Source: an uncultured Candidatus Saccharibacteria bacterium (lineage in GTDB: Bacteria > Patescibacteriota > Minisyncoccia > Portnoybacterales > UBA2143). Taken from it: a stretch of 64,000 nucleotides of DNA. Positions 1-64,000 of the stretch are shown piece by piece (positions within the stretch are counted from its first letter, which is position 1; the number at the start of each line of letters is the position of its first letter). The notes beneath the pieces are model-generated. The model did not search any database and had not been told where the DNA came from. It worked only from the letters and a program-made list of their open reading frames with translations. A program made the position numbers and the translations under genes. The stretch spans positions 459 through 64,458 of the forward strand of contig CAYPQZ010000014.1 of NCBI GenBank assembly GCA_964413015.1, read 5' to 3'.

Positions 1-3
1 GGT

Positions 4-459
4 ATGTTTGTTAAACAACAAGAGAAAAAAGAATACGAACAGAAATTACTTGACGTTGCTCGGGTTGTCAGGGTTATGGCTGGCGGCCGGCGCTTTAGAT
101 TCAGGGCAACGGTGGTTATTGGAAACCGGAAAGGCAAAGTTGGTTTAGGCGTGTCCAAGGGACAGGATATTAGCTTAGCTGTTGAAAAGGCCGTTCTGAA
201 TGCGGAAAAGAATATTATTCAGGTCAATTTGAATGAAGGAACAATCCCTCATGAATCAGAGGCAAAATTCGGCAGTGCCAAGGTTTTGCTTAAACCGGGC
301 GTTAAAGGTAAAGGAATTGTTGCCGGAGGCTCAGTTAGAATAGTCTGTGATTTAGCCGGGATAAGCAGTGTTTCAGGCAAGGCTTTAGGCAAGACTAAGA
401 ACAAACTAAATAATGCGCAAGCAACCATTAAGGCCCTGAAAAATTTAAAGACGAAATAG
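4..459 (+). CDS. rpsE: 30S ribosomal protein S5
   Basis: GGRRFRFRATVVIGNRKGKVGLGVSKG motif typical of S5. Start lies at the window edge and may be truncated. Confidence 0.9.
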   Translation: MFVKQQEKKEYEQKLLDVARVVRVMAGGRRFRFRATVVIGNRKGKVGLGVSKGQDISLAVEKAVLNAEKNIIQVNLNEGTIPHESEAKFGSAKVLLKPGVKGKGIVAGGSVRIVCDLAGISSVSGKALGKTKNKLNNAQATIKALKNLKTK

Positions 460-463
460 ATTT

Positions 464-940
464 ATGCAATTGCATCAATTGGGACCAACTCATTATAGGA
501 AATCTCGTAAACGTATTGGCCGTGGCGGTAAAAAAGGGACCTATTCCGGCCAAGGCATTAAGGGGCAGAAATCTCGTGCCGGGAAAAAACCACGACCGGG
601 CTTTGCCGGAGGAGACACTTCTTTAAGTATGCGTTTACCTAAAAAAAGAGGTGCTGTTGGCCGTCACAAAACTACCAAAACAAGGAAAGGAGTGCGTCTT
701 AACAGATTAAAACTTCAAGGCAAGCCGGTGATTCTTAATTTGGAAGATATTAAGCGAAAGTTTAAGAACGACGAGGTGGTCTCTCCCAAAAGTTTGTTAG
801 ACAAGAAATTGATTGGTAAAATAAAAGGGAGAATCCCCCGTGTAAAGATTTTAGGCAGGGGGGATATGCCTAAAAAATTAATCATTAAGGGTTGTCAGGT
901 ATCAAAGCAAGCTATGGAGAAAATTAAGAAAACGGTTTAG
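464..940 (+). CDS. rplO: 50S ribosomal protein L15
   Basis: N-terminus RKSRKRIGRGGKKGTYSGQG is typical of L15. It directly follows S5 with no L30 gene between them. Confidence 0.9.
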   Translation: MQLHQLGPTHYRKSRKRIGRGGKKGTYSGQGIKGQKSRAGKKPRPGFAGGDTSLSMRLPKKRGAVGRHKTTKTRKGVRLNRLKLQGKPVILNLEDIKRKFKNDEVVSPKSLLDKKLIGKIKGRIPRVKILGRGDMPKKLIIKGCQVSKQAMEKIKKTV

Positions 941-1011
941 TAGCTTGTATTTTGTATTTAATATTTCGTATGAAATACGAGATACTAGATATGAAACACG
1001 AAATTCGAAAC

Positions 1012-2292
1012 ATGTGGTTGGATAAAATAATTCAAATTTTTAAAATTAAGGACCTACGCAAGAAAATCTTCTTCGTATTGATGATTCTGGTTATTTTCCG
1101 AATAGCGGCTAATATTCCGGTTCCGGGAATTGATATTGAACGTTTAAAGCAGTTTTTTGCCAGTAACCAGCTGTTTGGCCTTTTAAATATTTTTACCGGC
1201 GGAGCTATGAGCAATCTGTCAATCATTATGTTAGGCCTGGGCCCGTTCATTACCGCCACGATTATCATGCAGCTGCTAACTATGATTTTCCCTCAACTGG
1301 AAGCTCTTTACAAAGAAGAAGGCGAGGCTGGCCGTCAGAAATTTAACCAGTACAGCCGCATTTTGACTGTTCCCTTAGCGATTCTTCAGTCCTATGGCAT
1401 GCTGACACTTTTAAGCCAGCAGGGTGTTCTGGCCTCTTTATCCTTAATGCAGTGGATTACCTCTATTTCAGTTATTACAGCTGGGGCGTTGTTTTTGATG
1501 TGGCTGGGTGAATTGATTTCTGAAAAAGGAATTGGTAACGGCGTTTCCTTGCTGATTTTTGCCGGAATTGTTTCCGGAGTGCCGATTTCAATAAGAGAAT
1601 TGGCAGTTACTTATGATGCTTCGAAAATCCCTTCGTATATAGCCTTTTTTGTTTTAGCCTTAATTATCACGGCTGGCGTGGTAGTAATTACCGAGGGACG
1701 GAGAAATATCCCGGTGTCTTACGCTAAACAGGTCCGGGGGCATCGGGTTTACGGAGGCGTTTCCACTTATCTTCCTCTGAATGTGAATCCAGCCGGAGTA
1801 ATTCCAATCATTTTTGCTCTGTCAATTATGCTTTTCCCTGGCATGGTCGCTAATTTCTTAAGTGCTTCAAGTATTGGCTGGCTGGCTGGTTTTGCTCAGA
1901 CAATTGGCAATCTTTTCCAGAATGCCTGGTTCTACGGAATCTGCTATTTTATTCTAGTAGTTCTCTTTACCTATTTTTATACTGCAGTCACTTTTGATCC
2001 TAAGAATGTGGCTAATAATTTGCAAAAAATGGGCGGTTTTGTCCCCGGAATTCGGCCGGGCAAATCTACTTCCGATTTCCTTTATTTTATTCTTAACCGG
2101 GTACTCCTTTTCGGCGCTATCTTTTTGGGAACAATCGCGGTTTTGCCTTCCATTGTCCAGGGAGCTACCGGGATAACTGCTTTTGGGTTTGCCATTGGCG
2201 GCACTGCCTTGCTAATTGTCGTTTCGGTTGTTTTGGAAACTATTCGTCAAATAAATTCTCAATTAACTATGAGGGATTACGATGAGTTATAA
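1012..2292 (+). CDS. secY: preprotein translocase subunit SecY
   Basis: 10-TM protein with SecY-like N-terminus (LRKKIFFVLMILVIFRIAANIPVPGI). The ORF-track start at 952 translates an intergenic repeat; the likely true start is the ATG at 1012. Confidence 0.88.
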   Translation: MWLDKIIQIFKIKDLRKKIFFVLMILVIFRIAANIPVPGIDIERLKQFFASNQLFGLLNIFTGGAMSNLSIIMLGLGPFITATIIMQLLTMIFPQLEALYKEEGEAGRQKFNQYSRILTVPLAILQSYGMLTLLSQQGVLASLSLMQWITSISVITAGALFLMWLGELISEKGIGNGVSLLIFAGIVSGVPISIRELAVTYDASKIPSYIAFFVLALIITAGVVVITEGRRNIPVSYAKQVRGHRVYGGVSTYLPLNVNPAGVIPIIFALSIMLFPGMVANFLSASSIGWLAGFAQTIGNLFQNAWFYGICYFILVVLFTYFYTAVTFDPKNVANNLQKMGGFVPGIRPGKSTSDFLYFILNRVLLFGAIFLGTIAVLPSIVQGATGITAFGFAIGGTALLIVVSVVLETIRQINSQLTMRDYDEL

Positions 2293-2956
2293 TATGCCTG
2301 GCAAAAAATCACAAATATTTATTCTGTTGGGCCGGTCTGGTTGCGGCAAAGGCACTCAGGCTAAGCTTTTATTGGAAAGCTTTAATTTAAGCTATTTAAG
2401 CAGCGGGGATTTGCTTAGGGAAAGATCCCAAGAAGGAGATTTTACCGGGGAAAAACTAAAGAAAGTAATGGATGGGGGTGATTTAGTTCCCACGCCGATT
2501 ATGTTTAGCGTCTGGGCGAAAAAGATAGAGGGACTAAAGCAGAAAGTTGACAAACAGGGTCTAGTTATTGATGGCAGCCCGCGCTCTCTGGGAGAGGCAA
2601 AATTAATGGACAGCGTTTTTAAATGGTATGAATGGAGTCAGGTAAAAATTTTCTTGCTGGATATTTCAGAAGAAGAGGCCCTTGGCCGGTTGACTAAGCG
2701 TCGGATTTGTAAAAAATGCGGCCGGTTAATTCCCTGGGTGGGCGAGTTTAAAAAACTGAAAAAATGCGATAAATGCGGAGGCGAACTGGAAACTCGTTTT
2801 GACGACAAACCCAAAGCGATAAAGGCCCGTCTAGATTTTTACAATAAGGATGTTCAGCCAGCAGTTGACTATTACCAGAAACAAGGGCGGCTGATGAAAA
2901 TTGACGGCGAACAGTCAATAGACGATGTTTACAAGGAGATTAAGAAATGGTGTTAA
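2282..2956 (+). CDS. adk: adenylate kinase with zinc-binding lid
   Basis: P-loop GRSGCGKGTQA plus lid cysteines CKKCGR...CDKCGG. Confidence 0.9.
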   Translation: MSYNMPGKKSQIFILLGRSGCGKGTQAKLLLESFNLSYLSSGDLLRERSQEGDFTGEKLKKVMDGGDLVPTPIMFSVWAKKIEGLKQKVDKQGLVIDGSPRSLGEAKLMDSVFKWYEWSQVKIFLLDISEEEALGRLTKRRICKKCGRLIPWVGEFKKLKKCDKCGGELETRFDDKPKAIKARLDFYNKDVQPAVDYYQKQGRLMKIDGEQSIDDVYKEIKKWC

Positions 2957-3690
2957 TAAAAACTCCGGAGCAAATTGAGATTATGGCTCAAGCTGGCCAG
3001 ATTCTGTCTCGAGTTATTAAGGAATTAAAAAATAGAGTTGAACCCGGAATAACCACTCAAAGCTTGGATAAGCTCGCTGAAGAGCTTATTTTAAATTCCA
3101 ACGCCCGGCCTGCTTTTAAGAATTACAAAGGATTTCCAGCCGCTTTATGCGCTTCAATCAACGAACAAATTGTCCATGGAGTACCCTCGCAGAGAACCTT
3201 AAAAGAGGGCGATATTTTAAGTTTAGACTTAGGGGTAACTTACAAAGGATTTTGCTCAGATATGGCCGTGACTGTGCCGGTAGGGGCGATTTCTCCAGAA
3301 GTTGGCCGTTTGCTTAGGGTAACCAAAAAATCGCTTAAAAGGGCCATCCATAGGGCTAAGCCGGGGAAGACTCTGGGCGATATCGGTCAAGCGATTCAAA
3401 CATATATTGAATCTCAGGGTTTTCAGGTAGTTAAAGAACTGTGCGGACATGGAATTGGCCAGCAAGTTCACGAAGACCCGGAAGTGCTTAATTTCGGACA
3501 GCGTCATAAGGGACTGGAATTGAAAGCAGGCATGGTAATCGCTATTGAACCGATGGCGGTTATGGGCCATCCGGGAATAAAAAAAGGCCCAGACGGGTCT
3601 TGCTACCAGACAGCTGACAACAGCTTGTCAGCTCATTTTGAACATACGGTGGCTGTGACTGATAAAGGACCGAGAGTTTTAACGGAATAA
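2947..3690 (+). CDS. map: methionine aminopeptidase type I
   Basis: MetAP fold with metal-binding residues (D..D..H..E..E pattern). Sits in the conserved position after adk. Confidence 0.88.
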   Translation: MVLIKTPEQIEIMAQAGQILSRVIKELKNRVEPGITTQSLDKLAEELILNSNARPAFKNYKGFPAALCASINEQIVHGVPSQRTLKEGDILSLDLGVTYKGFCSDMAVTVPVGAISPEVGRLLRVTKKSLKRAIHRAKPGKTLGDIGQAIQTYIESQGFQVVKELCGHGIGQQVHEDPEVLNFGQRHKGLELKAGMVIAIEPMAVMGHPGIKKGPDGSCYQTADNSLSAHFEHTVAVTDKGPRVLTE

Positions 3691-3697
3691 TATAAAA

Positions 3698-3734
3698 ACA
3701 GTCTTAATTAGAAAATTTAAGAATTGTCCTTTTA
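3698..3734. repeat. degenerate copy of the GGACNGTCC/TTAAGGA palindromic repeat family
   Basis: acagtcttaatt...aatttaagaattgtcctttta in the convergent spacer between map and thrS. Confidence 0.4.
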
Positions 3735-3739
3735 TCTTT

Positions 3740-5512
3740 CTATTTCTTCTTCTCGATTTCTTCCTTAATTTTCTCAACAAACTTATTTATTTTCATGGGG
3801 CCTAAATCGCCCTTTTTTCTATCTCTAACGGCAACTGATTTAGCTTTTTGTTCTTTCCCGCCGACTACCAAGAGATAGGGAATTTTTTGAAGCTCTCCCT
3901 CCCTAATTTTCTTGCTTAGAGTTTCGTTATGGTCGCTTAATTCAACCCGGATATCTTCATCTTTCAACTGTTTTTCAATTTGTTGGGCGTATCGGTTGAA
4001 TTTCTGGCTAACCGGGATAATCTGTGCTTGAACCGGAGATAGCCAAACCGGCAGAGCGCCGCCGTGATGTTCCAACAAACATCCTAAAAATCGAGTATCG
4101 GTAGCTCCCAAAACAGTCCGGTGAATCATGATTGGCTGTTGTTTTTTACTTTGGCTATCAATATAGCTTAAATTGAATTTCTCTGGGAAATTGAAATCAA
4201 CCTGGATGGTTGGTCCCTGCCAACCACGTCCCAGGGCGTCAATCAGTTTAATATCAATCTTTGGCCCGTAAAACACAGCTTCTCCTTCAGCCCGATGGTA
4301 TTTCAGTTTCTTTTTTTCCAGAGCATAGACCAAAGCTTGTTCCGCTTTTTCCCAGATTTTGTCGCTTCCCAGGTAATCCTTTTTTTTGCCCTTAGGATCG
4401 CGAACCGCTAATTCAAATTCATATTTTTTAAAGCCAAAGGTTTTCAGCATAAAAAGAGCCAAATTAAGAACTCCCAAGACTTCTTGCCCTACCTGGTCAG
4501 GCCGGCAGAATATATGGGCGTCGTCTTGAGTGAATCCACGCACTCTTAGAAGTCCATGGAGCACGCCGGCTTTTTCATAACGGTAAACGGTGCCTAATTC
4601 GCAATACCGGATAGGTAATTCTTTATAAGAACGAATTTGCGATTGGTAAATTTGAACGTGGAAAGGGCAATTCATTGGCTTTAGCAAATATTGGTTTTCT
4701 TCGATTTCCATTGGTGAATAAAGGTTTTCTCTGTAAAACTGCCAATGGCCGGATTTTTTCCAGAGGTCTAATTTACCGATATGAGGGCTGGAAACATATT
4801 GATAGCCCTTTTTTTGATGTTCTTTTTTCCAGAATTTTTCAATTTCCTCTCTAATGGTAGCTCCTTTTGGCTTGAGAATAACCAGACCTGGACCAACTTC
4901 TTCGGAAATCATGTAAAGATTCATCATCCGGTTTAAATTCCGATGGTCTCTTTTTTCGGCTTCAGTTTGCTGTTTCAAATATTCATTTAGCTCTTTTTTG
5001 CTCTTAAAGGCGACTCCGTAAATCCGCTGGAGCATTTTATTCTTCTCATCGCCCTTCCAGTAAGCGCCGGCAATTTTAGTTAATTTAAAAGCTTCAGAAT
5101 CAATTTCTTTGGTTGATTGGACATGCGGACCGCGGCATAAATCAGTGAAATCGCCAGTTTGGTAAATAGTTACTTTTTTAGCATTCTCATTTTTTTGTAA
5201 ATCCCTAATCAATTCAATTTTATAGGGCTGTTTTAATTTTTTAAATAAATCTAGAGCTTCTTTAATAGTTAATTCTTTTTTTTCAAAGGACAGACCCTGC
5301 TTAATCAGTTCCCGCATCTTCTTCTCTATTTTAGGCAAGTCTTCAAGAGTCAATGAGCGTTTTAAATCAAGATCGTAATAGAAACCGTTTTCAATAACTG
5401 GCCCAATGCCAAACTTGGCTTCTGAATGAAGTTGTTGAATAACAGTCGCCAAAACGTGAGAAGTTGAATGGCGAATAATTTCAATGCTAATTTTATCAGA
5501 ATTTATGCTCAT
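3740..5512 (-). CDS. thrS: threonyl-tRNA synthetase
   Basis: Class II aaRS motifs (MNCPFHVQIY..., RVRGFTQDDAHIF) and a C-terminal anticodon-binding domain. Confidence 0.9.
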   Translation of the reverse strand: MSINSDKISIEIIRHSTSHVLATVIQQLHSEAKFGIGPVIENGFYYDLDLKRSLTLEDLPKIEKKMRELIKQGLSFEKKELTIKEALDLFKKLKQPYKIELIRDLQKNENAKKVTIYQTGDFTDLCRGPHVQSTKEIDSEAFKLTKIAGAYWKGDEKNKMLQRIYGVAFKSKKELNEYLKQQTEAEKRDHRNLNRMMNLYMISEEVGPGLVILKPKGATIREEIEKFWKKEHQKKGYQYVSSPHIGKLDLWKKSGHWQFYRENLYSPMEIEENQYLLKPMNCPFHVQIYQSQIRSYKELPIRYCELGTVYRYEKAGVLHGLLRVRGFTQDDAHIFCRPDQVGQEVLGVLNLALFMLKTFGFKKYEFELAVRDPKGKKKDYLGSDKIWEKAEQALVYALEKKKLKYHRAEGEAVFYGPKIDIKLIDALGRGWQGPTIQVDFNFPEKFNLSYIDSQSKKQQPIMIHRTVLGATDTRFLGCLLEHHGGALPVWLSPVQAQIIPVSQKFNRYAQQIEKQLKDEDIRVELSDHNETLSKKIREGELQKIPYLLVVGGKEQKAKSVAVRDRKKGDLGPMKINKFVEKIKEEIEKKK

Positions 5513-8500
5513 TATTCCAATACTTTAACACCGTCGCAGATTATTTTCAAGTCGTCGTCGCGGTCGCTGATTCTCCCGCTGACTAAAACAACTTTTTCTT
5601 CCTGCCAGGCCATAGAAGTTTGTTCAAGAGTATTTGGGAAAACCAGCACTTCTATCCGGCCGGTGGTATCTTCTATTTCAACGAAAAGCATCGGCTTCCC
5701 GGTTCGAGTATTAATTTTTTTAATTTTGTTGATAAATCCGCCTATTTTAACTTGGTGATTTGGTTGATTCTTATAAAGATTTTTACAAGAAGTAACTGTT
5801 TTAGCTAATTGTCTTTCGTAGTTTCTGAAAGGATGTTCTGAAACATAAAGGCCTAGCAATTCCTTTTCCCAGCTAAGCATTTCTTTCTTGCCAGTCGGCA
5901 AGACCTCCGGCAGCTTGAAAGAAGATACTTTAACGTTTGGCTGTCCGGCAAACAGACTGGCTTGCCCATTTTCTTTAGCTCGTTGGCTCTCTCTGGATAA
6001 ATTGAGAATTTGTTCCATAACGGATAGAATTTGATTTCTTTCTCCGAATGAATCTAATGCTCCGCATTTAGTTAAGCTTTCTAAAGATTTCTTGTTTAGG
6101 TCTCTGGAGTTAACCCTTTCAATAAAATCGGTCATTGATTTGAAATGGCCATTGGTTTTTCTTTCCTGGACAATGTTTTCTACAATGTTATGCCCGACGT
6201 TTTTTATCGCATTAAGGCCGAACCGGATTACCTTCTCGTTTGCCCGGCTGAAATCCTGGCTGCTTTCATTGATGTCGGGAGGCAGGACTTTCATTCCCAT
6301 TTGCTGGCACTCATTGACCAGAAAAGCAATCCGTTCAATATCGTCCTGCTCCGAGGTCATTAAGGCAGCCATGAATTCAGTAGGAAAACGCGCCTTAAGA
6401 TAGGCGGTCTGGTATCCTATTAAGGCGTAACAAGTGGCGTGGCTGGCGTTAAAGCCGTATTGAGCAAAAGGTTCAATAGTTTTCCATATTCTTTTTGCGG
6501 TTTTGGCTTCAATCTGGTTACTGATCATCCCTTGAATCATTTTTTCCTTTTGTTCATCCAATAGTTTTTTAATCTTTTTCCCAACTGCTTTTCTAAGGAC
6601 ATCGGCTTCTGAAAGGGTAAATCCAGCTAGGTCTTGAGCAATCCGCATCAGCTGTTCCTGATAAACACAAATACCGTAGGTGTTTTCTAAAATTGGCTTA
6701 AGCAAGGGATGGGAATAAGTGATTTTTTTATGGCCATGTTTGCGAGCGATAAATTCGGGGATAAATTCCATTGGCCCAGGCCGGTATAAAGCGACCATGG
6801 CTATAATATCGGCAAACTGGCTTGGCTCAAGCTGTTTCAGGTATCTTTTCATGCCTGATGATTCAAGCTGGAAGACGCCGGTAGTATTAGCCTTTTTGAA
6901 TAAATCAAATGTTTCCTGGTCATCTAAAGGAATATTCTCTAAATTAATCTTTTGTTGACTATGTTCCTCTACCTGATTAAGCGTATTCTGAATAACCGTT
7001 AGAGTCTTAAGCCCAAGAAAGTCCATTTTCAAAAGCCCTAAATCTTCAATTGAATGCATTTCATACTGAGTGACGATTGATTGGTCATTTTGGGTTGAAA
7101 ACTGGCAGGGAACCATTTCGCTCAAGGGTTCCTTAGTAATCACTACTCCGCAGGCATGAGTGGAAGCGTGCCGGACAACTCCCTCCAATTTCATAGACAT
7201 ATCAATTAGCCGCTTGGTATTTTCGTCTGATTCATAATTGCTATGCAGTTCCTGAGATTCATAAATGGCTTTTTCCAAATTTGAACCAAAGGGGATCATT
7301 TTGGCTATTTGGTCGCAAAAGTTATAGGAATAATCAAGCGTTCGGCCAACGTCACGGACTGCGGCCCGAGCAGCCATAGTCCCAAAAGTAATGATTTGGG
7401 CAACGTGCCTCCGACCATATTTTTTGGCTACGTATTCGATTACTTCATCGCGTCGGTCATCGGCAAAATCCAGGTCAATATCAGGCATAGAAATCCGTTC
7501 GGGATTTAAAAATCGTTCAAAAAGAAGATTGTATTTGAGCGGGTTAACGGCGGTTATTCCGATAAGATATGAGATAATTGAACCGGCAGCGCTGCCGCGG
7601 CCTGGTCCACAAACAATATTTTGAGATTTAGCCCAATTGACAAAATCTTGGACAATTAAAAAATAGGAAGCAAAACCGGTTTTTTTAATAACTCCTAATT
7701 CGTAATCTATGCGTTCCAGGACTTCGTTTAAAGGCGCTTCAAACTTTTTCTCCTCAAGGCCCTTTTCGCATAATTCTTTTAGGTATCCTTCGGGTGTTTG
7801 TTCTTTAGGGACTTTGAAATAAGGTAATTGAATTTTGCCTAGTTCAAATTCAAAGTCGCATTGGCTGACAATTCTCTGGGTATTCTCAATCGCTTCCGGA
7901 ACATCTTTAAAGTCTTTAATCATTTGTTCCATTGGCCTAAGCGAAAAATCGTCCGCTCTCATGGTTAAGCGGTCCTGATCATCCAGCCGCTTGTCGGTTT
8001 GAATTCCCATTAAAACGTCTTGAGCTTCAGCATCTTCTGGTTTGACATAATGGACATCATTGGTGGCGATTAAGGGAATTTTATTCTTATGAGCAATTTT
8101 AATTAAGGTATCATTAACTTGTTTTTGGTGAGTTAACCCCGGATGATGCTGTATTTCCAGATAAAAGTTGCCTTTGCCGAAAATATCCTGGTATTCCAAG
8201 GCTAATTCTTCAGCTTTTTTTGTTTTCCCGTTAATAATCGCTTGAGGAATTTCGCCGGCCAAACAAGCCGATGAACCAATCAATCCGTTAGCATGCTCTC
8301 TCAGCAATTCTTTATCAATTCGCGGTTTGTAATAGAATCCTTCTAAATGAGCCTTAGTGGTCAGTCTGACTAAATTCCGATATCCTTCCTTGTTTTTAAC
8401 TAAAAGAACTAAATGGTAGCGCTTATTATCAATGTTCGGCCTTTTTTGGCGCCGGCTTTCAAAAGCCACGTAGGCCTCACATCCAATAATCGGCCGAAGG

Positions 8501-8673
8501 CCTCTTTTTTTGGCCTTTTGATAAAACTCAACCACTCCGTACATATTACCGTGGTCGGTTAGGGCAATTGAAGGCATTTTTAATTCCTGGCAGGCGTCCA
8601 AAAGCTGGTCTATTTTAGCCAGTCCGTCCAGCAGGGAATAGTGCGAGTGAACGTGTAAATGAGTAAATTTCAT
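5512..8673 (-). CDS. dnaE: DNA polymerase III alpha subunit
   Basis: N-terminal PHP domain (HLHVHSHYSLLDG), polymerase core and OB fold; 1053 aa. Confidence 0.9.
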   Translation of the reverse strand: MKFTHLHVHSHYSLLDGLAKIDQLLDACQELKMPSIALTDHGNMYGVVEFYQKAKKRGLRPIIGCEAYVAFESRRQKRPNIDNKRYHLVLLVKNKEGYRNLVRLTTKAHLEGFYYKPRIDKELLREHANGLIGSSACLAGEIPQAIINGKTKKAEELALEYQDIFGKGNFYLEIQHHPGLTHQKQVNDTLIKIAHKNKIPLIATNDVHYVKPEDAEAQDVLMGIQTDKRLDDQDRLTMRADDFSLRPMEQMIKDFKDVPEAIENTQRIVSQCDFEFELGKIQLPYFKVPKEQTPEGYLKELCEKGLEEKKFEAPLNEVLERIDYELGVIKKTGFASYFLIVQDFVNWAKSQNIVCGPGRGSAAGSIISYLIGITAVNPLKYNLLFERFLNPERISMPDIDLDFADDRRDEVIEYVAKKYGRRHVAQIITFGTMAARAAVRDVGRTLDYSYNFCDQIAKMIPFGSNLEKAIYESQELHSNYESDENTKRLIDMSMKLEGVVRHASTHACGVVITKEPLSEMVPCQFSTQNDQSIVTQYEMHSIEDLGLLKMDFLGLKTLTVIQNTLNQVEEHSQQKINLENIPLDDQETFDLFKKANTTGVFQLESSGMKRYLKQLEPSQFADIIAMVALYRPGPMEFIPEFIARKHGHKKITYSHPLLKPILENTYGICVYQEQLMRIAQDLAGFTLSEADVLRKAVGKKIKKLLDEQKEKMIQGMISNQIEAKTAKRIWKTIEPFAQYGFNASHATCYALIGYQTAYLKARFPTEFMAALMTSEQDDIERIAFLVNECQQMGMKVLPPDINESSQDFSRANEKVIRFGLNAIKNVGHNIVENIVQERKTNGHFKSMTDFIERVNSRDLNKKSLESLTKCGALDSFGERNQILSVMEQILNLSRESQRAKENGQASLFAGQPNVKVSSFKLPEVLPTGKKEMLSWEKELLGLYVSEHPFRNYERQLAKTVTSCKNLYKNQPNHQVKIGGFINKIKKINTRTGKPMLFVEIEDTTGRIEVLVFPNTLEQTSMAWQEEKVVLVSGRISDRDDDLKIICDGVKVLE

Positions 8674-8759
8674 GGTTTCAGTATATCACTTTCCCTCCTC
8701 TTGGCAAATTATCCACATAGGCTCTTTGATTAATTGGAGATTTGATTTATAATTAAATT

Positions 8760-9182
8760 ATGATTGGTTTTCAGAAAGCCGCTGTTCTATTCAGCATATT
8801 TTTCCTCTTTTTATTAGGGGCTAATTTGGCTTACGCGATTGGGTTTGAAGGTCCCATAGTTCCTTGCGGCACTGAATCTAATCCGGAAAATTGTACTCTT
8901 TGTCATTTATGGGAGTTAATCAGCAATATTATTAATTTCATTACCTTAAATTTGGCTTTACCGGTAGCGGCTGTTCTATTTATTGTTGCCGGTATTATTT
9001 TTATAGTTGCGGGCGATAATGAAGAAAAAATTAATTTAGCAAAAACGATTTTCAAAAATACGGTTATTGGGTTGGTTATTATCTTCTGCAGTTGGCTGTT
9101 AGTTGACACTTTGGTTAAAACAATTGCCGGCAATTTGCAAAAAATTATTGGCGCCTGGAATGATTTTCCTAAATGCGATTAG
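8760..9182 (+). CDS. small secreted two-TM protein with paired Cys, possibly a VirB2/TrbC-like pilin
   Basis: Signal peptide, CGT...C..C segment, two hydrophobic helices. Followed by an intrinsic terminator. Family assignment is tentative. Confidence 0.5.
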   Translation: MIGFQKAAVLFSIFFLFLLGANLAYAIGFEGPIVPCGTESNPENCTLCHLWELISNIINFITLNLALPVAAVLFIVAGIIFIVAGDNEEKINLAKTIFKNTVIGLVIIFCSWLLVDTLVKTIAGNLQKIIGAWNDFPKCD

Positions 9183-9206
9183 TGTTAAAAATAAAGAGTG
9201 TTAATC

Positions 9207-9240
9207 AACCGTTAAACCTGTTTGTTTGACGGTTTTTATT
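9207..9240 (+). terminator. rho-independent terminator
   Basis: aaccgttaaac-ctg-tttgtttgacggtt forms an 11-bp stem (with G-U pairs) followed by tttta. Confidence 0.55.
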
Positions 9241-9279
9241 TCTTCTTGAAAATGCGTTTTTGTGCGGTATAATGAAGCC

Positions 9280-11310
9280 ATGAATAAATCGGAAGCTAAA
9301 AAGAGAGCAACTAAATTAAAAGCGGTTATTAACCAGCACAATTATTGTTACCATGTTCTGGACAAGCCGGAAATTTCCGATGCCGTTTTTGATTCTTTAA
9401 AGCATGAATTGTATGAATTAGAACAGGAATATCCGGATTTAATTACTTCGGATTCGCCGACCCAGCGGGTCAGCGGCCAGGCTCTGGATAAGTTTACTAA
9501 AGTCAAACACAAGAAGAAGATGCTTTCTTTGGAGGATGTTTTTTACCAAGAGGAATTTGAGGCCTGGCAAAAACGGATTCAGAAATTGGTTCCTCATCAA
9601 AAATTTGACTATTTTGCCGAATTGAAAATAGACGGCTTCGCCATTGCCTTGATTTATAAAAATGGGTTTTTGGTCCAAGGAGCCACTCGGGGAGACGGGC
9701 TAATCGGCGAAGATGTTACTCAAAATCTAAAAACCATCCCCTCAATTCCTTTAAAATTGGAAATTCATCAAAAATTGCCTTCTTTGGCAATTGAGAAGAA
9801 GGTCAAACAGCTTCTTAAACAAGGCGAACTCGAGGTGCGCGGCGAGGTCTATATGACCAAACAGGCCTTTGAAAAAGTCAATCGTCAGCGGGAAAAGGAC
9901 AGCTTGCCTCTTTACGCCAATCCGCGCAATACCGCGGCCGGTAGTATTCGACAACTGAATCCTAAAATGGCTGCCTCTCGCCAGCTGGATTTTTTGGTTT
10001 ATGACATTGTTACCAATCTGGGGCAGGCAACTCACCAGCAGGGACATCGGATTGCACAAGCTTTGGGCTTTCGGATTGGCCAAGGACGGTATTGCCCTGA
10101 TTTGAAAAGGGCTATTGATTTTTGGCGAGAAATTGGGCAAACCAGAGACAAGCTTCCTTATTCAATCGATGGTGTAGTGGTTAGTGTTAATAGCAATCGG
10201 ATTTTCAAAAAATTAGGCGTAGTTGGCAAGACGCCTCGCGGGGCGATTGCTTTTAAGTTCCCGGCTAAGGAAGCGACTACCATCATTGAAGACATTATTA
10301 TTCAAGTCGGCCGGACCGGGGCTTTGACCCCAGTAGCTAAACTGAAGCCAATCCGGATTGGCGGCACTCTAGTTACCCGGGCCACCCTGCATAATGAAGA
10401 TGAAATTAAGCGGCTGGATGTTCGGATTGGCGACACGGTAATTGTCCAGCGGGCCGGCGACGTTATTCCGGATGTGGTTAGAACAATCAAGAAACTGCGT
10501 TCTGGCAAAGAAAAGAAATTCCGAATGCCCGAACGCTGTCCGGTTTGCGGCTTTAAAATTGTCCGTCCTAAAAGTGAAGCCGTCCATCGTTGTGCTAACC
10601 AACGATGCGGAGCTCAGCAAAGAAAGCGGCTGATTCATTTTGTTTCTAAAAAAGGATTTAATATTGAGGGGTTGGGTCCAAAAATCATTGAACAGCTTAT
10701 GGACGAAGGGCTTATTGCCGAACCGGCTGATTTTTTCTCTTTGACCCAGGGCGATTTAGCGCCTCTAGAGCGGTTTGCTGATAAATCCGCCCAGAATTTA
10801 ATAGCTGCGATTAACCAGAGCAAGGAAATTACTTTAGCTGATTTTATTTACTCTTTGGGAATTCGCCATGTTGGCGAAGAGACTTCTGTTGTTCTGGCAA
10901 AGCGCTTTGGCAGTTTAGAAAAGTTGCGCCGGGCAGAAACAAAAAAGCTTTCTGAAATTGAAGATGTCGGAGAAGTCATTGCCAAAAGCATTCGAGAGTG
11001 GTTTAATGATAAGAGGAATAAAGAAATTCTCAGCAACCTTCTTAAGGCCGGAGTGAAGATTAAAAAAGTCAAACCGTTTAAGCAAAAGTTAAAAGGCATA
11101 ACTTTTGTTCTGACTGGCGAATTAGGCAGTATTACTCGAGAACAAGCTAAAACAAGAATCAGGCAGTTAGGGGGCAAAGCTTCCGGTTCGATATCTCAAG
11201 AGACAGATTTTGTAGTGGTTGGTAGAGAGCCGGGGTCTAAATATGAAAAAGCCAAGAAACTGGGCGTGAAGATTATTAAAGAAAAGGAATTTTTGAAAAC
11301 AATCAAGTAA
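9280..11310 (+). CDS. ligA: NAD-dependent DNA ligase
   Basis: Adenylation motif KIDGFAIAL (lysine-AMP site), zinc finger CPVCG...C..C, HhH and C-terminal BRCT. Alternative start at 9262. Confidence 0.9.
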   Translation: MNKSEAKKRATKLKAVINQHNYCYHVLDKPEISDAVFDSLKHELYELEQEYPDLITSDSPTQRVSGQALDKFTKVKHKKKMLSLEDVFYQEEFEAWQKRIQKLVPHQKFDYFAELKIDGFAIALIYKNGFLVQGATRGDGLIGEDVTQNLKTIPSIPLKLEIHQKLPSLAIEKKVKQLLKQGELEVRGEVYMTKQAFEKVNRQREKDSLPLYANPRNTAAGSIRQLNPKMAASRQLDFLVYDIVTNLGQATHQQGHRIAQALGFRIGQGRYCPDLKRAIDFWREIGQTRDKLPYSIDGVVVSVNSNRIFKKLGVVGKTPRGAIAFKFPAKEATTIIEDIIIQVGRTGALTPVAKLKPIRIGGTLVTRATLHNEDEIKRLDVRIGDTVIVQRAGDVIPDVVRTIKKLRSGKEKKFRMPERCPVCGFKIVRPKSEAVHRCANQRCGAQQRKRLIHFVSKKGFNIEGLGPKIIEQLMDEGLIAEPADFFSLTQGDLAPLERFADKSAQNLIAAINQSKEITLADFIYSLGIRHVGEETSVVLAKRFGSLEKLRRAETKKLSEIEDVGEVIAKSIREWFNDKRNKEILSNLLKAGVKIKKVKPFKQKLKGITFVLTGELGSITREQAKTRIRQLGGKASGSISQETDFVVVGREPGSKYEKAKKLGVKIIKEKEFLKTIK

Positions 11311-11384
11311 AATTATCAATTATCAATTTTCAATTTTTATTAAATTATCAATTCTTTAATTTTCAAAAATAAGAAATTATATTC

Positions 11385-11663
11385 ATGATTGATGTTGAAC
11401 ATATAGCCAAATTGGCCAGATTAGGCCTGTCTGGCAAGGAAAAGAATAGGCTGAAAAAAGAACTCTCAGCTATTTTAGATTTTGTCAATAAATTAGATGA
11501 AATTAGGACGGATAAAATTGAACCAACAGCCCAAGTAACCGGTCTGAAAAACGTGGTTCGGGAAGATAAAGGTCAGAAAAGAACCGAGCAAGAATCCCAA
11601 AAATTATTAAAGTTAGCTCCGGAAACCAAAGACGGTTATGTAAAAGTTAAAGCGATATTGTGA
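11385..11663 (+). CDS. gatC: Asp-tRNA(Asn)/Glu-tRNA(Gln) amidotransferase subunit C
   Basis: Typical GatC N-terminus IDVEHIAKLARLGLSGKE; immediately followed by gatA. Confidence 0.85.
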   Translation: MIDVEHIAKLARLGLSGKEKNRLKKELSAILDFVNKLDEIRTDKIEPTAQVTGLKNVVREDKGQKRTEQESQKLLKLAPETKDGYVKVKAIL

Positions 11664-11666
11664 TAT

Positions 11667-13082
11667 ATGTCTCTTAATGAATTAACAATTGCTAAAGCTC
11701 ATGACGGTCTTGTGAGTAAAAAATTTTCCGCGGTAGAATTAACAGAGGCGGCCTTAAATCAGATAAGAAAAAAAGACAAAGAGATTCACGCTTTTTTGAC
11801 GGTGACTGAAGGACTGGCTTTAAGGCAAGCCCGGAAAATAGATAAAAAGATTCAAAACAAAGAGCCAATCGGGCCTTTAGCCGGAATTCCTATGGCAGTA
11901 AAAGACATTATTTCGGTTGAAGACGTTGAATGCACCGCTGGTTCCAAAATCTTGGAAAACTATATCGCGCCTTATGACGCCACCGCGGTTAAGCATCTAA
12001 AAAAGAGCGGGGCGGTGATTGTTGGCAAAACCAATCAAGATGAGTTTGGAATGGGTTCATCAGGCGAAAATTCGGCTTTTGGGCCGACCAAAAACCCTTT
12101 TGATTTAGAAAGGGTTGCTGGAGGAAGTTCAAGCGGCTCAGCTGCGGCGATAGCCGCTGAAGAATGTCTCTTTTCTTTAGGAAGCGATACCGGTGGCTCG
12201 GTTCGCTTGCCGGCTTCTTTCTGCGGGCTGACTGGACTAAAACCAACCTATGGCCGGATTTCCCGATATGGATTAATAGCTTTTGCTTCTTCCCTGGACA
12301 CAATTGGTTTAATAGCCAAAACTGCCGGAGATATCCGGGATATTTTTGAAACGGTCAAAGGCAAAGACGAAATGGATTCAACCAGCATGGATTCGCCAAA
12401 TAACAGCGTTTCGGATAAAACATTGGTTAAAGATTTAAAGATTGGCCTGCCTAAAGAGTACTTTGTTGAAGGAATTGATCCGGAAGTGGAAAAAGTAGTT
12501 AGGAAGGCAATTGCTCAATATGAATCTCTGGGGGCTCAAGTCACTGAAGTTAGTTTGCCGCATACCGAATACGCCTTGCCCTGCTATTATATCATCATGC
12601 CGGCAGAAGCCTCGGCTAATTTGTCCCGTTACGACAGTATTAAATACGGCCTTTCAGTTAAAAAAGACAATCTTTTAGAAAGTTATTTTAAAACCCGCCA
12701 ACAGGGTTTTGGCGATGAAGTTAGGCGGCGAATTATGATTGGCACTTATGTTTTGTCAGCTGGCTATTATGACGCCTATTATCTGAAAGCCCAGAAAGTA
12801 AGAACCTTGATTAGACATGACTTTGATAAAGTCTTTGAAAAAGTTGACGTTTTAATGGCGCCAACCTCTCCTTTTACGGCTTTTAAACTAGGAGAAAAAA
12901 CGGATGATCCGATTTCTATGTATCTTTCGGATATCTATACGGCTCCAGCTAGCCTATCCGGCTTGCCGAGTGTTTCGGTTCCTTGCGGGGAAATCGGCAA
13001 ATTGCCGGTCGGCCTGCAAATTATTGGTCAACAGTTTGACGATGAAAAAATTCTCCAAATAGCCGGGGAATATGCCCAGTAA
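11667..13082 (+). CDS. gatA: Glu-tRNA(Gln) amidotransferase subunit A (amidase)
   Basis: Amidase signature GGSSSGSAAAIAA with Ser-cisSer-Lys triad context. Confidence 0.9.
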   Translation: MSLNELTIAKAHDGLVSKKFSAVELTEAALNQIRKKDKEIHAFLTVTEGLALRQARKIDKKIQNKEPIGPLAGIPMAVKDIISVEDVECTAGSKILENYIAPYDATAVKHLKKSGAVIVGKTNQDEFGMGSSGENSAFGPTKNPFDLERVAGGSSSGSAAAIAAEECLFSLGSDTGGSVRLPASFCGLTGLKPTYGRISRYGLIAFASSLDTIGLIAKTAGDIRDIFETVKGKDEMDSTSMDSPNNSVSDKTLVKDLKIGLPKEYFVEGIDPEVEKVVRKAIAQYESLGAQVTEVSLPHTEYALPCYYIIMPAEASANLSRYDSIKYGLSVKKDNLLESYFKTRQQGFGDEVRRRIMIGTYVLSAGYYDAYYLKAQKVRTLIRHDFDKVFEKVDVLMAPTSPFTAFKLGEKTDDPISMYLSDIYTAPASLSGLPSVSVPCGEIGKLPVGLQIIGQQFDDEKILQIAGEYAQ

Positions 13083-13199
13083 TAAAACTTTAATAGATAA
13101 TTTTCAAAGAAAATTATCACAAGATACTGTGCATCAAATAATTTTATATTGGCGACAATTTTGATTCTTTGGTAAAACCATTCTACCGAAATCAAAGTT

Positions 13200-13745
13200 T
13201 TGCTACCAGGCATGAGAACAGCGTTTTATGAAATCCAAGAGTTTTTAACTGATTATTTTGGTTCCGTTGATTGGCAGAATATTATTTTAGCTCTGAAAAT
13301 CATTTCAGTAATTTTTTCCTGTTTGCTTTTAGTTGCCATCGTTTTGTTAATTGCCAGAATCAAAGAAGATTTGGATAGATTTATGGGAACGGTATCGGAG
13401 AGAACCATGGCTGCCGGCTTGCCTGGGAAAAAAATGGACAGCCAATGGCATACAATTTTTGAAAAACTGGAAAGCGATAACGAAAGCGATTATAAATTAG
13501 CGGTAATTGAGGCGGATAAAATTTTAGACGGTCTGTTAAAAGACAGGGGATATTATGGAGAAGATATGGGCGAGCGGCTGAAACAGGCGAATTCTGAAAA
13601 ACTGCCTAATCTTGATGAACTTTGGCAGGCGCATAAAGTTCGCAACCGGATTGCTCATGAAACGGATTTTCAGTTAAATCAATCTCAGGCCAGAAGAGCG
13701 GTTGAAATCTACCGGCGCGCCTTTCAGGACTTAGAACAAATGTAA
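13200..13745 (+). CDS. hypothetical single-pass membrane protein
   Basis: One TM helix (residues ~30-52) and a charged cytoplasmic domain. No recognisable family. Confidence 0.55.
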   Translation: MLPGMRTAFYEIQEFLTDYFGSVDWQNIILALKIISVIFSCLLLVAIVLLIARIKEDLDRFMGTVSERTMAAGLPGKKMDSQWHTIFEKLESDNESDYKLAVIEADKILDGLLKDRGYYGEDMGERLKQANSEKLPNLDELWQAHKVRNRIAHETDFQLNQSQARRAVEIYRRAFQDLEQM

Positions 13746-13761
13746 ATTTCTGAAGCAAAAA

Positions 13762-13787
13762 AACAACCTTTCAAGGCTGTTTTTTTA
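13762..13787 (+). terminator. rho-independent terminator
   Basis: acaacctt-tca-aggctgtt stem followed by a T7 run. Confidence 0.5.
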
Positions 13788-13994
13788 ATTAAGTTTCTGA
13801 CCGGAGCAAAAAGAATGTCCAAGCATCCTTTTGAATTTAAGAAATAAATATTTATAATAAAATACTTGCTTTAGTGTAAAACCGCTTTAGCGAGCTTTTT
13901 ATATTTGAGAACATTTATGTATGACGGAGCCAATCTCGATTTTAATCGGGATAATCTCCCCGCAAATAGTGCGGGGCGCTTTAAACTAATTTGT

Positions 13995-14071
13995 TGGCGG
14001 GAGCGACCGGACTCGAACCGGCAACCTTCTGCGTGACAGGCAGATGCTCTGACCAATTGAGCTACACCCCC
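13995..14071 (-). tRNA. tRNA-Asp (GTC)
   Basis: Cloverleaf on the minus strand: acceptor GGGGGTG/CGCTCCC, anticodon loop CTGTCAC, T-loop TTCGAGT, CCA encoded. Confidence 0.85.
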
Positions 14072-14081
14072 TTATTTTTAG

Positions 14082-14155
<74 letters not shown>

Positions 14156-14261
14156 ACAATTATCTTGTAATTTGTGTGAGTAATTTGTAATTAGGGATAA
14201 ATTTTTACTTTAATACTTTCTTCCTCGCGCTAACTACTAAATACTAACTACCAAATACTCA

Positions 14262-14283
14262 AATTTTTGCGTCAGCAAAAATT
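14262..14283 (-). terminator. hairpin downstream of the minus-strand tRNA (possible terminator)
   Basis: atttttgc-gtca-gcaaaaat perfect 8-bp stem. On the minus strand it is followed by a U-rich tract. Confidence 0.35.
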
Positions 14284-14287
14284 TATG

Positions 14288-14358
14288 TTGCGGGGCCGGG
14301 AGTTGCACCCGGGTCTTGAGGTTATGGGCCTCATGAGATACTACTTCTCCACCCCGCA
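14288..14358 (-). tRNA. atypical tRNA with CAT anticodon (initiator-like?)
   Basis: Acceptor TGCGGGG/CCCCGCA (U1-A72), A11:U24, anticodon stem TGAGG/CCTCA, loop CCCATAA (C33), T-loop TGCAACT. Confidence 0.55.
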
Positions 14359-14449
14359 GTGGTATTATAATTGATAATCTTATTAATGGCAAGCATTTTG
14401 CTCATTTTGTGTCCTTGCTTTGTCTGTTAAAATGGAGTAAAATAAAAAT

Positions 14450-14842
14450 ATGAATCTCTCAATATACTTAACGGGGTTGGTTTTGACTACGTTTTTAGCC
14501 GGAGCCTGTTTAGGGGCGATTCTGATTTATTTCAATCCGAATATGTCAAATTTGCTTGTTTATATTCTTTTCTATTTAAGTTTGTTTATCAGTTCGGCAG
14601 GATTTTTCACCTTATTTGGCTTAGCGGGCAGGTGGTTTTCTCAAAAAAAAATTCTCCGCTCGCGCTCTTCAACCAGCCGGGCGGCGCACCAATTGGAAAC
14701 TTCTTTTCGCCAGGGTCTGCTTTTGGCGGTTATCTTGACCGGAGTTTTGATTTTACAGAGTCAAAGGTCATTAACTTGGTGGTGTCTGGTAATTTTAGTC
14801 GGCTTGTCAGGCCTAGTTGAATACTGGCTAGGTCGAAGATAA
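14450..14842 (+). CDS. hypothetical 4-TM membrane protein
   Basis: Four hydrophobic helices. No recognisable family. Confidence 0.5.
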   Translation: MNLSIYLTGLVLTTFLAGACLGAILIYFNPNMSNLLVYILFYLSLFISSAGFFTLFGLAGRWFSQKKILRSRSSTSRAAHQLETSFRQGLLLAVILTGVLILQSQRSLTWWCLVILVGLSGLVEYWLGRR

Positions 14843-14853
14843 TTTTAATAATT

Positions 14854-15864
14854 ATGCTTAATAAGCTAAAAGAAAATTTTGTAAATGAAATAAAAAAAGC
14901 CAATAATCTAGAAACGCTTGAAAATATTTACAAAAAGTATCTTGGTCGTAAAGGTGAGCTGACCAATATTTTGCGTTCTCTAAAAAGGTTGCCCGAAAAA
15001 GAACGCAAACAAAAAGGCCGGACGGCCAATCAGCTAAAACAAGAAATAGGGGATATTTTAAAACAAAAGAGATGCGAGATACCTGCCCGCAATGCTACGC
15101 ATAGTGTTGCAGGCGGGCGAGACGCGAAACACGAAATACGGAACGGTTGGCTTGACGTGAGCGCTCCGGGCGTTTCTTTGCCCGAAGGGCATTCCCATCC
15201 AATCAGTTTGGTTCAAAAAGAAGTGGAAGACATTTTCCAATCCATGGGGTTTTCAGTGATTGAAGGCCCAGAGGTTGAGACTGAATATTATAACTTTGAC
15301 GCTTTAAATATTCCCAAAAACCATCCAGCCCGGGATTTATGGGACACTTTTTGGCTCAAGGACGTTAATTTGCTGTTACGGACTCATACTTCGCCGATGC
15401 AGGCCCGTTATATGGAGAAACATCAACCGCCTTTGCGAATTATTGTCCCAGGCCGCTGTTTCCGTCATGAAGCAACTGATGCTTCACATGATGTTCAGTT
15501 CTACCAAGTAGAAGGTCTGATGGTCGGCCAGGATATTTCAGTGGTTCATTTTAAAGGAGTCATTGAAGGATTTTTAAAAAGATTTTTTCATCCGGATATT
15601 GAGATGCGTTTAAGGCCGGGCTATTTCCCGTTTACTGAACCCAGCTTTGAGATTGATGCCAGAAGGAAGGGGCAGAAATGGCTGGAGTTGATGGGGGCCG
15701 GTATGGTCCATCAGAATGTTTTTAAAGAAGCCGGCTATCCTTTAAGGAAATGGCAGGGTTTTGCTTTTGGCATGTGTCCAGATAGATTAGCCATGCTTAA
15801 ATACAAAATTGACGATATTCGATTGTTCTATTCAGGCGATTTAAGATTTTTAAAACAGTTTTAA
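14854..15864 (+). CDS. pheS: phenylalanyl-tRNA synthetase alpha subunit
   Basis: Class II motifs (FRHEATDASHDVQFYQVEGL, GAGMVHQNV). Contains an internal GC-rich repeat motif at 15082-15117. Confidence 0.9.
   Translation: MLNKLKENFVNEIKKANNLETLENIYKKYLGRKGELTNILRSLKRLPEKERKQKGRTANQLKQEIGDILKQKRCEIPARNATHSVAGGRDAKHEIRNGWLDVSAPGVSLPEGHSHPISLVQKEVEDIFQSMGFSVIEGPEVETEYYNFDALNIPKNHPARDLWDTFWLKDVNLLLRTHTSPMQARYMEKHQPPLRIIVPGRCFRHEATDASHDVQFYQVEGLMVGQDISVVHFKGVIEGFLKRFFHPDIEMRLRPGYFPFTEPSFEIDARRKGQKWLELMGAGMVHQNVFKEAGYPLRKWQGFAFGMCPDRLAMLKYKIDDIRLFYSGDLRFLKQF
15082..15117. repeat. CCTGCCCGCAATGC..CATAG..GCAGGCGGG motif, copy inside pheS CDS
   Basis: cctgcccgcaatgctacgcatagtgttgcaggcggg. Near-identical to the copy in the 16S leader (54049-54083) and the reverse-complement copy at 20378-20400. 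Confidence 0.6.
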
Positions 15865-15889
15865 TTTTTTAATCTAAGGGGACTATGGC

Positions 15890-16411
15890 ATGAGTAACAA
15901 AGAAGGATTTACTTTAATTGAGCTGTTGGTCGTTATAGCTATTGTCGGTCTTTTGGCCAGTATTGTTTTGGTCAGTTTGAGTAATGCTCGGGAAAAAGCA
16001 AGAGACGCTAAAAGATTATCAGACGTCCATCAAATAATTCTTGCTCTAGAAATGTATTACGATGCTAACGGTCGTTATCCTTCTATCTCCGGCGATGATT
16101 GTTGTAACGGTTGGGACCAAGGGCCATGCGGCACAGACCCATTCATTGGCGCTTTAGAAACAGCTAATTTAGTAAACAAAGTTCCGATTGACCCGAAAGG
16201 TGGTTCTGGCACTAATTGTTATGGATACAATTATTATCGTTATGGAGCCGGTAGCTATGATTGTGATGCTTCACGGAGACCTTTCTATGTCTTGGGGATT
16301 CGCGATATGGAAAACAGCGGCCGACCGCATCCGAATAGCCCTGGCTGGAGTTGCCCTTTACGAAATTGGCAGAATGAATTTGACTGGGTAACCGGCGGAT
16401 TTGAAAAATAG
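15890..16411 (+). CDS. type IV pilin / pseudopilin (prepilin N-terminal methylation domain)
   Basis: Class III signal peptide MSNKEGFTLIELLVVIAIVGLLASIV (G/F cleavage site with Glu+5). Cys/Gly/Tyr-rich C-terminal domain. Confidence 0.85.
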   Translation: MSNKEGFTLIELLVVIAIVGLLASIVLVSLSNAREKARDAKRLSDVHQIILALEMYYDANGRYPSISGDDCCNGWDQGPCGTDPFIGALETANLVNKVPIDPKGGSGTNCYGYNYYRYGAGSYDCDASRRPFYVLGIRDMENSGRPHPNSPGWSCPLRNWQNEFDWVTGGFEK

Positions 16412-16417
16412 AAAAAT

Positions 16418-20298
<3,881 letters not shown>

Positions 20299-20345
20299 CA
20301 AAAAATTTTGTAATTTTTAAATAATTTTTAATGTCTTAATGTTTA
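20299..20345. repeat. partial copy of the AT-rich aaaattttgtaatttttaa repeat
   Basis: gcaaaaaattttgtaatttttaaataatttttaatgtcttaatg resembles the 5' part of the 115-nt repeats at 51345 and 52149. Confidence 0.4.
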
Positions 20346-20377
20346 AAAATTAAGATTTATTTACCCGTTTGCTAAAG

Positions 20378-20400
20378 CTATGTTTTGCATTGCGGGCAGG
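20378..20400. repeat. reverse-complement copy of the CCTGCCCGCAATGC..CATAG motif
   Basis: ctatgttttgcattgcgggcagg, reverse complement cctgcccgcaatgcaaaacatag. Lies in the leader of the secE-nusG-rplK operon. Confidence 0.5.
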
Positions 20401-20437
20401 TAAAATCAAAAATTAGAAATTAAAATTGTTATTCGGA

Positions 20438-20466
20438 TTGACATATATTTAATTAAGATATACTAT
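20438..20466 (+). promoter_or_regulatory. sigma70-like promoter for secE-nusG-rplK
   Basis: TTGACA at 20438-20443 and TATACT/TACTAT about 15-17 nt downstream. Followed by the structured leader ggggtaattaatacccc / cccctaaggggg. Confidence 0.4.
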
Positions 20467-20501
20467 GGGGTAATTAATACCCCTAAGGGGGTTTTTAAGT
20501 A

Positions 20502-20702
20502 ATGAAAATTAGTCAATTGCCTCAAAAAGGAATAACTTTTCTAAAAGAAGTCCGGATTGAATTAAAACGGGTAACTTGGCTTACGCGTCGGGAAACGGTT
20601 AAGCATACTTTAGTAGTGATTGGCTTTTCTCTGGCAGTAGCCGCTTTTCTAGGCGGTCTGGACTTTTTGTTCAATTGGCTGTTAGACGAGTTTATTATAT
20701 AA
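20502..20702 (+). CDS. secE: preprotein translocase subunit SecE
   Basis: 66 aa with a single C-terminal TM helix (KEVRIELKRVTW...) and the conserved position upstream of nusG. Confidence 0.8.
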   Translation: MKISQLPQKGITFLKEVRIELKRVTWLTRRETVKHTLVVIGFSLAVAAFLGGLDFLFNWLLDEFII

Positions 20703-20705
20703 ATC

Positions 20706-21248
20706 ATGCCTAAACAGATACAACAGGGAAAAAATTGGTACGTCCTTCATACCTATTCTAATTACGAAGAAGCTGTGGCCAGGAATCTGAAACAGCGGAT
20801 TGAGTCAATGGGCATGGAAGACAAGATTTTTAATGTTTTAATCCCGACCGAGAAGAAAATTAAGATTAAGTCAGGCAAGCGCTACGTGGTTGAAGAAAAA
20901 ATCTATCCCGGCTATGTTTTAGTGGAAATGATTGTGACTGACGATTCTTGGTATGTTGTCAGAAACACTCCTCGGGTGACCGGTTTTATCGGCGCCGGGA
21001 CGATTCCAACGCCCATTTCCAAAGATGAGATTAAATCTTTACAGAAACGAATGGGTGTGGAAGAACCGAAGTACAAGATTGATGTGGTTGTGGGCAATGC
21101 AGTTAAGATTATTGACGGGCCGTTTAAGGACTATGACGGCAAAATTTCTGAAGTTGACGAGAAGCGCGGTAAAATCAAAGTGCTAGTTTCAATGTTCGGC
21201 CGGGAAACGCCGGTTGAATTAGATTTTTTACAAGTGAAGAAAATATAA
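20706..21248 (+). CDS. nusG: transcription termination/antitermination factor NusG
   Basis: NGN domain ([11 protein letters not shown]) plus C-terminal KOW domain ([18 protein letters not shown]). Confidence 0.9.
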
Positions 21249-21250
21249 AC

Positions 21251-21673
21251 ATGGCTAAGGAAATTAAAACAATTATAAAGCTTCAGATTCAGGCCGGGCA
21301 GGCTAATCCGGCGCCGCCGGTTGGTCCGGCTTTGGGCCAACACGGCTTGAACATCCAGGACTTCTGCACTAAGTTTAATGAAGCTACCAAAGAGATGCCC
21401 GGCGATGTGATTCCGGTGGAAATTACGGTTTACGAAGACCGGACTTTTAGCTTTAAATTGAAAACGCCGCCGGCTTCTGATTTGTTAAAAAAAGCGGCCG
21501 GTTTAGAAAAGGGCTCCGGGGATCCATTAAAAAACAAAGTGGGCAAAGTGACTAAAGAGCAGATTCGTCAAATTGCCGAGAAGAAAATGCCTGATCTGAA
21601 TGCCTACAATTTAGAAGAAGCGGAAAAAATCATAGAGGGCACGGCGCGCTCTATGGGGATTGAGGTAAAATAG
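21251..21673 (+). CDS. rplK: 50S ribosomal protein L11
   Basis: [32 protein letters not shown]. Confidence 0.9.
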
Positions 21674-21839
21674 GGATTGAAGTAAAATAAAGTTTATAGG
21701 AGGGACAGAAAATAATCTGTCCTTTTAAGTTCATTTAAAATTAAGAAAGGAGATGATAGCTGTGGAAAGATTAACCTCGCACCAGGAAAAATTCGTTGCG
21801 GGGCTTTATTTTTCCCTTTTTTTAGAGTAGGATAAAAAT

Positions 21840-23060
21840 ATGTCCGATGCCAGGATTTTTAATTTAATTAAACAGGAATATACCCGTCATCAAGAGGGAC
21901 TTAATTTGATTGCCTCGGATAATTATGCTAGTCCGGCGGTTCGTCAGGCAGTCGGGAGCATTTTGAGCGCCCGTTATGCCGAGGGCTATCCTGAAAAAAG
22001 ATATTATTCGGGCCAGCGCTACATTGACCAGATTGAAAAAATAGCCATTGCTCGGGCTAAAAAACTTTTTAAAGCGAATTATGCCAATGTTCAGGCGCAC
22101 TCCGGCTCTAATGCCAATCAAGCCGCCTATTTTGCTCTATTAAACCCAGGCGACAAGGTTTTGGCCATGCGCATTGACCAAGGCGGACATTTATCTCACG
22201 GGGCGAAAATTAATTTTTCCGGCCGCTTTTATAATTTCGTTTTTTATGGCTTAGACAAGAAAACTCAGCAGATTGATTACAATCAGATTGAAAAAATCGT
22301 TTGGAAAGAAAAGCCAAGATTAATCGTGGCCGGCGCTTCCAGCTATCCTCGCCAGATTGATTTTGCTAAGTTCGGCCGAATAGCCAAATCAATGGGTGTT
22401 TACTTAATGGGGGATATTGCCCACACGGCTGGTCTGGTGGCGACTGGCTTGCACCCGCATCCCTTCCCTTATTGCGATGTGGTTACCGCGACTACTCATA
22501 AGACGCTCCGGGGTGCTCGGGGCGGCCTGATTTTATCTAACAACAAAGAGATAGCTGACAAAATAGACAAGGCGGTTTTCCCTGGGCTTCAAGGCGGCCC
22601 CTTGCAGAATGAGATTGTTGGCAAAGCGGTTGCTTTAAAAGAAGCTAGCCAGAAGCAATTCGTTGTTTATCAAAAACAGGTGATTAAGAACGCCCAAGTT
22701 TTGGCTGAAATGCTTTTAGAACAAGGATTTGATTTAGTTTCCGGCGGCACCGACAACCATCTTATCCTAATTGATTTAACCAAGCTGGGATTCTCCGGAA
22801 AACAGGCTCAGGAATCCTTGGAATCAGCTAATCTTTACGTAAATCGCAACGTTGTCCCTTATGAGAAACGCTCTAAATGGGAAACCTCGGGTATTCGAAT
22901 TGGCACGCCGGCGATAACTACTAAAGGATTAAAAGGCAGAGAAGTTAAACAAGTTGCTCTTTGGATTAGCCAAATTCTTAAAGACATTAACAACCAATCA
23001 TTACAACGCCGGATTAAGGGAAAAGTGATTAGAATGGCTAAGCAATTTCCAGTTTTGTAG
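21840..23060 (+). CDS. glyA: serine hydroxymethyltransferase
   Basis: PLP site TTTHKTLRGARGG; typical SHMT length and motifs. Confidence 0.9.
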   Translation: MSDARIFNLIKQEYTRHQEGLNLIASDNYASPAVRQAVGSILSARYAEGYPEKRYYSGQRYIDQIEKIAIARAKKLFKANYANVQAHSGSNANQAAYFALLNPGDKVLAMRIDQGGHLSHGAKINFSGRFYNFVFYGLDKKTQQIDYNQIEKIVWKEKPRLIVAGASSYPRQIDFAKFGRIAKSMGVYLMGDIAHTAGLVATGLHPHPFPYCDVVTATTHKTLRGARGGLILSNNKEIADKIDKAVFPGLQGGPLQNEIVGKAVALKEASQKQFVVYQKQVIKNAQVLAEMLLEQGFDLVSGGTDNHLILIDLTKLGFSGKQAQESLESANLYVNRNVVPYEKRSKWETSGIRIGTPAITTKGLKGREVKQVALWISQILKDINNQSLQRRIKGKVIRMAKQFPVL

Positions 23061-23080
23061 CAACTGAAGGCCGATTTTTA

Positions 23081-23166
23081 AATTTTGACAAGGGGAAACT
23101 GATAAGAACAGTTTTAAAATGACGCCCTTGTGCTCAAGGGACATCATTTTAAGGACTGTCCTTACC
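23081..23166. repeat. composite palindromic repeat (GATAAGAACAG..ATGACGCCCTTGTGCTCAAGGGACATCAT..TTAAGGACTGTCCTTA)
   Basis: ~66-nt near-perfect palindrome plus the upstream aaattttgacaaggggaaact segment shared with 34371-34400. Generates a spurious N-terminal extension of folD. Confidence 0.8.
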
Positions 23167-23169
23167 ACC

Positions 23170-23940
23170 ATGAAAATTATTGACGGCAAAAAGATAGCCG
23201 ATGAAATTTTAGAAGAGCTTAGAAAGGAAATTGAAATAAAAAAGCTTAAACCATGCTTGGCGGTTATTTTGATTAGCGATAATCCGGCTTCTCGTTTGTA
23301 TATTCAAAAAAAAGAAGCAGCGGCTGAGGAAATTGGAGTTGAGGTAAAAAAGCATTTTTTAGATGAGCAAATCTCCGAAAAAGAAGTTTTGGGAATAATT
23401 GACTCTTTGAATAAAGACAAACAAATTAATGGGATTTTAGTCCAGCTGCCTTTGCCAAAACATCTGGCAGTTGATAAAATTGTTCAAGCCATTAAACCAG
23501 TCAAAGATGTTGATGGATTTGTCAAAGACAGTCTTTGCAATTCTCCTTTTGTTTTGGCTATTAGCCGTGCATTGGCAGAAAGCGGCCAGGATCAGTCAGG
23601 GCGACGAACGGTTATTCTAGCTAATTCCAAGGTTTTAATTCAATCCTTGAAATTGCATTTAAATAGATTAAAATTTATTAAAGATACTAAAAAAGCCGAT
23701 ATTGTCATTAGCGCTTTAGGTCGCCCCCAATATATTAAGGGCTCAACGATTAAACCAGACGCTGTCTTGATTGACGGGGGAATTTCAAAGGCGGATAATA
23801 AAATAGTTGGGGATGTTGACCGGGAAAGCGTTCAAGAAAAAGCCAGCTGGCTAACGCCGGTACCGGGCGGATTAGGTCCGTTGACAGTGGCCTTTTTAAT
23901 GAAAAATTTAGTATGGCTTACCAACCAGTCATCGGTTTAG
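23170..23940 (+). CDS. folD: bifunctional methylenetetrahydrofolate dehydrogenase/cyclohydrolase
   Basis: MKIIDGKKIADEI..., NPASRLYIQKK, GGLGPLTVA. Start reassigned from 23119, where the upstream codons translate the repeat. Confidence 0.88.
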   Translation: MKIIDGKKIADEILEELRKEIEIKKLKPCLAVILISDNPASRLYIQKKEAAAEEIGVEVKKHFLDEQISEKEVLGIIDSLNKDKQINGILVQLPLPKHLAVDKIVQAIKPVKDVDGFVKDSLCNSPFVLAISRALAESGQDQSGRRTVILANSKVLIQSLKLHLNRLKFIKDTKKADIVISALGRPQYIKGSTIKPDAVLIDGGISKADNKIVGDVDRESVQEKASWLTPVPGGLGPLTVAFLMKNLVWLTNQSSV

Positions 23941-25403
23941 AAATACACGCGGAATTAAAGACAGCCAGCAAGATGTTTTGCAGCTGTCTTAACGATCCGG
24001 AAGAGCAGAAACCGAATTTGAATATCTGTCCGGTTTGTTTGGGGTATCCAGGTTCATTGCCGGTAATCAACCAGGAAGCGGTGAAAAAAGTTGTTAAAAC
24101 CGCCTTGTCTTTGAATTGTCAAATTCCGGGAAGAGCTAAATTTGACCGAAAAAACTATTTCTATCCCGACTTGCCCAAAGGTTATCAAATCTCTCAATAT
24201 GACCAGCCTTTGTCCTTAAAAGGTTTTTTGGAAATCGAAGGGAAAAAAATCCAGATTACCCGGATTCATTTAGAAGAAGATACCGGTCGATTGATACATT
24301 TGCAGGAAGCCGGCTATTCACTGATTGATTTTAATCGGGCCGGTCGGCCGCTTATGGAATTAGTCACTGAACCGGATATTGAATCCGGTCGGGAGGCCCG
24401 ACAGTTTTGCGAAGAATTGCAGTTAATCCTGCGCTATTTAGAGGTCTCTGAAGCGAATATGGAAAAAGGCCAGATGCGCTGTGAGGTTAACATTTCACTT
24501 TCTGGCAAGAACGGCAAGTTGGGAACCAAGGTGGAAATTAAAAACCTTAACTCTTTCCGGGCAGTTGAAAAGTCAATTGACTACGAAATTAAAAGACAAG
24601 CCGATTTGTTGGAAGCAGGGCAAAAAGTTATTCAGGAAACCAGAGGCTGGAACGAAGGCAAGCAGATTACTTTCTCCCAGAGGATAAAAGAAGAATCTCA
24701 AGATTACCGTTATTTCCCCGAGCCTGATTTGCCTCCTTTATTGATAGAAGCGTCGTCTGGCGAGTCGAAACACTCGATAGTTAATGTCGCAGAGATTAAA
24801 GCTAAATTGCCGGAACTGCCTCAAGCCCGGCGAACCAGATTTTTTGAAGAGTATCAGATTGCTCCGTCTAATATTAATACGCTGATTGTTAATAAAAAGC
24901 TGGCTGACTATTTTGAGCAGATTGTTTCTGAGTTAAAAACTTGGCTGAAGATAAAATCTATTGATGACAAACAGCCAATGATTAAACTTACCGCTAACTA
25001 TTTATTAACTGAACTTCAAAAATTACTTTTGGCTGATAAAAAAGAAATTACTGAATGTAAAATCAGCCCGGAAAATTTAGCTGAGTTTATTACCTTGATT
25101 CAACAAAAGGAAATTTCAAGTTCAGCGGCTCAAACCGTTCTGAAAGAAATGTTTGAGACCGGAGCCGACCCTTCCAATATTATTGAAGAAAAGAATTTGA
25201 AACAGGTTAATAATGAAGACGTCCTGCTTAAGGTAGTCAAACAGATTATTCAGGAGAATCCCAAGCCAGTTAAGGACTATCGATCAGGCAAGGAAAACGT
25301 TTTACAGTTTTTAGTTGGCAAAGTGATGGCGGCCAGTCATGGCCAGGCCAATCCTGAAATAGTCAGGGAAATTCTAAAAAATAGATTAAAGGTCGAGAAA
25401 TAA
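23913..25403 (+). CDS. gatB: Asp-tRNA(Asn)/Glu-tRNA(Gln) amidotransferase subunit B
   Basis: MAYQPVIGLEIHAELKT...CSC, NLNICPVCLGYPG, and a C-terminal GatB/YqeY domain. Confidence 0.9.
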   Translation: MAYQPVIGLEIHAELKTASKMFCSCLNDPEEQKPNLNICPVCLGYPGSLPVINQEAVKKVVKTALSLNCQIPGRAKFDRKNYFYPDLPKGYQISQYDQPLSLKGFLEIEGKKIQITRIHLEEDTGRLIHLQEAGYSLIDFNRAGRPLMELVTEPDIESGREARQFCEELQLILRYLEVSEANMEKGQMRCEVNISLSGKNGKLGTKVEIKNLNSFRAVEKSIDYEIKRQADLLEAGQKVIQETRGWNEGKQITFSQRIKEESQDYRYFPEPDLPPLLIEASSGESKHSIVNVAEIKAKLPELPQARRTRFFEEYQIAPSNINTLIVNKKLADYFEQIVSELKTWLKIKSIDDKQPMIKLTANYLLTELQKLLLADKKEITECKISPENLAEFITLIQQKEISSSAAQTVLKEMFETGADPSNIIEEKNLKQVNNEDVLLKVVKQIIQENPKPVKDYRSGKENVLQFLVGKVMAASHGQANPEIVREILKNRLKVEK

Positions 25404-25409
25404 TTTTAA

Positions 25410-25607
25410 TTGAGAAATAATATGGTCAATACAGAAAAATACGAAATCAATCCAGAGTATAGGCAGAATCTTTTAAAAGGTAAAAGTTTTAAATTTTCTG
25501 AAAAAGAAACAGCGGAAATGAAAGATAAAGGATTAAGTGAAGAAGATATAGTAAAGAAACAGGAGGATGTTATCGCAAGGCAAGAATTAGATCGCCAGGA
25601 AAAATAA
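25410..25607 (+). CDS. hypothetical small K/E-rich protein
   Basis: 65-aa ORF with no hydrophobic segment. Coding status uncertain. Confidence 0.3.
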   Translation: MRNNMVNTEKYEINPEYRQNLLKGKSFKFSEKETAEMKDKGLSEEDIVKKQEDVIARQELDRQEK

Positions 25608-25624
25608 GACGCAAGATTAGCTGT

Positions 25625-26512
25625 TTAGATAAAGTCAGTAATTATTCTTTTTGCATCAGAGTAAGTTTTAACCCAATTGATCCTTTTGTCTCTTTTAAAC
25701 CAGGTCATTTGGCGGCGGGCGTACTGGCGGGTGTGATTGATAATTAATTCCTCGGCTTTTTTTAAAGAAATTTTACCTTGGAGGCATTGATGAATTTCCT
25801 GATAGCCGATGCTCGACAAGGCCGGCTGATTAAAAGAATATTTTTTGGACAATTTTTTAACTTCTTCAATTAGGCCAGTCCGGAGCATTTTTTTGACTCG
25901 CTGCTCTATTTTTTTATTAAGCGTTCCTTTGTTTAGCTTCAAACCAATCTCTAAAATTTCAAAAAGAGGTTGGCCTTTTTGTTTCTGTTTGGAGAATGGC
26001 TTTTTAGTCAGCAAGCAGACTTCTAAAGCGCGAATTAGCCGCCTTTTGTTGCGAGAATCAATAGCCGAAGCCGCTAAAGAATCTAATTTTTTGAGTCGTT
26101 GAAATAATTCCCGATTAGATAATTTTTCCAGCTTAATCCTTAGTTTTTTATCCGGTTTAACCCGAGGAATTTTTAAGTTATCAACAACTGCCTGGATGTA
26201 CAAGCCAGTTCCGCCGACTAAAAAAGGCAGCCGATTTCTTTTCTGGATATCTTGAATAGTTTTAACAGCCAGCTTTTTGTATTGAGCTAGGGTAAATTCT
26301 TGGTTTGGTTTGACAATGTCAACCAGAGCTATTTTTTTAGTTTTAGCAGTGCCAATGTCCATTTCTTGGTAAATTTGCCGCGAATCAGCATTAACTATTT
26401 CACCCTTAAATTTCTCAGCCAATTTAATAGCTAAGTCAGATTTGCCTGAAGCGGTTGGTCCGAGAATGACAATGAGTTTGTTATGCATAGTTTCGAGAAG
26501 TGTAAGGGACAT
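25625..26512 (-). CDS. miaA: tRNA dimethylallyltransferase
   Basis: P-loop GPTASGKS, DSRQIYQEMDIGTAK. Confidence 0.9.
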   Translation of the reverse strand: MSLTLLETMHNKLIVILGPTASGKSDLAIKLAEKFKGEIVNADSRQIYQEMDIGTAKTKKIALVDIVKPNQEFTLAQYKKLAVKTIQDIQKRNRLPFLVGGTGLYIQAVVDNLKIPRVKPDKKLRIKLEKLSNRELFQRLKKLDSLAASAIDSRNKRRLIRALEVCLLTKKPFSKQKQKGQPLFEILEIGLKLNKGTLNKKIEQRVKKMLRTGLIEEVKKLSKKYSFNQPALSSIGYQEIHQCLQGKISLKKAEELIINHTRQYARRQMTWFKRDKRINWVKTYSDAKRIITDFI

Positions 26513-26541
26513 TCCTTAAATTTTTAAACTGTACTTTAACC

Positions 26542-27585
26542 TTAACTTGCGTTTTTTAAGGCCAGAATAACCTTTTTCCTCCTTTTCTTCTCGTCGGAAG
26601 GAACGTCATCTTTTAACCGGGCGGCGGCTGTGCCTTTTCTTGGAGAATAAGCGGCTACGTAAGCCTGGCTAAAGCCGATTTCCCTGAATAAATCAACCGT
26701 TTTTCGGAACTGCTTTTTAGTCTCGCCCGGAAAGCCAACAATAATATCAGTGGATATTTTCGCCTCGGGTATGGCCCGACGGATTTTTTTTATCAAATTT
26801 TTATAATGCCCGACCGTATAGCCACGATTCATCTTTTTGAGGATTTGGTTATCGCCTGACTGAACCGGCAGATGAATTTCTTTGGAAATTTTATCGCCTT
26901 GGCCGATTGTTTTTATCAGTTCGTTTGACATATCCTTAGGGTGAGAAGTAAGGAATTTTATCTGGAAGTTTCCGGGTAGATTGTTGATTAATTTAAGCAA
27001 TACGGAGAAGCCAAGGACAGTCCTTAAATTTACGTCCTTAGAATAAGGACGTAAATTTAAGGACTGTCCTTGACGGCCTTGATAGCTATTCACATTTTGT
27101 CCTAAAAGAGTTATTTCTCTATATCCTTTTTTAATTAAAGTTTTCGCTTCCTTAATAATTTCATTAGCCGGTCGCGAGTATTCACGGCCGCGGGTATAGG
27201 GGACTACGCAATAGGAACAAAAATTATTGCAACCGGTCATAATGGGAAGCCAGGCATTTTTGGCTGATTGACGTTTGGGCTCCAATTCCAGATTAATAAT
27301 TGGCCAGATTTCATCAACTTGTTCCCGAAGCTGTTTTTTGTCCTTGAATAAAAGACAACCAGTTAAAACCAATTTGCTTTCTGGGTTTTGAAGACGGATT
27401 TTCTTTACTTGGCTGTAAACCCTGTTGACAGCTGACTGTCTGATCGAGCAAACGTTAATAACAACTAAATTAGCCGATTTAATTTGGTCGACTGATTGGT
27501 AGTTTTTTTTCTCTAATTGGGCGGCAATCTTTTCCGAATCTGATTTATTCATTTGACAACCGTAGGTGATAATATGGTATTTCAT
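26542..27585 (-). CDS. miaB: tRNA-2-methylthio-N6-dimethylallyladenosine synthase (radical SAM MTTase)
   Basis: MTTase N-domain (MKYHIITYGCQMN), radical SAM CNNFCSYC, TRAM. Start reassigned from 27669, which translates a repeat. Carries an in-frame 61-nt palindrome at 27012-27072. Confidence 0.88.
   Translation of the reverse strand: MKYHIITYGCQMNKSDSEKIAAQLEKKNYQSVDQIKSANLVVINVCSIRQSAVNRVYSQVKKIRLQNPESKLVLTGCLLFKDKKQLREQVDEIWPIINLELEPKRQSAKNAWLPIMTGCNNFCSYCVVPYTRGREYSRPANEIIKEAKTLIKKGYREITLLGQNVNSYQGRQGQSLNLRPYSKDVNLRTVLGFSVLLKLINNLPGNFQIKFLTSHPKDMSNELIKTIGQGDKISKEIHLPVQSGDNQILKKMNRGYTVGHYKNLIKKIRRAIPEAKISTDIIVGFPGETKKQFRKTVDLFREIGFSQAYVAAYSPRKGTAAARLKDDVPSDEKKRRKKVILALKNAS
27012..27072. 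repeat. perfect 61-nt palindrome (29-nt arms, 3-nt centre) of the GGACNGTCC family inserted in-frame in miaB
   Basis: caaggacagtccttaaatttacgtcctta-gaa-taaggacgtaaatttaaggactgtccttg. Encodes ~20 extra residues (LNLRPYSKDVNLRTVLGFSV) between conserved MiaB blocks. Confidence 0.85.
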
Positions 27586-27615
27586 ATCTGCTTGGGAGAA
27601 GCTAATCTTTAAAAA

Positions 27616-27700
27616 TTTAAGGATTATCATACGATAAGAACAGTCCTTAAAATGATGTCCCTTGAGCACAAGGGCGTCATTTTAAGGACTGTTCTTATCT
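27616..27700. repeat. composite palindromic repeat (reverse orientation of the 23101 copy)
   Basis: aaatttaaggattatcat + gataagaacagtccttaaaatgatgtcccttgagcacaagggcgtcattttaaggactgttcttatc. Confidence 0.8.
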
Positions 27701-27931
27701 GTTTGTCTTATTAGTTACCCTTTGTTAAAATTTAAGAACTGCCTTTTCATTGATTTCATTTTGTATCTTAATTGAAAATGTTGTATAATACAAGCAATAT
27801 GCCCCGTAGAGAAACTTTGACTCTATTCGCCTGTGGCGAATAAGAATGCGGGGATATATAATTATAAGATAAACTAAAAAATATTGAGAATTTTGATATT
27901 TTGATTAAATGTCAAAGTTCTTCTACGGGGT

Positions 27932-28669
27932 ATGAGCAAAATATATTTATCAGTCATTATTCCGGCCTACAACGAGGCCAAAAGTATTGGGAAAACCCTT
28001 TTAAGCATTGATTCCTACTTGGCCCAGCAGGACTATCACTACGAGATTCTGGTTATCAACGACGGGTCAAAAGACAAAACGGTCCAGATTGTTAATAAAT
28101 TTACCAAAATAATTAAAAATTTAAGGTTGGTTAACAATCAGGAAAATCATGGCAAGGGATGGGTTGTCAAGCAGGGGATGCTGGAGGCTGGAGGAAAATA
28201 CCGTCTTTTTATGGACGCTGACAATGCGACCACTATTGACCATTTCGAGAAAATGATACCCTTTTTTAAAAAGGGCTGCCAGGTGGTGATTGGTTCGCGG
28301 GACAGCAAAGATGCTCCAGATGCCAAACAAACCGTTCCCCAACCATTTTTTAAAAGGCAATTGGGCAATTTCGGCAATCTTTTAATTCAATTAATGGCAG
28401 TTCCGGGCATTTGGGATACTCAATGTGGCTTCAAGGCTTTTTCGGGAAAGGCGACCAATGATATCTTCAGCCGGTGTTTGATTGATAAATGGGGATTTGA
28501 CATTGAAGCGCTGGCCCTAGCAAAAAAACTGGGATATCGCATAGGGATAATTCCGGTTAACTGGATAAACAATCCGGATTCTCGAGTTGGCTGGAAAGGA
28601 TATTTAAGAACCTTGAGCGAATTGCTTAAAATTAGATGGAATTTTATTACCGGTAAATATAAATATTAG
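27932..28669 (+). CDS. family 2 glycosyltransferase (Dpm1/polyprenol-phosphate glycosyltransferase-like)
   Basis: LSVIIPAYNEAKSI..., DGSKD..., DXD region. Confidence 0.82.
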   Translation: MSKIYLSVIIPAYNEAKSIGKTLLSIDSYLAQQDYHYEILVINDGSKDKTVQIVNKFTKIIKNLRLVNNQENHGKGWVVKQGMLEAGGKYRLFMDADNATTIDHFEKMIPFFKKGCQVVIGSRDSKDAPDAKQTVPQPFFKRQLGNFGNLLIQLMAVPGIWDTQCGFKAFSGKATNDIFSRCLIDKWGFDIEALALAKKLGYRIGIIPVNWINNPDSRVGWKGYLRTLSELLKIRWNFITGKYKY

Positions 28670-28673
28670 AATT

Positions 28674-29669
28674 ATGGACAGGGAATTTCCTTCAGAATTA
28701 AGATTAGATTTGGTTTCTAATGACTGGGTATTGATTGCCGCTGGCCGGGCCCAACGGCCGGAAACTTTCGCTAAACATCAGAGAATTAAAGAACAAGCTA
28801 CTCCCGAGAATTGTCCTTTTTGCCAAGAGTATAATATTCGGGAGAAAATCGCTAGGAAAAACAAACCGGATGGTTCCTGGTTTGTTATCTCTATTCCCAA
28901 TAAATTTCCTGCCTTTTCCGAAAATGGCGGCCATGAGCTTAAAGAGCAGAAAATAGGGCCCAACAAAACGATGAACGGCTTTGGCTATCATGAGGTTATT
29001 ATTACCGCTGACCATGAGAAGCAGATAGCCCAGTTCTCACAGGGAGAAGCCAGAATGGTTATTGACATCTATCAGGAAAGATACTTGGACTTAATGAGTA
29101 AACAGTTCATTAAATACATTGCTATTTTCCATAATCATGGCAAGGAAGCCGGTGCTTCTATAAGTCATCCTCATTCTCAACTTATGGCAATTCCGGTTAT
29201 TGACCCTGATATTCGGGGTAGCTTGAACGGCGCTGAAAATTTCTATAAAAAAAACAGAAAATGCGTCTATTGCACAATGCTTGACTGGGACATAAAAGAT
29301 AAGAAACGAATTATTTATGAAAACGAAAAGTTTGTGGTTCTATGTCCTTTCGCTCCCCAGGTTTCTTTTGAAGTCAGGGTATATCCTAAAGAACACCAGC
29401 CATATTTTGAAAAGATGAATAATCAGGAAAAAGATTTCTTTGCTGATGCCCTGCAAAAGGCCTTGTCGGTTATTTATCATAGATTAGAAGATCCGGCTTA
29501 CAATTTCTATTTCCACACTGCTCCCTGCGATGGAGGCAATTATGAGAATTACCATTGGCATCTAAATATTTTACCTAAAATTTCTGTATGGGCCGGTTTT
29601 GAATTAGGGGCTGGCATAGAAATTTCTACTATTGAACCCGAGGCGGCGGCTGAATTTTTGAGAAATTAA
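28674..29669 (+). CDS. galT: galactose-1-phosphate uridylyltransferase-like (HIT superfamily)
   Basis: CPFC zinc site, HNHGKEAGASISHPHSQ histidine triad-like active site, duplicated half-barrel. Confidence 0.7.
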   Translation: MDREFPSELRLDLVSNDWVLIAAGRAQRPETFAKHQRIKEQATPENCPFCQEYNIREKIARKNKPDGSWFVISIPNKFPAFSENGGHELKEQKIGPNKTMNGFGYHEVIITADHEKQIAQFSQGEARMVIDIYQERYLDLMSKQFIKYIAIFHNHGKEAGASISHPHSQLMAIPVIDPDIRGSLNGAENFYKKNRKCVYCTMLDWDIKDKKRIIYENEKFVVLCPFAPQVSFEVRVYPKEHQPYFEKMNNQEKDFFADALQKALSVIYHRLEDPAYNFYFHTAPCDGGNYENYHWHLNILPKISVWAGFELGAGIEISTIEPEAAAEFLRN

Positions 29670-29674
29670 TATTT

Positions 29675-30295
29675 ATGGGCATTCTTTTTTCGAACATTAC
29701 TCTGTTCATCACCAATGTAATTTCTGATATTGGCTATCTGGGCATTTGCCTGTTGATGGCCGTTGAGAGCTCTTTTATCCCATTCCCTTCTGAAATTGTT
29801 ATTCCGCCAGCCGCTTATCTGGCCCAGCAGGGACAAATGAACATCTTTTTAGTTATTCTTTTCGGGATAATCGGGAGTTTGCTAGGCGCTTCCTTAAACT
29901 ATTTCTTAGCCTATTCTTTAGGCAGAAAAGTCATTTATTCTTTAGCTAATCGCAATTTTTTTAAATTTTTATTCATCAGCCAGAGAAAAATCGCCAAAGC
30001 GGAAAACTATTTCTTAAAATATGGAAATCTTTCTACTTTTATCGGCAGGTTTGTGCCTGCTATCAGGCAGTTAATTTCTATTCCGGCTGGATTCTCCCGA
30101 ATGAATTTTAAAAGCTTTGCCTGGTATACTTTTTTAGGTTCCGGCATTTGGGTGACAATTCTGGCAATCCTGGGATATTGCTTTGGCCATAATCAGGAGG
30201 CAATCTCCAGATATTCCAATCAGATTTCTTTGTTTTTCGCCGTTTTGGCCTTAGCTATTATATTATTAATAATTATTAAAAAAAAGCGTGGATAA
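29675..30295 (+). CDS. DedA/SNARE-associated family membrane protein
   Basis: YLGICLLMAVESSFIPFPSEIV motif and TM topology typical of DedA. Confidence 0.78.
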   Translation: MGILFSNITLFITNVISDIGYLGICLLMAVESSFIPFPSEIVIPPAAYLAQQGQMNIFLVILFGIIGSLLGASLNYFLAYSLGRKVIYSLANRNFFKFLFISQRKIAKAENYFLKYGNLSTFIGRFVPAIRQLISIPAGFSRMNFKSFAWYTFLGSGIWVTILAILGYCFGHNQEAISRYSNQISLFFAVLALAIILLIIIKKKRG

Positions 30296-31082
30296 TAAAA
30301 AGATAGTCATTGCTAACTGGAAAATGAATCCGGCAACCTTAAAAGAAGCCGAGCGTCTTTTTAGCACGTTGGATGAACGCATTGAAATGAGCGGGAATTT
30401 AGAAACAATCATCTGTCCTCCTTTTGTCTATTTGTCTCCTTTAATTAATCTGTCAAAACACAATTTAGTTTTTGGCGGTCAGGACTGTTTTTGGGAAAAG
30501 CAGGGCGCTTATACCGGAGAAGTTTCTTCAGCAGAACTTAAAAGCTTAGGCTGTGAATACGTGCTTATCGGCCATTCAGAGAGGAAAAGATATTTTCAGG
30601 AAGATGATTCAATGATTAATAAAAAGCTGAAGGCCGCTTTAGCCAGTCGGCTAATTCCGGTACTTTGTGTTGGAGAGGAGATTAGAGATGATTTTGATTC
30701 TGAAGGGCGAGCGCTTGGCGAACTCAATCCAGTGATTGCCGAACAAATTGAGAAAGCGCTGATTGATATTAACCCTACTCGGGTTAGTGACATAATTATT
30801 GCTTATGAACCGGTTTGGGCGATTAGCACAACAGTTGATAAAAAAGATTGTTCTTCTAATGAAGCTATGAAAGCGGCTTTGTTTATCCGTAAGATATTAA
30901 TTAAACTTTACAGCCGACTGGTTGCTGAAAAAGTTAGAATTATTTACGGGGGCAGCGTTGATAGCCTGAATGTGACGGATTATGTTGAAGGAGCCAACTT
31001 GGACGGTGTTTTGGTCGGTGGAGCCTCCTTAAACGCCAGTGAGTTTGTAAGAATAATTGAGAGATTGAAGGCTGTGTCTTAA
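30288..31082 (+). CDS. tpiA: triosephosphate isomerase
   Basis: ANWKMN, IGHSERK, AYEPVWAIST, GGASL. Confidence 0.9.
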   Translation: MDNKKIVIANWKMNPATLKEAERLFSTLDERIEMSGNLETIICPPFVYLSPLINLSKHNLVFGGQDCFWEKQGAYTGEVSSAELKSLGCEYVLIGHSERKRYFQEDDSMINKKLKAALASRLIPVLCVGEEIRDDFDSEGRALGELNPVIAEQIEKALIDINPTRVSDIIIAYEPVWAISTTVDKKDCSSNEAMKAALFIRKILIKLYSRLVAEKVRIIYGGSVDSLNVTDYVEGANLDGVLVGGASLNASEFVRIIERLKAVS

Positions 31083-31085
31083 ATT

Positions 31086-31130
31086 TTTAAGGACTGTCCT
31101 TATCGTTGGCGCGTCTCAAGGGGTATTAAA
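31086..31130. repeat. partial GGACNGTCC-family repeat
   Basis: ttaaggactgtccttatc...gcgtctcaaggggtat. Confidence 0.6.
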
Positions 31131-31273
31131 TATACGACTTTGCGTTTGGCCTTTGGCTCGAAGAGAAATTTTTTTGAATGTTTAGCCCTATTCGTGCTTC
31201 GCGCGAACAGCTCGCCCACACCTACGATTCAAAAAAATTGTCTTCTTCGCAAGGCCTTGTATCCGATAGGATT

Positions 31274-32446
31274 ATGAAATCACTTCGGGATTTTAATTTT
31301 AATAATAAGCGGGTTTTAATAAGGGTTGGCTTTAATGTTCCCTTCTTTTTGGGAGAAAGCAGCAGAATTGATGATGAAGAGGATTGGCGGATACAAGCCA
31401 CTTTGCCGACTATTAAATATTTAGTTGAGCATAAAGCTAAACTTATTCTGTTAACCCATTTGGGCAGGCCCGAAGGGAAGATTGACGAAAAACTGCGGTT
31501 GGATATGATAAGCGAAAGATTGACGGAACTTTTGAAATTGCCGGTCGTTAAATTAAATGATTGCCTTGGCCCTGAAGTTGAAATGCAGATAAGAAAAATG
31601 GCTCCTGGAGATATAGTTTTGTTAGAAAATATTCGTTTTCATCCGGGAGAAGAAGCAAATAGCCTGGATTTTTCCAAAAAAATCGCTGCTTTGGGAGACA
31701 TTTATGTTAACGACGCTTTTTCAGTGAGTCACAGAAATCATGCTTCGGTGGTTGGTCTGCCTAAATATTTACCGAGTTGTTTTGGTCTGCTTTTTGAAAA
31801 AGAGGTTCAAACGCTTTCCAAGGTTTTGGACCAGCCGGAACATCCTTTGACAGCAATTATCGGCGGAGGGAAAATATCAACTAAAATCAAGTTCGTTAAG
31901 AATTTTTTGAATAGATCCGACAACTTGCTTTTAGCTGGAGCTTTGGCTAACACGGTGATTAACGCTAAAGGGTTTGCCATTGGCCAGTCAGTTTCGGAAA
32001 AAAGCATGATTGGAGAAGTTAAAAAACTTAATTTGACCAGCACTAAGCTTCATATACCGGTTGATGTAGTTGTTTCTAAAGATGTTTCCGGAAAGGCATC
32101 CAGCCGAATTTCTCCAGTAGGCAATACAGCTGAAGACGAAATGATTCTTGATATTGGGCCGGATACGATTCAAATATTTTCCCAAGTAATTTCTCAGTCC
32201 AAAATGATTATCTGGAATGGACCTTTAGGATTTCTTGAGACGGAGAAATTCAGCTTAGGAAGTGAAGCAATTGCTAATAAAATAGCTGAGAGTTATAATT
32301 TTTCATTGGTTGGCGGAGGCGATACAGTAGCCTTTTTAGAAAAGTTAAAATTAATAGATAAAATAACACATATTTCTACCGGCGGGGGTGCTATGCTTAA
32401 ATTTCTAGCTGGTGAAAAACTGCCCGGGATAGAAGCCTTGAAATAG
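31274..32446 (+). CDS. pgk: phosphoglycerate kinase
   Basis: RVLIRVGFNVP, hinge and nucleotide-binding motifs (GGGDTVA). Start moved from 31178 to MKSLRDF. Confidence 0.85.
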   Translation: MKSLRDFNFNNKRVLIRVGFNVPFFLGESSRIDDEEDWRIQATLPTIKYLVEHKAKLILLTHLGRPEGKIDEKLRLDMISERLTELLKLPVVKLNDCLGPEVEMQIRKMAPGDIVLLENIRFHPGEEANSLDFSKKIAALGDIYVNDAFSVSHRNHASVVGLPKYLPSCFGLLFEKEVQTLSKVLDQPEHPLTAIIGGGKISTKIKFVKNFLNRSDNLLLAGALANTVINAKGFAIGQSVSEKSMIGEVKKLNLTSTKLHIPVDVVVSKDVSGKASSRISPVGNTAEDEMILDIGPDTIQIFSQVISQSKMIIWNGPLGFLETEKFSLGSEAIANKIAESYNFSLVGGGDTVAFLEKLKLIDKITHISTGGGAMLKFLAGEKLPGIEALK

Positions 32447-32454
32447 TCTTTGAG

Positions 32455-32482
32455 ACAGTCCCCAGAATGCTGGGGACTGTCC
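32455..32482. repeat. GGGGACTGTCCCC variant palindrome
   Basis: gacagtcccc-agaatgct-ggggactgtc (10-nt arms). Confidence 0.65.
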
Positions 32483-32501
32483 CCAAGGCTCAAAAAATAT
32501 T

Positions 32502-34271
32502 ATGAAATGGCAAGTTAAAAATAAAGCGCCTAGCGCTTTTTTAAAACAATTTCCGGAGTTTTCTCCTTTAATCTCTCAGCTTTTATACAATCGCGATTTG
32601 AAAACTCAACAACAGATTGATGAGTTTTTTAATCCTGATTATCAGGGTGATTTACACGATCCTTTTTTACTTAAAGGGATGGAAAAAGCAGTTAAGCGAA
32701 TTTATCAAGCGGTGTCTAAAAAGGAAAGAATTTTAGTTTACGCTGATTATGACGCAGATGGAGTTTGTTCAGGGGCAATTTTGTTTTCAGTTTTGAAACA
32801 TCTGGGCGCGAAAAATATTCAGGCCTATATCCCTGACCGGGCCAAAGAAGGGCATGGAATGAACAAAGAAGCGATTAAGAAAATTCATAAAGAAAAAGCT
32901 GATTTGATAATTACCGTTGACTGCGGCATCAGTAATTTAGAAGAGGCCGAGCTAATTGCTTCTTTAGGCATGGACCTTATCATTACTGACCATCATCAGC
33001 CAAAGCATAAACTGCCTGAAGCAGTTGCCTTGATTGACCCTTGGCAGAAGGATGATAAATATCCTTTTAAGGATTTGTGCGGAGCCGGCGTGGCCTATAA
33101 ATTAACCTGCGCCCTCTTGCGCGAAAAAAAAGACAACCCAGATTATCCTTTAAAGAAATGGCTTTTGGATTTAGTCGCTTTAGCTACAGTGGCTGATGTT
33201 ATGCCGATTATTGGAGAGAATCGAACCTTGGTAAAGTACGGCTTAGGCGTTTTAGCTCAGACAAAACGTCTGGGGCTTCAAGAATTAATGAAAACGGCTA
33301 AAGTAATTCCTGAATTAATTAAACATTCCTTGAATGGGGAAGCCCCTCTGACAAACCTGAATACCTATACCATCGGCTTTATCCTGGCTCCGCGCCTTAA
33401 CGCGGTCGGTCGAATGAACCACGCTAGTGCCGCTTTTCATCTCTTAATAAGCCAGAATAAAAAAGAAGCCGAAAAATTAGCTAAAGATATTAATCAAAGC
33501 AATTCAACCAGGCAGAATTTGACAGAACGGATAATTGAGGAAGCTAAGAAGCGGATTGATAAAAAGCTTAGTCGTAAGGATTCTAAACTCATTTTTGAAG
33601 GCAGCCCTGATTGGCCGGCTGGATTAGTTGGCTTGATAGCCAGTAAGATATCTGATCAGTATCAGCGGCCAACCATTATTTACCATGACCTGGACTCTAT
33701 TATTTCCGGTTCTTGCCGAAGCCGAGGAAGTTTTAATGTTTTAGGGATGCTTAAACATTCATCTGATTGTCTTCATTCTTTCGGCGGGCATGAAAAAGCG
33801 GCCGGCTTTAGGATTAAAAGAGCAAATTTAAAAAAGTTTAAAAATGCTTTGATAAAATTTGTTGAAGACAAGTTAAGGGGCGAGGATTTAATACCGGTTT
33901 TAGACGTTGATGCGGAATTGTCTCTGGAAGACATAAACTGGCGGAATTATGACCAAATTCAGCAGTTTGCTCCTTTTGGTAAAGACAATCCGGAACCAAG
34001 ATTTTTGGTTAAAAATGCGGAAATTAATGATTTAAGATTAGTCGGTAATAGCAACAAGCATCTTAAGATGGACTTAATGATTTTCAACGAGCAATCAAAA
34101 CAGGGGAAAAGGATTAAGGCGATTGCTTTTAATCTGGGCGAATGGCATAATACATTGAATAGAGGCGATTCAGTTAACGCGGTTTTTGAATTAATTGCTA
34201 ATGAATGGAACGGGAACCGGGATTTAGAAATGAAAATTATAGATTTAAAGACCGTAAAAAAATATGTATGA
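32502..34271 (+). CDS. recJ: single-stranded-DNA-specific exonuclease RecJ
   Basis: DHH motifs (DYDADGVCSGAIL, ITDHH), DHHA1 and a C-terminal OB-like domain. Confidence 0.85.
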   Translation: MKWQVKNKAPSAFLKQFPEFSPLISQLLYNRDLKTQQQIDEFFNPDYQGDLHDPFLLKGMEKAVKRIYQAVSKKERILVYADYDADGVCSGAILFSVLKHLGAKNIQAYIPDRAKEGHGMNKEAIKKIHKEKADLIITVDCGISNLEEAELIASLGMDLIITDHHQPKHKLPEAVALIDPWQKDDKYPFKDLCGAGVAYKLTCALLREKKDNPDYPLKKWLLDLVALATVADVMPIIGENRTLVKYGLGVLAQTKRLGLQELMKTAKVIPELIKHSLNGEAPLTNLNTYTIGFILAPRLNAVGRMNHASAAFHLLISQNKKEAEKLAKDINQSNSTRQNLTERIIEEAKKRIDKKLSRKDSKLIFEGSPDWPAGLVGLIASKISDQYQRPTIIYHDLDSIISGSCRSRGSFNVLGMLKHSSDCLHSFGGHEKAAGFRIKRANLKKFKNALIKFVEDKLRGEDLIPVLDVDAELSLEDINWRNYDQIQQFAPFGKDNPEPRFLVKNAEINDLRLVGNSNKHLKMDLMIFNEQSKQGKRIKAIAFNLGEWHNTLNRGDSVNAVFELIANEWNGNRDLEMKIIDLKTVKKYV

Positions 34272-34506
34272 AAATTTAAGGATTGTCATTGAGGATCATG
34301 TCCCTTTACAGAAGGCAAAGGGCGTGTCCGCCTATCCGCCTCTGAAGGGAAAGGACGACTCCTTAAATTTTGACAAGGGGAAACAGATAAGACAAACTGA
34401 TAAGAACAGTCTTTAAAATGACGCCCTTGTGCTCAAGGGGCATCGTTTTAAGGACTGTCCTTATCATCAGCGTATCCCAAGGGACATCATTTTAAGGACT
34501 GCCTTT
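34262..34506. repeat. ~245-nt cluster of nested palindromic repeats (GGACNGTCC family, two composite copies)
   Basis: aaatttaaggattgtcatt; ccctttacagaaggcaaaggg; gataagaacagtctttaaaatgacgcccttgtgctcaaggggcatcgttttaaggactgtccttatc (34399-34465); plus a further partial copy. Confidence 0.8.
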
Positions 34507-34955
34507 TGAAAAGTATGAAGTTAACTATTTATACCGATGGCGGAGCGCGGGGCAATCCCGGTCCGGCCGCTATCGGTGCGGTCATCATACAAGATGGCCA
34601 AACAATTAAGAAATACGGCGAGTTTATTGACGAAGCCACTAACAATCAAGCCGAGTACCAGGCAATAATTTTCGCTTTGAAAAAAATTAAACTGCTTTTT
34701 GGCAAAAAGCCGGCTAAGAGAATGGAAATTGAGCTTTATTCAGACAGTGAATTAATTGTTAATCAGCTTAATCATCAGTACAAGATAAAAGAGGAAGACC
34801 TTCAGTTACTGTTTCTCAAGGCCTGGAATTTGACGTTAGATTTTAAACAAGTTATTTTCAAGCATATTGTTCGGACTAAAAACAAGGAAGCTGACCGTTT
34901 GGTCAACCAAGCCCTGGATAATCAGGAAAAGACTTCTGTTTTGCCGGGTCTTTAA
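34506..34955 (+). CDS. rnhA: ribonuclease HI
   Basis: DGGARGNPGPAAIGAV...NNQAEYQAIIFAL...YSDSELIVNQ DEDD catalytic residues. Confidence 0.85.
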   Translation: MKSMKLTIYTDGGARGNPGPAAIGAVIIQDGQTIKKYGEFIDEATNNQAEYQAIIFALKKIKLLFGKKPAKRMEIELYSDSELIVNQLNHQYKIKEEDLQLLFLKAWNLTLDFKQVIFKHIVRTKNKEADRLVNQALDNQEKTSVLPGL

Positions 34956-35005
34956 TGCAAGGTTCTATTGACATTAAATTGTTAATGCGGTAATATTTAA
35001 ATAAT

Positions 35006-35357
35006 CCAAGCAAGTGGATAGTCGGTCGCCTTAGGCGACAGGAAAGTCCGGGCACCATATAATGGCAGTGGGTAACGCCCACCGTCCGCAAGGATAGGGA
35101 AAGTGCCACAGAGACAATGTTTCTTCATTTTAGGGGGAATCTCCTAAAAAGGGGTAAAAGTGAAAAGTGAGGGCCTAAGAATCCTCTCATCCGGCAGAAA
35201 TGTCGCGATGCGGTAAACCCTGCCTGGTGCAAGAGCAAAGTGTAGCTCGCTTGAGCCTGAGAGTAATCTCCGGCCTAGATAGATGACTATCCAAAACCCG
35301 CCTTTGCCCTACGGGCTTCGGCGAGGTGAGACAGAACCCGGCTTATAGCTTGCTTGG
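35006..35357 (+). ncRNA. rnpB: RNase P RNA (bacterial type A)
   Basis: P1 pairing ccaagcaag...cttgcttgg. Conserved GGAAAGTCCGGGC (P4 5' strand), ACAGAGA, AAAAGTGAAA and ACAGAACCCGGCTTA (P4 3' strand). Followed by a T-run. Confidence 0.85.
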
Positions 35358-35404
35358 GTTTTTTTATTCTTGATTTTTAGGTAAAAATCATTAAAATCAA
35401 AGTA

Positions 35405-36835
35405 ATGAAGCGTTCAGACCTTATTTTCACTGCTATTTTAGTCCCGGTGGATTTTTTGATGCTGGTTGCCGCCGGTCTGACCGCCTATTTTTTAAGAATT
35501 AGCCCTTGGCTAGCCCAATACCGGCCAGTTCTTTTTCATTTAAACCTTCCTTTTGGCAGGTATTTTGTTTTGGTCAGCGGGATTTCCATTTTTTTATTGA
35601 TTGTTTTTTCGCTAATCGGACTTTACCGGATTAAGTCAACCCGTAAGCTTCTGGACGATTTTCCCAGAATCGCGATTGGCGTCTCAGCCGGGGTCATGAT
35701 TGTTGTCCTCTATATCTTTCTAAGACAGGAACTATTCAATTCCCGTTTTTTAGTTTTAGCCGGCTGGTTGATAGCCATTGTTTTTGTTTGTCTAGGCCGT
35801 TGGTTAGTTGTCCTGTGGGGAAAATATTTGATCAGAAGCCGTCAGTTTGGAATTCGCCGGGTCATGCTTATTGGCCGGGATGAGTTAAGCCAAAAGATTA
35901 TCCAGAATATTAAACAAGAGGCCAGTGCAAGGTGCCGGGTAGTTGAGAATATTATCGAGCCGGATTTAAAAAAGATAAGTCAGAAGATAAGTAGCGGGAA
36001 AATAGATGAAGTTATTCTGTCGGATCCGGATTGGTCCAAGGATAAGGTTTTGGAATTAGTTAATCTGGTTGAGGCCAGTCATTTGAATTTCAAATTTATC
36101 CCCAATCTTTTTCAGGCTTTGACTGTTAATACTTCAGTTGAAATAATCGGCAATGTGCCGGTTGTTGAATTGAAAAGAACTGCTCTGGACGGTTGGGGTA
36201 GAATCATTAAGAGATTATTTGATATAATCTTCTCGCTTTCTTTTGTTATTATCTTTTCGCCGGCCTATCTTTTAATAGCTTTGATGATAAAAATTGATTC
36301 TCCGGGCCCGGTGATTTATAAGGATTATCGTTACGGATACAAAAAGAAAAAGTTTGAGTTTTACAAATTCCGTTCTATGAGAGCTGACCTTTGCGACGGG
36401 GAATTCGGAACTAAAAAAGGGAATCAAATGCTTAAAGATTTGGAAAAAGACCATGCCAGGAATCTCCGTAAAGACAGTCCGCTTCATAAGATTAAGAATG
36501 ATCCCAGGATTACCAAGCTAGGCCGGTTCTTGCGTAAGAATTCTTTAGATGAATTGCCTCAATTCTTTAATGTTTTGAAAGGAGACATGAGCATTGTCGG
36601 TTATCGTCCCCATATGTCTTACGAGGTAAAAAAGTACAATTTTGACCAGCAAAGGATGTTCTATATCAAGCCCGGGATTACCGGCTTGGCCCAAATTTCC
36701 GGAAGGAGCGACCTTGATTTTGATGAAGAGGTTAAGCTGGACGTCTTTTATATGGAAAATTGGTCTTTGAGATTGGATTTAATTATCATTTTAAAAACTC
36801 CGTTTGTTATCTTATTAAAAAAGCACGAAGCTTAG
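35405..36835 (+). CDS. polyprenyl-phosphate hexose-1-phosphate transferase (WbaP/CpsE-like bacterial sugar transferase)
   Basis: N-terminal TM bundle plus C-terminal Bac_transf domain (KRLFDIIFSL..., PGPVIY, KFRSM, SIVGYRP). Confidence 0.85.
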   Translation: MKRSDLIFTAILVPVDFLMLVAAGLTAYFLRISPWLAQYRPVLFHLNLPFGRYFVLVSGISIFLLIVFSLIGLYRIKSTRKLLDDFPRIAIGVSAGVMIVVLYIFLRQELFNSRFLVLAGWLIAIVFVCLGRWLVVLWGKYLIRSRQFGIRRVMLIGRDELSQKIIQNIKQEASARCRVVENIIEPDLKKISQKISSGKIDEVILSDPDWSKDKVLELVNLVEASHLNFKFIPNLFQALTVNTSVEIIGNVPVVELKRTALDGWGRIIKRLFDIIFSLSFVIIFSPAYLLIALMIKIDSPGPVIYKDYRYGYKKKKFEFYKFRSMRADLCDGEFGTKKGNQMLKDLEKDHARNLRKDSPLHKIKNDPRITKLGRFLRKNSLDELPQFFNVLKGDMSIVGYRPHMSYEVKKYNFDQQRMFYIKPGITGLAQISGRSDLDFDEEVKLDVFYMENWSLRLDLIIILKTPFVILLKKHEA

Positions 36836-36860
36836 CTGGTCCGAAGGAAGCGATATTTTT

Positions 36861-37946
36861 ATGAAAGTTGCTTTAGTTCATGATTATCTTAATCAATACG
36901 GAGGGGCGGAAAGAGTATTAGAGGCATTTTGTCAGATTTTTCCCAAAGCGCCGATTTATACTTTGCTTTATGATGAAGCCAGAACCGGTTCGGCCTTTAA
37001 AAAATATCAAATTAAGACGTCTTTTTTGCAAAAAGTCCCTTTGGTTAAATCTCACCATCGCCCTTTTTTAATGCTGATGCCTTTGGCAATAGAACAATTT
37101 GATTTGTCCGAGTATGATTTAGTGCTTTCTGATTCAGCCAGCTATGCCAAAGGGGTAATTACTTCGCCGAAAACTCTGCATATTTGTTATTGCCATACGC
37201 CGATTCGCTATGCCTGGGATGATTCCCATAAATACATAGAGGAATTCGGTTATCCCGGCCCAATAAAGAAAGTAGTTCCTTTTTTCATGAACTATATCCG
37301 TCTCTGGGATGAGCAGGCGGCCCAACGAGTTGATAAATTTATTGCCAATTCACGTTTTGTGGCCCAGCGGATAAAAAAGTATTATCATCAGCCGGCAAGG
37401 GTTATCCATCCGCCGGTCAGAACCGACCTCTTTTACATGGCTGATAAAATAGACGAATATTTTCTGCTCGTCGGGCGCTTCCTGCCTTACAAACGCTTCG
37501 ATTTAGCTATAGAGGCATTTAACGAGCTGGGTCTCCCTTTAAAAATTATTGGCGACGGGCCTGACCGTAAAAAATTGGAGCGGAATTCTAGAAGAAATAT
37601 AGAGTTTGTGGGGTTGGTTTCTGACAGCAAATTAAAAGAATATTATGCTCACTGCCAGGCCTTTATTTTTCCTCAAGAAGAGGATTTCGGGATTACCGCG
37701 GTTGAGGCAATGGCCTCAGGCCGGCCAGTTATTGCTTATCAGTCTGGTGGCGCCTTAGAAACAGTTGAACCAGGAATTACCGGATTGTTTTTTAAAGAGC
37801 AAACTAAAGAAAGCTTAATTGAAGTTTTAAGAAAGTTCAAATCCAGCGACTTCAATTCTAAAATTATCAGACAAAAAGCTGAAAATTTCGACCAGGAAAA
37901 ATTTAAAAAAAGGATAATAAATTTTATTAATGAATATTGGCATTGA
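36861..37946 (+). CDS. GT4 family glycosyltransferase
   Basis: E-x7-E motif region EDFGITAVEAMASGRPVIAY. Confidence 0.82.
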   Translation: MKVALVHDYLNQYGGAERVLEAFCQIFPKAPIYTLLYDEARTGSAFKKYQIKTSFLQKVPLVKSHHRPFLMLMPLAIEQFDLSEYDLVLSDSASYAKGVITSPKTLHICYCHTPIRYAWDDSHKYIEEFGYPGPIKKVVPFFMNYIRLWDEQAAQRVDKFIANSRFVAQRIKKYYHQPARVIHPPVRTDLFYMADKIDEYFLLVGRFLPYKRFDLAIEAFNELGLPLKIIGDGPDRKKLERNSRRNIEFVGLVSDSKLKEYYAHCQAFIFPQEEDFGITAVEAMASGRPVIAYQSGGALETVEPGITGLFFKEQTKESLIEVLRKFKSSDFNSKIIRQKAENFDQEKFKKRIINFINEYWH

Positions 37947-39045
37947 TATAAGAGTTTTGGCTCGAGGCGCCAGAACCGGTGTTGAAGAATACACTCTTAA
38001 TCTGCTTGATTCTCTTTTGTCTCTGGAGCCAGAAATCAATTTCAAGCTTTTTTATAACGCTTATCATAAAGCTTGTTTATCTTATCCTTGCCTTGGTTTG
38101 GATAATGTTCAGTTAAAAGATTTTAGAATTCCTAACCGCCTTTTTTTTATTAGCGCCCGCTATTTTAACCAGCCCAAAATAGACAAATTATTAGGCCAAA
38201 TTAATGTTTACTTCAATCCACATTTTTTCCCCGCTCCTTTGTCAAGCAACTGCCGGAAAATAGTTACTTTCCATGACTTGTCTTTTTTAAGGCATCCTGA
38301 GTTCTTCTCTTGGCGTAAAAAAGTTTGGCAAAGTTTTTTGGTAGCGGCTCAAAAAGAAGCTGTTCAAGCCGATAAAATTATTGCTGTTTCTCAATCGACT
38401 AAACAGGACTTAGTTAATCTTTATGGAATTAAACCGGGTAAAATAAAGGTAATTTATTCGGGGATAGGCGAGAAGTTTAACCCTTTAGGGGCTATTCCCA
38501 AGCTGGCTAAGAAATACAATCTTCCGGAGAAATTTATCCTCTATTTTGGGACTATTGAACCGAGGAAAAATCTTGTAGGGTTGATTAAGGCTTTTGAACT
38601 TCTGAAGACAAAGCATAAACTGGTCTTTGCCGGGACTAAGGGCTGGCTTTATCAGGATATTTTTAAGGCCGCTAGAAAGTCGAGGCGCCACCGGGACATT
38701 ATTTTCACTGGTTTTGTTGAAGACCAAGACAAACCCGGGCTTTACAATCTGGCTGATCTTTTCATTTATCCCAGTTTTTTTGAGGGTTTCGGCTTCCCCC
38801 CCTTGGAAGCAATGGCCTGTGGAGTGCCGACTATTGTTTCGCACGCTTCTTCTTTGCCGGAGGTAGTCGGGACAGGCGCTTTAATGGTTGACCCTTACAA
38901 TATTGATGAGTTGGCCTGGGCTATGGAAACGATTCTGGCTGATAAAGATTTAAGGGAAGGACTAATTAAAAAAGGATTTGCCCAAGCCAAAAAATTCTCC
39001 TGGCCCAAATGCGCCCGGGACACGCTAAAACTGATAAAAGGCTGA
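37930..39045 (+). CDS. GT4 family glycosyltransferase
   Basis: EGFGFPPLEAMACGVPTIVS. Confidence 0.82.
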   Translation: MNIGIDIRVLARGARTGVEEYTLNLLDSLLSLEPEINFKLFYNAYHKACLSYPCLGLDNVQLKDFRIPNRLFFISARYFNQPKIDKLLGQINVYFNPHFFPAPLSSNCRKIVTFHDLSFLRHPEFFSWRKKVWQSFLVAAQKEAVQADKIIAVSQSTKQDLVNLYGIKPGKIKVIYSGIGEKFNPLGAIPKLAKKYNLPEKFILYFGTIEPRKNLVGLIKAFELLKTKHKLVFAGTKGWLYQDIFKAARKSRRHRDIIFTGFVEDQDKPGLYNLADLFIYPSFFEGFGFPPLEAMACGVPTIVSHASSLPEVVGTGALMVDPYNIDELAWAMETILADKDLREGLIKKGFAQAKKFSWPKCARDTLKLIKG

Positions 39046-39046
39046 A

Positions 39047-39090
39047 GAATTGTCCTTAAAGAAATTTAAGGATTGTCATTTTAAGGACTG
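39047..39090. repeat. GGACNGTCC-family palindromic repeat
   Basis: gaattgtccttaaagaaatttaaggattgtcattttaaggactgtccttta. Confidence 0.7.
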
Positions 39091-39109
39091 TCCTTTAATC
39101 GGCAATAAA

Positions 39110-40246
39110 ATGAATAAAAAAAACCAGATTAAAATTGGGATTGATGCGCGGTTTTTTGGACCCAAGCAAAAAGGGCTGGGTCGCTATGTCCAGAAATTAG
39201 TGGAAAAACTGGAAAAAGTTGATTTAGATAACCAGTACGTTATTTTCCTCCGTAAAGAGAACTGGTCGGAATACCAACCGACCAATCCTAATTTCCAAAA
39301 AATTTTGGCTGATTATCCCTGGTACAGTTTAAAAGAACAAATTTTTCTGCCCTTTAAAATTTATCAATCAAAGGTTGATTTTGTGCATTTTCCCCATTTC
39401 AACGTACCGTTGCTGTGCTTTAAACCGTTTCTAATCACTATCCACGATTTGATTTTAAAACGGTTTCCTACTAGACGAGCGTCTGCTTTAAACCCGGTAA
39501 TGTATTTCTTAAAGAATCTGGCTTACCAGTTAGTTATTTTCTCGGCGGTCAAAAGAGCTAAAAAAATTATTGCTGTTTCTAACTATACTAAAAGGGATAT
39601 TCTAAAATACTTCAAAGTCAAAAAAGAAAAAGTAAAATTGATTTATGAGGGGGTATCTTTAAGGATAGTCCCCGGAACGCTGGAAACTATCTCTAAAGAT
39701 GTCCCCAAAGAATATTTGCTGTATGTCGGAAATGCTTATCCTCATAAAAATTTAGAACGACTGGTTTTGGCTTTTAATGAGATATTGAGAGATGAAAAAT
39801 ATTCAAATTTAAAGCTTCTCTTGGTCGGCGGAATGGACTATTTCTACAAACGGTTGAGAAAATTCGTTCTGGATTCTGCGTCGCAGGTTCAAAGTTCCGT
39901 GATTTTTACCGACTTCGTCTCAGATAGGGAATTATCTGTTTTATATCAGAAAGCTTCCTTGTATGTTTTCCCTTCGCTATATGAAGGATTCGGCCTGCCT
40001 CCATTAGAGGCGATGTATTACCAGTTGCCGGTAGTCTCTTCAAACTCATCCTGCCTGCCGGAGATTCTAGGAGAGGCGGCCGTATTTTTTGACCCGGAAA
40101 ACATTCATGAAATAGCAGAAAAAATTAAGCAGGTTTTGGAAGACAAACCGTTGCAGAGAACATTAATCAACCGGGGATTGTTGGTCATTAAAAAATACAG
40201 CTGGCTCAAAATGGCCCGGGAAATTAAAACGGTTTATTTAAATTAA
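39110..40246 (+). CDS. GT4 family glycosyltransferase
   Basis: EGFGLPPLEAMYYQLPVVSS. Start moved from 39050, which translates a repeat, to MNKKNQIKIG. Confidence 0.82.
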   Translation: MNKKNQIKIGIDARFFGPKQKGLGRYVQKLVEKLEKVDLDNQYVIFLRKENWSEYQPTNPNFQKILADYPWYSLKEQIFLPFKIYQSKVDFVHFPHFNVPLLCFKPFLITIHDLILKRFPTRRASALNPVMYFLKNLAYQLVIFSAVKRAKKIIAVSNYTKRDILKYFKVKKEKVKLIYEGVSLRIVPGTLETISKDVPKEYLLYVGNAYPHKNLERLVLAFNEILRDEKYSNLKLLLVGGMDYFYKRLRKFVLDSASQVQSSVIFTDFVSDRELSVLYQKASLYVFPSLYEGFGLPPLEAMYYQLPVVSSNSSCLPEILGEAAVFFDPENIHEIAEKIKQVLEDKPLQRTLINRGLLVIKKYSWLKMAREIKTVYLN

Positions 40247-40322
40247 AGGCCTTAAAATAGAAAGTGAGATGTGGTATAATAAAAATACCTAATTTAATGA
40301 GGCATTTTTATCTTATAAAAAT

Positions 40323-42746
40323 ATGCCATCAAAAGTAAACTATCGGAAAAATGTCCTTAAGGCTTTGTTTGACATTAAACCGGTTGACAGCCAGGGCATT
40401 TTGGATATTGGGAGGATAAGGAAAATTCAAAAGGTTTTGAATTTAAGGTCTTTGGAAAGCCCCCTGGGGAAAATTCCCAGAGTGTTGGAGACTGTCCCTA
40501 GGGACAATAGCTTTCCAACTAAAGAAGAAATTTTAGCTGAATTGGAGAAATTCAGCGCAGACGAAAGCTTTCTGGAAAATCAACAGGAGGTTGCCGAGAA
40601 GATAAATTTAGTCAAGAAAACATTGGTTAAAGAGACGCCAGTTGACAGGTATGAAGAATTCTATTTTCCCGAAGCGGCTTACCAAAAATTTCCTTTAACA
40701 CCGTCTAAAAAAGAAAAAAAACATACTTTTACTTTTAAAGATGTTTTCAAAAAAAATTATGGTAAACCCTTGGCTGGTTTTTTAGCAGCCGGTTTTTTGG
40801 TTGCTTTAATTATTCCGGCCGCTTCTTTGATAAACCGGGGATTTGGAATTAAGGATGACGTTTTGGCCAGCAGTCTGTCTGCTTATCAGAATCTATTATC
40901 AGCTCAGGAGTCCTTGGAGAAAGCAGACTGGCAAGCGGCTGAGCAAAACTTTATTTCAGCCCAAGCCGATTTCATAGAGGCTCGTCAAGAGCTCAAGAAA
41001 GTAGGCCAGTTGACTCTGGGTATTTTAGGGAAGCTGCCTGGCGCCGCTTCCATATCTTCAGGCGATCATTTAATTAAAGTTGGCGAAAATTTAGCTCGGG
41101 CCGGCCAAAAATTATCTTCAGCGGTGAACGTGTTTGATTTCGATAATTTATTCGGTTTAATCCGTCTGCCCCAAGAGTCTTCGAGGAATGTTTTAGCCGT
41201 CCAGGAAAGCGCGTTGTCCGATTCCATTGAAATCAGCCGGGATGATTTAACCGAGGCCTTGTCTAATATAAAAACAGCTAATCAGGAATTAGAAAAAATT
41301 AAGATTGATGTTCTGCCGGACGAAATTCAGTCAGGCGTTTCATCTTTAAAAGAAAAGCTGCCTTTGATTGAAGAAATGCTTGCTCAGTCATTGAGTTATT
41401 CAGAGGCCCTGCTAAACTTTTTAGGGCATAACAATCCCCGTCAGTATCTCTTGATTTTCCAGAACAATAGCGAGATGAGGGCTACCGGAGGATTTATCGG
41501 CACCTACGGTTTATTAACCCTGGATAAGGGTGAAATTAAAGAGCTTTTTATTGATGGCATTTTTAACGCTGACGGCCAGCTTCATGAAAAAATTATTCCG
41601 CCTCGACCAATTCAGAAAATTAGCACTGCTTGGTCAATGCATGACGCTAACTGGTTTGCCGATTTCCCGACCTCGGCGCATAAAATTGCCTGGTTCTATG
41701 AGAAGACCGGCGGGCCGACGACTGACGGCGTTATCAGTTTGACGCCGGTTTTAATTGAACGTCTTTTGGAGCTAACCGGACCGATCGCTCTGCCTGAATA
41801 CGAAGTTGTCTTGACGGCCGATAATTTTGTTGAATTAATTCAATACAAGGTAGAAATTGATTATGATAAAGAACTTAATCGACCCAAGGAAATTTTATCT
41901 GATTTTGCTCCTAAATTTATCCATTCTTTAAATCAGTTGTCTTCCCAAAACAGAGAGGAAGCCTTAAAAATTATTCTTAACTGCTTTGACGAAAAGCATA
42001 TCCTAACCTATTTCAGCGACCCTGTTTTAGAAGAACTGGCTGTTAAATGGGGCTGGTCCGGGAAGATTCTACCCGCCGACAAAGATTATTTAAGTGTTGT
42101 TTCTTCCAATATCAACGGCTACAAAACAGATAAAATGGTCAATGAGACAATTGACCATCATTCGGAAATCCAGCCGGACGGCTCAATCATTGATACTTTG
42201 ACAATTACTCGCCAGCATAAAGGCGGGCAATCGGAATACGATTGGTGGAATCGGGTCAACTCCAACTATTTAAGAGTTTATTTGCCCTTGGGTAGCGAGC
42301 TGATTTCGGCCAACGGACAAAGCTTAGAAATTTACCAGCCGCCAATTGATTATCAAGAGCAGGGATTTAAGACAGACGTTTTGGTGGATAAAATTGAAAA
42401 AGGGATGGTGGTTGATAAAAAAACCGGGACTCGCGTTTATCAAGAAAATGACAAAACCGTTTTTGGCAACTGGGTTTATGTCAGCCCGGGCGAAACGGTT
42501 ATTCTGAAGTATAGATACAAGCTGCCTTTTAAAATTGACTTGACAAAATCAGCGGATAGTTATAGTCTGTTAGTGCAAAAGCAGTCAGGCAGTTTAGGCA
42601 GCCAATTAAGCCATCAGCTGAAATTTCCGGAGGCTTGGCAGTTATCGTGGAAATATCCCGATGAAGCCAAACAGGGCCTCGGGATTGTGGAATACAAGAA
42701 CGATTTGAAAACAGATAAATTTTTAGGCGTTGCTTTCGAATTTTAG
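40323..42746 (+). CDS. large membrane-anchored extracytoplasmic protein, DUF4012-like
   Basis: Single TM (~residues 150-172) and an 600+ aa outside domain with NNSEMRATGGFIGTYG, reminiscent of DUF4012 proteins found in polysaccharide loci. Family call is from memory. Confidence 0.55.
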   Translation: MPSKVNYRKNVLKALFDIKPVDSQGILDIGRIRKIQKVLNLRSLESPLGKIPRVLETVPRDNSFPTKEEILAELEKFSADESFLENQQEVAEKINLVKKTLVKETPVDRYEEFYFPEAAYQKFPLTPSKKEKKHTFTFKDVFKKNYGKPLAGFLAAGFLVALIIPAASLINRGFGIKDDVLASSLSAYQNLLSAQESLEKADWQAAEQNFISAQADFIEARQELKKVGQLTLGILGKLPGAASISSGDHLIKVGENLARAGQKLSSAVNVFDFDNLFGLIRLPQESSRNVLAVQESALSDSIEISRDDLTEALSNIKTANQELEKIKIDVLPDEIQSGVSSLKEKLPLIEEMLAQSLSYSEALLNFLGHNNPRQYLLIFQNNSEMRATGGFIGTYGLLTLDKGEIKELFIDGIFNADGQLHEKIIPPRPIQKISTAWSMHDANWFADFPTSAHKIAWFYEKTGGPTTDGVISLTPVLIERLLELTGPIALPEYEVVLTADNFVELIQYKVEIDYDKELNRPKEILSDFAPKFIHSLNQLSSQNREEALKIILNCFDEKHILTYFSDPVLEELAVKWGWSGKILPADKDYLSVVSSNINGYKTDKMVNETIDHHSEIQPDGSIIDTLTITRQHKGGQSEYDWWNRVNSNYLRVYLPLGSELISANGQSLEIYQPPIDYQEQGFKTDVLVDKIEKGMVVDKKTGTRVYQENDKTVFGNWVYVSPGETVILKYRYKLPFKIDLTKSADSYSLLVQKQSGSLGSQLSHQLKFPEAWQLSWKYPDEAKQGLGIVEYKNDLKTDKFLGVAFEF

Positions 42747-42782
42747 CGTTAAAAAGCTTCAAAAATAATCTTATATTTAATT

Positions 42783-43841
42783 ATGAAAAAATACATCTTT
42801 ATTATCGGAATAATTTTTATTACCTTTGCCAGTTTTACCAAGGCGGATAATAGTTTGGTGGCTCATTGGAATTTCGATGAAGTGGCGGCCGGTTGGGAAG
42901 TTAAAGATATTTCAGGAAATGATATCCACGGGTACATTGGTCGGGCTTTGTCCGGGGTGGCCGGTTTGAAGAATTACGGGCTTTTGTTTGACGGAGAAGG
43001 CGATTACGTAAATGTGGGCAATGAAGCGGCCTTGGATTTTGGTCAGGAAGACAGTTTTACGCTTTATGCCTGGGTTAAATTGAATGATTCCATTGATGAC
43101 TACCGGGCGATTATGGGTAAAGCCAGTGGCTCCTCTTTAGACGGCTATATTCTTAGGCATTGCCAGGCTGGTAACCTTGGTATGACCATAGAGGCTAGCG
43201 ATGGCGCCGTTGAAGCCAGCGCGGTGGCTCGACAAGATTATCGGGATAATCAATGGCATCAGGTGGTCGGAGTTATCAATCGTGATGACCAAACCATCAC
43301 TCTTTACGTTGACGGCCTTCAAAAAGCGCAGGCAGATATTAATTCTGTTGGAGATTTAAACAATGATTACAATTTTAATCTTGGCGCCTTAAATAACGGA
43401 AGCGTCAGTTTTAAGGGCATTCTGGACGAAGCCCGAGTTTATAATTACGCTTTGTCATCTGCAGAAATTCGGAAGCTTTATTCAGACGATAGCGGTAAAA
43501 CCATTACTATTAAGACCTATCCGGCCGGTTCTTTACTGCAGGCAATTGATTCAATCGATGTTTATTACATTAATCGTGAAGGTCAGCGGAAATTAATTAT
43601 TAATGAAAAGATCTTTGAGCTTTACCATAACAAATGGGAAGACATCATTGAAGTTACTAAAGAAGAACTGGAACAATATCCGATTGTTAAATTAATCAGG
43701 GCCTATGGTGATGAAAAGGTTTACAGAATTGAAGGAGAAACTAAAGAATGGATAGAAACTTTGGCTGAATTTAATTCTTTGGGTTACCAATGGAGTAATG
43801 TCAGTTTGGTTAAAATAGAAGAGTTGGCTGAATACGAATAA
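42783..43841 (+). CDS. secreted LamG/concanavalin-A-like lectin domain protein
   Basis: Signal peptide plus LDEARVYNYALSSAEIRKLY, characteristic of Laminin_G_3. Confidence 0.7.
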   Translation: MKKYIFIIGIIFITFASFTKADNSLVAHWNFDEVAAGWEVKDISGNDIHGYIGRALSGVAGLKNYGLLFDGEGDYVNVGNEAALDFGQEDSFTLYAWVKLNDSIDDYRAIMGKASGSSLDGYILRHCQAGNLGMTIEASDGAVEASAVARQDYRDNQWHQVVGVINRDDQTITLYVDGLQKAQADINSVGDLNNDYNFNLGALNNGSVSFKGILDEARVYNYALSSAEIRKLYSDDSGKTITIKTYPAGSLLQAIDSIDVYYINREGQRKLIINEKIFELYHNKWEDIIEVTKEELEQYPIVKLIRAYGDEKVYRIEGETKEWIETLAEFNSLGYQWSNVSLVKIEELAEYE

Positions 43842-43843
43842 GC

Positions 43844-45406
43844 ATGCTGAGAAATTTTTTCAATAATCAGTCAAAGACAATTGCTGCCGCCGCTTTCATT
43901 TTGGGAGCGGCTTCTTTAATTAGCCGGGCCTTGGGATTAATCCGAGATAGGATCTTGGCCGGCCAGTTCGGAGCCGGCGATGAGCTGGATATTTATTACG
44001 CTGCTTTCCGGATTCCTGATTTAATTTATTCAATTGTTGTCCTAGGAGCTCTGTCAGCCGGTTTTATTCCGGTATTTATAAACTATTTGCGCAAAGACAA
44101 GCCGCAGGCCTGGGCTTTAGCCAATAACATTTTTAATTTATTGGCCGTCGGTCTGATTACGCTTTGCCTATTGGCGATTTTGTTAACTCCTTGGCTGGTT
44201 AAGATAATTGCTCCTGGATTTTCCGGAGACAAGCTTTCAAGTACCGCCGAACTGACCCGAATTATGTTTTTGAGCCCGTTGTTTCTGGGCTTAAGTACGG
44301 TCTTGGGAGGAATTCTGCGCAGTTTTAAAAGATTCCTGGCTTATGCTCTGGCTCCGGTTATGTACAACCTTGGCATTATTTTCGGAGCCTTGTTTTTAGT
44401 TAGGCCCTTTGGTTTAGTCGGTCTGGCTTATGGAGTAGTGCTGGGGGCTTTGTTGCATTTTTTAATCCAGCTGCCAACTGCTTATTTGTGTGGATTTCGT
44501 TGGCGTCCAAGGATTATTTTAAAATCCCCAGGCGCAGTTCGGATTTTAAGATTAATGCCGCCTCAGGTCTTAAATCTTTCTTTAACCCAAATTAATCTTT
44601 GGGCAATGACTGTTTTTGCGTCTTTTCTAATGGTTGGGAGCGTGGCGATTTTCAATCTTTCTATGAATATCTGGAGTTTTCCGCTGGGGGTTTTCGGAAT
44701 TTCTTTTATTTTAGCAACTTTTCCTCGGTTATCTGATTTTGCTCAACAAGGAAATCGAGCTTCCTTTGTAAAATCATTTTCCTATACTTTCCGTCAAATT
44801 CTTTTCTTCATTCTGCCAATTTCAGTTTTATTTATTGTCCTGCGCGAACAGATTGTCAAAGTCATTTTAAATACTGGCCAATTTGACCAGCAGGATGCTT
44901 TATTGACTTTTGAGACTCTATCATTTTTCTGCGTTTCCTTGTTTGCGGAAGCCTTGATTCTTTTATGCCTCCGCGGTTTTTTCGCATGGGAAGACACTCT
45001 AACTCCCTTTCTAATCGGTCTATTGGCAACCAGTTTTCGCTTAGCGGTTGCCTGGATTTTATCCAAGCAGTTCGGAGTTCCGGGTTTAGCCATGGGATTT
45101 TCTTTAGGCAGTCTCTTCTATTTCATCCTTTTATTTGTCAGCTTACGGAATAAGATTGGCTTTTTGGATAGCCGTCGCTTGGGGAAATACAGTCTTAAAA
45201 TTCTTTCAGCTTCTTTAGTAAGTGGCTTAGGCGCTTACCTTGGACTGGTTTTTTTGTCAGCTTTTCTTTCCGCCCCGGGAATCTTAAATATTTTTTTGAA
45301 CGGATTCCTGGCTGGCTTGTTTGGCATCATTATTTATCTGCTTTTGGCTCGTCTTTTAAAAATCAAAGAGCTGAAATTGTTTTTAATCAGGCTATGGGGA
45401 AAGTAG
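43844..45406 (+). CDS. murJ: lipid II flippase MurJ (MviN)
   Basis: 14-TM protein with YYAAFRIPDLIYSIVVLGALSAGFIPVF. Confidence 0.85.
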   Translation: MLRNFFNNQSKTIAAAAFILGAASLISRALGLIRDRILAGQFGAGDELDIYYAAFRIPDLIYSIVVLGALSAGFIPVFINYLRKDKPQAWALANNIFNLLAVGLITLCLLAILLTPWLVKIIAPGFSGDKLSSTAELTRIMFLSPLFLGLSTVLGGILRSFKRFLAYALAPVMYNLGIIFGALFLVRPFGLVGLAYGVVLGALLHFLIQLPTAYLCGFRWRPRIILKSPGAVRILRLMPPQVLNLSLTQINLWAMTVFASFLMVGSVAIFNLSMNIWSFPLGVFGISFILATFPRLSDFAQQGNRASFVKSFSYTFRQILFFILPISVLFIVLREQIVKVILNTGQFDQQDALLTFETLSFFCVSLFAEALILLCLRGFFAWEDTLTPFLIGLLATSFRLAVAWILSKQFGVPGLAMGFSLGSLFYFILLFVSLRNKIGFLDSRRLGKYSLKILSASLVSGLGAYLGLVFLSAFLSAPGILNIFLNGFLAGLFGIIIYLLLARLLKIKELKLFLIRLWGK

Positions 45407-45418
45407 CTTTTTGCAAAA

Positions 45419-47203
45419 ATGTCAAAGATTCGTAATTTCTGCATCATTTCACATATTGACCACGGCAAGTCAACTTTAGCTGACCGGCTTTTGGAAGTCA
45501 CTAAAACCGTTGAGCAGAGAAAGATGCATTCTCAGTTTCTGGATATGATGGACATTGAGAAAGAAAAGGGAATTACCATTAAGCTCCAACCAGTAAGAAT
45601 GGAGTATGGCGGGTATTCTCTGAATTTGATTGACACTCCGGGACACGTTGATTTTTCTTACGAAGTTTCGCGCAGTTTGGCTGCCGTGGAAGGAGCGATT
45701 CTGTTAGTAGACGCCAGCCAAGGAGTCCAAGCGCAAACTTTAGCGAATTTTCATCTAGCTCGCGAACAGGGGTTGAAGATTATCCCGGTAGTTAACAAAA
45801 TTGATTTGCCCCAGGCAATGACAAAAGAAACAGTTCAGGAATTGAATGAATTGCTAAATACGGATGAAAAAGAAACCCTTCAGGTTTCGGCCAAGCAAGG
45901 GATTAATATAGACAAGGTTTTGGAAGCAATTGTTCAAAAAATTCCCGGGCCGACTGATTTTCAACAGAACCCTTTGCGGGCCTTAGTTTTTGATTCGGAA
46001 TACGATCCTTATAGGGGTATTCTGGCCTATGTCAGAATTGTTGACGGCCAGTTGAAAGCCGGAGACAAGATTGAAATGATGGCCTCAAGGGAGGTTTCTG
46101 AAGTCATTGAAGTCGGCCTGTTCAAGCCGCAGATGACCAAAGCGGATTTGCTTAAGTCGGGCGAAATCGGTTACGTGGCGACTGGCTTAAAGGATGTTGG
46201 GCAATGCCGGGTGGGAGATACAATTGGTGCATTCCCTGTTAAAGGACTTCCCTTGTCGTATAAACCCCTGCCTGGCTATCAGGAGCCTAAGCCGATGGTT
46301 TTCGCTAGTTTTTATCCAATTGTTAGCAATGATTACGATATGCTTAAAGACGGCCTAGGCAAACTTAAATTAAGCGATGCATCTTTCCAATACGAGCCGG
46401 AATCATGTCAAGGCCTAGGCCGAGGATTCCGAGCCGGCTTTTTAGGAATGCTCCATCTGGAAATAGTTCTGGAGCGTCTCAAAAGAGAACATCAGCTTAA
46501 TTTGATTGTCGCTTCGCCCTCGGTCAGTTATCAGATAACCGACAAACAAGGAAAATTTTTTACCGTCAATTCAGCTTCTGATCTGTCCAAGCCGGAGAAT
46601 CTCAAGGAAATTAAAGAGCCTTGGGCTGAGTTAAAAATAGTTTTGCCCAGCCGTTTCCAGGGTCCGGTTATGAAATTACTAAAGCAGACTCGTGGCCAAT
46701 ACCGAAATACGGAATATCTAAGCTCCGAAAAAATTGTTTTAAAATACCGAACTCCTTTGAGTGAAATCATTATTGATTTCTATGACCAATTAAAAAACAT
46801 TACTGCCGGCTACGCTTCAATGAATTACCAGATAACCGATTATCAGCCGGCTGATTTGGTAAAAATGGATATTCTTATTGCTGGAGAGAAAACAGAGGTT
46901 TTTGCCAGAATTGTCCATAAAGCGGATTTAGAAAAAGAGGCCAGGTTTTTAGTTAAGAAACTTAAAGAAGTTATCCCCAAGCAGCTTTTCGCAGTTTCTC
47001 TGCAGGCTGCCGTTGATGGAAAAATTATTGCCCGAGAGAATATTAGCGCCTTGCGCAAAGACGTAACCGGATATCTTTATGGAGGAGATTATACCCGCAA
47101 GCGCAAACTTCTGGAAAAGCAAAAAAAAGGAAAGAAGAGGATGAAGGCGATCGGCAAAATTAATCTCCCTCAAGAGGTCTTTTTTAAAGTTTTAAAAAAA
47201 TAA
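45419..47203 (+). CDS. lepA: elongation factor 4
   Basis: NFCIISHIDHGKSTLADRLL, G domain, and the LepA-specific C-terminal domain. Confidence 0.9.
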   Translation: MSKIRNFCIISHIDHGKSTLADRLLEVTKTVEQRKMHSQFLDMMDIEKEKGITIKLQPVRMEYGGYSLNLIDTPGHVDFSYEVSRSLAAVEGAILLVDASQGVQAQTLANFHLAREQGLKIIPVVNKIDLPQAMTKETVQELNELLNTDEKETLQVSAKQGINIDKVLEAIVQKIPGPTDFQQNPLRALVFDSEYDPYRGILAYVRIVDGQLKAGDKIEMMASREVSEVIEVGLFKPQMTKADLLKSGEIGYVATGLKDVGQCRVGDTIGAFPVKGLPLSYKPLPGYQEPKPMVFASFYPIVSNDYDMLKDGLGKLKLSDASFQYEPESCQGLGRGFRAGFLGMLHLEIVLERLKREHQLNLIVASPSVSYQITDKQGKFFTVNSASDLSKPENLKEIKEPWAELKIVLPSRFQGPVMKLLKQTRGQYRNTEYLSSEKIVLKYRTPLSEIIIDFYDQLKNITAGYASMNYQITDYQPADLVKMDILIAGEKTEVFARIVHKADLEKEARFLVKKLKEVIPKQLFAVSLQAAVDGKIIARENISALRKDVTGYLYGGDYTRKRKLLEKQKKGKKRMKAIGKINLPQEVFFKVLKK

Positions 47204-47377
47204 AGACTTTCTATTATAGTCTTTATTAAATCCTTCTGCTTTGATATGATTAGAGCATTGGCGCTAGAAGAAAGACGAACATACTTAAGACAACTAAGCT
47301 TGCTAGAATTATCCAGGAAAAACGAAACAACTTTCTTTTAACAGATATTTTCATATTTAATTTTAGGATAACATAAA

Positions 47378-47779
47378 ATGATTCAGCCGGTCAAAAAAAC
47401 TTTTAAGAAGCTTCTCTATTCCAAGATATTTCTTTTTGCAGCTGCTCTCATTTTAATTTTTTTAGTTGTTGCTTTTGGCCGGGAAAGTTACCGGAAGTAT
47501 GAATTGAGTAAGGAGATTAACGATTTAGAAAAACAAATTCTTCAGCTAGAAAGCACTAATCAGCAAATGGCCAATTTGATGGATTATTTCAAAAAAGAGT
47601 CCTATCTTGAGAAAGAAGCCCGCTTGAAGCTTAATTTAAAGAAACCTGAAGAAAAAGTGGTTATCATTTTAGAAAGAGATAGTCTTTATAAAGAAGTCGA
47701 CAATAACGGTAATCAGGGCGATATTGATATTCCCCAAGATTCTAATTTCTGGAAATGGTGGGAATACTTTTTCCAATAA
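47378..47779 (+). CDS. septum formation initiator family protein (FtsB/DivIC/FtsL-like)
   Basis: N-terminal TM helix then a coiled coil (LSKEINDLEKQILQLESTNQQMANL...). Confidence 0.6.
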   Translation: MIQPVKKTFKKLLYSKIFLFAAALILIFLVVAFGRESYRKYELSKEINDLEKQILQLESTNQQMANLMDYFKKESYLEKEARLKLNLKKPEEKVVIILERDSLYKEVDNNGNQGDIDIPQDSNFWKWWEYFFQ

Positions 47780-47856
47780 TCTCCAAATCTTTGATTTGTT
47801 TAAATTATTGAGAACTCGCCGCAATTTTGCCAAAGGCAAAATTTGGGCGGGTAAAG

Positions 47857-47930
47857 GCGGGATTAGTATAGTGGTATTATACTTGCTTCCCAAGCAAGAG
47901 ACACGAGTTCGATCCTCGTATCCCGCTCCA
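47857..47930 (+). tRNA. tRNA-Gly (CCC)
   Basis: Acceptor GCGGGAT/ATCCCGC, anticodon stem CTTGC/GCAAG, loop TTCCCAA, T-loop TTCGATC, CCA encoded. Confidence 0.85.
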
Positions 47931-48002
47931 GCCCACGTAGCTCAGTGGTAGAGCAACTCTCTCGTAAAGAGTAGGTCGTCAGTTCAATCCTGACCGTGGG
48001 CT
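47931..48002 (+). tRNA. tRNA-Thr (CGT)
   Basis: GCCCACG TA GCTC AGTGGTA GAGC A ACTCT CTCGTAA AGAGT ... GTCAG TTCAATC CTGAC CGTGGGC T. Confidence 0.85.
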
Positions 48003-48039
48003 CATTTACTAAAATAGAGAGGTATGCTAAAATGACAAA

Positions 48040-48804
48040 ATGGAAGATTTAACCGGTAAATTGAAAGGTGAATATGATAAGCATAAGGCCATTCTATCCG
48101 TTTATGCCGGGGCCGGAGGGACTGACGCTCAAGACTGGGCGGAGATGCTTTTGAAGATGTATCTGAAATTTACCGCTAAAGAGAAATGGCCGGCTAAGGT
48201 GGTTCAGATTAAAGAAGGCAAAGAGGCTGGAATTAAAAACGCAACTTTAGTTATTGGACAATCTTATAGCTATGGCTTATTAAAAGGCGAGTCAGGTGTT
48301 CACCGTTTAGTACGCTTGTCTCCTTTTAATGCTGATAATCTCAGACATACTTCATTTGCTTTGGTTGAGGTTATGCCGGAGCTTGAAGAAATTAAGGAAA
48401 TTAATCTTAGATCGGAAGATTTACGGGTTGAAACCTATAAAGCCAGTGGACCGGGAGGCCAGTACGTTAATAAAACTGAGTCGGCTGTTCGGCTGACTCA
48501 TCTTCCTACCGGACTAACCGCCGCTTGCCAAAGTGAACGTTTGCAAGGAGAAAATAAAAAAAGAGCCATGAAATTGTTAGCCAGTAAGCTTCACCAGCAT
48601 CAATTAAAAGGCCGACAAAAGCAAAAGAATGAGTTACGTGGCCAGCCTCAGGCTGTTGAATGGGGGAGCCAAATCCGTTCTTATGTACTGCATCCTTATC
48701 AGATGGTCAAAGACCACCGGATTGGCGTTAAATCGGGCGATCCGAAAGCTGTTTTGAATGGCAAATTGGATAAATTTGTAAGGGGCTTTATTCAAAAGTT
48801 CTGA
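48040..48804 (+). CDS. prfB: peptide chain release factor 2, N-terminally truncated (domains 2-4 only)
   Basis: SPF stop-codon recognition motif (RLSPFNADNLRHTSF) and GGQ (SGPGGQYVNKTESAVRLTH). Begins ~20 aa before the AGAGGTDAQDW block, so ~110 aa of domain 1 are absent. Confidence 0.8.
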   Translation: MEDLTGKLKGEYDKHKAILSVYAGAGGTDAQDWAEMLLKMYLKFTAKEKWPAKVVQIKEGKEAGIKNATLVIGQSYSYGLLKGESGVHRLVRLSPFNADNLRHTSFALVEVMPELEEIKEINLRSEDLRVETYKASGPGGQYVNKTESAVRLTHLPTGLTAACQSERLQGENKKRAMKLLASKLHQHQLKGRQKQKNELRGQPQAVEWGSQIRSYVLHPYQMVKDHRIGVKSGDPKAVLNGKLDKFVRGFIQKF

Positions 48805-48814
48805 CAAAAATCTC

Positions 48815-49498
48815 ATGATAGTTTTTAAAAAAGTTTCCAAAATATATCTGCCTAACTGTCGAGCTCTGGATGATATTAATCTTGAAATTGACGATAAAGA
48901 ATTTGTCTCCATTGCCGGCCGTTCGGGCGCTGGGAAGTCAACCTTGATTAAGCTTTTAATTAAAGAAGATTTTCCGACAAAAGGAAACATTTTTTGGGGC
49001 AAACAGGACATCGGTCTTATCCGAGGCAGGGATTTGCCGATTTGGCGCAGGCAAATAGGCATGATTTTTCAAGACTTCCGCCTTTTGCCGAACAAAACTG
49101 CTTACGAAAATGTTGCTTTTGCCATGGAGGTAAGTGATTGGAAGAAACATGAAATTGAACGGGACGTGCCCCAACTTTTAAAACTGGTTAATCTGCTGGA
49201 CCGGGCGGATCATTTCCCCCATCAGCTTTCCGGCGGCGAACAGCAACGGGTGGCGATTGCCCGAGCCTTGGCGCATCGTCCGGATATTTTAGTAGCTGAC
49301 GAACCGACCGGCAATTTAGATTTGCTGCATACCTGGGAAATCATCCGGCTTTTAATTAAGATTAATGAGTTAGGAACAACGGTGGTTTTGTCCACTCATG
49401 ACCGTGAGATTATTAACGGTTTGGATAAACGGGTAATTACTATTGAAAAAGGGAAAATAATTAAAGATGACGAAAATGGAAAGTATATCCTATTTTAA
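48815..49498 (+). CDS. ftsE: cell division ATP-binding protein FtsE
   Basis: ABC ATPase Walker [10 protein letters not shown], signature LSGGEQQR, Walker B ILVADEPT; paired with the downstream FtsX. Confidence 0.85.
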
Positions 49499-49501
49499 TT
49501 C

Positions 49502-50410
49502 ATGTTTACATCCTTAGCTAGGTTAATAAAATCGGGCTGTCTGAATTCTTGGAGGAATAAATGGCTTTCAGTAGCCACCATTTTAGTTATGGGCTTGGCT
49601 ATTTTCGGCATTACTACCTTACTATTAATCAATGTTTTAATTGATTCCTTGATTACTTACTTAGAAGACAAGGTAGATGTTAGCGTGTATTTCAATTTAG
49701 GCGTTTCCGAGGAACAGGTTTTATCTGTTAGGGATAGTTTGGTTGAATTAAGCCAGGTGAAAAGCGTTGAGTATATTTCAACTGAAGAAGCGCTGAATAA
49801 TTTTAAGGAAAAACATAGAGACAATCAGGTTTTAATGCAAAGTTTGCAGGAATTGGACAGTAATCCCTTAGAAGCGGCTTTAAACATAAAGGCGCAGGTG
49901 ACTTCTCAATATGAATCAATAGTTAGCTTTTTGGAGAAAAAGGAGTATCAAGAAATTATTGACAAGATAAATTATCAGGAGAATCGAATAGCAATAGTTC
50001 GGCTGGCCTCAATCACTAATACCATTCGTCAGGTCGGTTTTGTTATTTTGCTTATCCTAGCCGTTCTGGCTGTCCTGGTTACCTTTAACACTATTCGTCT
50101 AACCATTTATAGCGCTCGCAAGGAAATTAAAGTGATGAAGCTGGTTGGCGCCAGCAATTGGTTTATCCGGGGGCCGTTTATTGTGGAAGGAGCGATTTAT
50201 GGGATTATCGCGGTTGCCTTAACCTTGACAGTATTCGTTCCTTTGCTCTGGTATTTCTCTCCTAGAATTACCGGATATCTGCCCGGAACCGACCTGTTCT
50301 ATTTTTTCCAGACTAACTTTCTGACTTTGCTGCTGGTTCAGCTGATTACCGGAATCCTTATGGGCACAATTAGCAGTTTGATCGCTATCCACAGATATTT
50401 GGAGAATTAA
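49502..50410 (+). CDS. ftsX: cell division permease-like protein FtsX
   Basis: TM1, large periplasmic loop, then three C-terminal TM helices (FtsX-like permease family). Confidence 0.75.
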   Translation: MFTSLARLIKSGCLNSWRNKWLSVATILVMGLAIFGITTLLLINVLIDSLITYLEDKVDVSVYFNLGVSEEQVLSVRDSLVELSQVKSVEYISTEEALNNFKEKHRDNQVLMQSLQELDSNPLEAALNIKAQVTSQYESIVSFLEKKEYQEIIDKINYQENRIAIVRLASITNTIRQVGFVILLILAVLAVLVTFNTIRLTIYSARKEIKVMKLVGASNWFIRGPFIVEGAIYGIIAVALTLTVFVPLLWYFSPRITGYLPGTDLFYFFQTNFLTLLLVQLITGILMGTISSLIAIHRYLEN

Positions 50411-50411
50411 T

Positions 50412-50482
50412 TGCCGGGTCGTCTAATGGTAGGACGACAGATTCTGGCTCTGTTAATCGGGGTTCGAGTCCCTGCCCGGCAG
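50412..50482 (+). tRNA. tRNA-Gln (CTG)
   Basis: TGCCGGG TC GTC TAATGGTAG GAC G ACAGA TTCTGGC TCTGT ... CGGGG TTCGAGT CCCTG CCCGGCA G. Confidence 0.8.
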
Positions 50483-50552
50483 CTGTTAAAAAAACATCAT
50501 ATCGTAGGGTTGCCTTTTTGACACTGAGAGTTTTTTATGTTAGCATTTTCTC

Positions 50553-50837
50553 ATGGCGGTTCCAAAGCAAAGACATACTAAATCAAGAAGAAATAAGAGA
50601 CGTTCTCACCATGCTTTGAATAAGAAGCATTTTTTTGCTTGTCCCAAGTGCGGCGAACCGGTTTTGCCTCACCGTGTCTGTCAGAACTGTGGAACTTACG
50701 CCGGCAAAGAGATGATTGACGTGATGGCTAAATTGACTAAAAAAGAAAAGAAGCAGAAAGAAAAAGAAATGGCCGCCCAAGAGAAAGAACAGGTCCATGA
50801 AAAGTCGTTAAATATAGAAGACCTGTCTAAAAAATAG
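50553..50837 (+). CDS. rpmF: 50S ribosomal protein L32 with K/E-rich C-terminal extension
   Basis: MAVPKQRHTKSRRNKRRSHHAL, zinc ribbon CPKCG...CQNCG. Confidence 0.8.
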   Translation: MAVPKQRHTKSRRNKRRSHHALNKKHFFACPKCGEPVLPHRVCQNCGTYAGKEMIDVMAKLTKKEKKQKEKEMAAQEKEQVHEKSLNIEDLSKK

Positions 50838-50906
50838 TAGCCCGTATTTTGTAGCTTGTATTTCGTACGAATCAAATACTAAATACTAAATACTAAATAC
50901 TAAACA

Positions 50907-51344
50907 ATGGCTAATCGTCATTTATCTCGTTCCGTTGCCATGCAGTCTCTTTATGAGTGGGATTTCAAAGGGAAAAACCCTGGTCAGTTAAAAGAAATCG
51001 TTAAACGGTCAATTAAAGAGTTTGCTCCAGGCCTGGAAGAAACCGATTTTGTCTGGCAAATAATTGACGGAGTGATTAAAAATTTACCCAAACTGGATAA
51101 GATCATTGAAAAATCGGCTCCAGAGTGGCCTCTTGAACAGATTACTGTCGTTGACCGTAATGTTTTAAGAATTGGGTTATACGAACTGCTTTTTGGCAGC
51201 CGGAACGAAGTTCCTCCAAAAGTGGCTATTAACGAGGCGATTGAATTAGCTAAAACCTTCGGCGGCGAATCTTCAGGCAAATTTATTAACGGGGTTTTAG
51301 GAACTGTTTACCGGGAAATTGGAGAACCCGGAAAAGACGAGTAA
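50907..51344 (+). CDS. nusB: transcription antitermination factor NusB
   Basis: [17 protein letters not shown]..., all-helical NusB fold length. Confidence 0.85.
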
Positions 51345-51461
51345 AATTTTGTAATTTTTAATTTTATGATTTTGTAAATAAATCTTAATTTCTAAGTTTT
51401 AAAAATTAAATCATTAAAAATTATTTAAAAATTAAAAATTGGAAATTAAAAATTTCCTCTT
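51345..51461. repeat. ~115-nt AT-rich direct repeat, copy 1 (5' of rnc)
   Basis: aaattttgtaatttttaattttatgattttgtaaataaatcttaatttctaag...aaaaattggaaattaaaaat. ~96% identical to 52149-52266. Confidence 0.85.
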
Positions 51462-52148
51462 ATGGCTTTATCTTCTTTGGAAAAATCTATTGGCGTTGAG
51501 TTTAAGAACAAGGATTTGCTTCAGCAGTCCTTGATCCATCGTTCCTATTTAAATGAAAATCCGGATTTCCGTTTAAAAGATAATGAACGGCTTGAATTTT
51601 TAGGAGACGCGGTGTTGGAAATGGCAGTTACCGAGCATCTTTACGATAATTATCCCAATCCGGAAGGCGAATTGACTAACTGGCGGGCCGCTTTGGTCAA
51701 TGCCAAAATGTTAGCCAAGGTGGCTAGTCGGCTAGAAGTAAACAACCATTTACTTTTGAGCCGCGGAGAGAAAAAAGATATTGGTAGGGCCCGTCAATAT
51801 ATTTTAGCCGACGCGTTTGAGGCCCTAATCGGAGCGATTTTTCTGGATCAGGGATACGATAAAGTCAGCAAGTTCATTGAAGGCAATATTTTAAAGGAAC
51901 TGCCCAAAATTATTTCGCAAAAGCTTTACAAAGATCCTAAAAGCGACTTTCAAGAGAGATCTCAGGAAAGGGTCGGAGTTACTCCTACATATGAAGTCCT
52001 TAAGGAATGGGGTCCTGACCATGCTAAAAACTTTATAGTCGGCCTTTATTTGGGAGAAGAATTAATAGCTCAAGGACAGGGCGTTTCCAAGCAGGAAGCC
52101 CAGGAAAAAGCGGCCGAAGAGGCCCTAAAGACGAAAAAATGGGAATAA
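51462..52148 (+). CDS. rnc: ribonuclease III
   Basis: RNase III signature ERLEFLGDAVLEMAVTEHLY and C-terminal dsRBD. Confidence 0.9.
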   Translation: MALSSLEKSIGVEFKNKDLLQQSLIHRSYLNENPDFRLKDNERLEFLGDAVLEMAVTEHLYDNYPNPEGELTNWRAALVNAKMLAKVASRLEVNNHLLLSRGEKKDIGRARQYILADAFEALIGAIFLDQGYDKVSKFIEGNILKELPKIISQKLYKDPKSDFQERSQERVGVTPTYEVLKEWGPDHAKNFIVGLYLGEELIAQGQGVSKQEAQEKAAEEALKTKKWE

Positions 52149-52266
52149 GAAAATTTTGTAATTTTTAATTTTATAATTTTGTAAATGAATCTTAATTTCT
52201 AATTTTTAAAAATTAAATCATTAAAAATTATTTAAAAATTAAAAATTGGAAATTAAAAATTAAGCT
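52149..52266. repeat. ~115-nt AT-rich direct repeat, copy 2 (5' of rpsP)
   Basis: Near-identical to copy 1; differs at ~5 positions and in the last ~15 nt. Confidence 0.85.
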
Positions 52267-52683
52267 ATGCTTACTATTCGTTTAATTAGAACAGGGAAAA
52301 AGAACAAATCCAATTTCAGAGTTATTCTTGCAGAAAAAACAGTTTCGCCTAAAAGCGGGAAGTTTTTAGAATTATTAGGGAATTACAATCCCCATCAGAA
52401 GGAGATTAGTTTTAAAAAAGAGCGGATAAAATACTGGATTTCCAAAGGAGCTAAGGCGTCTGATACCGTTCATAATCTGTTAGTGAGAGAAGGAGTAATT
52501 AAAGGTCCTAAAATTAAGAAAAAGATAAAAATTAAGAAGAAAAAAGCGGCAGAGGAACCAAAAGAGAAGGCTCCGGCGCAAGACCAAGTTTCTGATTCAA
52601 AAGACGTTGAGCAAAAAATTGACTCCGTAAAAAAAAACGGAGTTGACAAATCTGAAAAGAAGGAATATAATAAAGAAGATTAG
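52267..52683 (+). CDS. rpsP: 30S ribosomal protein S16 with Lys-rich C-terminal tail
   Basis: MLTIRLIRTGKKNKSNFRVILAEK. Confidence 0.9.
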   Translation: MLTIRLIRTGKKNKSNFRVILAEKTVSPKSGKFLELLGNYNPHQKEISFKKERIKYWISKGAKASDTVHNLLVREGVIKGPKIKKKIKIKKKKAAEEPKEKAPAQDQVSDSKDVEQKIDSVKKNGVDKSEKKEYNKED

Positions 52684-52770
52684 CAGTCTTATGGAAAAGG
52701 TCGAACTGCTATAAATGCGAAAATCTTGAATGAATTAGTCTACAATTAATTTCCGGTAACTGTTAAATTA

Positions 52771-53142
52771 TTGGAAATAATTGTTGGTTATAGAAATATG
52801 GCTAAGATGCCTACTGATCAAGAATTTCTGGAGTTTATTATCAAGTCCATAGTTTCTCACCCCGACGACGTTAAGGTAGTCCGAACCGTTGACGAGATGG
52901 GAGTCCTATTAAATCTTAAGGTTCACCCTGAAGATATGGGGCAGGTTATTGGACGAGAAGGATCTACTGCCAGGGCGATTCGAAGCATTCTTAGGGTAAT
53001 TGGCGTTAAGAATAATGCTCGAATTAATCTTAAGATTGAAGAGCCGGAAGGCGGCAGGGTCAATCGACCCCAGGAAAAGGAACCTACTTCTGAAGAGCCT
53101 AAGAAAGGCGTTGACGAAGTAGTTGAAGAGTTAAAACTGTAA
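52771..53142 (+). CDS. KH-domain RNA-binding protein (UPF0109/YlqC-like)
   Basis: FLEFIIKSIVSHPDDVKVV...GQVIGREGSTARAIRSIL with the GxxG KH motif. The true start is probably an internal Met (52798 or 52807). Confidence 0.78.
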   Translation: MEIIVGYRNMAKMPTDQEFLEFIIKSIVSHPDDVKVVRTVDEMGVLLNLKVHPEDMGQVIGREGSTARAIRSILRVIGVKNNARINLKIEEPEGGRVNRPQEKEPTSEEPKKGVDEVVEELKL

Positions 53143-53174
53143 AATTTCACTCTTTAATTTTGTAGAGTTTAGAA

Positions 53175-53207
53175 AGCCGTGCTATCATAATAGTACGGTT
53201 TTCTTCT
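53175..53207 (+). terminator. rho-independent terminator
   Basis: agccgtgcta-tcataa-tagtacggtt hairpin (with G-U pair) followed by ttttcttct. Confidence 0.5.
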
Positions 53208-53210
53208 ATT

Positions 53211-53223
53211 GGGGACTGTCCCC
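53211..53223. repeat. GGGGACTGTCCCC palindrome
   Basis: Same variant as at 32455-32482. Lies within the spurious 5' extension of the trmD ORF call. Confidence 0.6.
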
Positions 53224-53238
53224 AAAAATAAAATAGTC

Positions 53239-53898
53239 ATGCGGTTTGATATTATAACAATTTTTCCTGAGATATTTGGTTCATACTTCAATGAATCAAT
53301 CATTAAAAAGGCCCGGCAAAAAAAGTTGGTTAAAATTAACATTCACAATTTGCGGGATTATACTTCTGACAAACGTAAAAGCGTAGACGATAAACCATAT
53401 GGTGGCGGATTCGGCATGGTTTTAATAGCCGAGCCGATAAAAAAAGCTGTTGATTTTATCAAAAGGAAATCCAGGGTTAAAAAAAGAAAAATAATTTTGC
53501 TGTCGGCCAAGGGTAAGAAATTTGATCAAAAAATAGCCAAGAGATTTTCTAAATTGGAGCAGCTTGTTTTAGTCTGTGGTCGGTATGAAGGAGTTGATGA
53601 GCGAGTGGCTAAATATGTTGCTGATGAAGAAATTTCTATTGGTGACTATATCCTGACCGGCGGTGAGATCCCGGCCATGATTTTGGTGGATTCAATTACT
53701 AGATTAATTCCGGGGGTTATTACCGAGGGTTCGTTGGAAGAAGAAAGTTTTACTCGAAACGACAAACATAAAGAATATCCTCATTATACTCGTCCAGAAA
53801 CTATAATTATTGACGGCAAAAAAAGAAACGTTCCGAAAGTCCTTATATCCGGCAATCATCAAAAGATTAAAGAGTGGAAAAAGAAGTTAACCAAGTAG
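53239..53898 (+). CDS. trmD: tRNA (guanine37-N1)-methyltransferase
   Basis: MRFDIITIFPEIF, SPOUT knot motifs (GGGFGMV, VCGRYEGVDER, YILTGGE). Start moved from 53209. Confidence 0.9.
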   Translation: MRFDIITIFPEIFGSYFNESIIKKARQKKLVKINIHNLRDYTSDKRKSVDDKPYGGGFGMVLIAEPIKKAVDFIKRKSRVKKRKIILLSAKGKKFDQKIAKRFSKLEQLVLVCGRYEGVDERVAKYVADEEISIGDYILTGGEIPAMILVDSITRLIPGVITEGSLEEESFTRNDKHKEYPHYTRPETIIIDGKKRNVPKVLISGNHQKIKEWKKKLTK

Positions 53899-53967
53899 AA
53901 GAATTTTGAATATCTCTAATTTAAATTTCAACAAAGTTGAAATTTGTTTCAAAATTTCTCTACTTGG

Positions 53968-53996
53968 TTGACAGGAAAACTTGGATAATATAGAAT
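53968..53996 (+). promoter_or_regulatory. candidate rRNA promoter
   Basis: TTGACA-17 nt-TAGAAT ~100 nt upstream of the 16S 5' end. Preceded by the palindrome tttcaacaaagttgaaa. Confidence 0.4.
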
Positions 53997-54048
53997 AAAG
54001 AAGCTCTTTGATAATTTAATAAGCAATTGCAATTTTGTGCAGTTGTCC

Positions 54049-54083
54049 CAGCCCGCAATGCTTCGCATAGCGATGCAGGCGGG
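54049..54083. repeat. CCCGCAATGC..CATAG..GCAGGCGGG motif copy in the 16S leader
   Basis: cagcccgcaatgcttcgcatagcgatgcaggcggg. Confidence 0.6.
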
Positions 54084-54094
54084 CCAAATTAGTT

Positions 54095-56566
<2,472 letters not shown>

Positions 56567-56629
56567 CTATATATTTTTTGACAGGAACAGGTTTCTGTTG
56601 TCTGCTAAATATATGGGGTGTTGATACAG

Positions 56630-56657
56630 GTTGAGATATGAGAATTCTTATCTCAAC
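56630..56657. repeat. inverted repeat GTTGAGATA-N10-TATCTCAAC (candidate recombinase core site)
   Basis: gttgagatatgagaattcttatctcaac, 65 nt after the 16S 3' end and 40 nt before the first integrase ORF. Confidence 0.5.
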
Positions 56658-56695
56658 TAGTAGGTGTTGGCCGAAAAGCCTTAAATATCGGCCAT

Positions 56696-57730
56696 ATGGG
56701 ACAACTACACAAGATTTGCAATTTGACTAAAGAACCTTGTTTAATACAGACAGGGTTTTTTAGTTTTATGAATACACAACAATTACTATATAAGAAAGCA
56801 CCACGATCCATTGACATTTTTAATAGAAATACAAAGAAAGCACCACGATCTAGTAACAATTTAGCTATTTCAAGTATAATTCCTGAGTTTTTAATCTACG
56901 CTAAATTTGAAAAAAGATTTGCCAATGAGTCCATAATTAAATACCAAGACTGTTTTAGGGGTTTTATAAGAGAAGTTGGAGATGTTTTTTTAAGTGATTT
57001 AAATACAGAGCATTTTAGTCAATTAAAGCAGAATCTTTTTAGCCGGGGGATTAGTGAAGCAAGGGTAGCTAGTGTTATTTTCTCAATGAAGAGTTTATTA
57101 AATTATTGTAAAGAGGTTAAGCATTTAAAAGTAATTAGTTCTAGGAAAATAAGATCTCCAAGACGGCCCAGGAGGGAGGTTATTTTTTTAAGTAATGAAG
57201 AAATTAGAAAATTTATAAAAGTAATAGATATAAAATCAACTTATGGATTAAGATTCAGAACATTAGTTGAAGTTCTTCTTGGTACTGGAATGAGAATATC
57301 AGAAGCATTATCTTTAGATCGTGATTCAATTGATTATGCAAAACGAGAAGTTAAAATTATCGGTAAAGGGAATAAAGAAAGGATTGTGTTTTTTAATAAT
57401 AGATCTCTAGAGTGGATTAGAAAGTATCTATCCGAGAGATGGGATGCTGAACAACCTATATTTATAACGCATGGAAACAATAGACGATTAAGTCGTAGTG
57501 GCGTTATGAGAGATTTTAAGAGATACAGGGATAAAGCCGGTATTAAAAAGAAAGTTAGTCCTCATATACTTCGTCATACTGTAGCTACAAATCTACTTTT
57601 TAATGGTTGTCCAATTTCGCATGTAAAAGAAATTCTTGGCCATACGCGCTTAGAAACAACTTGTAAATATTATTTAGGATTAGATAAGCGAAAAGCCAAA
57701 CAAGCACATAATAAGTTTCTACAATATTGA
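56696..57730 (+). CDS. tyrosine site-specific recombinase (phage integrase family), copy 1
   Basis: Core-binding SAM-like N-domain. Catalytic R (RISEALSL), H-x-x-R (HILRHT), and LGH...TT.KYY with the Tyr nucleophile. Alternative start at 56768. Confidence 0.85.
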   Translation: MGQLHKICNLTKEPCLIQTGFFSFMNTQQLLYKKAPRSIDIFNRNTKKAPRSSNNLAISSIIPEFLIYAKFEKRFANESIIKYQDCFRGFIREVGDVFLSDLNTEHFSQLKQNLFSRGISEARVASVIFSMKSLLNYCKEVKHLKVISSRKIRSPRRPRREVIFLSNEEIRKFIKVIDIKSTYGLRFRTLVEVLLGTGMRISEALSLDRDSIDYAKREVKIIGKGNKERIVFFNNRSLEWIRKYLSERWDAEQPIFITHGNNRRLSRSGVMRDFKRYRDKAGIKKKVSPHILRHTVATNLLFNGCPISHVKEILGHTRLETTCKYYLGLDKRKAKQAHNKFLQY

Positions 57731-57772
57731 TAGAAATAAAATCAAAAGTATCTTTTTCGTAGGTATATAGGG

Positions 57773-57801
57773 TTGACAATCTTTAAAAAGAAATGATAAT
57801 A
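57773..57801 (+). promoter_or_regulatory. sigma70-like promoter
   Basis: TTGACA-16/17 nt-GATAAT immediately upstream of the 57809 ORF. Confidence 0.4.
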
Positions 57802-57808
57802 TGTCAAT

Positions 57809-58234
57809 ATGAAAGATAAAAGGAATAATCTGATTATTAGAAAATCTGATTATAAAAGGAATAAAGGAGCCTTTATCTGGGAAGGTAAAAAAGAAGATTA
57901 TACAGAGCTTAAGGAAACAAGAAAATGGAGATGTCTCAAGTGCCACCGAATACTTGCAAATAATGTAGAGAATGATATAATTACGGTTAAAGGAGAAGGA
58001 AGACAAGAAATTAAGATCAGATTTAAAGCAATACGATGTATTTGCCCAGGTTCAAAAAGAAAAGGAACTGAAGGATGTAATACTGATAACAGACTTGTCT
58101 CTTATGTAGATCTCCTGTCGGAAAAATACGAACCGATTCAACTCGTTAAAACTGATTTAAAAATACAAAAAGAAATCGAAGAAAGTAGAAATAAAAATAT
58201 TCAGAATAAGATAGAAGAATTGAGTAATTTGTAA
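57809..58234 (+). CDS. hypothetical Cys-rich (zinc-ribbon-like) protein between the two recombinase genes
   Basis: CLKCH..., CICPGS..., GC spacing suggests a Zn ribbon. No family assignment. Confidence 0.45.
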   Translation: MKDKRNNLIIRKSDYKRNKGAFIWEGKKEDYTELKETRKWRCLKCHRILANNVENDIITVKGEGRQEIKIRFKAIRCICPGSKRKGTEGCNTDNRLVSYVDLLSEKYEPIQLVKTDLKIQKEIEESRNKNIQNKIEELSNL

Positions 58235-58316
58235 TTAACAAGATGGTCAGGTTAGGAGGATGCTATATGTACCCTCTTAAAAAAATCTAGTATTTGGCTA
58301 GTTGTAAAACGTGTTA

Positions 58317-58352
58317 TTAATCCCGTGCATAATTTTATGTGCGGGATTTTTA
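58317..58352 (+). terminator. hairpin plus T-run (terminator)
   Basis: atcccgtgcat-aatttt-atgtgcgggat (11-bp stem with two G-U pairs) followed by ttttaatt. Confidence 0.45.
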
Positions 58353-58355
58353 ATT

Positions 58356-59288
58356 ATGAAGATAAGAGAATTACTAAAAGTAATAAAAGAGGGAACAAAA
58401 GGAAAGAAATACCTTATTAGTATTTTAATACCTGATTTTATAGACTGGCTTTCCCTGGATTTAAATTTGGCTCCTCAAACATTAGAGAAGCATAAGGAAT
58501 GTCTCGATCATGTTATTCGTTATATTGGAGATTTAGACATAAGAGAGATGACATCTGTTGATGTTTTAAATATAAAAAAAGAGATGAATAAAAAGAAATT
58601 AAGCCCAGCACGTATTAATAGTATTATTTTTGCACTACGAAAATTATTAAGATTTTGCGATTCTGTTTTAAATATTAAGGTCCTTGATCCAGCTAAAATG
58701 ATTCCATTAAAAATCAAACAAAAGCAGGTTGTATATTTAACTAATAAAGAAATCGATATATTTAGAAAAGCAATTAATACATCAACAAGATACGGGAAGC
58801 GTTTTAGAGCCTTGTTTGAAACTTTGCTTAGTTCGGGTTTACGCATAAGCGAAGCTTTGTCTTTAGATCGTGATTCAATTAATTACGAAAAGAAAGAGGC
58901 TAATATTGTTGGTAAAGGAGGAAGACCTAGGACTGTTTATTTCAATGATGATGCAATAACTCGAATCAATATTTATTTAGAAACTAGATGGGACGATGAA
59001 CCAGCACTTTTTGTTACTCATGGTGGTGAACCAACTAGATTAAAAAGAGGAAGCGTTGAGCAAGAATTTAGTAGGTATAGGAAATTTGTAAATATAAAGA
59101 AAAAAGTTACTGCCCATACTCTAAGACATTCGTTCTGCACAAATTTACATCATCATGGACTTGATATCCTATGGATTAAAGAATTAGCCGGGCATAGAGA
59201 TATTCAAACTACAGCTAAATATTACATTGGTACAAGCAAAAAGAAAATCAAAGAAGCCCACCGTAAATATTTGAATTTTAATAATTAA
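58356..59288 (+). CDS. tyrosine site-specific recombinase, copy 2 (paralog of 56696)
   Basis: Same architecture and motifs (LRISEALSLDRDSI, HTLRHSF, LAGH...TTAKYY); ~45% identity to copy 1 by eye. Start moved from 58311. Confidence 0.85.
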   Translation: MKIRELLKVIKEGTKGKKYLISILIPDFIDWLSLDLNLAPQTLEKHKECLDHVIRYIGDLDIREMTSVDVLNIKKEMNKKKLSPARINSIIFALRKLLRFCDSVLNIKVLDPAKMIPLKIKQKQVVYLTNKEIDIFRKAINTSTRYGKRFRALFETLLSSGLRISEALSLDRDSINYEKKEANIVGKGGRPRTVYFNDDAITRINIYLETRWDDEPALFVTHGGEPTRLKRGSVEQEFSRYRKFVNIKKKVTAHTLRHSFCTNLHHHGLDILWIKELAGHRDIQTTAKYYIGTSKKKIKEAHRKYLNFNN

Positions 59289-59326
59289 TTAATAAGTTAA
59301 TTTTCGTTTAAGGAGTCAGACATAAC

Positions 59327-60850
59327 TTGAAAAAGTTAGTTACTTATAACGGTAGCATGTCTGGCTTCCTAAATGGGAATAGCTACCGTTATATGAATAA
59401 AGAATTAGGAACATTTAATGAGATAATAGAAGAAGCAAAGAAGAATAAAACATTTAATACGGGGTCAATAGTACCTAATGAAAGCGAAGTAGAAGAAATG
59501 GAAAGAGATGATGAATATTCAAGAGAAGAAAAGAAAAAGAAAATCATAAAAGCTAAAGCAAAAATTAAAGATAATATTAAGCAGAAAAAGAAAGTGCAAA
59601 AATTACTTTTAAATCCAAGGTTACTTTATAACATAAAAAGTCAATTTGAGAAATTAGGGATTGCTGGAGAAACTAGAAATTCTTTAATGATTTATTTGGC
59701 TCTAACAAGTCGAATGATGGACAAACCAATAAGTATAGTTAATAAAGGTGATTCTTCTTCCGGTAAATCTTATATGATTAATTTGATTCTAAGGCTTTTT
59801 CCTAAAAACGCTTATATTGAAATGACTGCCGCAACTGCTCAAAGCTTTTATCATGCTGGAAAGGATGATTTTAAACATAAGATTATTATTATTTATGAGA
59901 GAAAGGGCTCAGAGAATAGCGATTATTCAATTCGTTCTTTTCAATCCGAAGGAAATTTAAAGCTTCAAATTACAGTGAAGAATAAAAAAACAGGCAATTT
60001 CGAAGTTAAACGCAAAGAGGTACTCGGGCCAGTTGGCTTTTTAACAACTACTACTGATCCACACATTCATGATGAAAATGAAACCAGGGTTTTTAGCCTA
60101 TACACCAATGAGAGTGTAATACAAACGGCAAGAATATTTAAAGCAAGTAGTGCGGGATATAAAGGAATTAATCCAATTAGTAATCTCAGATTAAAGAAAT
60201 TTAAAAAACTCCAGCGATTATTAAAAACATATAAGATTTCAATTCCTTATGTGGACGACCTAATAAGCGTTTTCCCTCATAAACCAGTTAGAGTTAGAAG
60301 AGATTTTCCAAGATTTCTTACTTTAATATCGGTTGTTACTTTACTACACCAACATCAAAGAGAAAAAAAAATTATTAAAAAAGAAGAATATTTAGTGTCA
60401 AGTCTAGCTGATTATTATATCGCCAAGATTATCGCTGAAAGAATGTTAAAGCAAACTATTTTTGAGATAGCTCCAAAGACAAAACAAGTTATTAAAGTCG
60501 CCAAAAAGATTATTAATTTAAAAATTAAAAAGCAAACCCTAAATGCTAAGAGTGGGATAAGTGTAATGGCCGGGCTAAATCCAACCTTTAATATTACAGA
60601 ATTAGCCAGAAAGATTGGATGGGAGTATAAAACAACTTACAAATGGTTCAAACCAGCGTTAGAGAAAGGTTATTTTACCATAGAAGAAGAACAGAGAGGT
60701 AGACAAGCTGCAACGTATAAAATCAATAAAATGAAAAATAATCAAATAATATTGCCAGAGGTTAATAATATGATTAAGAAATATCCGCTTAATAAAGAAA
60801 GAATCTATAATCCAATTACAGGAGAATACTTGGATTTAGGTAAAAAGTGA
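59327..60850 (+). CDS. P-loop NTPase, putative plasmid/phage replication (primase-helicase/D5-like) protein
   Basis: Walker A KGDSSSGKSY, and a Walker B-like IIIIYER. Size and context fit replication proteins of mobile elements. Family is uncertain. Confidence 0.5.
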   Translation: MKKLVTYNGSMSGFLNGNSYRYMNKELGTFNEIIEEAKKNKTFNTGSIVPNESEVEEMERDDEYSREEKKKKIIKAKAKIKDNIKQKKKVQKLLLNPRLLYNIKSQFEKLGIAGETRNSLMIYLALTSRMMDKPISIVNKGDSSSGKSYMINLILRLFPKNAYIEMTAATAQSFYHAGKDDFKHKIIIIYERKGSENSDYSIRSFQSEGNLKLQITVKNKKTGNFEVKRKEVLGPVGFLTTTTDPHIHDENETRVFSLYTNESVIQTARIFKASSAGYKGINPISNLRLKKFKKLQRLLKTYKISIPYVDDLISVFPHKPVRVRRDFPRFLTLISVVTLLHQHQREKKIIKKEEYLVSSLADYYIAKIIAERMLKQTIFEIAPKTKQVIKVAKKIINLKIKKQTLNAKSGISVMAGLNPTFNITELARKIGWEYKTTYKWFKPALEKGYFTIEEEQRGRQAATYKINKMKNNQIILPEVNNMIKKYPLNKERIYNPITGEYLDLGKK

Positions 60851-61261
60851 TGAGGTTCTTGTAGGTATGTTTTATGGATACGGAATAACCAACTTGCACT
60901 TTTATAAGAAAATAAACTTAATATTTTGTTACTACACTTCTATAAGAATGAACAAGAGAATATTAGTTTAATGGCTCTATTAATCAATTAAAAATAAAAA
61001 AAGTGGAAGTAGAGATTTCTATATTTACAAAAACATATCCATAAAGCTTTTGTATTGTACGTAGAAGCGTAGTAACAAATAAAAATATGGATAATTCTAA
61101 TATTATATGAAAAAAAAGAAGCAAAAAGAAAAAGAATCTTTAAGAATTAAGAGATTAAAAGCTAAAAATAGAAGAGACATTGGATATTCAATGGTTGATT
61201 TACTTCCTTTAAGCTTGAGTATTAGTAAAAAATTGAATAAGAAATAGTTTTATATTAATCC

Positions 61262-61810
61262 ATGAATAACAAATCTGTCAGAAATCGTCAGAAAATAACA
61301 CCAAAACAAATAGATTACTGGACGGAACCAAAACGGCAACTTTTTGAAATGGTTCTTGAAAGTTCTTTAAAGCGTCATGAGATGGCCAAGGAACTTAATA
61401 TAAGTACTAGAACGGTTCAAAGATGGATTAAGGATCCTTCGTTCCATGAGGCCTTAAGCATGAGCTCTGATGCTTGGAAAATGCAGATTACAGCACGGCG
61501 CTTAGATCTTATTAAAGAGCTTATAAAAGGATTAAGAAAAAGAATGGAAATATCAATAAATCAGGTATCTCCAGAAGTTTTACTAACAGAATATAGAAAG
61601 CTTTTATTTGATATCCCATTGAGAATATCTTCGGTTGCTATTCAACAAAATGTTTTCCCTAAAAAAATAACATCGCTTCCATGTTTATCTCCTAAAAAAA
61701 TAAAAATTGTAGAAAAAGCTGTTTTAAAATCACAGGGATATAACGAATTAAATGTCTCAAAAGAAGATATAGAAGCTGTTAGGAAAGAAAATGCATTAAA
61801 TAAACAGTAG
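61262..61810 (+). CDS. HTH-domain protein (terminase small subunit-like or regulator)
   Basis: AKELNISTRTVQRWIKDP helix-turn-helix near the N-terminus. Confidence 0.5.
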   Translation: MNNKSVRNRQKITPKQIDYWTEPKRQLFEMVLESSLKRHEMAKELNISTRTVQRWIKDPSFHEALSMSSDAWKMQITARRLDLIKELIKGLRKRMEISINQVSPEVLLTEYRKLLFDIPLRISSVAIQQNVFPKKITSLPCLSPKKIKIVEKAVLKSQGYNELNVSKEDIEAVRKENALNKQ

Positions 61811-61860
61811 TGTAAGCGCAAGAAAAGATTCTTTTTCTTAAAAATTAATAAGAGAAAAAT

Positions 61861-61896
61861 AAAAAAAGACCGACAGGGTATTAGCCCATCGGCCTT
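61861..61896 (-). terminator. rho-independent terminator (minus strand; weakly bidirectional)
   Basis: On the minus strand: ggccgaugggcuaauacccugucgguc followed by U7, just after the stop of the 61913-62278 gene. Confidence 0.55.
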
Positions 61897-61912
61897 TCTT
61901 GCTTCTCAGCGA

Positions 61913-62278
61913 CTAGAAGGGGAGATCTTCAATTTTTTCTATAACAGGAATTTCTCCAATTTCGTCAATCTGTTTTGTGAAATTACATCCAGGATAGGTA
62001 ATACATCCAAGGAAAGGACCATTTTTACCACGCCTTAATACCATTGGAGCTCCACATTTTTCGCAAAGCTGTTCTTCTTTGTTTTTCTTTTTATCATTAT
62101 TTGCTGTCATATTGCCATTAAATACTTTCTTTAAATCTTTGTATAGCTTATCGGCTTCTTGAACTGAATCTGCGCGAATATTTATCATTAGCGATTTTCT
62201 AATCACCTTCCCATCTGGTTTTTTATCAATTGTCTCATTTATCTGAATTCGATTAAAATCATGATTAATTGTAGCCAT
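61913..62278 (-). CDS. small protein with topoisomerase-type C4 zinc finger
   Basis: CEKCGAPMVLRRGKNGPFLGCITYPGC matches the zf-C4_Topoisom pattern. Confidence 0.55.
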   Translation of the reverse strand: MATINHDFNRIQINETIDKKPDGKVIRKSLMINIRADSVQEADKLYKDLKKVFNGNMTANNDKKKNKEEQLCEKCGAPMVLRRGKNGPFLGCITYPGCNFTKQIDEIGEIPVIEKIEDLPF

Positions 62279-62375
62279 AATTTTTATTAGAATAAATTAA
62301 TTGATTATTTCTAATTAAGCTGTTCGACTTTTTAGAATTGTAAATTCTAACAGCTTACAAGATAAAAGCGTAATC

Positions 62376-62768
62376 TTACTTTTCTTTTTCAATCAGCTTT
62401 AGCATTTTCATTGATAGCCATTTTCTTTTGTTAAAGATAATATGATCGTAAAGTTCAATATCTAGGATCTCGCCAGCTTTCTTTAATCTTTGCGTGACTT
62501 CTATATCATCCTGCGATGGTTCAAGATCACTGCTTGGATGATTGTGCAGTACAATTATCATCTTTGCTGAATTCATCACTGCTGGTTTAAATGTTTCTCT
62601 TGGATGGACGAGACAAGCATTGAGAGTTCCTAAACTAATCAATTCTGCTTTTGTAATCTTTGTTCGTGAGTCAAAATAGATTCCAATAAAATGCTCTTTA
62701 TACCAATCGGTTATTAATGTTCTAGCTATTCTTACTGATTCAATTGGATGATCAATAATTTTAGCCAT
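62376..62768 (-). CDS. RadC-like JAB/MPN domain protein
   Basis: JAMM-like motif HNHPS..EPS..D in a 130-aa protein; typical of RadC in mobile elements. Confidence 0.72.
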   Translation of the reverse strand: MAKIIDHPIESVRIARTLITDWYKEHFIGIYFDSRTKITKAELISLGTLNACLVHPRETFKPAVMNSAKMIIVLHNHPSSDLEPSQDDIEVTQRLKKAGEILDIELYDHIIFNKRKWLSMKMLKLIEKEK

Positions 62769-62794
62769 AATATTTTCCTTTCTCCCTTGCGGGA

Positions 62795-62980
62795 TTAGTA
62801 TTCTATATCAATCGCAAAATTGTGATTGTTGACCTTATCACATGCATCTTCCCAAAGCTTGAACCATTCCTGATTTGTCTTTGGTTTTTCTCTTTTTTCT
62901 TCTTCAAGGATTGAGTCCATGGTTTCAACAATAATCTTATTCTTTGTTTCCGAATCAAGGTCATGAAAGTAAATTTTCAT
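62795..62980 (-). CDS. hypothetical small protein
   Basis: 61-aa ORF in operon-like arrangement with the RadC gene. Confidence 0.3.
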   Translation of the reverse strand: MKIYFHDLDSETKNKIIVETMDSILEEEKREKPKTNQEWFKLWEDACDKVNNHNFAIDIEY

Positions 62981-63051
62981 TTTTTTTCACCTCCCTTCTT
63001 TTATTTGCCAGGTATCGACCTACCCGGCTTTAATTAATTTATCGACTTTTT

Positions 63052-63258
63052 TTAGCTAACGCAGTGAACGTTTCTTTCAATATCTTTTCTATCTAGTTCT
63101 ACTAATGAAGGATGTTTCATTAATTTTTCAACCGCATCCTTTTTGTCATCAGCTTTTATCTCAATTTCAAAGTCTGAAGCTGCGCAATGGCTTTTTAAAA
63201 AACAGGCATAAATCTTTTGCCTGCTTTTTGATCTCTTAGTCATATTTATCATCACCAC
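63052..63258 (-). CDS. hypothetical small protein
   Basis: 68-aa ORF. No family. Confidence 0.3.
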   Translation of the reverse strand: MVMINMTKRSKSRQKIYACFLKSHCAASDFEIEIKADDKKDAVEKLMKHPSLVELDRKDIERNVHCVS

Positions 63259-64000
63259 CTTTCTTGGTTATTTAGGAAATACTCTAGCTAAAAGAATTTC
63301 ATTCAATATATTTACTTCGCTCAAACCATTTCCAAATTACTCCCAAGACCCCGCGTTTTGCTTAAGCGATAACAACGCTGTATCAATAGCCAAGCTTTCG
63401 TCTGGAAATTTGAGTAGTAAAATTTATTAAGGAACTGGATTTTAATATTATTTAAAAAAGCAAAAACAGGGATATGTTTAAAGTTGGACTTTAAAATCCT
63501 TAAATAATAATTTTCTGGTCCACGCTAAGAAGATAATATCTAAATCTTTTAGTGGATTTTAATTTAGAAAACATATTTTGAGGGACTCAAAATTGTTGCT
63601 AAATTAAAAAAGAAAATTATTATTTAACTCAAAGGAATAAAACTTTAAACATATTTCAGTTTTTGCTATAATTTTTTATTAAAATCAGTTTCTTATTTAA
63701 ATTTCTACTCAAATTTTACAGATGAAAGCGTATGGCTTTACAGTGTTGTTATGTTTAAGCAAGACGCTTTGGATGTAATTTGGAATATATGGTTTCGAAG
63801 TAAATATATTAATGAAAAATTGATAGAGTATTGGTTTTGATTGAAGTAAATAAGGATGCAATAAAAAAAAATAGAGATTACTCTCTATTTTTTAATATCC
63901 ATTCCCCCCAGAGGTTATTTTTCAGAGATATTTAATTAGTACTCTGTGCGAAAAATTTCTGTTTTTGTTAAAATTTCAGGCCTAACTCTTGAAATTATTA

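Follow-up and report, generated by a model that had tools for sequence, protein, structure and literature searches.

The pheS gene (phenylalanine-tRNA ligase alpha subunit, 336 aa, plus strand, 14854-15864) contains a short GC-rich segment that turns up again elsewhere in the window, by which we mean the whole 64-kb stretch of DNA analyzed here. What is this segment, and how did it come to lie inside the gene of a tRNA synthetase? A preliminary description of the window had left two options: mosaic, repeat-derived sequence inside pheS, or a regulatory or processing motif that translation-apparatus transcripts have in common. The evidence presented below argues for the first. The 36 bases in pheS are best explained as an inserted copy of a palindromic DNA element that is short, GC-rich and non-autonomous. 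We put at roughly 0.78 the probability that this element is a selfish, REP/RPE-like insertion element whose copies have been filtered by selection.

The insertion in pheS and its copies in the window

The repeat itself proved to be real. The 32-mer CCCGCAATGCTACGCATAGTGTTGCAGGCGGG at 15086-15117 recurs with three mismatches at 54052-54083, and none of 100 shuffles contained a match for this pair. With a covariance model, three copies were found in the window. Copy 1 (15082-15117, plus strand, 61.4 bits) is an intact 36-nt element, consisting of a CCTG head and an imperfect hairpin. As had been described, it is in frame and locally GC-rich: it occupies the sense strand of pheS in codon phase 0, begins at codon 77, and has a GC content of 0.64, compared to about 0.41 in its surroundings. 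It encodes PARNATHSVAGG, which corresponds to residues 77-88 of PheS, and the peptide across the insertion site reads ...CEIPARNATHSVAGGRDAK...

Alignment with the DNA of the closest orthologue (L001) showed an exact 36-nt gap at copy 1, with alignable flanks and no duplication. At the protein level, residues 77-88 were missing in 18 of the 21 aligned orthologues, and two had unrelated extra residues near the site. The earlier suspicion that residues 75-100 or thereabouts are lineage-specific therefore holds for residues 77-88 and not for the rest, and the proposed repeat-derived mosaic takes the form of a clean 36-nt insertion. According to Pfam, PheS has an N-terminal helical domain (residues 17-76) and a catalytic core (residues 100-336), and the insertion falls between the two. 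In the AlphaFold model it lies in a low-pLDDT coil (residues 79-112), a structural argument that is weak because the model is mediocre (mean pLDDT 65.6).

The element does not extend into the sequence directly downstream, CGAGACGCGAAACACGAAATACGGAAC (15118-15144, plus strand). This segment is an ancestral linker, alignable with CAAAATACAAGATACGAGATACGAGAC of the insertion-less orthologue L001. The recurrence of gaaacacgaaatacg from this segment in the rplO-secY spacer, which had been counted with the repeat, turned out to be weak, with at least two matches in 3 of 100 shuffles (p ~0.03). By eye, 15118-15144 has a loose 7-nt periodicity. The segment is the source of the recurring 15-mer at 993-1007. 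Heptamer repeats of the (GAAATAC)n type were considered as the cause of the recurrence and rejected, since they were seen by eye only and Tandem Repeats Finder called none in the pheS segment.

Copy 2 (54048-54083, plus strand, 61.4 bits) is an intact 36-nt element with a CCAG head. It was correctly placed in the pre-16S rRNA leader, but it ends 11 nt, not about 15 nt, before the mature 16S 5' end (54095). RNAcofold of leader and trailer predicted a 28-bp processing stem of the pre-16S rRNA, in which 54022-54050 (5' half, plus strand) pairs with 56697-56728 (3' half, plus strand, downstream of the 16S 3' end at about 56567). Copy 2 is located directly inside this stem, and the 5' half overlaps its first three bases. 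Rfam searches gave nothing up to E = 10 around copy 2, and nothing at the gathering score over the window.

Copy 3 (20364-20400, minus strand, 26.6 bits, E 0.0015), with the sequence CCTGCCCGCAATGCAAAACATAGCTTTAGCAAACGGG, had been taken for a half-length copy in the secE-nusG-rplK leader. Its reverse orientation was confirmed, but it is full-length (37 nt) and decayed, with about four G-to-A changes, and it resembles the variant CCCGCAATGCAAAGCATAGCTTTGGCAGGCGGG at locus L038. It is intergenic and lies outside that leader: gyrB ends on one side of it with a stop codon at 20296-20298, the secE promoter follows on the other with TTGACA at 20438, and copy 3 is antisense to gyrB and secE alike. 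The spacer between stop codon and promoter is a composite insertion of 139 nt (20299-20437) that contains an AT-rich repeat (20307-20359) and copy 3. The insertion is missing in the relative L001, so that the gyrB-secE spacer constitutes a second filled/empty pair. The AT-rich repeat is related to 51386-51438 and 52193-52245. A candidate fourth copy at 14619-14632 (minus strand, two mismatches) was discarded, as a right arm is missing and the covariance model gave no match there with a cutoff of E = 10.

Structure and distribution of the element

The element follows the pattern CCTG + CCCGCAATGC…GCAGGCGGG, with a total length of 36 or 39 nt in its two main size classes. An unpaired, conserved 4-nt head, CCTG (with the rare variants CCAG, TCTG and CCTA), is followed by an imperfect hairpin. 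The outermost part of this hairpin is a 5-bp base (CCCGC/GCGGG), followed inwards by an internal loop (AA/G), a stem of 3 bp (UGC/GCA) and a mismatch (U/U). Above these, a variable apical stem, 4 or 5 bp long, is capped by the loop AUA. Copy 1 folds with -22 kcal/mol (z -3.5). Covariation was seen in the apical stem: pair 16:26 is AU in 12 cases, UA in 10 and GC in 3, and the 39-nt class has double changes at three pairs, with an observed covariation score that was reached in none of 500 shuffles. A plain near-perfect palindrome, the minimum-free-energy fold of copy 1, was rejected because, unlike the offset hairpin, it shows no covariation signal. The G-U pairs of the hairpin fit the plus strand only. 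Four of the six reading frames are open, and the preferred one encodes the hydrophilic, loop-type peptide P-A-R-N-A-(S/T)-H-S-(D/V)-A-G-G.

A genome scan with a degenerate pattern that demanded exact arms returned at least 120 stretches. Among the matches listed, about 105 are true copies with CCTG head and unrelated flanks, and the covariance model found further, point-mutated copies. Another 15-20 or so of the scan matches, from high-GC Alphaproteobacteria and others, have neither the CCTG head nor the inner hairpin and look accidental, as would be expected of chance similarity, low-complexity sequence or an error of assembly. As an account of the family, such an origin is refuted and its probability is close to nil: the window pair had no match in the shuffles, the roughly 105 copies among the matches listed share a conserved head, a conserved loop and a covarying stem, and an identical PheS protein was found on 10 contigs from several independent assemblies. 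A lack of further genomic copies, together with conservation of the pheS segment in the protein, had been named beforehand as the sign of coincidence. The opposite was found on both counts, which favors the repeat reading.

Copies with unrelated flanks come from many Patescibacteria and from Verrucomicrobia, Kiritimatiellia and Lentisphaerae, besides low-GC bins with a Proteobacteria label and viral contigs. Some of the taxon names attached to low-GC bins ("Gammaproteobacteria", "Bdellovibrionales", "Woesearchaeota") could be incorrect. Viral contigs contributed 14 stretches among the matches listed, and a single 33.5-kb contig carries at least five copies. Inspected by eye, the ORFs of the viral contigs resemble ordinary tailed-phage structural and packaging genes. 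The element was not found in PLSDB plasmids or GenBank phages. Searching the literature for the sequence, its peptide and the idea of such an element in the candidate phyla radiation (CPR) yielded no record, only general papers on REP, RPE and MITE elements, and the family is apparently previously undescribed.

About 20 different host proteins carry the element, and all classes of housekeeping genes are represented among the hosts. Pfam identified the ATP synthase gamma subunit, UvrC, ribonucleotide reductase, MurD, GyrA, LepA, ValRS, MurE, ThiI and UvrA. Further hosts are IleRS, surface-protein genes and phage structural modules, and in one Saccharibacteria ribosomal protein cluster copies were recognized by eye in S9, RpoA, S11 and IF-1.

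Most loci contain a single copy. Clustered or tandem copies occur at L073, L092, L083 and L112, and locus L011 has four copies within 4 kb. These clusters, the 36-nt length and the hairpin are reminiscent of CRISPR repeats, and the copies could be solitary remnants, either orphan CRISPR repeats, attC-type recombination sites, or ends of larger insertion sequences. We consider this very improbable. Regular repeat-spacer arrays are missing, cluster spacings are irregular (62, 101, 126, 203 and 236 nt) or, for the tandem 36-nt copies in uvrA, zero, and the typical locus is one copy inside a gene. The flanks are unrelated, without a larger conserved unit around the copies, and no adjacent transposase was seen in the examined loci.

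Genic copies, selection and mobility

Genic and intergenic copies were compared for the 78 copies in low-GC loci among the matches listed, 45 of which are genic. A length divisible by three (36 or 39 nt) was found for all 45 genic copies, but only for 21 of the 33 intergenic ones (Fisher p = 8e-6), the lengths of the latter often being non-multiples of three. Orientation within genes was strongly skewed, with 36 copies in sense phase 0, 6 in other sense phases, and 3 antisense. Relative to their neighbor genes, intergenic copies had no bias (17 co-directional, 12 anti-directional, 9 mixed). From the frame and length statistics we infer that the insert is translated when it lies in a gene, and that the genic copies are survivors, filtered by selection after insertion. 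Strand-specific insertion, as in IS200/IS605 elements with their lagging-strand template, was rejected as the cause of the sense bias because intergenic copies show no orientation bias.

The same data bear on the second of the original options, a functional cis-acting RNA hairpin that serves processing, stability or regulation of translation-apparatus transcripts. The hairpin is stable, it covaries, and its G-U pairs fit one strand only; one copy adjoins the processing stem in the pre-16S leader; and many hosts are related to translation (pheS, S9, S11, IF-1, LepA, IleRS, ValRS). Housekeeping genes of this type make up most of a CPR genome, and an apparent enrichment in translation genes is therefore expected. 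The hosts also include genes for DNA repair, replication, cell-wall synthesis, ATP synthase and surface proteins, as well as phage structural modules. Outside genes the orientation is unbiased, copy 3 is antisense and upstream of the secE promoter, and at two of the three sites in the window, pheS and the gyrB-secE spacer, the closest relative has no copy. No Rfam family matched, and a 16S start was near a copy at none of about 120 loci among the matches listed, for which reason a conserved 16S-leader feature was also dismissed. We regard the RNA motif as largely refuted and, on balance, very unlikely.

Alternatively, the peptide could be the unit of selection, a horizontally spread module of 12-13 residues for which the DNA palindrome is incidental. 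The strong bias of genic copies for one strand and one codon phase, their exclusive 3n length, and a loop-like composition with Pro first and Gly-Gly last would fit this explanation. Against it, about 40% of the copies lie between genes or in an rRNA leader and so yield no peptide, and other phases (encoding LPAMLRIALQAG) and antisense copies occur in genes. The nucleotide arms are kept while the covarying apical stem alters residues (T/S, V/D, and SSIA in the 39-nt class), suggesting nucleotide conservation beyond the needs of peptide conservation. The proteins that received insertions are unrelated, and the sites are their linkers and termini. Altogether, selection on the peptide appears highly unlikely.

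The preferred reading thus remains that of a selfish palindromic insertion element, and the element would then have no function for the host. Selection would weed out insertions after the event, and the element could in this way persist inside essential genes of gene-dense genomes. In the window, tolerated sites would be the PheS linker, which is flexible, and the leader of the pre-16S rRNA, which is removed during rRNA maturation. A putative sequence-specific enzyme may act in trans and move the element as a hairpin of single-stranded DNA, and the element may pass between phyla via phages or other vectors. An HUH/Y1 (RAYT-like) transposase is a candidate for the mover, and we name this enzyme class tentatively. 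The filled/empty pair at pheS and the logos of the flanks indicated no target-site duplication, and the target preference amounts to a weak A at positions -1 to -3, with no strong motif. No IS200/IS605-type TnpA was detected in 4,734 ORFs from the neighborhoods of the loci (about 1 Mb) and the window by jackhmmer with an approximate IS608 TnpA query. Inverted dimers of the REPIN/BIME type were not found among 150 covariance-model matches.

A bolder version, which we hold to be doubtful, sees the element as an active DNA parasite that is swapped between phyla, carried by phages, shaped for essential genes of gene-dense genomes, and mobilized by an enzyme that recognizes the hairpin in a sequence-specific manner and is not a classical RAYT. 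The length fixed at 36 or 39 nt, the four open frames out of six, and the loop peptide beginning with Pro and ending with Gly-Gly fit a parasite shaped for genes. If this version were true, the element would be the first "coding-compatible" mini-transposon family common to Patescibacteria and PVC bacteria, and it would mark recent gene flow between them.

For annotation, the element explains lineage-specific inserts of 12-13 residues in essential CPR proteins (tRNA synthetases, ribosomal proteins, GyrA, UvrA, Mur ligases), which could otherwise be mistaken for adaptation or alignment noise. The near-identity of 36-mers from Patescibacteria, PVC bacteria and phage contigs, which is partly a matter of ascertainment because the scan demanded exact arms, points to recent DNA exchange or to a common mobilizing activity; such exchange among uncultured lineages is otherwise hard to spot. 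The contrast between genic and intergenic copies represents a natural experiment on the insertions that essential proteins tolerate. Finally, the covariance model can be used as a probe, both for masking inserts in phylogenomic alignments and for tracing the mobilizing enzyme.

Comparison with known systems

The element differs from CRISPR repeats in that its copies are mostly single, or else in irregular or tandem clusters, and do not form a regular array. Structured RNAs of the Rfam type are set apart by the lack of a model match and by the unbiased orientation outside genes. Like MITEs and derivatives of IS200/IS605, the element is non-autonomous and presumably mobilized in trans. MITEs measure 70-300 bp, whereas the element is far smaller, with neither terminal inverted repeats around a core nor a target-site duplication. 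As in IS200/IS605 derivatives, a hairpin likely serves for recognition; of the insertion traits compared, the missing target-site duplication is the sole one in common. In contrast to these derivatives, whose left and right ends are distinct, the element has just one hairpin, and it shows no fixed target tetranucleotide and no strand bias of the replication type (17:12:9 for intergenic copies).

Organellar counterparts are the GC clusters of yeast mitochondria and the byp elements of Magnusiomyces, which are short, GC-rich, palindromic mobile clusters in AT-rich compact genomes and can land in protein-coding and rRNA genes. The ribosome skips over byp elements, and the frame need not be kept. 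For the element described here, the frame and length statistics instead indicate translation.

The closest comparisons are with REP and RPE elements, for which intragenic copies are a documented kind (PMC3733652, PMC10969869). REP elements, including intragenic GTAG- and CGTC-tagged ones (Di Nocera et al., 2013, PMC3733652), are likewise imperfect GC-rich palindromes of 20-40 nt, one end of which bears a conserved tag of 4 nt. They too are dispersed, with unrelated flanks, occasional clusters and no coding capacity of their own, and some copies are intragenic, including in uvrA and other repair and replication genes. The element described here has a CCTG head instead, with no GTAG/CTAC or CGTC/GACG at either end, it formed no inverted dimers among the 150 matches, and no RAYT gene was found beside its copies (neighborhoods of the loci, approximate query). 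About half of the copies are genic (45 of 78 in low-GC loci, among the matches listed), whereas REPs are mostly extragenic. REP families are usually lineage-specific, while the element, as recovered by the exact-arm scan, is near-identical across several phyla and phage contigs.

RPEs (Ogata et al., 2000, as cited in PMC10969869 and PMC3733652) appear in these accounts as selfish palindromic DNA that has entered many unrelated housekeeping genes in frame, in a genome that is small and densely packed with genes, and that is translated into an extra surface peptide compatible with protein function. The same arrangement is seen here, with translation deduced from the statistics above. As summarized there, RPE-1 is about 100-150 bp long and restricted to Rickettsia; by that description, the element differs in length (36 or 39 nt), in its unrelated sequence, and in its hosts, namely Patescibacteria, PVC bacteria, other bins, and phages. 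We treat the element as a new family of the REP/RPE kind.

The insertion in pheS

The preliminary description had placed the sequence CCCGCAATGCTACGCATAGTGTTGCAGGCGGG at 15086-15117 inside pheS and a further copy at 54052-54083, and both positions are right; the second copy has three mismatches. None of 100 dinucleotide-preserving shuffles of the window gave any match. The repeat starts four bases further 5' (CCTG or CCAG), and the units are therefore 15082-15117 and 54048-54083. The genome belongs to a low-GC (about 0.40) member of the Patescibacteria/CPR. In the 336-codon pheS ORF (14854-15864), the first base of the element is exactly the start of codon 77, and the element is in frame. PheS orthologues are mostly 323-327 residues long. 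Aligning 22 sequences shows 12 extra residues in the window protein (PARNATHSVAGG, 77-88), located after the N-terminal helical domain and before the catalytic core. No residues were present at this site in 18 of the 21 other sequences. Two orthologues (P0021 and P0035) have extra residues in the same linker, unrelated to the window's insert, and P0055 has a few.

We compared the DNA with that of the closest orthologue (L001), whose PheS is 80% identical to the window protein. The alignment contained a single clean 36-nt gap, equal to CCTGCCCGCAATGCTACGCATAGTGTTGCAGGCGGG, with alignable flanks on both sides and no target duplication. An assembly error as the source of the insert was ruled out, because the same 336-residue PheS appears on 10 contigs drawn from several assemblies. 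In a structure model of mediocre overall quality, and so a weak argument, residues 77-88 fall in a coil (79-112, low-confidence) that joins a confidently modelled helical hairpin to the core. The insertion is followed by the segment gaaacacgaaatacg. A diverged form of this segment is already found in the insertion-free L001, indicating that it is older linker sequence outside the element. Its reported recurrence at 993-1007 exists, but is only marginally unusual, being equalled in 3 of 100 shuffles.

Read by eye, the linker 3' of the insertion shows, in the window as in L001, a loose period of 7 nt, of the same flavour as tandem arrays of the heptamers CTAAATA and AAATACT (4-5 copies) in intergenic spacers at 14230-14264 and 50874-50904. 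GAAAYAC-like runs related to these arrays occur in intergenic spacers (945-1010). PheS of P0055 and P0065 carries in-frame inserts at a different site (…KAKQSR…IAASPSAPRND, alignment columns about 186-211), and a Mur ligase at another element-bearing locus (L043) carries VIARSEVSPRADEATRQSH and …LRRNDKK. All look repeat-derived, which suggests that CPR genomes may harbour several families of coding-compatible palindromic inserts.

Carriers and hairpin structure

A scan of one genome per prokaryotic species with a pattern of exact arms, CCCGCAATGC-N(9-17)-GCAGGCGGG, returned at least 120 stretches. About 15-20 matches, in high-GC Alphaproteobacteria and similar genomes, are without head and inner hairpin and look like chance. 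The remaining listed matches have the preceding CCTG and an ATA loop, and fall mainly into two size classes, 36 and 39 nt with the head counted; among the matches listed, the flanks are mutually unrelated. According to the titles of the sequence records, the carriers in Patescibacteria are Nomura-, Giovannoni-, Staskawicz-, Falkow-, Magasanik-, Moran-, Davies-, Levy-, Roizman-, Woese-, Shapiro- and Berkelbacteria, Kazan and Saccharibacteria. The element is also carried by Verrucomicrobia, Kiritimatiellia and Lentisphaerae (contigs up to 546 kb, GC 0.54-0.60), and by low-GC bins whose records name them as Gammaproteobacteria or Bdellovibrionales, or in one case as Woesearchaeota; these labels call for caution. 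The element is nearly identical across phyla. Among IMG/VR viral contigs it was found in 14 stretches; a single 33.5-kb contig has at least five copies, and the viral copies inspected are sited between phage structural genes. It was absent from PLSDB plasmids and GenBank phages. In the high-GC genomes of Verrucomicrobia JAHIJO01 (L039 and L068) and Lentisphaerae MHBK01 (L019 and L107), different loci have extended flanks in common, for example GGACACGA[element]CGGAGCGTGTCC. These flanks are themselves inverted repeats. The element there forms the inner part of a larger palindrome that is itself repeated.

The minimum-free-energy fold of the pheS copy is a near-perfect 15-bp hairpin, a register not favoured by covariation. 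The covariation-supported, offset hairpin consists of an unpaired CCUG, CCCGC/GCGGG, an AA/G internal loop, UGC/GCA, a U/U mismatch, a variable apical stem and an AUA loop. Among distinct sequences of the 36-nt class, pair 16:26 is AU in 12, UA in 10 and GC in 3, and the 39-nt class has double changes at three apical pairs. The observed covariation was reached by 0 or 1 of 500 shuffles in both size classes, and the signal collapsed in slid-register controls. The arms are invariant by scan design and thus uninformative on their own; in copies found with a covariance model, arm changes are mostly single point mutations, and in the middle stem one U-A pair has become C-G by a compensated change. 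Only the plus strand has G-U pairs, indicating that the structure belongs to one strand, as RNA or single-stranded DNA.

Copies within and between genes

Naive ORF calling can be used in the low-GC loci, and there 45 of 78 copies among the matches listed lie within ORFs of at least 90 codons. Pfam identified ten hosts: ATP synthase gamma, UvrC, ribonucleotide reductase, MurD, GyrA, LepA, a class I tRNA synthetase, MurE, ThiI and UvrA. RecG (twice), FtsK, IleRS and a family-39 glycosyltransferase were recognized by eye, as were the hosts in a Saccharibacteria ribosomal-protein cluster (CAYJQS010000014.1, 676-5047), which has four sense, in-frame copies in 4 kb, near the N-termini of S9 and S11 and inside RpoA and IF-1. 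All 45 genic copies are 36 or 39 nt long, and 36 are in sense phase 0, reading P-A-R-N-A-(S/T)-H-S-(D/V)-A-G-G or a variant of 13 residues. Of the other nine, six are sense in a different phase and three are antisense. Lengths that are not multiples of three were found in 12 of 33 intergenic copies (Fisher p = 8e-6 against genic copies), and intergenic orientation to neighbouring genes was co-directional, anti-directional and mixed in a ratio of 17:12:9. Insertion, or persistence outside genes, is thus without orientation, and within genes only frame-keeping copies encoding a hydrophilic loop peptide survive. The contrast tells mechanism apart from selection: it speaks against a function at the RNA level that depends on the direction of transcription, as well as against strand-specific insertion as the cause of the genic bias. 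The reading frames argue that the genic copies are probably translated.

The covariance model, run unfiltered over the whole window, identified three copies, two of them intact (61.4 bits each). The third (20364-20400, minus strand; 26.6 bits, E 0.0015) had been described as a half copy in the secE leader. It is instead full-length but decayed, with about four G-to-A changes from the variant at L038, and lies in a 139-nt insertion (20299-20437) that separates the gyrB stop codon from the conserved secE promoter (TTGACA-17-TACTAT, 20438-20466). This insertion is absent from L001 by alignment and is a mosaic of an AT-rich repeat and the decayed element. The AT-rich segment (20307-20359) matches, in inverted orientation and with 85-87% complementarity, a 112-nt direct repeat at 51343-51454 and 52150-52261, which is another repeat family. 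A separate, more abundant palindromic family built on AAGGACAGTCCTTAAA…TTTAAGGACTGTCCTT (23113-23170, 27012-27072, 27633-27736, 34362-34500, 39064-39095; arms up to 104 nt, 90% complementarity) is presumably the "first" family of the preliminary description.

The 54048-54083 copy does lie in an RNA leader, as proposed. Its hairpin is directly inside a predicted 28-bp 16S processing stem (leader 54022-54050, trailer 56697-56728), 11 nt before the mature 5' end, and added structure at this position is removed during 16S maturation. The 16S gene (54095 to about 56567) is itself interrupted at 55466-56428: canonical sequence stops near 55466 (…CTTGTAC/tcgggtgcc…) and resumes near 56429 (ATACCGCCCGTCA), with AAGTCGTAACAAGGCA at 56516. 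Within the insert, roughly 960 nt long, there is an Rfam group-II-intron D1-D4 match at 55787-55879, and the interruption makes the Rfam 16S span of 54095-55494 (model positions 1-1533) misleading. Past the rRNA region, GC is about 0.30 (56000-64000), compared with about 0.40 elsewhere in the window.

Proposed mobility and relation to known palindromic elements

The preliminary observation was largely right. Of its two readings, mosaic repeat-derived sequence in pheS is the right one, given the 36-nt gap in L001 and a dispersed family with unrelated flanks. A regulatory motif shared by translation-apparatus transcripts is not supported, since the intergenic copies are unoriented and the third copy is outside the secE leader.

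The element entered pheS as a precise unit. The flanks of the listed copies revealed no fixed target site, only a weak preference for A just upstream. Copies are singlet units that decay by point mutation, with occasional direct clusters and, in a uvrA gene, head-to-tail tandem copies. In that gene (CAZRJL010000052.1, about 1950-2445), 36-nt units follow each other without spacers (…HNVAGGPARNATHNVAGGPARNATHNVAGG…), beside a stretch of Ns in the assembled sequence, and about 1 kb from them the gene has another, diverged copy. We infer that the element may be mobilised in trans by an enzyme recognising the conserved head and lower stem of the single-stranded hairpin, much as RAYTs recognise GTAG-tagged REPs (PMC3733652). 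A jackhmmer search of 4,734 ORFs of the window and loci with an approximate IS608 TnpA query gave no match, a weak negative. The phage contigs carrying the element could provide a route between phyla.

In the literature searched we found no account of this sequence, its peptide or such inserts in CPR bacteria, and no Rfam family. The closest described kinds are intragenic REPs and Rickettsia palindromic elements. Both are short, palindromic selfish DNA that keeps the reading frame of the housekeeping genes it occupies, uvrA and other repair genes among them (PMC3733652, PMC10969869). The element described here differs from them in its CCTG tag, the lack of dimers, the location of about half of its copies in genes, two size classes that are both multiples of three, and a range spanning several phyla and phages. 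The most fitting classification is a new family within a known kind, the REP/RPE-like selfish palindromes compatible with coding sequence.

What the first reader, a model, noticed from the sequence alone, without database searches (positions are those of the whole stretch)
23081..39090. Dense family of GGAC-N-GTCC palindromic repeats scattered through the intergenic spacers
Short palindromes with core (T)TAAGGACTGTCCTTA(A), or the variant GGGGACTGTCCCC, recur at 3698-3734, 23081-23166, 27012-27072, 27616-27700, 31086-31130, 32455-32482, 34262-34506 (a 245-nt nest with two composite copies), 39047-39090 and 53211-53223. The longest form is a ~66-nt near-perfect palindrome, GATAAGAACAGTYYTTAAAATGAYGYCCCTTGWGCACAAGGGCGTCATTTTAAGGACTGTYCTTATC, present three times (23101, 27633, 34399). 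This resembles REP/MITE-like or Rickettsia RPE-like selfish palindromes, which I do not recall being characterised in CPR genomes. Alternatively the copies are operators for a single dimeric regulator. They also corrupt ORF calling, giving false N-terminal extensions on folD, miaB, trmD and the 39050 glycosyltransferase.
Basis: seen in the sequence. Interest (0 to 1): 0.72.

Follow-up and report, generated by a model that had tools for sequence, protein, structure and literature searches.

The report
Hairpin repeat family in CPR bacteria
This small-genome (CPR/Patescibacteria) bacterium carries a family of 36-110-base hairpin-forming repeats built around the box AAGGAC(A/T)GTCCTT, which come and go between related genomes, sit between genes and also in frame inside housekeeping genes, and so behave like the selfish palindromic elements of Rickettsia, apparently undescribed in this group.

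Summary
GGACNGTCC occurs 8 times against 0.17 expected.

One copy (27012-27072) is not intergenic. It is a perfect 61-nt palindrome sitting in frame (21 codons) in a surface loop of miaB.

Syntenic relatives lack most or all copies: their genes abut or overlap where this genome has the repeat. Related MiaB proteins show the same loop empty, filled with this element, or filled with a sister subfamily.

The AAGGACWGTCCTT box, nearly always as an inverted doublet, recurs in many CPR lineages. These include Parcubacteria groups, Berkelbacteria, Kuenenbacteria and Microgenomates. It often sits in frame in RecJ, TsaD, MetK, RecG, GDH and Alr, and it is read in different frames.

Arm complementarity is kept through compensatory changes. 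I found no Rfam family, no phage copies, no target duplication and no transposase.

Best reading: a non-autonomous, hairpin-forming selfish repeat superfamily. It works like RPE and has REPIN-like doublet architecture, but it is a member of neither family. The mobilising enzyme is unknown. The operator hypothesis is not supported.

It is a new member of a known kind, of moderate interest.

The parts
3695..3735 (.). Degenerate doublet (AAAAACAGTCTTAATTAGAAAATTTAAGAATTGTCCTTTT) between the convergent ends of map and thrS.
   Evidence: family D1, 69% to the reference. It folds weakly, z = -1.4, so it looks like a decayed copy.
23070..23166 (+). Long copy 1. It has a 5' extension (decayed arm plus TTGACAAGGGGAAAC) and a 66-nt hairpin at 23101-23166. 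It fills the glyA-folD spacer and ends 4 nt before the folD ATG (23171).
   Evidence: Folds at -27.5 (+ strand) and -37.8 (- strand) kcal/mol. In relatives glyA and folD overlap or nearly abut (L127, L129, L132), or have a spacer with no copy (L134).
26497..26524 (.). Possible degenerate single arm (TAAGGGACATTCCTTAAATTTT) at the miaA start and miaB end.
   Evidence: 3 mismatches; D9; E = 1.7. Weak.
27012..27072 (-). Perfect 61-nt palindrome (29-nt arms, 3-nt loop) inserted in frame in miaB. It is translated as RQGQSLNLRPYSKDVNLRTVLG.
   Evidence: (I1, 100% complementary), and (the loop is empty in many homologues). AlphaFold pLDDT is below 50 only at residues 173-187, the core of the translated element (about residues 170-190). 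The element is 88-93% identical to the copies in L127 and L133, against 68-70% for the rest of the gene.
27613..27760 (-). Long copy 2 in reverse orientation. It has a hairpin at 27633-27699, the 5' extension on the - strand up to about 27760, and a solo degenerate arm at 27613-27632. It lies in the divergent miaB / glycosyltransferase spacer.
   Evidence: (I3). Folds at -49 kcal/mol, z = -13.7. The spacer is 2-42 nt in relatives.
31085..31139 (+). Solo right arm TTTTAAGGACTGTCCTTATC plus a partial inner segment, in the tpiA-pgk spacer.
   Evidence: D7, 75% to 34446-34500; E = 2e-5.
32445..32490 (.). Variant hairpin with GGGGAC(A/T)GTC(C/T)C arms (GAGACAGTCCCCAG-AATG-CTGGGGACTGTCCCC) in the pgk-recJ spacer.
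   Evidence: I16. Folds at -30.8 kcal/mol, z = -6.4. The same GGGACWGTCCC arm type forms a whole subfamily in relative L132.
34262..34508 (+). Nest in the recJ-rnhA spacer. It holds a degenerate hairpin (34272-34340), a decayed arm plus extension (34340-34398), long copy 3 (hairpin 34399-34466) and a further half unit (34478-34508).
   Evidence: Folds at -39.8 kcal/mol. In relatives this spacer is an overlap, 13 nt, or 95 nt holding one related hairpin.
39043..39097 (+). Three arms in tandem (TGAAGAATTGTCCTTAA / TTTAAGGATTGTCAT / TTTTAAGGACTGTCCTTTA) between two glycosyltransferase genes.
   Evidence: E = 1e-5. The spurious TTG start at 39050 reads through it.
53209..53225 (.). Solo variant palindrome TTGGGGACTGTCCCCAA upstream of trmD.
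   Evidence: The trmD Pfam match begins at residue 33 of the ORF called from 53209.

Best explanation
These are copies of a non-autonomous, hairpin-forming interspersed repeat, that is, selfish DNA. It belongs to a superfamily spread through CPR/Patescibacteria.

Anatomy:
- The constant part is a 13-nt box, AAGGAC(A/T)GTCCTT. It is usually preceded by GGGRCRTC(N)TTT.
- It occurs as an inverted doublet, so the whole element folds into one long hairpin.
- The tip and the outermost arms differ between subfamilies.

Proposed mechanism:
- New copies are made from existing ones and inserted at new sites without a visible target duplication.
- Most likely a trans-encoded enzyme does this, recognising the folded box on single-stranded DNA. 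Y1/HUH transposases do this for REP sequences and IS200/IS605 ends.
- Selection then leaves only harmless insertions. These are copies in spacers and stop-free copies, a multiple of three in length, in surface loops or inter-domain linkers of proteins, where they are translated.
- Copies later decay, truncate and nest.
- Intergenic copies may incidentally act as bidirectional terminator-like hairpins.

Shown here: the repeat family, the hairpin, compensatory maintenance of the arms, insertion polymorphism, in-frame translated copies, and the wide CPR distribution.

Inferred: active transposition, the single-strand hairpin recognition step, and the kind of enzyme involved.
For: 1. Non-random multi-copy family.

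2. Very stable hairpins. In an alignment of 16 elements, 96.5% of cells are paired and 11 of 27 pairs change on both sides; 0 of 500 shuffles reach this. The 27633 copy has arms AAGAACAGTCCTT and AAGGACTGTTCTT. They are complementary to each other although neither is itself a perfect palindrome.

3. Presence/absence at orthologous sites in syntenic relatives:
- L129-131 have none in 21 kb.
- L127/128 have it only in the miaB loop and the recJ-rnhA spacer.
- L133 has it in the miaB loop plus one single arm.
- L132 has a sister subfamily at three other places, including in frame in miaA.

4. The MiaB loop between GQNVNSY and FPxLLK:
- It is 0-3 residues long in many homologues and carries the element in others.
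- Carriers are interleaved with empty-loop sequences on a neighbour-joining tree.
- In the AlphaFold model only the core of the insert is disordered.

5. The element is 88-93% identical between genomes whose miaB is otherwise 68-70% identical.

6. Distribution beyond this window:
- 36 of 103 genome stretches with the 16-mer carry CPR names.
- 30 of those 36 have a second arm within 75 nt, against 3 of 67 others.
- Several genomes have hits on 2-5 contigs.

7. In-frame copies occur in RecJ, a ComM-like protein, TsaD (twice), MetK, GDH, Alr, RecG and a PaaX-like protein. They are read in different frames (GQSL, RTVL, KDCP), so the conserved unit is the nucleotide sequence, not a peptide.

8. The same 47-nt core occurs with different outer arms in 19 CPR-like (AT-rich, repeat-flanked) of 21 matching metagenome stretches, seven of them within 700 nt of a contig end, as expected of repeats that break assemblies.

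9. There is no target-site duplication at the three near-identical long copies. This fits Y1-type or RPE-like insertion.
Against: - No transposase, RAYT or other candidate enzyme is present in the window or next to the copies I inspected. The search was not systematic, and only 64 kb of the genome was visible.
- No empty/filled pair from near-identical strains was available. Insertion is therefore inferred from relatives with 68-80% nucleotide identity in miaB (about 70% amino-acid identity), not observed as an event.
- There is no conserved flanking tetranucleotide such as the GTAG of REPs.
- The 13-nt box is identical across distant CPR lineages, and the element is more conserved than its host gene. 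These could instead mean a host function under purifying selection.
- Palindromes can keep their arms complementary through intrastrand template switching, so the covariation does not prove selection for a folded substrate.
Confidence: 0.7

Rival explanations
1. Host-functional hairpins. The elements are, or have become, cis-acting RNA or DNA structures, such as bidirectional intrinsic terminators, attenuators or mRNA-stabilising/processing hairpins. The host selects for them and they spread for that reason. This does not exclude a selfish origin.
For: - The inner module AAAATGA-[GC stem]-TCATTTT scores as terminator-like on both strands at all three long copies.
- That module is exactly conserved across 19 CPR-like stretches in about ten metagenome data sets.
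- The element is more conserved than its flanking gene.
- Most window copies lie between genes.
Against: - Relatives have overlapping or abutting genes at the same junctions, so no terminator is needed there.
- One copy lies between rpsL and rpsG (L148), and many lie inside ORFs of essential genes, where termination would be harmful.
- Copies are often truncated, nested or degenerate.
- Orientation relative to the host gene is mixed.
- There is no Rfam match.
Confidence: 0.15
2. Operators. The palindromic box is the binding site of one dimeric transcription factor or nucleoid protein, and the copies define its regulon or binding landscape.
For: - The box is a 13-17-bp perfect palindrome, typical of dimer sites.
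- It is conserved across CPR lineages.
- Several window copies lie just upstream of start codons.
Against: - Copies lie in frame inside genes and between convergent gene ends.
- They are absent at the same promoters in syntenic relatives.
- The adjacent genes are functionally unrelated (folD, miaB, pgk, recJ, rnhA, a glycosyltransferase, trmD).
- Complementarity is kept between arms 30-50 nt apart, including in the variable parts. A dimer site does not require that.
- The flanks carry subfamily-specific stems.
Confidence: 0.04
3. DNA uptake signal. CPR bacteria are naturally competent. The box would be a preferred uptake sequence that accumulates by biased uptake and recombination, with inverted pairs as in Neisseria DUS terminators.
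For: - The short motif is exactly conserved across lineages while its surroundings diverge.
- Inverted pairs are present, in both genes and spacers.
- Pilin-like genes are in the window.
- Competence of Patescibacteria is established knowledge, not tested here.
Against: - The copies are insertions of 36-63 nt relative to homologues, not motifs created by substitution.
- Density is far below the roughly 1 per kb typical of DUS/USS (known from Neisseria and Haemophilus). Unselected syntenic stretches of relatives held none in 21 kb (L129), none in 13 kb (L134) and two elements in 17 kb (L127). The stretches found with the motif mostly held a single doublet in about 8 kb.
- The conserved unit extends well beyond a 10-13-nt signal (47-nt core).
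Confidence: 0.04
4. In-situ palindrome growth without mobility. Each locus generated its own inverted repeat through replication template switching at a short pre-existing palindrome, so the copies are convergent and not related by copying.
For: - Palindromes can extend and self-correct by intrastrand template switching (general knowledge).
- The miaB target already contains CAAG, which matches the end of the element.
Against: - The three long copies share about 100 nt, including an asymmetric non-palindromic 5' extension and an asymmetric bulge.
- An identical 35-47-nt asymmetric core is present in many unrelated loci and genomes. That requires copying from a template elsewhere.
Confidence: 0.03
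5. Assembly or sequencing artefact, such as adapter or chimeric fold-back reads.
For: - Some contigs start or end inside the palindromes (L125 and L126 start inside the 27633-27699 hairpin).
- Several metagenome contigs end at a copy.
Against: - The same elements occur in independent assemblies from many projects and assemblers, and essentially only in CPR genomes.
- In-ORF copies are always stop-free and a multiple of three in length.
- Orthologous copies differ by compensatory substitutions.
Confidence: 0.01

Closest known systems
Rickettsia palindromic elements (RPE; Ogata et al. 2000, recalled from my own knowledge)
   Same: - Short palindromic repeats in a reduced genome.
- Found in spacers and also in frame inside conserved housekeeping genes, where they are translated as extra surface loops.
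- Patchy presence among orthologues.
- No known transposase and no clear target duplication.
   Different: - RPEs are about 100-150 bp. These are 36-66 nt (about 100 nt for the extended form).
- Sequence relatedness to RPEs was not tested.
- This family has a short invariant palindromic box shared across a whole superphylum, with modular, subfamily-specific arms.
- The host group is unrelated (CPR, not Alphaproteobacteria).
REP sequences / REPINs mobilised by RAYT (Y1) transposases (PMC3116915, PMC3337134)
   Same: - The basic unit is a short palindrome arranged as an inverted doublet that folds into a hairpin.
- Within-genome subfamilies occur.
- Pairing is kept by compensatory change.
- No target duplication.
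- A plausible single-strand hairpin recognition step.
   Different: - REPs are extragenic by definition. Here many copies are inside ORFs.
- No conserved GTAG-like tetranucleotide.
- No RAYT gene seen.
- Copy numbers appear lower.
Bacterial MITEs such as Correia/NEMIS, RUP and Nezha
   Same: Small non-coding repeats with inverted ends, insertion polymorphism between strains, and occasional effects on neighbouring gene expression.
   Different: - No target-site duplication.
- No parent IS with matching ends was found.
- The whole element, not just the termini, is one hairpin.
- Much shorter than most MITEs.
Coding palindromes / hairpin elements of organelle genomes (for example Nematomorpha mitochondria, PMC6649704; known to me from its abstract only)
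   Same: Perfect inverted repeats embedded in protein-coding genes and translated in frame.
   Different: Those are long (up to 284 bp), organellar, and not a dispersed family with a shared box.

Membership tests
RPE (Rickettsia palindromic elements) | Palindromic repeat present in multiple dispersed copies in one genome. | tested here: met
RPE (Rickettsia palindromic elements) | Copies inserted in frame in conserved protein genes, absent from orthologues, and located at surface loops. | tested here: met
   miaB. Other hosts.
RPE (Rickettsia palindromic elements) | Sequence homology to RPE-1..8 consensus, length about 100-150 bp, Rickettsiales host. | tested here: not met
   - Length is 36-66 nt.
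- The host is CPR (names).
- No RPE consensus was available to align, so homology itself was not tested.
REP / REPIN-RAYT | Short imperfect palindromes arranged as inverted doublets forming a hairpin. | tested here: met
REP / REPIN-RAYT | Strictly extragenic location. | tested here: not met
   In-ORF copies in the window and in at least 10 host genes elsewhere.
REP / REPIN-RAYT | Conserved 5' GTAG-type tetranucleotide next to the hairpin. | tested here: not met
   The flanks of aligned copies share no such motif.
REP / REPIN-RAYT | A RAYT (Y1 transposase) gene in the genome, typically flanked by REPs. | tested here: inconclusive
   - None among the window ORFs (gene calls).
- None among the ORFs next to copies in the loci inspected.
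- Only 64 kb of a genome whose public contig spans at least 317 kb was visible.
MITE (DDE-transposase dependent) | Terminal inverted repeats. | tested here: met
   The arms are inverted repeats. However, the whole element is palindromic, which is not specific to MITEs.
MITE (DDE-transposase dependent) | Direct target-site duplication flanking each copy. | tested here: not met
   No duplication at the borders of the three near-identical long copies or at the miaB insertion.
MITE (DDE-transposase dependent) | A full-length IS with the same termini. | tested here: inconclusive
   Not found in the window or fetched loci. Whole genomes were not searchable.
Integron attC sites | R''/R' core sites RYYYAAC ... 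GTTRRRY flanking an imperfect palindrome at the 3' end of cassettes, next to an intI gene. | tested here: not met
   - The ends read GATAAGAAC...GTTCTTATC, and GTTCTTA does not fit GTTRRRY.
- The flanking genes are syntenic housekeeping genes, not cassettes.
Rfam structured RNA families | Match to a curated covariance model at gathering score. | tested here: not met
   None at gathering threshold. Only chance-level miRNA/sRNA hairpin hits, with E >= 0.05 and far below the cut-offs.
DNA uptake sequences (DUS/USS) | Very high density (about 1 per kb), arising by substitution within aligned sequence. | tested here: not met
   Copies are insertions. Density is low in relatives.

The most novel reading that the evidence does not exclude
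The invariant AAGGAC(A/T)GTCCTT box, shared by Parcubacteria groups, Berkelbacteria, Kuenenbacteria and Microgenomates, may mark an ancient, vertically persisting partnership between the hairpin repeats and one conserved CPR protein. That protein could be a domesticated single-copy Y1/HUH-type or novel hairpin-specific enzyme, analogous to REPIN-RAYT. Alternatively it could be a competence or chromosome-organising protein that reads the box. In that case the repeats would be a superphylum-wide genome feature that also remodels housekeeping proteins by adding loops, and not a passing parasite.
Probability: 0.2. Interest if true: 0.75.

Novelty: new member of a known kind. Interest (0 to 1): 0.55.

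Why it matters
- CPR/Patescibacteria have some of the smallest and most streamlined bacterial genomes, yet this one tolerates a proliferating repeat that lengthens spacers, splits overlapping (probably translationally coupled) genes and adds peptides to essential enzymes. This repeats the Rickettsia RPE story in an unrelated reduced lineage. It suggests that in-frame palindrome insertion is a general route of protein-loop evolution in small genomes.
- The elements cause systematic annotation errors. Examples are false N-terminal extensions, spurious 'MTPLCSRDII...' ORFs and inflated protein lengths. They also break assemblies, which matters for the thousands of CPR MAGs in public databases.
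- The short invariant box gives a simple handle for a census. It also allows phylogenetic profiling to find the unknown mobilising or binding protein. For RPE-type elements that protein has never been identified, to my knowledge.

Tried and rejected
- Rfam at gathering and at permissive thresholds: nothing but chance hairpin hits.
- Sigma-70 promoter reading of the TTGACA in the 5' extension: no acceptable -10 at 16-18 nt, and the scan does not list it.
- Phage origin: viral contigs hold only single 16-mers inside a few homologous phage genes, and there were 0 hits to the doublet pattern.
- Transposase flanked by copies: pairs of copies 0.3-3 kb apart in L044, L055, L041, L113 and L091 enclose ordinary genes or non-coding DNA. 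ORFs near metagenome copies are unrelated.
- Target-site duplication: none found.
- attC, dif or Xer-type sites: the sequence does not fit. The two tyrosine recombinases in the window lie in a separate low-GC island.
- TIGR arrays came up in the literature search. I rejected them because these are dispersed doublets, not arrays next to a Tas gene.
- Strand-specific G·U evidence for an RNA function: mismatches are transitions that favour one strand in some copies and the other strand in others, so this is uninformative.
- Literature: seven searches found no description of such repeats in CPR.

Full report
**1. Checking the observation**

The core GGACNGTCC occurs 8 times in the window, against 0.17 expected from dinucleotide-preserving shuffles. 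The 17-nt palindrome TTAAGGACNGTCCTTAA with up to three mismatches occurs 13 times, against 0.35 expected.

The three ~66-nt palindromes at 23101, 27633 and 34399 are real. They are parts of a longer oriented unit of about 100 nt with a shared asymmetric 5' extension (TTAAATTTTGACAAGGGGAAAC..GATAAGA). The 27633 copy lies in the opposite orientation.

As single strands the long copies fold at -27 to -52 kcal/mol, z = -7 to -13.7.

A profile of the 28-nt unit finds the strong copies at 23141, 27011/27049, 27640/27675, 31081, 34445, 34484 and 39075. Weak ones are at 26507, 32474, 34269, 39061 and 53213; repeat family D1 adds a degenerate copy at 3700. The family is therefore concentrated in 23-39 kb.

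**2. Anatomy**

The constant piece is the 13-nt palindromic box AAGGAC(A/T)GTCCTT. On one side it is usually preceded by GGGRCRTC(N)TTT. Two boxes in inverted orientation make an element, so the central A/T tells the arms apart.

- In the long class (59-61 nt) the space between the boxes is itself a hairpin, AAAATGA-stem-loop-stem-TCATTTT.
- In the short class (36-43 nt, seen in other genomes) the spacer is only about 10-17 nt, often GGGGCATCTTT.
- A variant has GGGAC(A/T)GTCCC arms. It is seen in the window at 32445-32490 and 53209-53225, and as a whole subfamily in relative L132.

In an alignment of 16 long elements from 10 loci, 96.5% of cells pair and 11 of 27 pairs change on both sides. 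No shuffle out of 500 reaches this, and sliding the partner by one column drops pairing to about 50%.

In the 27633 copy each arm is an imperfect palindrome, yet the two arms are perfectly complementary to each other. What is preserved is therefore the long hairpin, not just a dimer site.

**3. One copy is inside a gene**

The copy at 27012-27072 has 29-nt arms, 100% complementary. It lies in the miaB-like ORF on the minus strand, in frame, and encodes RQGQSLNLRPYSKDVNLRTVLG.

Among 120 homologues, the nearest of which are named Candidatus Portnoybacteria, the loop between GQNVNSY and FPxLLK varies as follows:
- 0-3 residues long in many;
- carrying this element in P0010, P0011, P0013 and P0018;
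- carrying the GGGAC-armed sister element in P0003-5, P0014, P0016, P0040 and P0041;
- carrying unrelated inserts in others.

On a neighbour-joining tree built without the loop, carriers are interleaved with empty-loop sequences in at least four places. This points to repeated gain or loss.

An AlphaFold model has mean pLDDT 88, with values below 50 only at residues 173-187, the core of the translated element (about residues 170-190). The radical-SAM fold around it is intact.

At the DNA level the element is 88-93% identical between the window, L127 and L133. The rest of miaB is 68-70% identical between the window and those relatives (79.5% between L127 and L133). The differences in the inner stem are compensatory: ACGTCC/GGACGT against ACATCC/GGATGT.

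**4. Orthologous spacers**

Exact-protein look-ups gave syntenic loci from five related genomes with the same gene order (rnhA-recJ-pgk-tpiA-...-miaB-miaA-gatB-folD-glyA-...-gyrB).

| Relative | Loci | Copies found |
|---|---|---|
| B | L129-131 | None in 21 kb. glyA/folD overlap, recJ/pgk are 3 nt apart, rnhA/recJ are 13 nt apart. |
| A | L127/128 | Only the miaB insert and one related hairpin in the recJ-rnhA spacer. |
| - | L133 | The miaB insert plus a single arm. |
| - | L134 | None. |
| C | L132 | The sister subfamily at three different places, one of them in frame in miaA. |

In the window, the same junctions are 56-245 nt long and consist essentially of the repeat.

**5. Distribution**

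- 36 stretches carry CPR names. These include Parcubacteria, Zambryski-, Nomura-, Vogel- and Paceibacteria, Kuenenbacteria, Berkelbacteria, Microgenomates, and MAGs labelled Saccharibacteria. CPR are only a small share of the bases scanned.
- 30 of those 36 have a second arm within 75 nt, against 3 of 67 others (Fisher p about 1e-16). Two of those three are automated MAG bins that may be mislabelled.
- Several genomes gave hits on 2-5 contigs, for example JABMPX01, JBBTTN01, MHWB01, CAIRFN01 and MFTF01.
- Many doublets lie in long ORFs, always stop-free. Pfam confirms the hosts: RecJ, a ComM/Mg-chelatase-like protein, TsaD (two copies), MetK, glutamate dehydrogenase, alanine racemase, RecG and a PaaX-like protein. 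The inserts lie between domains or in loops.
- Within one element the two boxes are read in different frames (GQSL, then RTVL or KDCP). The conservation is therefore at the nucleotide level.
- The inner 22-mer of the window's long copies occurs in 21 metagenome stretches from about ten data sets. Nineteen of them are CPR-like (AT-rich, repeat-flanked), and these share a 47-nt core but have different outer arms (CCAGAGGCGTC.../...AAGCCTCTT). Seven lie within 700 nt of a contig end. This is a modular superfamily.
- Viral contigs hold only isolated 16-mers inside a few phage genes and no doublets.

**6. What it is and how it probably works**

The combination of features is the signature of a non-autonomous selfish repeat:
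- a multi-copy family with subfamilies;
- decayed, truncated and nested copies;
- insertion polymorphism among syntenic relatives;
- repeated occupation of a permissive protein loop;
- stop-free in-frame copies in many unrelated housekeeping genes;
- a hairpin maintained by compensatory change.

I found no target duplication, no parent IS and no transposase in the window or beside the copies I inspected.

My preferred mechanism is copying and insertion by a trans-encoded enzyme that reads the folded box on single-stranded DNA, as Y1/HUH enzymes do. It rests on three things: the preserved hairpin, the lack of a duplication, and analogy with REP/IS200-IS605. It is an inference. I put roughly one chance in three on that specific enzyme class, within a 0.7 confidence that the elements are selfish mobile repeats.

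Intergenic copies carry an A-tract/GC-stem/T-tract module that scores as a bidirectional terminator. A secondary, incidental effect on transcription is therefore plausible but unproven.

**7. Rivals**

- *Operators of one regulator.* This does not fit the copies inside ORFs, the absence of copies at the same promoters in relatives, the unrelated neighbouring genes, or the long-range arm complementarity.
- *A selected RNA or terminator function.* This is hard to reconcile with copies inside essential genes, between rpsL and rpsG (L148), and at junctions where relatives have overlapping genes. The high conservation of the element relative to its host gene keeps it alive at about 0.15.
- *DNA uptake sequences.* These would arise by substitution and at far higher density.
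- *In-situ palindrome growth.* This cannot explain identical asymmetric cores at unrelated loci.
- *Artefact.* This is excluded by independent assemblies, the restriction to CPR, and compensatory differences between orthologous copies.

**8. Comparison with known families**

Functionally the closest is the Rickettsia palindromic element: in-frame, translated, loop-forming, patchy, and without a known transposase. Architecturally the closest is the REPIN, an inverted doublet of a short palindrome.

It is a member of neither, nor of the other families I considered:
- It is several-fold shorter than RPEs and lives in an unrelated host.
- It is not extragenic, has no GTAG-type motif, and no RAYT was seen.
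- It lacks the target duplication of DDE-type MITEs.
- Rfam has no such family.
- Seven literature searches found no description of palindromic repeats in CPR genomes.

**9. Verdict**

It is a new member of a known kind of element. Interest is moderate (0.55).

Two points could raise that. One is the identity of the protein that reads the invariant box. The other is whether the partnership is ancient and vertically inherited across the superphylum.

Noticed in passing
window 15082-15118 and 54048-54084: A second, unrelated palindromic repeat (CCTGCCCGCAATGCTACGCATAGTGTTGCAGGCGGGC; the two copies are 89% identical). One copy is in frame in the linker of pheS, translated as PARNATHSVAGGR, between the N-terminal and core domains. 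The other lies 10 nt upstream of the 16S rRNA gene. This genome therefore hosts more than one in-frame hairpin family.
   Followed up: partly
MiaB homologues P0002-P0120 (alignment): The same MiaB loop carries several other recurrent insert types in related CPR genomes. Examples are SELRIKNQES, SEQRTVNSEQYKK and SLRGGRLWRPTKQSH...RDCFGLRPHN. They look like translations of other repeat families. I did not examine their DNA.
   Followed up: no
window 27799-27933 and 13072-13213 (weaker: 53886-53972): There are 23-nt inverted repeats 89-96 nt apart (ATGCCCCGTAGAGAAACTTTGAC ... GTCAAAGTTCTTCTACGGGGTAT). The 3' arm overlaps the start codon of the downstream gene (the glycosyltransferase at 27932; the ORF at 13200). 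This may be a leader structure that occludes the start site, or another repeat family.
   Followed up: partly
window 55787-64000: A low-GC (30% against about 40%) island lies downstream of the 16S gene. It holds a group II intron domain hit (55787-55879), a LAGLIDADG endonuclease ORF, two tyrosine recombinases (56696-57730 and 58311-59288), an HTH protein, a Zn-ribbon protein and RadC. By my coordinate mapping the public JGI contig (316,975 bp) ends at window position about 56,569, inside this island. The window must therefore come from a longer or different assembly.
   Followed up: partly
window 51343-51454 and 52150-52261: A 112-nt AT-rich direct repeat (97% identical), itself internally palindromic. 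The two copies bracket the ORF 51462-52148.
   Followed up: no
L139 9293-9541, L146 2903-3145, L153 119-361; window 23119-23170: The inner hairpin begins with ATGACGCCC. My mechanical ORF listing therefore picks up spurious 80-82-residue ORFs starting MTPLCSRDII... at these copies in other metagenome contigs. In the public gene calls for this organism, the same ATG adds 17 residues to folD (273 aa).
   Followed up: partly
L125 and L126 (Logan assemblies SRR2986055, SRR2989655): Independent short-read assemblies of the same organism break exactly inside the 27633-27699 palindrome: the contig starts at the spurious GTG of miaB. The repeats fragment assemblies.
   Followed up: no
L134/L135 12512-13326: The gyrB of one syntenic relative is 1075 aa and carries an intein (PF14890), unlike the 641-aa gyrB of the window.
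   Followed up: no
L055 4359-4712: Two identical short doublets 320 nt apart bracket a non-coding stretch in a Patescibacteria MAG. It could be a small RNA gene or a composite element. I did not examine it.
   Followed up: no

What the first reader, a model, noticed from the sequence alone, without database searches (positions are those of the whole stretch)
27012..27072. Perfect 61-nt palindrome inserted in-frame inside the miaB coding sequence
The element has 29-nt perfect arms around a 3-nt centre. It sits within the radical-SAM MTTase gene and keeps the reading frame. It adds ~20 residues (…SLNLRPYSKDVNLRTVLGFSV…) between blocks that are normally close together in MiaB homologues: roughly 10 aa separate the NVN..G block from the LL..I..LPG block in canonical MiaB. 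Repeats of the same family are otherwise intergenic. In-frame palindromic element insertions into essential genes are the hallmark of Rickettsia RPEs, so this would be an analogous phenomenon in a CPR genome.
Basis: partly seen in the sequence, partly recalled or inferred. Interest (0 to 1): 0.75.

Follow-up and report, generated by a model that had tools for sequence, protein, structure and literature searches.

The report
In-frame palindromic repeat inside MiaB
A perfect 61-base DNA palindrome from a dispersed repeat family sits in frame in a floppy loop of the tRNA-modifying enzyme MiaB of a tiny-genome (CPR) bacterium. Related species have kept it as a palindrome at the same codon through paired mutations, which closely parallels the "selfish DNA inside genes" known from Rickettsia.

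Summary
Window 27012-27072 is a perfect palindrome with 29-nt arms and a 3-nt centre, about 8e-12 expected by chance. It lies in frame in a TRAM-less miaB (26542-27585, minus strand) of a Candidatus Portnoybacteria genome, and three independent assemblies contain it.

It belongs to a repeat family with a 13-bp core, AAGGACnGTCCTT. The family occurs as single units and as hairpin doublets, and every other copy in the window is intergenic.

Relative to basal orthologues it adds about 20 residues to a loop that AlphaFold models with low confidence.

New findings:
- The insertion is old. Eight other species carry a homologous 59-65-nt palindrome at the same codon.
- The arms stay complementary through double changes: 97.9% of positions paired, 12 of 29 pairs covarying, none changed on one side only.
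- The palindrome is far more conserved than the gene's silent sites.
- The element is also lost easily. A relative 95% identical to a carrier lacks it, and scars remain in several species.
- Relatives carry the same family in frame in the neighbouring miaA gene.
- More distant relatives carry unrelated palindromes in the same two loops.

Verdict: a real, Rickettsia-RPE-like phenomenon in a CPR lineage. How the element moves is unknown (no transposase, no target-site duplications). A role as a functional cis-element is not excluded.

The parts
27012..27072 (-). Perfect 61-nt palindrome (29-nt arms, 3-nt centre) in frame in miaB. It encodes QGQSLNLRPYSKDVNLRTVL. Each arm contains the 13-bp sub-palindrome AAGGAC(A/T)GTCCTT.
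   Evidence: RNA hairpin -54.3 kcal/mol, z -11.6. DNA hairpin -31.6 kcal/mol.
27073..27081 (-). CAAGGCCGT (QGR), a 9-nt partial, degenerate copy of the element's terminus directly 5' of the palindrome. It is absent from L004 and L006. Similar partial copies lie upstream of the palindrome in L171, L172 and L173.
   Evidence: read directly from the sequences
26542..27585 (-). miaB coding sequence, TRAM-less, 347 aa from MKYHIITYGCQ. The 375-aa gene call runs upstream into the intergenic palindrome and is probably too long.
   Evidence: The model matches solved MiaB 7MJX at TM 0.87.
27633..27699 (.). Intergenic 67-nt doublet of the same family, between the divergent miaB and glycosyltransferase genes. 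Its centre, CCCTTG-AGCA-CAAGGG followed by CATTTT, is terminator-like on both strands.
26504..26540 (-). Single unit (AAGGAATGTCCCTT on the sense strand) plus a degenerate second unit, in the miaB-miaA spacer. L006 has a copy at the orthologous position.
23101..23166 (.). Intergenic doublet in the SHMT-FolD spacer. The left arm is partly decayed.
31062..31105 (+). Two tandem single units at the TIM stop codon and TIM-PGK spacer. L167 has a copy at the orthologous position.
32445..32490 (.). Palindrome of the GGGGACTGTCCCC variant (type b-like core) in the PGK-RecJ spacer.
34275..34505 (.). Cluster in the RecJ-RNaseH spacer: a single unit (34275), a doublet (34398-34466) and a single unit (34491). 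L004/L005 have a 103-nt copy with the same terminal repeats at the orthologous position.
39050..39095 (+). Three tandem single units upstream of a GT4 glycosyltransferase gene.
53205..53225 (+). Single GGGGACTGTCCCC unit upstream of trmD.

Best explanation
The palindrome is a copy of a short, non-autonomous palindromic repeat family with a 13-bp core, AAGGACnGTCCTT. The family occurs as single units and as hairpin-forming inverted doublets, an organisation like REP/REPIN or MITE elements. This copy landed in frame in a permissive, disordered loop of the radical-SAM barrel of MiaB, between strand ITLLGQNVNSY and helix FxxLLKxI. It persists there as a tolerated 20-residue passenger peptide, as Rickettsia palindromic elements do.

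Shown here:
- The insertion predates the split of several Portnoybacteria species and is inherited at the same codon.
- The arms stay complementary through strictly Watson-Crick double changes.
- The element is repeatedly lost by deletions that leave scars.
- The same family sits in frame in miaA in relatives.
- Unrelated palindromes occupy the same two loops in more distant relatives.

Inferred:
- Palindromy is kept mainly by a DNA-level process. One arm serves as template to correct the other (intrastrand template switching or gene conversion). The same process would flip the central loop.
- Reading-frame selection removes variants and loop orientations that create stop codons.
- The high conservation of the core reflects recognition by some family-specific protein, or conversion from other copies.
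For: - Family and dispersal: ACAGTCCTTAAA gives 14 hits against 0.41 expected, and GGACAGTCC 8 against 0.14. Single units and doublets are seen, and all copies except the miaB one are intergenic.
- Insertion relative to orthologues.
- Disordered loop with the fold intact: pLDDT is below 50 at residues 175-188 while the model mean is 84, and TM is 0.87 to 7MJX.
- Orthologous palindromes at the same codon in L004/5, L006, L173, L167, L168, L171 and L172.
- Covariation: 97.9% of cells paired against 29-50% when the partner is slid. 12 of 29 pairs change on both sides, none on one side only, and 0 of 500 shuffles reach the observed score.
- The palindrome is 57/61 and 54/61 identical between species whose miaB is 69-71% identical overall and about 50% at third positions (P = 4e-6 and 1e-3). 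18/20 and 17/20 third positions inside it are identical.
- Loss: L169 is 95% identical to L167 in miaB but lacks exactly 60 nt there and lacks two intergenic copies. Each empty site keeps a partial core. Partial-deletion forms occur in P0023 and L174.
- Second host gene: perfect 63-65-nt palindromes lie in frame in miaA of L171, L172 and L174. 7 of 120 MiaA clusters carry the frame-2 peptide at one site.
- Independent families in the same loops: L175 miaB and miaA.
- Loop flips GAA/TTC and AAA/TTT. Only one orientation is stop-free in the window element.
Against: - No transposase or RAYT was found in the 64-kb window, and no target-site duplications appear at filled/empty sites. Mobility is therefore inferred only from copies at non-orthologous sites.
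- Many copies sit at the same intergenic spacers in species with saturated silent-site divergence, which is unusual for purely selfish DNA.
- All single units point the same way relative to the downstream gene.
- The outer 17 nt are invariant across three species, which arm-to-arm correction alone cannot explain.
- The single-gene NJ tree cannot separate one old insertion with many losses from repeated insertion.
- The peptide searches meant to find further host genes failed, so only two host genes are documented. They are neighbours in one operon.
Confidence: 0.62

Rival explanations
1. The palindromes are functional cis-elements: binding sites for a dimeric DNA-binding protein that recognises the 6-1-6 core AAGGACnGTCCTT (a regulator, a nucleoid protein or an uptake-signal receptor). 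The copy in miaB is a conserved regulatory site embedded in coding sequence, and selection on the site keeps it a palindrome.
For: - The core is itself a 13-bp palindrome, typical of dimer operators.
- The outer arms are invariant across species with saturated silent sites.
- Copies keep the same positions across species: the TIM/PGK, RecJ/RNaseH and miaB/miaA spacers, and miaB itself.
- Single units have a uniform orientation relative to downstream genes.
- Copies are all-or-none per genome. L169 and L170 have zero copies, as expected if a trans-acting factor was lost.
- Lineage-specific core variants differ by compensated changes, like dialects.
Against: - The neighbouring genes are unrelated housekeeping genes with no common theme.
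- Distance from the motif to the start codon ranges from 4 to about 90 nt.
- sigma-70-like promoter sites are not enriched around the copies: 3 found against 4.2 expected.
- The element is dispensable in close relatives.
- Unrelated palindrome families occupy the same loops.
- No candidate binding protein was identified.
Confidence: 0.2
2. Selection acts on the RNA. The 29-bp hairpin in the miaB-miaA mRNA is a processing or stability signal, for example an RNase III site or translation pause, that tunes expression of the two tRNA-modification genes.
For: - The RNA hairpin is very stable: -54.3 kcal/mol, z -11.6.
- RNase III is encoded in the window at 51462-52148.
- Both in-frame hosts, miaB and miaA, belong to one operon.
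- The intergenic doublets have terminator-like centres.
Against: - Covarying pairs change by full Watson-Crick swaps with almost no G-U intermediates: 0 pairs vary on one side only and G-U appears in 2 of 290 cells. This points to DNA-level symmetry more than RNA pairing.
- Single units cannot form a hairpin, because the loop would be 1 nt.
- The window copy has no U-tract after the stem.
- Close relatives do without the element.
Confidence: 0.1
3. It is not an insertion. The roughly 20 residues are an ancestral MiaB loop of this clade that happens to be palindromic, or the palindrome is an assembly artefact.
For: Orthologues at 67-72% identity carry nearly the same residues.
Against: - Basal and most other orthologues, and MiaBs across bacteria, have a short loop.
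- The sequence matches a dispersed intergenic family.
- About 8e-12 such palindromes are expected by chance.
- Three assemblies of this genome and eight other metagenomes show it.
- Both flanks continue the gene, unlike a fold-back chimera.
Confidence: 0.03

Closest known systems
Rickettsia palindromic elements (RPEs; Ogata et al. 2000, as summarised in PMC10969869)
   Same: Both are dispersed palindromic repeat families whose copies are inserted in frame in unrelated housekeeping genes. Both add a peptide segment without destroying the protein. Both occur in a reduced genome, are inherited at orthologous sites in related species, and also have intergenic copies.
   Different: RPEs are about 100-150 bp in ten Rickettsia-specific families. 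The element here is 59-65 nt, is a near-perfect hairpin, and is built from a 13-bp sub-palindromic core that also occurs as single units. The lineage is unrelated (Patescibacteria). Only two host genes are documented here, against dozens in Rickettsia. Sequence homology to RPEs was not tested and is not expected.
REP / REPIN elements (repetitive extragenic palindromes and their hairpin doublets, mobilised by RAYT transposases; PMC3733652)
   Same: Both have short palindromic units that occur as single units and as inverted doublets forming hairpins. Both are mostly extragenic and lack target-site duplications. In both, the family consensus is conserved within a lineage.
   Different: There is no terminal GTAG or CGTC tag, no RAYT gene in the 64 kb examined, and in-frame intragenic copies exist.
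Bacterial MITEs with intragenic in-frame copies or terminator-like structure (ERIC, BOX, QMITE1, SPRITE, Correia; reviewed in PMC10969869 and PMC2229807)
   Same: Both are small and non-autonomous, with terminal inverted repeats around a variable centre (the L004 copy is 103 nt). Occasional copies form in-frame fusions. The intergenic copies resemble bidirectional terminators.
   Different: No target-site duplications were seen and no parent insertion sequence was found. The arms make up the whole element, not just its ends.
DNA uptake sequences (Neisseria DUS, Pasteurellaceae USS)
   Same: Both involve a short conserved motif with lineage 'dialects'. The motif is often found as inverted pairs forming terminators, is tolerated inside coding regions, and spreads without transposase or target duplications.
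   Different: The density here is about 1 per 5-8 kb, against about 1 per kb for uptake sequences. The copies here are discrete 60-nt insertions, not motifs created by point mutation. No link to competence genes was tested.

Membership tests
Rickettsia palindromic elements (RPE) | Dispersed repeat family with several copies per genome | tested here: met
   14 motif hits against 0.41 expected in the window. Copies are present in L004, L006, L167, L168, L171 and L172.
Rickettsia palindromic elements (RPE) | Copies inserted in frame in protein-coding genes, with the ORF preserved | tested here: met
   miaB in 9 genomes and miaA in 3-4 genomes.
Rickettsia palindromic elements (RPE) | Element of about 100-150 bp belonging to RPE-1 to RPE-10, in the genus Rickettsia | tested here: not met
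   Length is 59-65 nt and the host is Portnoybacteria. Sequence comparison with RPE consensus sequences was not run.
Rickettsia palindromic elements (RPE) | Insert lies in a surface-exposed region compatible with the fold | tested here: inconclusive
   The insert has pLDDT below 50 and lies between a strand and a helix, and the rest of the model matches 7MJX at TM 0.87. Distance to the bound RNA and active site could not be measured because no coordinates were available.
REP / REPIN | Short imperfect palindromes occurring as single units and as inverted doublets that form hairpins | tested here: met
   Single units at 26504, 31089, 34275, 34491 and 39065-39091. Doublets at 23101, 27633, 34398 and in miaB.
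REP / REPIN | Conserved GTAG or CGTC tetranucleotide at one end (PMC3733652) | tested here: not met
   The termini are CAAGGAC or AGAGGGAC. CGTC occurs only internally, and only in type a.
REP / REPIN | A cognate RAYT (IS200/IS605-like Y1 transposase) in the genome | tested here: inconclusive
   None was found among the ORFs of the 64-kb window. The rest of the 317-kb contig and the genome were not available.
MITE | Terminal inverted repeats flanking a variable centre, total size 50-500 bp | tested here: met
   The L004 copy at 601-703 has the same 28-nt termini around a 47-nt centre.
MITE | Target-site duplications at the insertion | tested here: not met
   The filled/empty comparisons of L167 with L169 at three sites show no direct repeats, only partial core remnants.
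MiaB (tRNA ms2i6A37 methylthiotransferase), host gene | UPF0004 and radical-SAM domains, scoring above the equivalog cutoff | tested here: met
   PF00919 and PF04055. TIGR01574 scores 360.7 against 355.3.
MiaB (tRNA ms2i6A37 methylthiotransferase), host gene | C-terminal TRAM RNA-binding domain | tested here: not met
   The profile match ends at 367/437. The domain is absent from 119 of the 120 closest orthologues.
DNA uptake sequence | Motif density of about 1 per kb, genome-wide | tested here: not met
   8 exact core matches in 64 kb.

The most novel reading that the evidence does not exclude
The palindromes are not passengers. They would be a conserved, actively maintained cis-acting DNA (or RNA) element class of Portnoybacteria, recognised through the TTARGG...CCYTAA-framed core by a lineage-specific protein whose specificity co-evolves with the sites as 'dialects'. 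The copies inside miaB and miaA would then be dual-coding sequence, constrained at once as protein loop and as a perfect hairpin or operator. That would link control of the i6A/ms2i6A tRNA-modification operon to this system.
Probability: 0.2. Interest if true: 0.85.

Novelty: new variant of a known kind. Interest (0 to 1): 0.66.

Why it matters
In-frame palindromic repeats in housekeeping genes have been regarded as nearly a Rickettsia peculiarity. Full-text searches of the held library found no report of them in CPR/Patescibacteria. A second, unrelated reduced-genome lineage with the same behaviour suggests that small genomes with short spacers may push repeat elements into tolerant protein loops.

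The case is also unusually informative. The same palindrome can be followed at one codon through species whose silent sites are saturated. This gives a natural experiment on how a perfect DNA palindrome is maintained, flipped and deleted while it must also remain an open reading frame.

In practice, these repeats mislead gene callers. They produce false N-terminal extensions (P0001 and the FolD call) and spurious small ORFs. They also break short-read assemblies: the Logan contigs end at the upstream palindrome.

Tried and rejected
1. A word-indexed protein search with the three element-encoded peptides joined together, meant to find other host proteins, returned no candidates.
2. An exhaustive HMMER search of 1.84 billion representatives with the 30-aa insert peptide gave 0 hits at E <= 0.001. 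The query is too short for a library of that size, so the result is uninformative.
It returned mostly distant MiaBs. These served only as a background for loop length.
4. A viral-contig scan for the motif gave 0 matches.
5. Promoter reading: sigma-70-like sites are not enriched near the copies, and the motif can lie 4 nt from a start codon, so I set this aside.
6. Shine-Dalgarno reading: the AAGGA in the motif lies 17-22 nt from start codons, which is too far.
7. Assembly chimera: rejected.
8. 'Every variable insert in this loop is a palindromic element': not supported. Types c and d and the L008, L009 and L014 inserts show no inverted repeat.
9. Ogata et al. 2002 (Genome Res) is not held, so the RPE features cited come from the review PMC10969869.
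10. A second structure model without the insert was judged uninformative and was not run.

Full report
OBSERVATION

Window 27012-27072 is a perfect palindrome: CAAGGACAGTCCTTAAATTTACGTCCTTA / GAA / TAAGGACGTAAATTTAAGGACTGTCCTTG, with 29-nt arms that are 100% complementary and a 3-nt centre. The arm occurs nowhere else in the window at up to 3 mismatches. About 8e-12 such repeats are expected by chance in 64 kb.

The palindrome lies in ORF 26542..27669 on the minus strand. The ORF reads through it as QGQSLNLRPYSKDVNLRTVL. As single strands it would form a hairpin of -54.3 kcal/mol as RNA (z -11.6) and -31.6 kcal/mol as DNA.

HOST GENE AND ORGANISM

The ORF has UPF0004 and radical-SAM domains and passes the MiaB equivalog cutoff (TIGR01574, 360.7 bits against 355.3). 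The match stops at profile position 367 of 437, so the TRAM domain is absent. The probable start is MKYHIITYGCQ at 27585. The 375-aa gene call extends into an upstream repeat.

The closest database proteins are named Candidatus Portnoybacteria or Patescibacteria. Nearly all are also TRAM-less, at 311-395 aa. The window comes from JGI sample 3300001533, contig MLSed_10000008 (317 kb). Two Logan contigs from different sequencing runs are base-for-base identical over 4.5 kb, palindrome included. Gene order around miaB (GT2 divergent, then miaB-miaA, gatB, folD, SHMT) is conserved in all relatives fetched.

IT IS AN INSERTION IN A TOLERANT LOOP

In an alignment with 120 orthologues, the segment LLGQNVN...FLTSHP is 35-39 residues in the basal state (for example NVNSYQD-FPKLLK) and 57 residues here. 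Across 159 MiaB loci from many phyla the modal length of the slightly shorter GQNVN...SHP segment is 40. The solved Bacteroides uniformis MiaB (7MJV) has 13 fewer residues in this loop.

An AlphaFold model built on 43 sequences has mean pLDDT 84. It falls below 50 at residues 175-188, inside the insert, between strand 158-162 and helix 194-202. The model superposes on solved MiaB at TM 0.87 and rmsd 2.7 Å. I could not measure how close the loop comes to the bound RNA.

THE REPEAT FAMILY

The core of each arm, AAGGAC(A/T)GTCCTT, is itself a 13-bp palindrome. ACAGTCCTTAAA occurs 14 times at up to 1 mismatch against 0.41 expected, and GGACAGTCC occurs 8 times against 0.14 expected.

Copies are of two kinds:
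- Single units, sometimes in tandem: 26504, 31062-31105, 34275, 34491, 39050-39095.
- Inverted doublets of about 66 nt: 23101-23166, 27633-27699, 34398-34466.

There is also a GGGGACTGTCCCC variant at 32445-32490 and 53213. All copies except the miaB one are intergenic. The single match inside nusG has a mismatch and is probably chance.

The doublet centres (CCCTTG-NGCN-CAAGGG followed by CATTTT) score as bidirectional terminator-like sites. The miaB copy lacks that centre and the T-run. No transposase or RAYT is encoded in the window. The only recombinases are two tyrosine integrases in a low-GC island near the 3' end.

THE INSERTION IS OLD AND INHERITED

Homologous palindromes sit at exactly the same codon in eight other species from independent metagenomes.
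- Type a (core AAGGACnGTCCTT): L004/L005, L006, L173.
- Type b (core AGGGACnGTCCCT): L167, L168 (perfect 31-nt arms), L171 (perfect 31), L172 (perfect 28).

These are documented. Types a and b align without gaps over 61 nt.

The window's miaB is only 69-71% identical in DNA to L004 and L006, and about 50% identical at third codon positions, so silent sites are saturated. The palindrome, however, is 57/61 and 54/61 identical (P = 4e-6 and 1e-3 against the gene background). Inside it, 18/20 and 17/20 third positions are identical. The outer 17 nt are invariant in the three species.

PALINDROMY IS MAINTAINED

On ten aligned palindromes (eight from miaB, two from miaA), 97.9% of the 290 pair cells are Watson-Crick, against 29-50% when the partner column is slid by 1-3. 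Twelve of 29 pairs show changes on both sides, and no pair varies on one side only. G-U appears in only 2 cells. None of 500 shuffles reaches the observed covariation. Part of this signal is the single split between types a and b. Several pairs (8/54, 17/45 to 23/39, 1/61) nevertheless change within the types, and L174 adds two further compensated pairs.

The central triplets are reverse complements of one another between species (GAA in L168 against TTC in L172; AAA in L171/L172 miaA against TTT in L174 miaA). This is most simply explained by inversion of the loop. In the window element only the TTC orientation is free of stop codons.

Strict Watson-Crick symmetry together with loop flips points to a DNA-level process in which one arm templates the other. 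That step is inference. Arm-to-arm correction does not explain why the core sequence itself is invariant.

THE ELEMENT IS ALSO LOST

L169 is 95% identical to L167 in miaB (93% at third positions). It lacks exactly 60 nt at the site and keeps AGGGA, the first bases of the element. It also lacks the copies in the RNaseH/RecJ and PGK/TIM spacers, where it keeps AAGAGAGTCCTTA and CAAGGAC. The more distant L168 has the insert, so deletion in the L169 lineage is the parsimonious reading.

P0023 and L174 keep only the ends or the left arm. L169 and L170 have no core motif in 21 kb and 13 kb. On a rough NJ tree, carriers are interspersed with non-carriers. That tree has no support values, so it cannot separate one gain plus many losses from repeated gains. 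No target-site duplications are visible.

THE PHENOMENON IS NOT CONFINED TO miaB

In L171, L172 and L174 a perfect 63-65-nt type b palindrome lies in frame in the neighbouring miaA gene, in a different reading frame (GTVPKIQSLKQGLYLRDSP). L168 has a rearranged copy there. Seven of the 120 closest MiaA clusters carry this peptide at one site, between DIGTAK and IPHYLI. The window's MiaA does not. Type b is open in two of three frames and both are used. Type a is open in one frame.

In the more distant L175, the MiaB loop holds a decayed inverted repeat of an unrelated family (GTCATTCTGAGCGAAGCGAAGAATC...). The MiaA loop there holds a 34-nt palindrome with core TAGGGTCCGACCCT. Both loops have therefore received palindromes more than once. 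Many other inserts in the MiaB loop (types c and d, and L008, L009, L014) show no inverted repeat, so not every insert is demonstrably an element.

INTERPRETATION

The best-supported reading (about 0.62) is a REPIN/MITE-like palindromic repeat carried in frame in a permissive loop. That makes it a functional analogue of Rickettsia palindromic elements (PMC10969869), old and vertically inherited. It is kept palindromic by arm-to-arm correction under reading-frame selection, and it is prone to deletion.

Several facts resist a purely selfish reading:
- Copies keep the same positions at several spacers across saturated divergence.
- Single units have a uniform orientation.
- The core is invariant.
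- Copies are all-or-none per genome.
- No transposase or target duplication was found.

These facts keep alive a cis-element reading, meaning a protein-binding site or operator (about 0.2), and an RNA-level reading (about 0.1; RNase III is encoded at 51462-52148). Artefact or a purely ancestral loop is very unlikely (about 0.03).

COMPARISON AND NOVELTY

The element behaves like an RPE but is not a member of the RPE families. It differs in length and lineage, and it is built from a short core that also occurs as single units. It resembles REP/REPIN in organisation but lacks the GTAG/CGTC tag (PMC3733652), and no RAYT was seen. It resembles MITEs in having terminal inverted repeats around a variable centre (the L004 copy) but lacks target duplications.

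Full-text searches found no description of in-frame palindromic repeats in CPR/Patescibacteria. That is absence from the held library only. I rate it a new variant of a known kind, with interest 0.66.

Noticed in passing
window 26542-27585; orthologues P0002-P0120: MiaB in this clade lacks the C-terminal TRAM RNA-binding domain (the profile match ends at 367/437). Only 1 of the 120 closest orthologues (P0112) has PF01938.
   Followed up: partly
window 54095-57730: The 16S rRNA (54095-55494) is followed by a group II intron D1-D4 hit (55787-55879) and a LAGLIDADG endonuclease ORF (55817-56356). There is no 23S in the window.
   Followed up: no
window 56000-64000: GC drops from about 0.40 to about 0.30. 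The region has two tyrosine recombinases (56696-57730, 58311-59288), RadC (62376-62768), a Top1 zinc-ribbon ORF (61913-62278) and several ORFs with no Pfam hit. It is probably an integrated mobile element next to the rRNA gene.
   Followed up: partly
window 27586-27669 and 23119-23166: Gene calls run into intergenic palindromes. The 375-aa MiaB call (P0001) begins MLKGHHFKDCSY..., which is a translation of the 27633-27699 repeat. The FolD call starting at 23119 does the same. The likely true starts are 27585 and 23167.
   Followed up: partly
window 31062-31082: The last codons and the stop codon of triose-phosphate isomerase lie in a degenerate repeat unit (GAAGGCTGTGTCTTAA).
   Followed up: no
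L172 5028-5076, 9906-9964, 11362-11410, 20755-20826: L172 has a second family of perfect palindromes with core TTAGGAGTCCGACTCCTAA in the same genome as type b. Its frame, TTAGG...CCTAA, resembles the other cores, as if they were related by compensated changes.
   Followed up: partly
L175 14743-14807; window 23101-23166: The SHMT-FolD spacer holds a palindrome in both genomes, but from unrelated families, so the position is conserved without the sequence.
   Followed up: no
L002 and L003 (Logan contigs), position 1: Both short-read contigs end exactly at the intergenic palindrome upstream of miaB, so these repeats fragment assemblies.
   Followed up: no
L170 12512-13326: GyrB of the closest relative (P0002 genome) carries an intein (PF14890) and is 1075 aa. 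The window's GyrB is 641 aa.
   Followed up: no
window 35006-35361: An RNase P RNA (class A, 211 bits) lies between RNase H and the Bac_transf gene. In L171 the corresponding spacer holds a perfect 63-nt type b palindrome (1425-1487).
   Followed up: no
P0040, P0005 (MiaB orthologues): Some orthologues have duplicated half-elements in the loop (EGLSLKYSPQ-REGLSLRYSPS..., and VPLNFVPLNF). This suggests slippage or nested re-insertion at the same site. DNA was checked only for P0005 (L171).
   Followed up: partly

What the first reader, a model, noticed from the sequence alone, without database searches (positions are those of the whole stretch)
48003..48804. Release factor 2 lacking the entire N-terminal domain 1
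The prfB ORF is 254 aa (typical RF2 is ~365). It starts only ~20 residues before the conserved AGAGGTDAQDW block, which is residue ~125 in E. coli RF2. The SPF and GGQ motifs are intact. The 37 nt between tRNA-Thr and the start codon leave no room for the usual upstream frameshift-regulated segment, and there is no CUU-UGA-C shift site. Domain 1 mediates RF3 and L7/L12-stalk interactions, so a naturally domain-1-less RF2 would be functionally interesting. It could relate to reduced ribosomes in CPR. Alternatively it is a truncation caused by the tRNA insertion upstream.
Basis: partly seen in the sequence, partly recalled or inferred. Interest (0 to 1): 0.55.

Follow-up and report, generated by a model that had tools for sequence, protein, structure and literature searches.

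The report
Release factor 2 without domain 1
A lineage of ultra-small Parcubacteria (CPR) bacteria carries a conserved stop-codon release factor RF2 that has lost its N-terminal domain and its frameshift self-regulation, a deletion otherwise known only from laboratory constructs.

Summary
The ORF 48040-48804 (+) encodes a 254-aa RF2 that aligns with residues about 118-362 of full-length RF2. The SPF and GGQ motifs are intact. Domain 1 and the CUU-UGA frameshift site are absent. It is not an artefact, a pseudogene or the result of a tRNA insertion. More than 100 sequence clusters from Portnoybacteria and related Parcubacteria, from many samples, have the same 242-260-aa form with the same start. 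They form one clade in a neighbour-joining tree, and dN/dS among them is 0.03-0.19. All sit in the same neighbourhood: DUF4012-MurJ-LepA-DivIC-tRNA-Gly-tRNA-Thr-prfB-ftsE-ftsX-tRNA-Gln. A sister lineage has that same neighbourhood, tRNAs included, but a normal 367-aa frameshifted prfB. The short form therefore arose once, most simply by a deletion inside the gene that removed the frameshift site and domain 1. UGA is still used as a stop codon in the window. The factor most likely terminates at UGA/UAA without any RF3 or L11 contact through domain 1. I could not check prfA, prfC or a second prfB elsewhere in the genome. I found no published description. Verdict: a new natural variant of a known protein, of moderate interest.

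The parts
48040..48804 (+). prfB, short form: 254-aa RF2 made of domains 2, 3 and 4 only; stop codon TGA
   Evidence: AlphaFold2 model with pLDDT 82 matches ribosome-bound RF2 at TMq 0.87
48040..48078 (+). N-terminal 13 residues (MEDLTGKLKGEYD). They form a short helix and linker that end in the conserved Y12-D13 of the domain 1/2 junction. The start position is conserved in 88 of 91 short homologues.
48319..48327 (+). SPF tripeptide 'anticodon' (residues 94-96), the RF2-type codon-recognition motif
   Evidence: sequence; invariant in alignment A1
48454..48462 (+). GGQ catalytic motif (residues 139-141)
   Evidence: sequence; invariant in alignment A1
48005..48033 (+). Promoter-like site TTTACT-17 nt-TAAAAT with an upstream TG. 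It ends 6 nt before the ATG, and no Shine-Dalgarno sequence lies at a usable distance, which suggests a leaderless or nearly leaderless prfB mRNA.
   Evidence: equivalent motifs at the same place in L002, L003, L082, L085, L086 and in the full-length sister L087. Consensus match only; not tested experimentally.
47931..48003 (+). tRNA-Thr(cgt), the conserved upstream neighbour of prfB in both short-form and full-length lineages
47857..47930 (+). tRNA-Gly(ccc), a conserved upstream neighbour
48815..49498 (+). ftsE, the conserved downstream neighbour. In L002, L003 and L086 its ATG overlaps the prfB TGA as ATGA.
49502..50410 (+). ftsX, a conserved downstream neighbour

Best explanation
This is the organism's orthologous, functional prfB. 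An ancestor of a Parcubacteria subclade (Portnoybacteria and relatives) most likely suffered one deletion inside the gene. That deletion removed most of ORF0, the CUU-UGA +1 frameshift site and all of domain 1, about 113 codons. It joined the original start region, which sits directly behind its own promoter, in frame to the domain 1/2 linker (G-K/E-Y-D). The product keeps the codon-reading superdomain 2/4 with SPF and the catalytic domain 3 with GGQ. Inferred: it binds the A site, reads UGA and UAA and hydrolyses peptidyl-tRNA like ordinary RF2. Inferred: it makes no domain-1 contact with the L11 N-terminal domain or with RF3, so it leaves the ribosome spontaneously or through RRF/EF-G action. 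Inferred: its synthesis is no longer autoregulated by frameshifting. Shown here: the anatomy, the fold, clade-wide conservation, purifying selection, orthologous position, single origin in a neighbour-joining tree, and use of UGA as a stop codon. Not shown: catalytic activity, RF3 independence and the exact deletion breakpoints.
For: Domain 1 is precisely absent while the rest is canonical RF2. The AlphaFold2 model superposes on ribosome-bound RF2 (8p16 TMq 0.87, E 4e-28). The best 107 homologue clusters (64-91% identity) are all 242-275 aa, apart from one 305-aa call that is an upstream over-extension. They come from JGI, ENA, NCBI and Logan data and are named RF2 of Portnoybacteria, Parcubacteria or Patescibacteria. 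The start codon is at the same alignment column in 88 of 91. dN/dS is 0.03-0.19 with saturated dS. SPF, GGQ and about 70 other columns are invariant. In a neighbour-joining tree the short forms make one clade, sister to full-length forms P0108-P0120. The synteny DUF4012-MurJ-LepA-DivIC-tRNA-Gly-tRNA-Thr-prfB-ftsE-ftsX-tRNA-Gln is shared by short-form loci (window, L082, L085, L086; partly L002 and L003) and by the full-length sister L087. In L087 prfB starts 38 nt after tRNA-Thr, with the ORF0 MENIEKELKLFQQKVLKTKDCL followed by CTT TGA T. TGA ends 7 of 61 ORFs in the window, including prfB, and those ORFs abut the next genes. Published work reports that engineered RF1 and RF2 without domain 1 still recognise stop codons and release peptides but lose the RF3 interplay (Mora et al. 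2003, as cited in PMC1586002). Domain 1 bridges the L11 N-terminal domain and RF3 domain 3 (PMC3677378).
Against: No biochemical data exist. The rest of the genome could not be searched, so a second full-length prfB, a separately encoded domain 1, or the state of prfA and prfC are unknown. The NCBIfam prfB score (370.5) only just reaches the cut-off (370), as expected when a third of the model is unmatched. [quoted passage not shown] Loss should therefore carry a cost, and no compensation has been shown. The only hints are a higher net positive charge (+9.8 against +5.9 in the sister group) and clade-specific K61 and K231. The tree is a distance tree without support values.
Confidence: 0.8

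Rival explanations
1. A specialised paralogue, such as a PrfH-like or rescue-type release factor, works alongside a normal full-length RF2 encoded elsewhere in the genome.
For: PrfH also lacks domain 1 (PMC1586002; PMC6514570). Only 64 kb of the genome plus short flanks could be inspected.
Against: The gene sits at the orthologous prfB locus of the full-length sister lineage. It keeps the RF2 SPF motif. It scores 370.5 bits on the prfB model against 98.5 on the PrfH model, whose cut-off is 166.65. There is no rtcB neighbour. No full-length RF2 more than 67% identical appears among the hits, and the long forms found belong to sister organisms with the same synteny. These genomes are very small.
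Confidence: 0.07
2. Split gene: domain 1 is encoded separately and supplied in trans.
For: Not excluded genome-wide. The database search with a domain-1 profile was insensitive and did not even recover known full-length forms.
Against: tblastn and an HMM search with domain 1 of the sister forms found nothing in any frame of the window (best E 0.014 and 0.35; the best HMM hit is the coiled-coil DivIC-like ORF and the best tblastn hit lies in a glycosyltransferase gene, neither specific). Nothing is encoded next to prfB in six related loci. Domain 1 is known to be dispensable for catalysis.
Confidence: 0.05
3. Artefact or decaying pseudogene: a mis-assembly, a wrongly called start, or a recent truncation caused by the tRNA genes.
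For: prfB is often miscalled because of its frameshift. A few isolated short calls in other phyla start at the internal MFSGEYD and look like miscalls.
Against: The exact protein occurs on 11 contigs, and relatives occur in dozens of independent assemblies. An in-frame stop and two tRNA genes lie directly upstream. dN/dS is far below 1. The start is conserved. The tRNAs also precede the full-length sister gene.
Confidence: 0.03

Closest known systems
Canonical bacterial RF2 (prfB; NCBIfam TIGR00020; structures such as 1gqe, 4v5e, 8p16)
   Same: 43-49% identity over domains 2-4. SPF and GGQ motifs. Same fold as the ribosome-bound form. Orthologous locus next to ftsE and ftsX. UGA is used as a stop codon in the genome.
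   Different: The whole N-terminal helical domain 1 (about 110 aa) is absent. There is no ORF0, CUU-UGA +1 frameshift or internal SD-like stimulator. A promoter-like site abuts the start codon.
Engineered N-terminally truncated E. coli RF1 and RF2 (Mora, Zavialov, Ehrenberg and Buckingham 2003, Mol Microbiol 50:1467; read only as cited in PMC1586002)
   Same: The same architecture, domains 2-4 only. Those constructs are reported to keep codon-specific peptide release and to lose RF3-stimulated recycling.
   Different: Those are laboratory constructs in an organism that has RF3 and grows slowly with them. This is a natural form that appears to be fixed in a lineage.
PrfH / RFH (TIGR03072), the RtcB-linked rescue factor
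   Same: A class-I release-factor homologue that lacks domain 1 and keeps GGQ.
   Different: PrfH has a remodelled codon-recognition region, is about 200 aa long, is paired with rtcB and acts on damaged ribosomes. This protein has the RF2 SPF loop, scores below the PrfH cut-off and has no rtcB neighbour.
ArfB / ICT1 / C12orf65 (stand-alone GGQ-domain hydrolases)
   Same: GGQ domain.
   Different: They lack domains 2 and 4 and carry a C-terminal tail that probes the empty mRNA channel. The match here covers only 35 residues.

Membership tests
RF2 (prfB) | SPF tripeptide in the codon-recognition loop of domain 2 | tested here: met
   S94-P95-F96, invariant in 50 aligned homologues
RF2 (prfB) | GGQ motif in domain 3 | tested here: met
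   G139-G140-Q141, invariant
RF2 (prfB) | Curated family model reaches its cut-off | tested here: met
   TIGR00020 370.5 bits against a cut-off of 370, with only model positions 108-352 matched. The prfA models score 209-214 against cut-offs of 400-423.
RF2 (prfB) | Fold of superdomain 2/4 plus domain 3 | tested here: met
   AlphaFold2 pLDDT 82, pTM 0.70. Foldseek against ribosome-bound RF2: TMq 0.84-0.87, rmsd about 3.1 A.
RF2 (prfB) | N-terminal helical domain 1, which interacts with RF3 and L11 | tested here: not met
   Pfam PCRF matched from position 94 only. PDB alignments start at RF2 residue 118/119. A stop codon and tRNA genes lie upstream.
RF2 (prfB) | Programmed +1 frameshift at CUU UGA (widespread, though to my knowledge not universal, in bacterial prfB) | tested here: not met
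   Absent in the window and in five other short-form loci. Present in the sister loci L087 and L088/L089 and in the CPR loci L004, L005, L007, L009, L022 and L034.
RF2 (prfB) | Orthologous genomic position | tested here: met
   Same DivIC-tRNA-Gly-tRNA-Thr-prfB-ftsE-ftsX-tRNA-Gln order as the full-length sister
RF2 (prfB) | UGA/UAA-dependent peptidyl-tRNA hydrolysis | not testable with these tools
   Indirect only: TGA ends 7 of 61 ORFs in the window
PrfH | Family model reaches its cut-off, and the gene is adjacent to rtcB | tested here: not met
   TIGR03072 98.5 bits against a cut-off of 166.65. The neighbours are tRNAs and ftsE.
ArfB | Stand-alone GGQ domain with a basic C-terminal tail and no codon-recognition domain | tested here: not met
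   36.8 bits against a cut-off of 100, with residues 119-153 matched only. Domains 2 and 4 are present.

The most novel reading that the evidence does not exclude
Termination in this Parcubacteria clade has been rewired. The only RF2 cannot touch RF3 or the L11 N-terminal domain through domain 1. The prediction is that the clade has no RF3, and that RF1 may be shortened too. If so, class-I factor turnover follows a domain-1-independent route co-adapted with the reduced CPR ribosome (no L30; possibly no L1 in this lineage). The extra positive charge and the clade-specific E-to-K change at residue 231 would compensate for the lost ribosome contacts.
Probability: 0.15. Interest if true: 0.7.

Novelty: new variant of a known kind. 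Interest (0 to 1): 0.5.

Why it matters
In the broad 2019 survey I read (PMC6514570), every canonical bacterial RF1 and RF2 is described with domain 1. Its role has been inferred from engineered deletions and ribosome structures. A whole lineage that has lived for a long time with a domain-1-less RF2 is a natural experiment. It suggests that domain 1 and frameshift autoregulation are dispensable for a free-standing translation system. It predicts RF3-independent termination in these organisms. It also offers a ready-made minimal RF2 for biochemistry, cryo-EM and minimal-cell or cell-free design. In practice, annotation pipelines should not flag these 250-aa prfB genes as partial.

Tried and rejected
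1. Truncation by tRNA insertion. Rejected, because the same two tRNAs precede the full-length frameshifted prfB in the sister locus L087.

2. Loss of the 16S anti-SD sequence disabling the SD-stimulated frameshift and so driving the change. This idea came from PMC9297842. Not supported, because the window's 16S 3' end carries an exact GGATCACCTCCTT at 56553-56565.

3. The CTTTGAT at 47789 as a relic shift site. Rejected as chance.

4. A domain-1 remnant or separate domain-1 ORF in the window. None found.

5. A database-wide search for stand-alone domain 1 with a profile. It returned only six small fragments and missed the known full-length proteins, so it is uninformative.

6. A paralogue (RF1) in the window, in 89 fetched loci and in the right flank of the contig. 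None found. I found no way to retrieve prfA or prfC of this genome with the available tools.

7. Independent domain-1-less RF2 in other phyla. The few short representatives begin at the internal MFSGEYD or carry junk C-terminal extensions, and they look like gene-call or assembly artefacts.

8. Homology of the first nine residues to the ancestral ORF0 N-terminus (window MEDLTGKLK against L087 MENIEKELK). Suggestive, but too short and too K/E-rich to count as evidence.

9. A conserved TGA stop of prfB as an alternative autoregulatory device. Not conserved: four of six short-form loci use TGA and two use TAA.

10. Literature searches for a prior description. None found in the library searched.

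Full report
**What is there**

The ORF 48040-48804 on the + strand (ATG to TGA) encodes 254 aa. An in-frame TAA lies three codons upstream of the ATG. tRNA-Thr(cgt) ends at 48003 and is itself preceded by tRNA-Gly(ccc) (confirmed by Rfam). There is no room for more coding sequence upstream.

Pfam finds the complete RF-1 (GGQ) domain but only positions 94-194 of the 194-position PCRF model. NCBIfam's prfB model matches positions 108-352 of 353 with 370.5 bits against a cut-off of 370. The prfA, PrfH and ArfB models fall far below their cut-offs. Against solved structures the protein aligns end to end with RF2 residues 118-362 (B. subtilis) or 119-360 (E. coli), at E about 1e-81 to 1e-69. SPF (residues 94-96) and GGQ (139-141) are present.

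An AlphaFold2 model (pLDDT 82, pTM 0.70) superposes on ribosome-bound RF2 with TM-scores of 0.84-0.87 normalised to the query. It fits the compact crystal forms less well, at 0.59.

**It is a lineage trait, not an accident**

In a search of 5.8 billion protein clusters, the best 107 hits (64-91% identity) are all 242-275 aa, apart from one 305-aa call. They come from JGI, ENA, NCBI and Logan assemblies. Where named, they are called RF2 of Candidatus Portnoybacteria, Parcubacteria group or Patescibacteria group.

The few slightly longer calls (P0006 at 305 aa, P0009, P0086) are upstream over-extensions that read through tRNA sequence. In P0086 the extension reads GRQFESDRG, which matches the tRNA-Thr T arm.

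The start methionine is at the same alignment column in 88 of 91 short forms. The consensus N-terminus is MKDLTEKLKGKYDKRNAILSIYAGAGG. One GTDB representative (L003) starts even later, at 245 aa.

Pairwise dN/dS among the six short genes for which I hold DNA is 0.03-0.19, with saturated dS. About 70 columns, including SPF and GGQ, are invariant across 50 aligned sequences. The exact window protein occurs on 11 contigs, and P0008 is listed in 56 blocks of the assembly collection.

**How it arose**

Hits ranked 108-120 are the nearest full-length relatives, except P0117, a 246-aa short form. These long forms are 63-67% identical and carry an ordinary domain 1 with the DFW motif. In a neighbour-joining tree of the shared region, all short forms make one clade that is sister to these long forms. 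Other CPR RF2s lie outside: Azambacteria, Falkowbacteria, Moranbacteria, Doudnabacteria, Peribacteria and Saccharibacteria. All of those have about 100 more open codons upstream.

Gene order around the short gene is conserved: DUF4012, MurJ, LepA, DivIC, tRNA-Gly(ccc), tRNA-Thr(cgt), prfB, ftsE, ftsX, tRNA-Gln. The full-length sister locus L087 has the same order, both tRNAs included. There, prfB begins 38 nt after tRNA-Thr with the ORF0 MENIEKELKLFQQKVLKTKDCL, then CTT TGA T, and continues in the +1 frame to give a 367-aa RF2. The same CTTTGA site occurs in L088/L089 and in six other CPR loci.

The tRNAs are therefore older than the truncation. The simplest history is one deletion inside the gene, of length 3n+1. 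It would have removed the shift site and domain 1 and placed the original start region in frame with domain 2. The exact breakpoints cannot be resolved.

**Expression signals**

A sigma-70-like site, TTTACT-17 nt-TAAAAT with an upstream TG, ends 6 nt before the ATG. The same arrangement is visible in five other short-form loci and in the full-length sister. No Shine-Dalgarno sequence lies at a usable distance. This suggests a leaderless or near-leaderless mRNA, but it rests on consensus matches only.

**Is RF2 still needed?**

In a greedy ORF set of the window, TGA ends 7 of 61 ORFs, including prfB itself. TAG ends 20 and TAA ends 34. The TGA-ended ORFs abut or overlap the next gene, so UGA is a stop codon here. 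The common use of TAG implies that an RF1 must exist elsewhere in the genome. That is an inference.

**Likely mechanism**

Published work, read here through PMC1586002, reports that E. coli RF1 and RF2 without the N-terminal domain keep codon specificity and peptide release but no longer stimulate nucleotide exchange on RF3. [quoted passage not shown] Cryo-EM shows domain 1 bridging the L11 N-terminal domain and RF3 domain 3 (PMC3677378).

The short factor therefore most likely reads UGA/UAA and releases the peptide in the ordinary way. It would then leave the ribosome without RF3, and its synthesis would not be autoregulated by frameshifting. L11 in the window has both of its domains, so the docking site has not gone with domain 1.

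Two possible compensations were seen. The net charge of domains 2-4 is +9.8 in short forms, +5.9 in the sister group and -3.9 in other RF2s. Two clade-specific lysines occur: K61, and K231 at a position that is E in 95% of the other RF2s compared. Both observations are weak and untested.

**Rivals**

A PrfH-like or rescue paralogue working beside a normal RF2 is unlikely. The reasons are the orthologous position, the SPF motif and the model scores, but it is not excluded genome-wide.

A separately encoded domain 1 has no support in the window or in related loci. The database-wide test was uninformative.

An artefact or pseudogene is contradicted by recurrence in independent assemblies, the conserved start and dN/dS.

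An idea that anti-SD loss disabled the frameshift was tested and dropped, because the 16S 3' end carries CACCUCCUU.

**Novelty**

[quoted passage not shown] Searches of the held library for release factor terms together with CPR, Patescibacteria or Parcubacteria terms, or for release factors lacking domain 1, found no description of this form. A study of CPR ribosome reduction does not use the terms 'release factor' or 'prfB'; its single 'RF2' mention was not inspected (PMC9297842).

Among the 150 best 50%-identity representatives of 1.84 billion proteins, nearly all RF2s are full length. The isolated short ones look like miscalls. I therefore rate this a new natural variant of a known protein.

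**Limits**

- There is no genome-wide check of prfA, prfC, a second prfB or a split domain 1.
- The tree has no support values.
- Function is inferred, not measured.

Noticed in passing
window 54095-56565: The 16S rRNA gene is interrupted after ...CTTGTAC (about 55460) by an insertion of about 970 nt. The insertion carries a LAGLIDADG endonuclease ORF (55817-56356) and an Rfam group-II-intron D1-D4 hit (55787-55879). The 3' part resumes at about 56431 (ACCGCCCGTCA) and ends with an exact GGATCACCTCCTT at 56553-56565. Rfam reported the gene as complete at 54095-55494, which is misleading.
   Followed up: partly
window 20706-23060: nusG (20706-21248) and rplK/L11 (21251-21673, both domains) are followed by glyA (21840-23060), not by rplA. 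This is compatible with the Parcubacteria subgroup reported to lack uL1 (PMC9297842), but L1 could be encoded elsewhere.
   Followed up: no
window 4-940: The S5 and L15 genes are adjacent with no L30 gene between them. This is the reported CPR hallmark and confirms the affiliation.
   Followed up: partly
window 48005-48039; L002, L003, L082, L085, L086, L087: A conserved -35 / extended -10 promoter-like site ends 4-8 nt before the prfB ATG, with no Shine-Dalgarno sequence. This suggests leaderless translation of prfB in both short-form and full-length lineages.
   Followed up: partly
window prfB residues 61 and 231 (nt 48220-48222 and 48730-48732): Clade-specific lysines. K231 replaces a glutamate that is 95% conserved in the other RF2s compared. 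Domains 2-4 are about 4 charge units more positive than in the full-length sister group.
   Followed up: partly
window 56696-62768: Directly after the rRNA gene lies a block with two tyrosine integrases (56696-57730 and 58311-59288), several ORFs with no family match, an HTH protein, a Top1-type zinc-ribbon protein and RadC. It is probably an integrated mobile element. The same block occurs in a Mono Lake contig (L090).
   Followed up: no
L002, L003, L086 (prfB/ftsE junction): The prfB TGA stop overlaps the ftsE ATG as ATGA in three short-form loci, which suggests translational coupling. In the window the two genes are 10 nt apart.
   Followed up: no
window 47789-47795: CTTTGAT, identical to the RF2 shift heptamer of the sister lineage, lies four codons after the DivIC stop and upstream of the tRNAs. 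It is judged a chance match: the hexamer occurs 32 times on this strand, and the site is not conserved in relatives.
   Followed up: yes
window 35006-35361: RNase P RNA (bacterial class A), 211 bits, lies between the RNase H gene and the glycosyltransferase cluster.
   Followed up: no
window 15890-16411 and 8760-9182: A small protein with an N-terminal pilin-type methylation motif sits between pheS and pheT. A T4SS-pilin-like protein lies next to dnaE and ligA.
   Followed up: no
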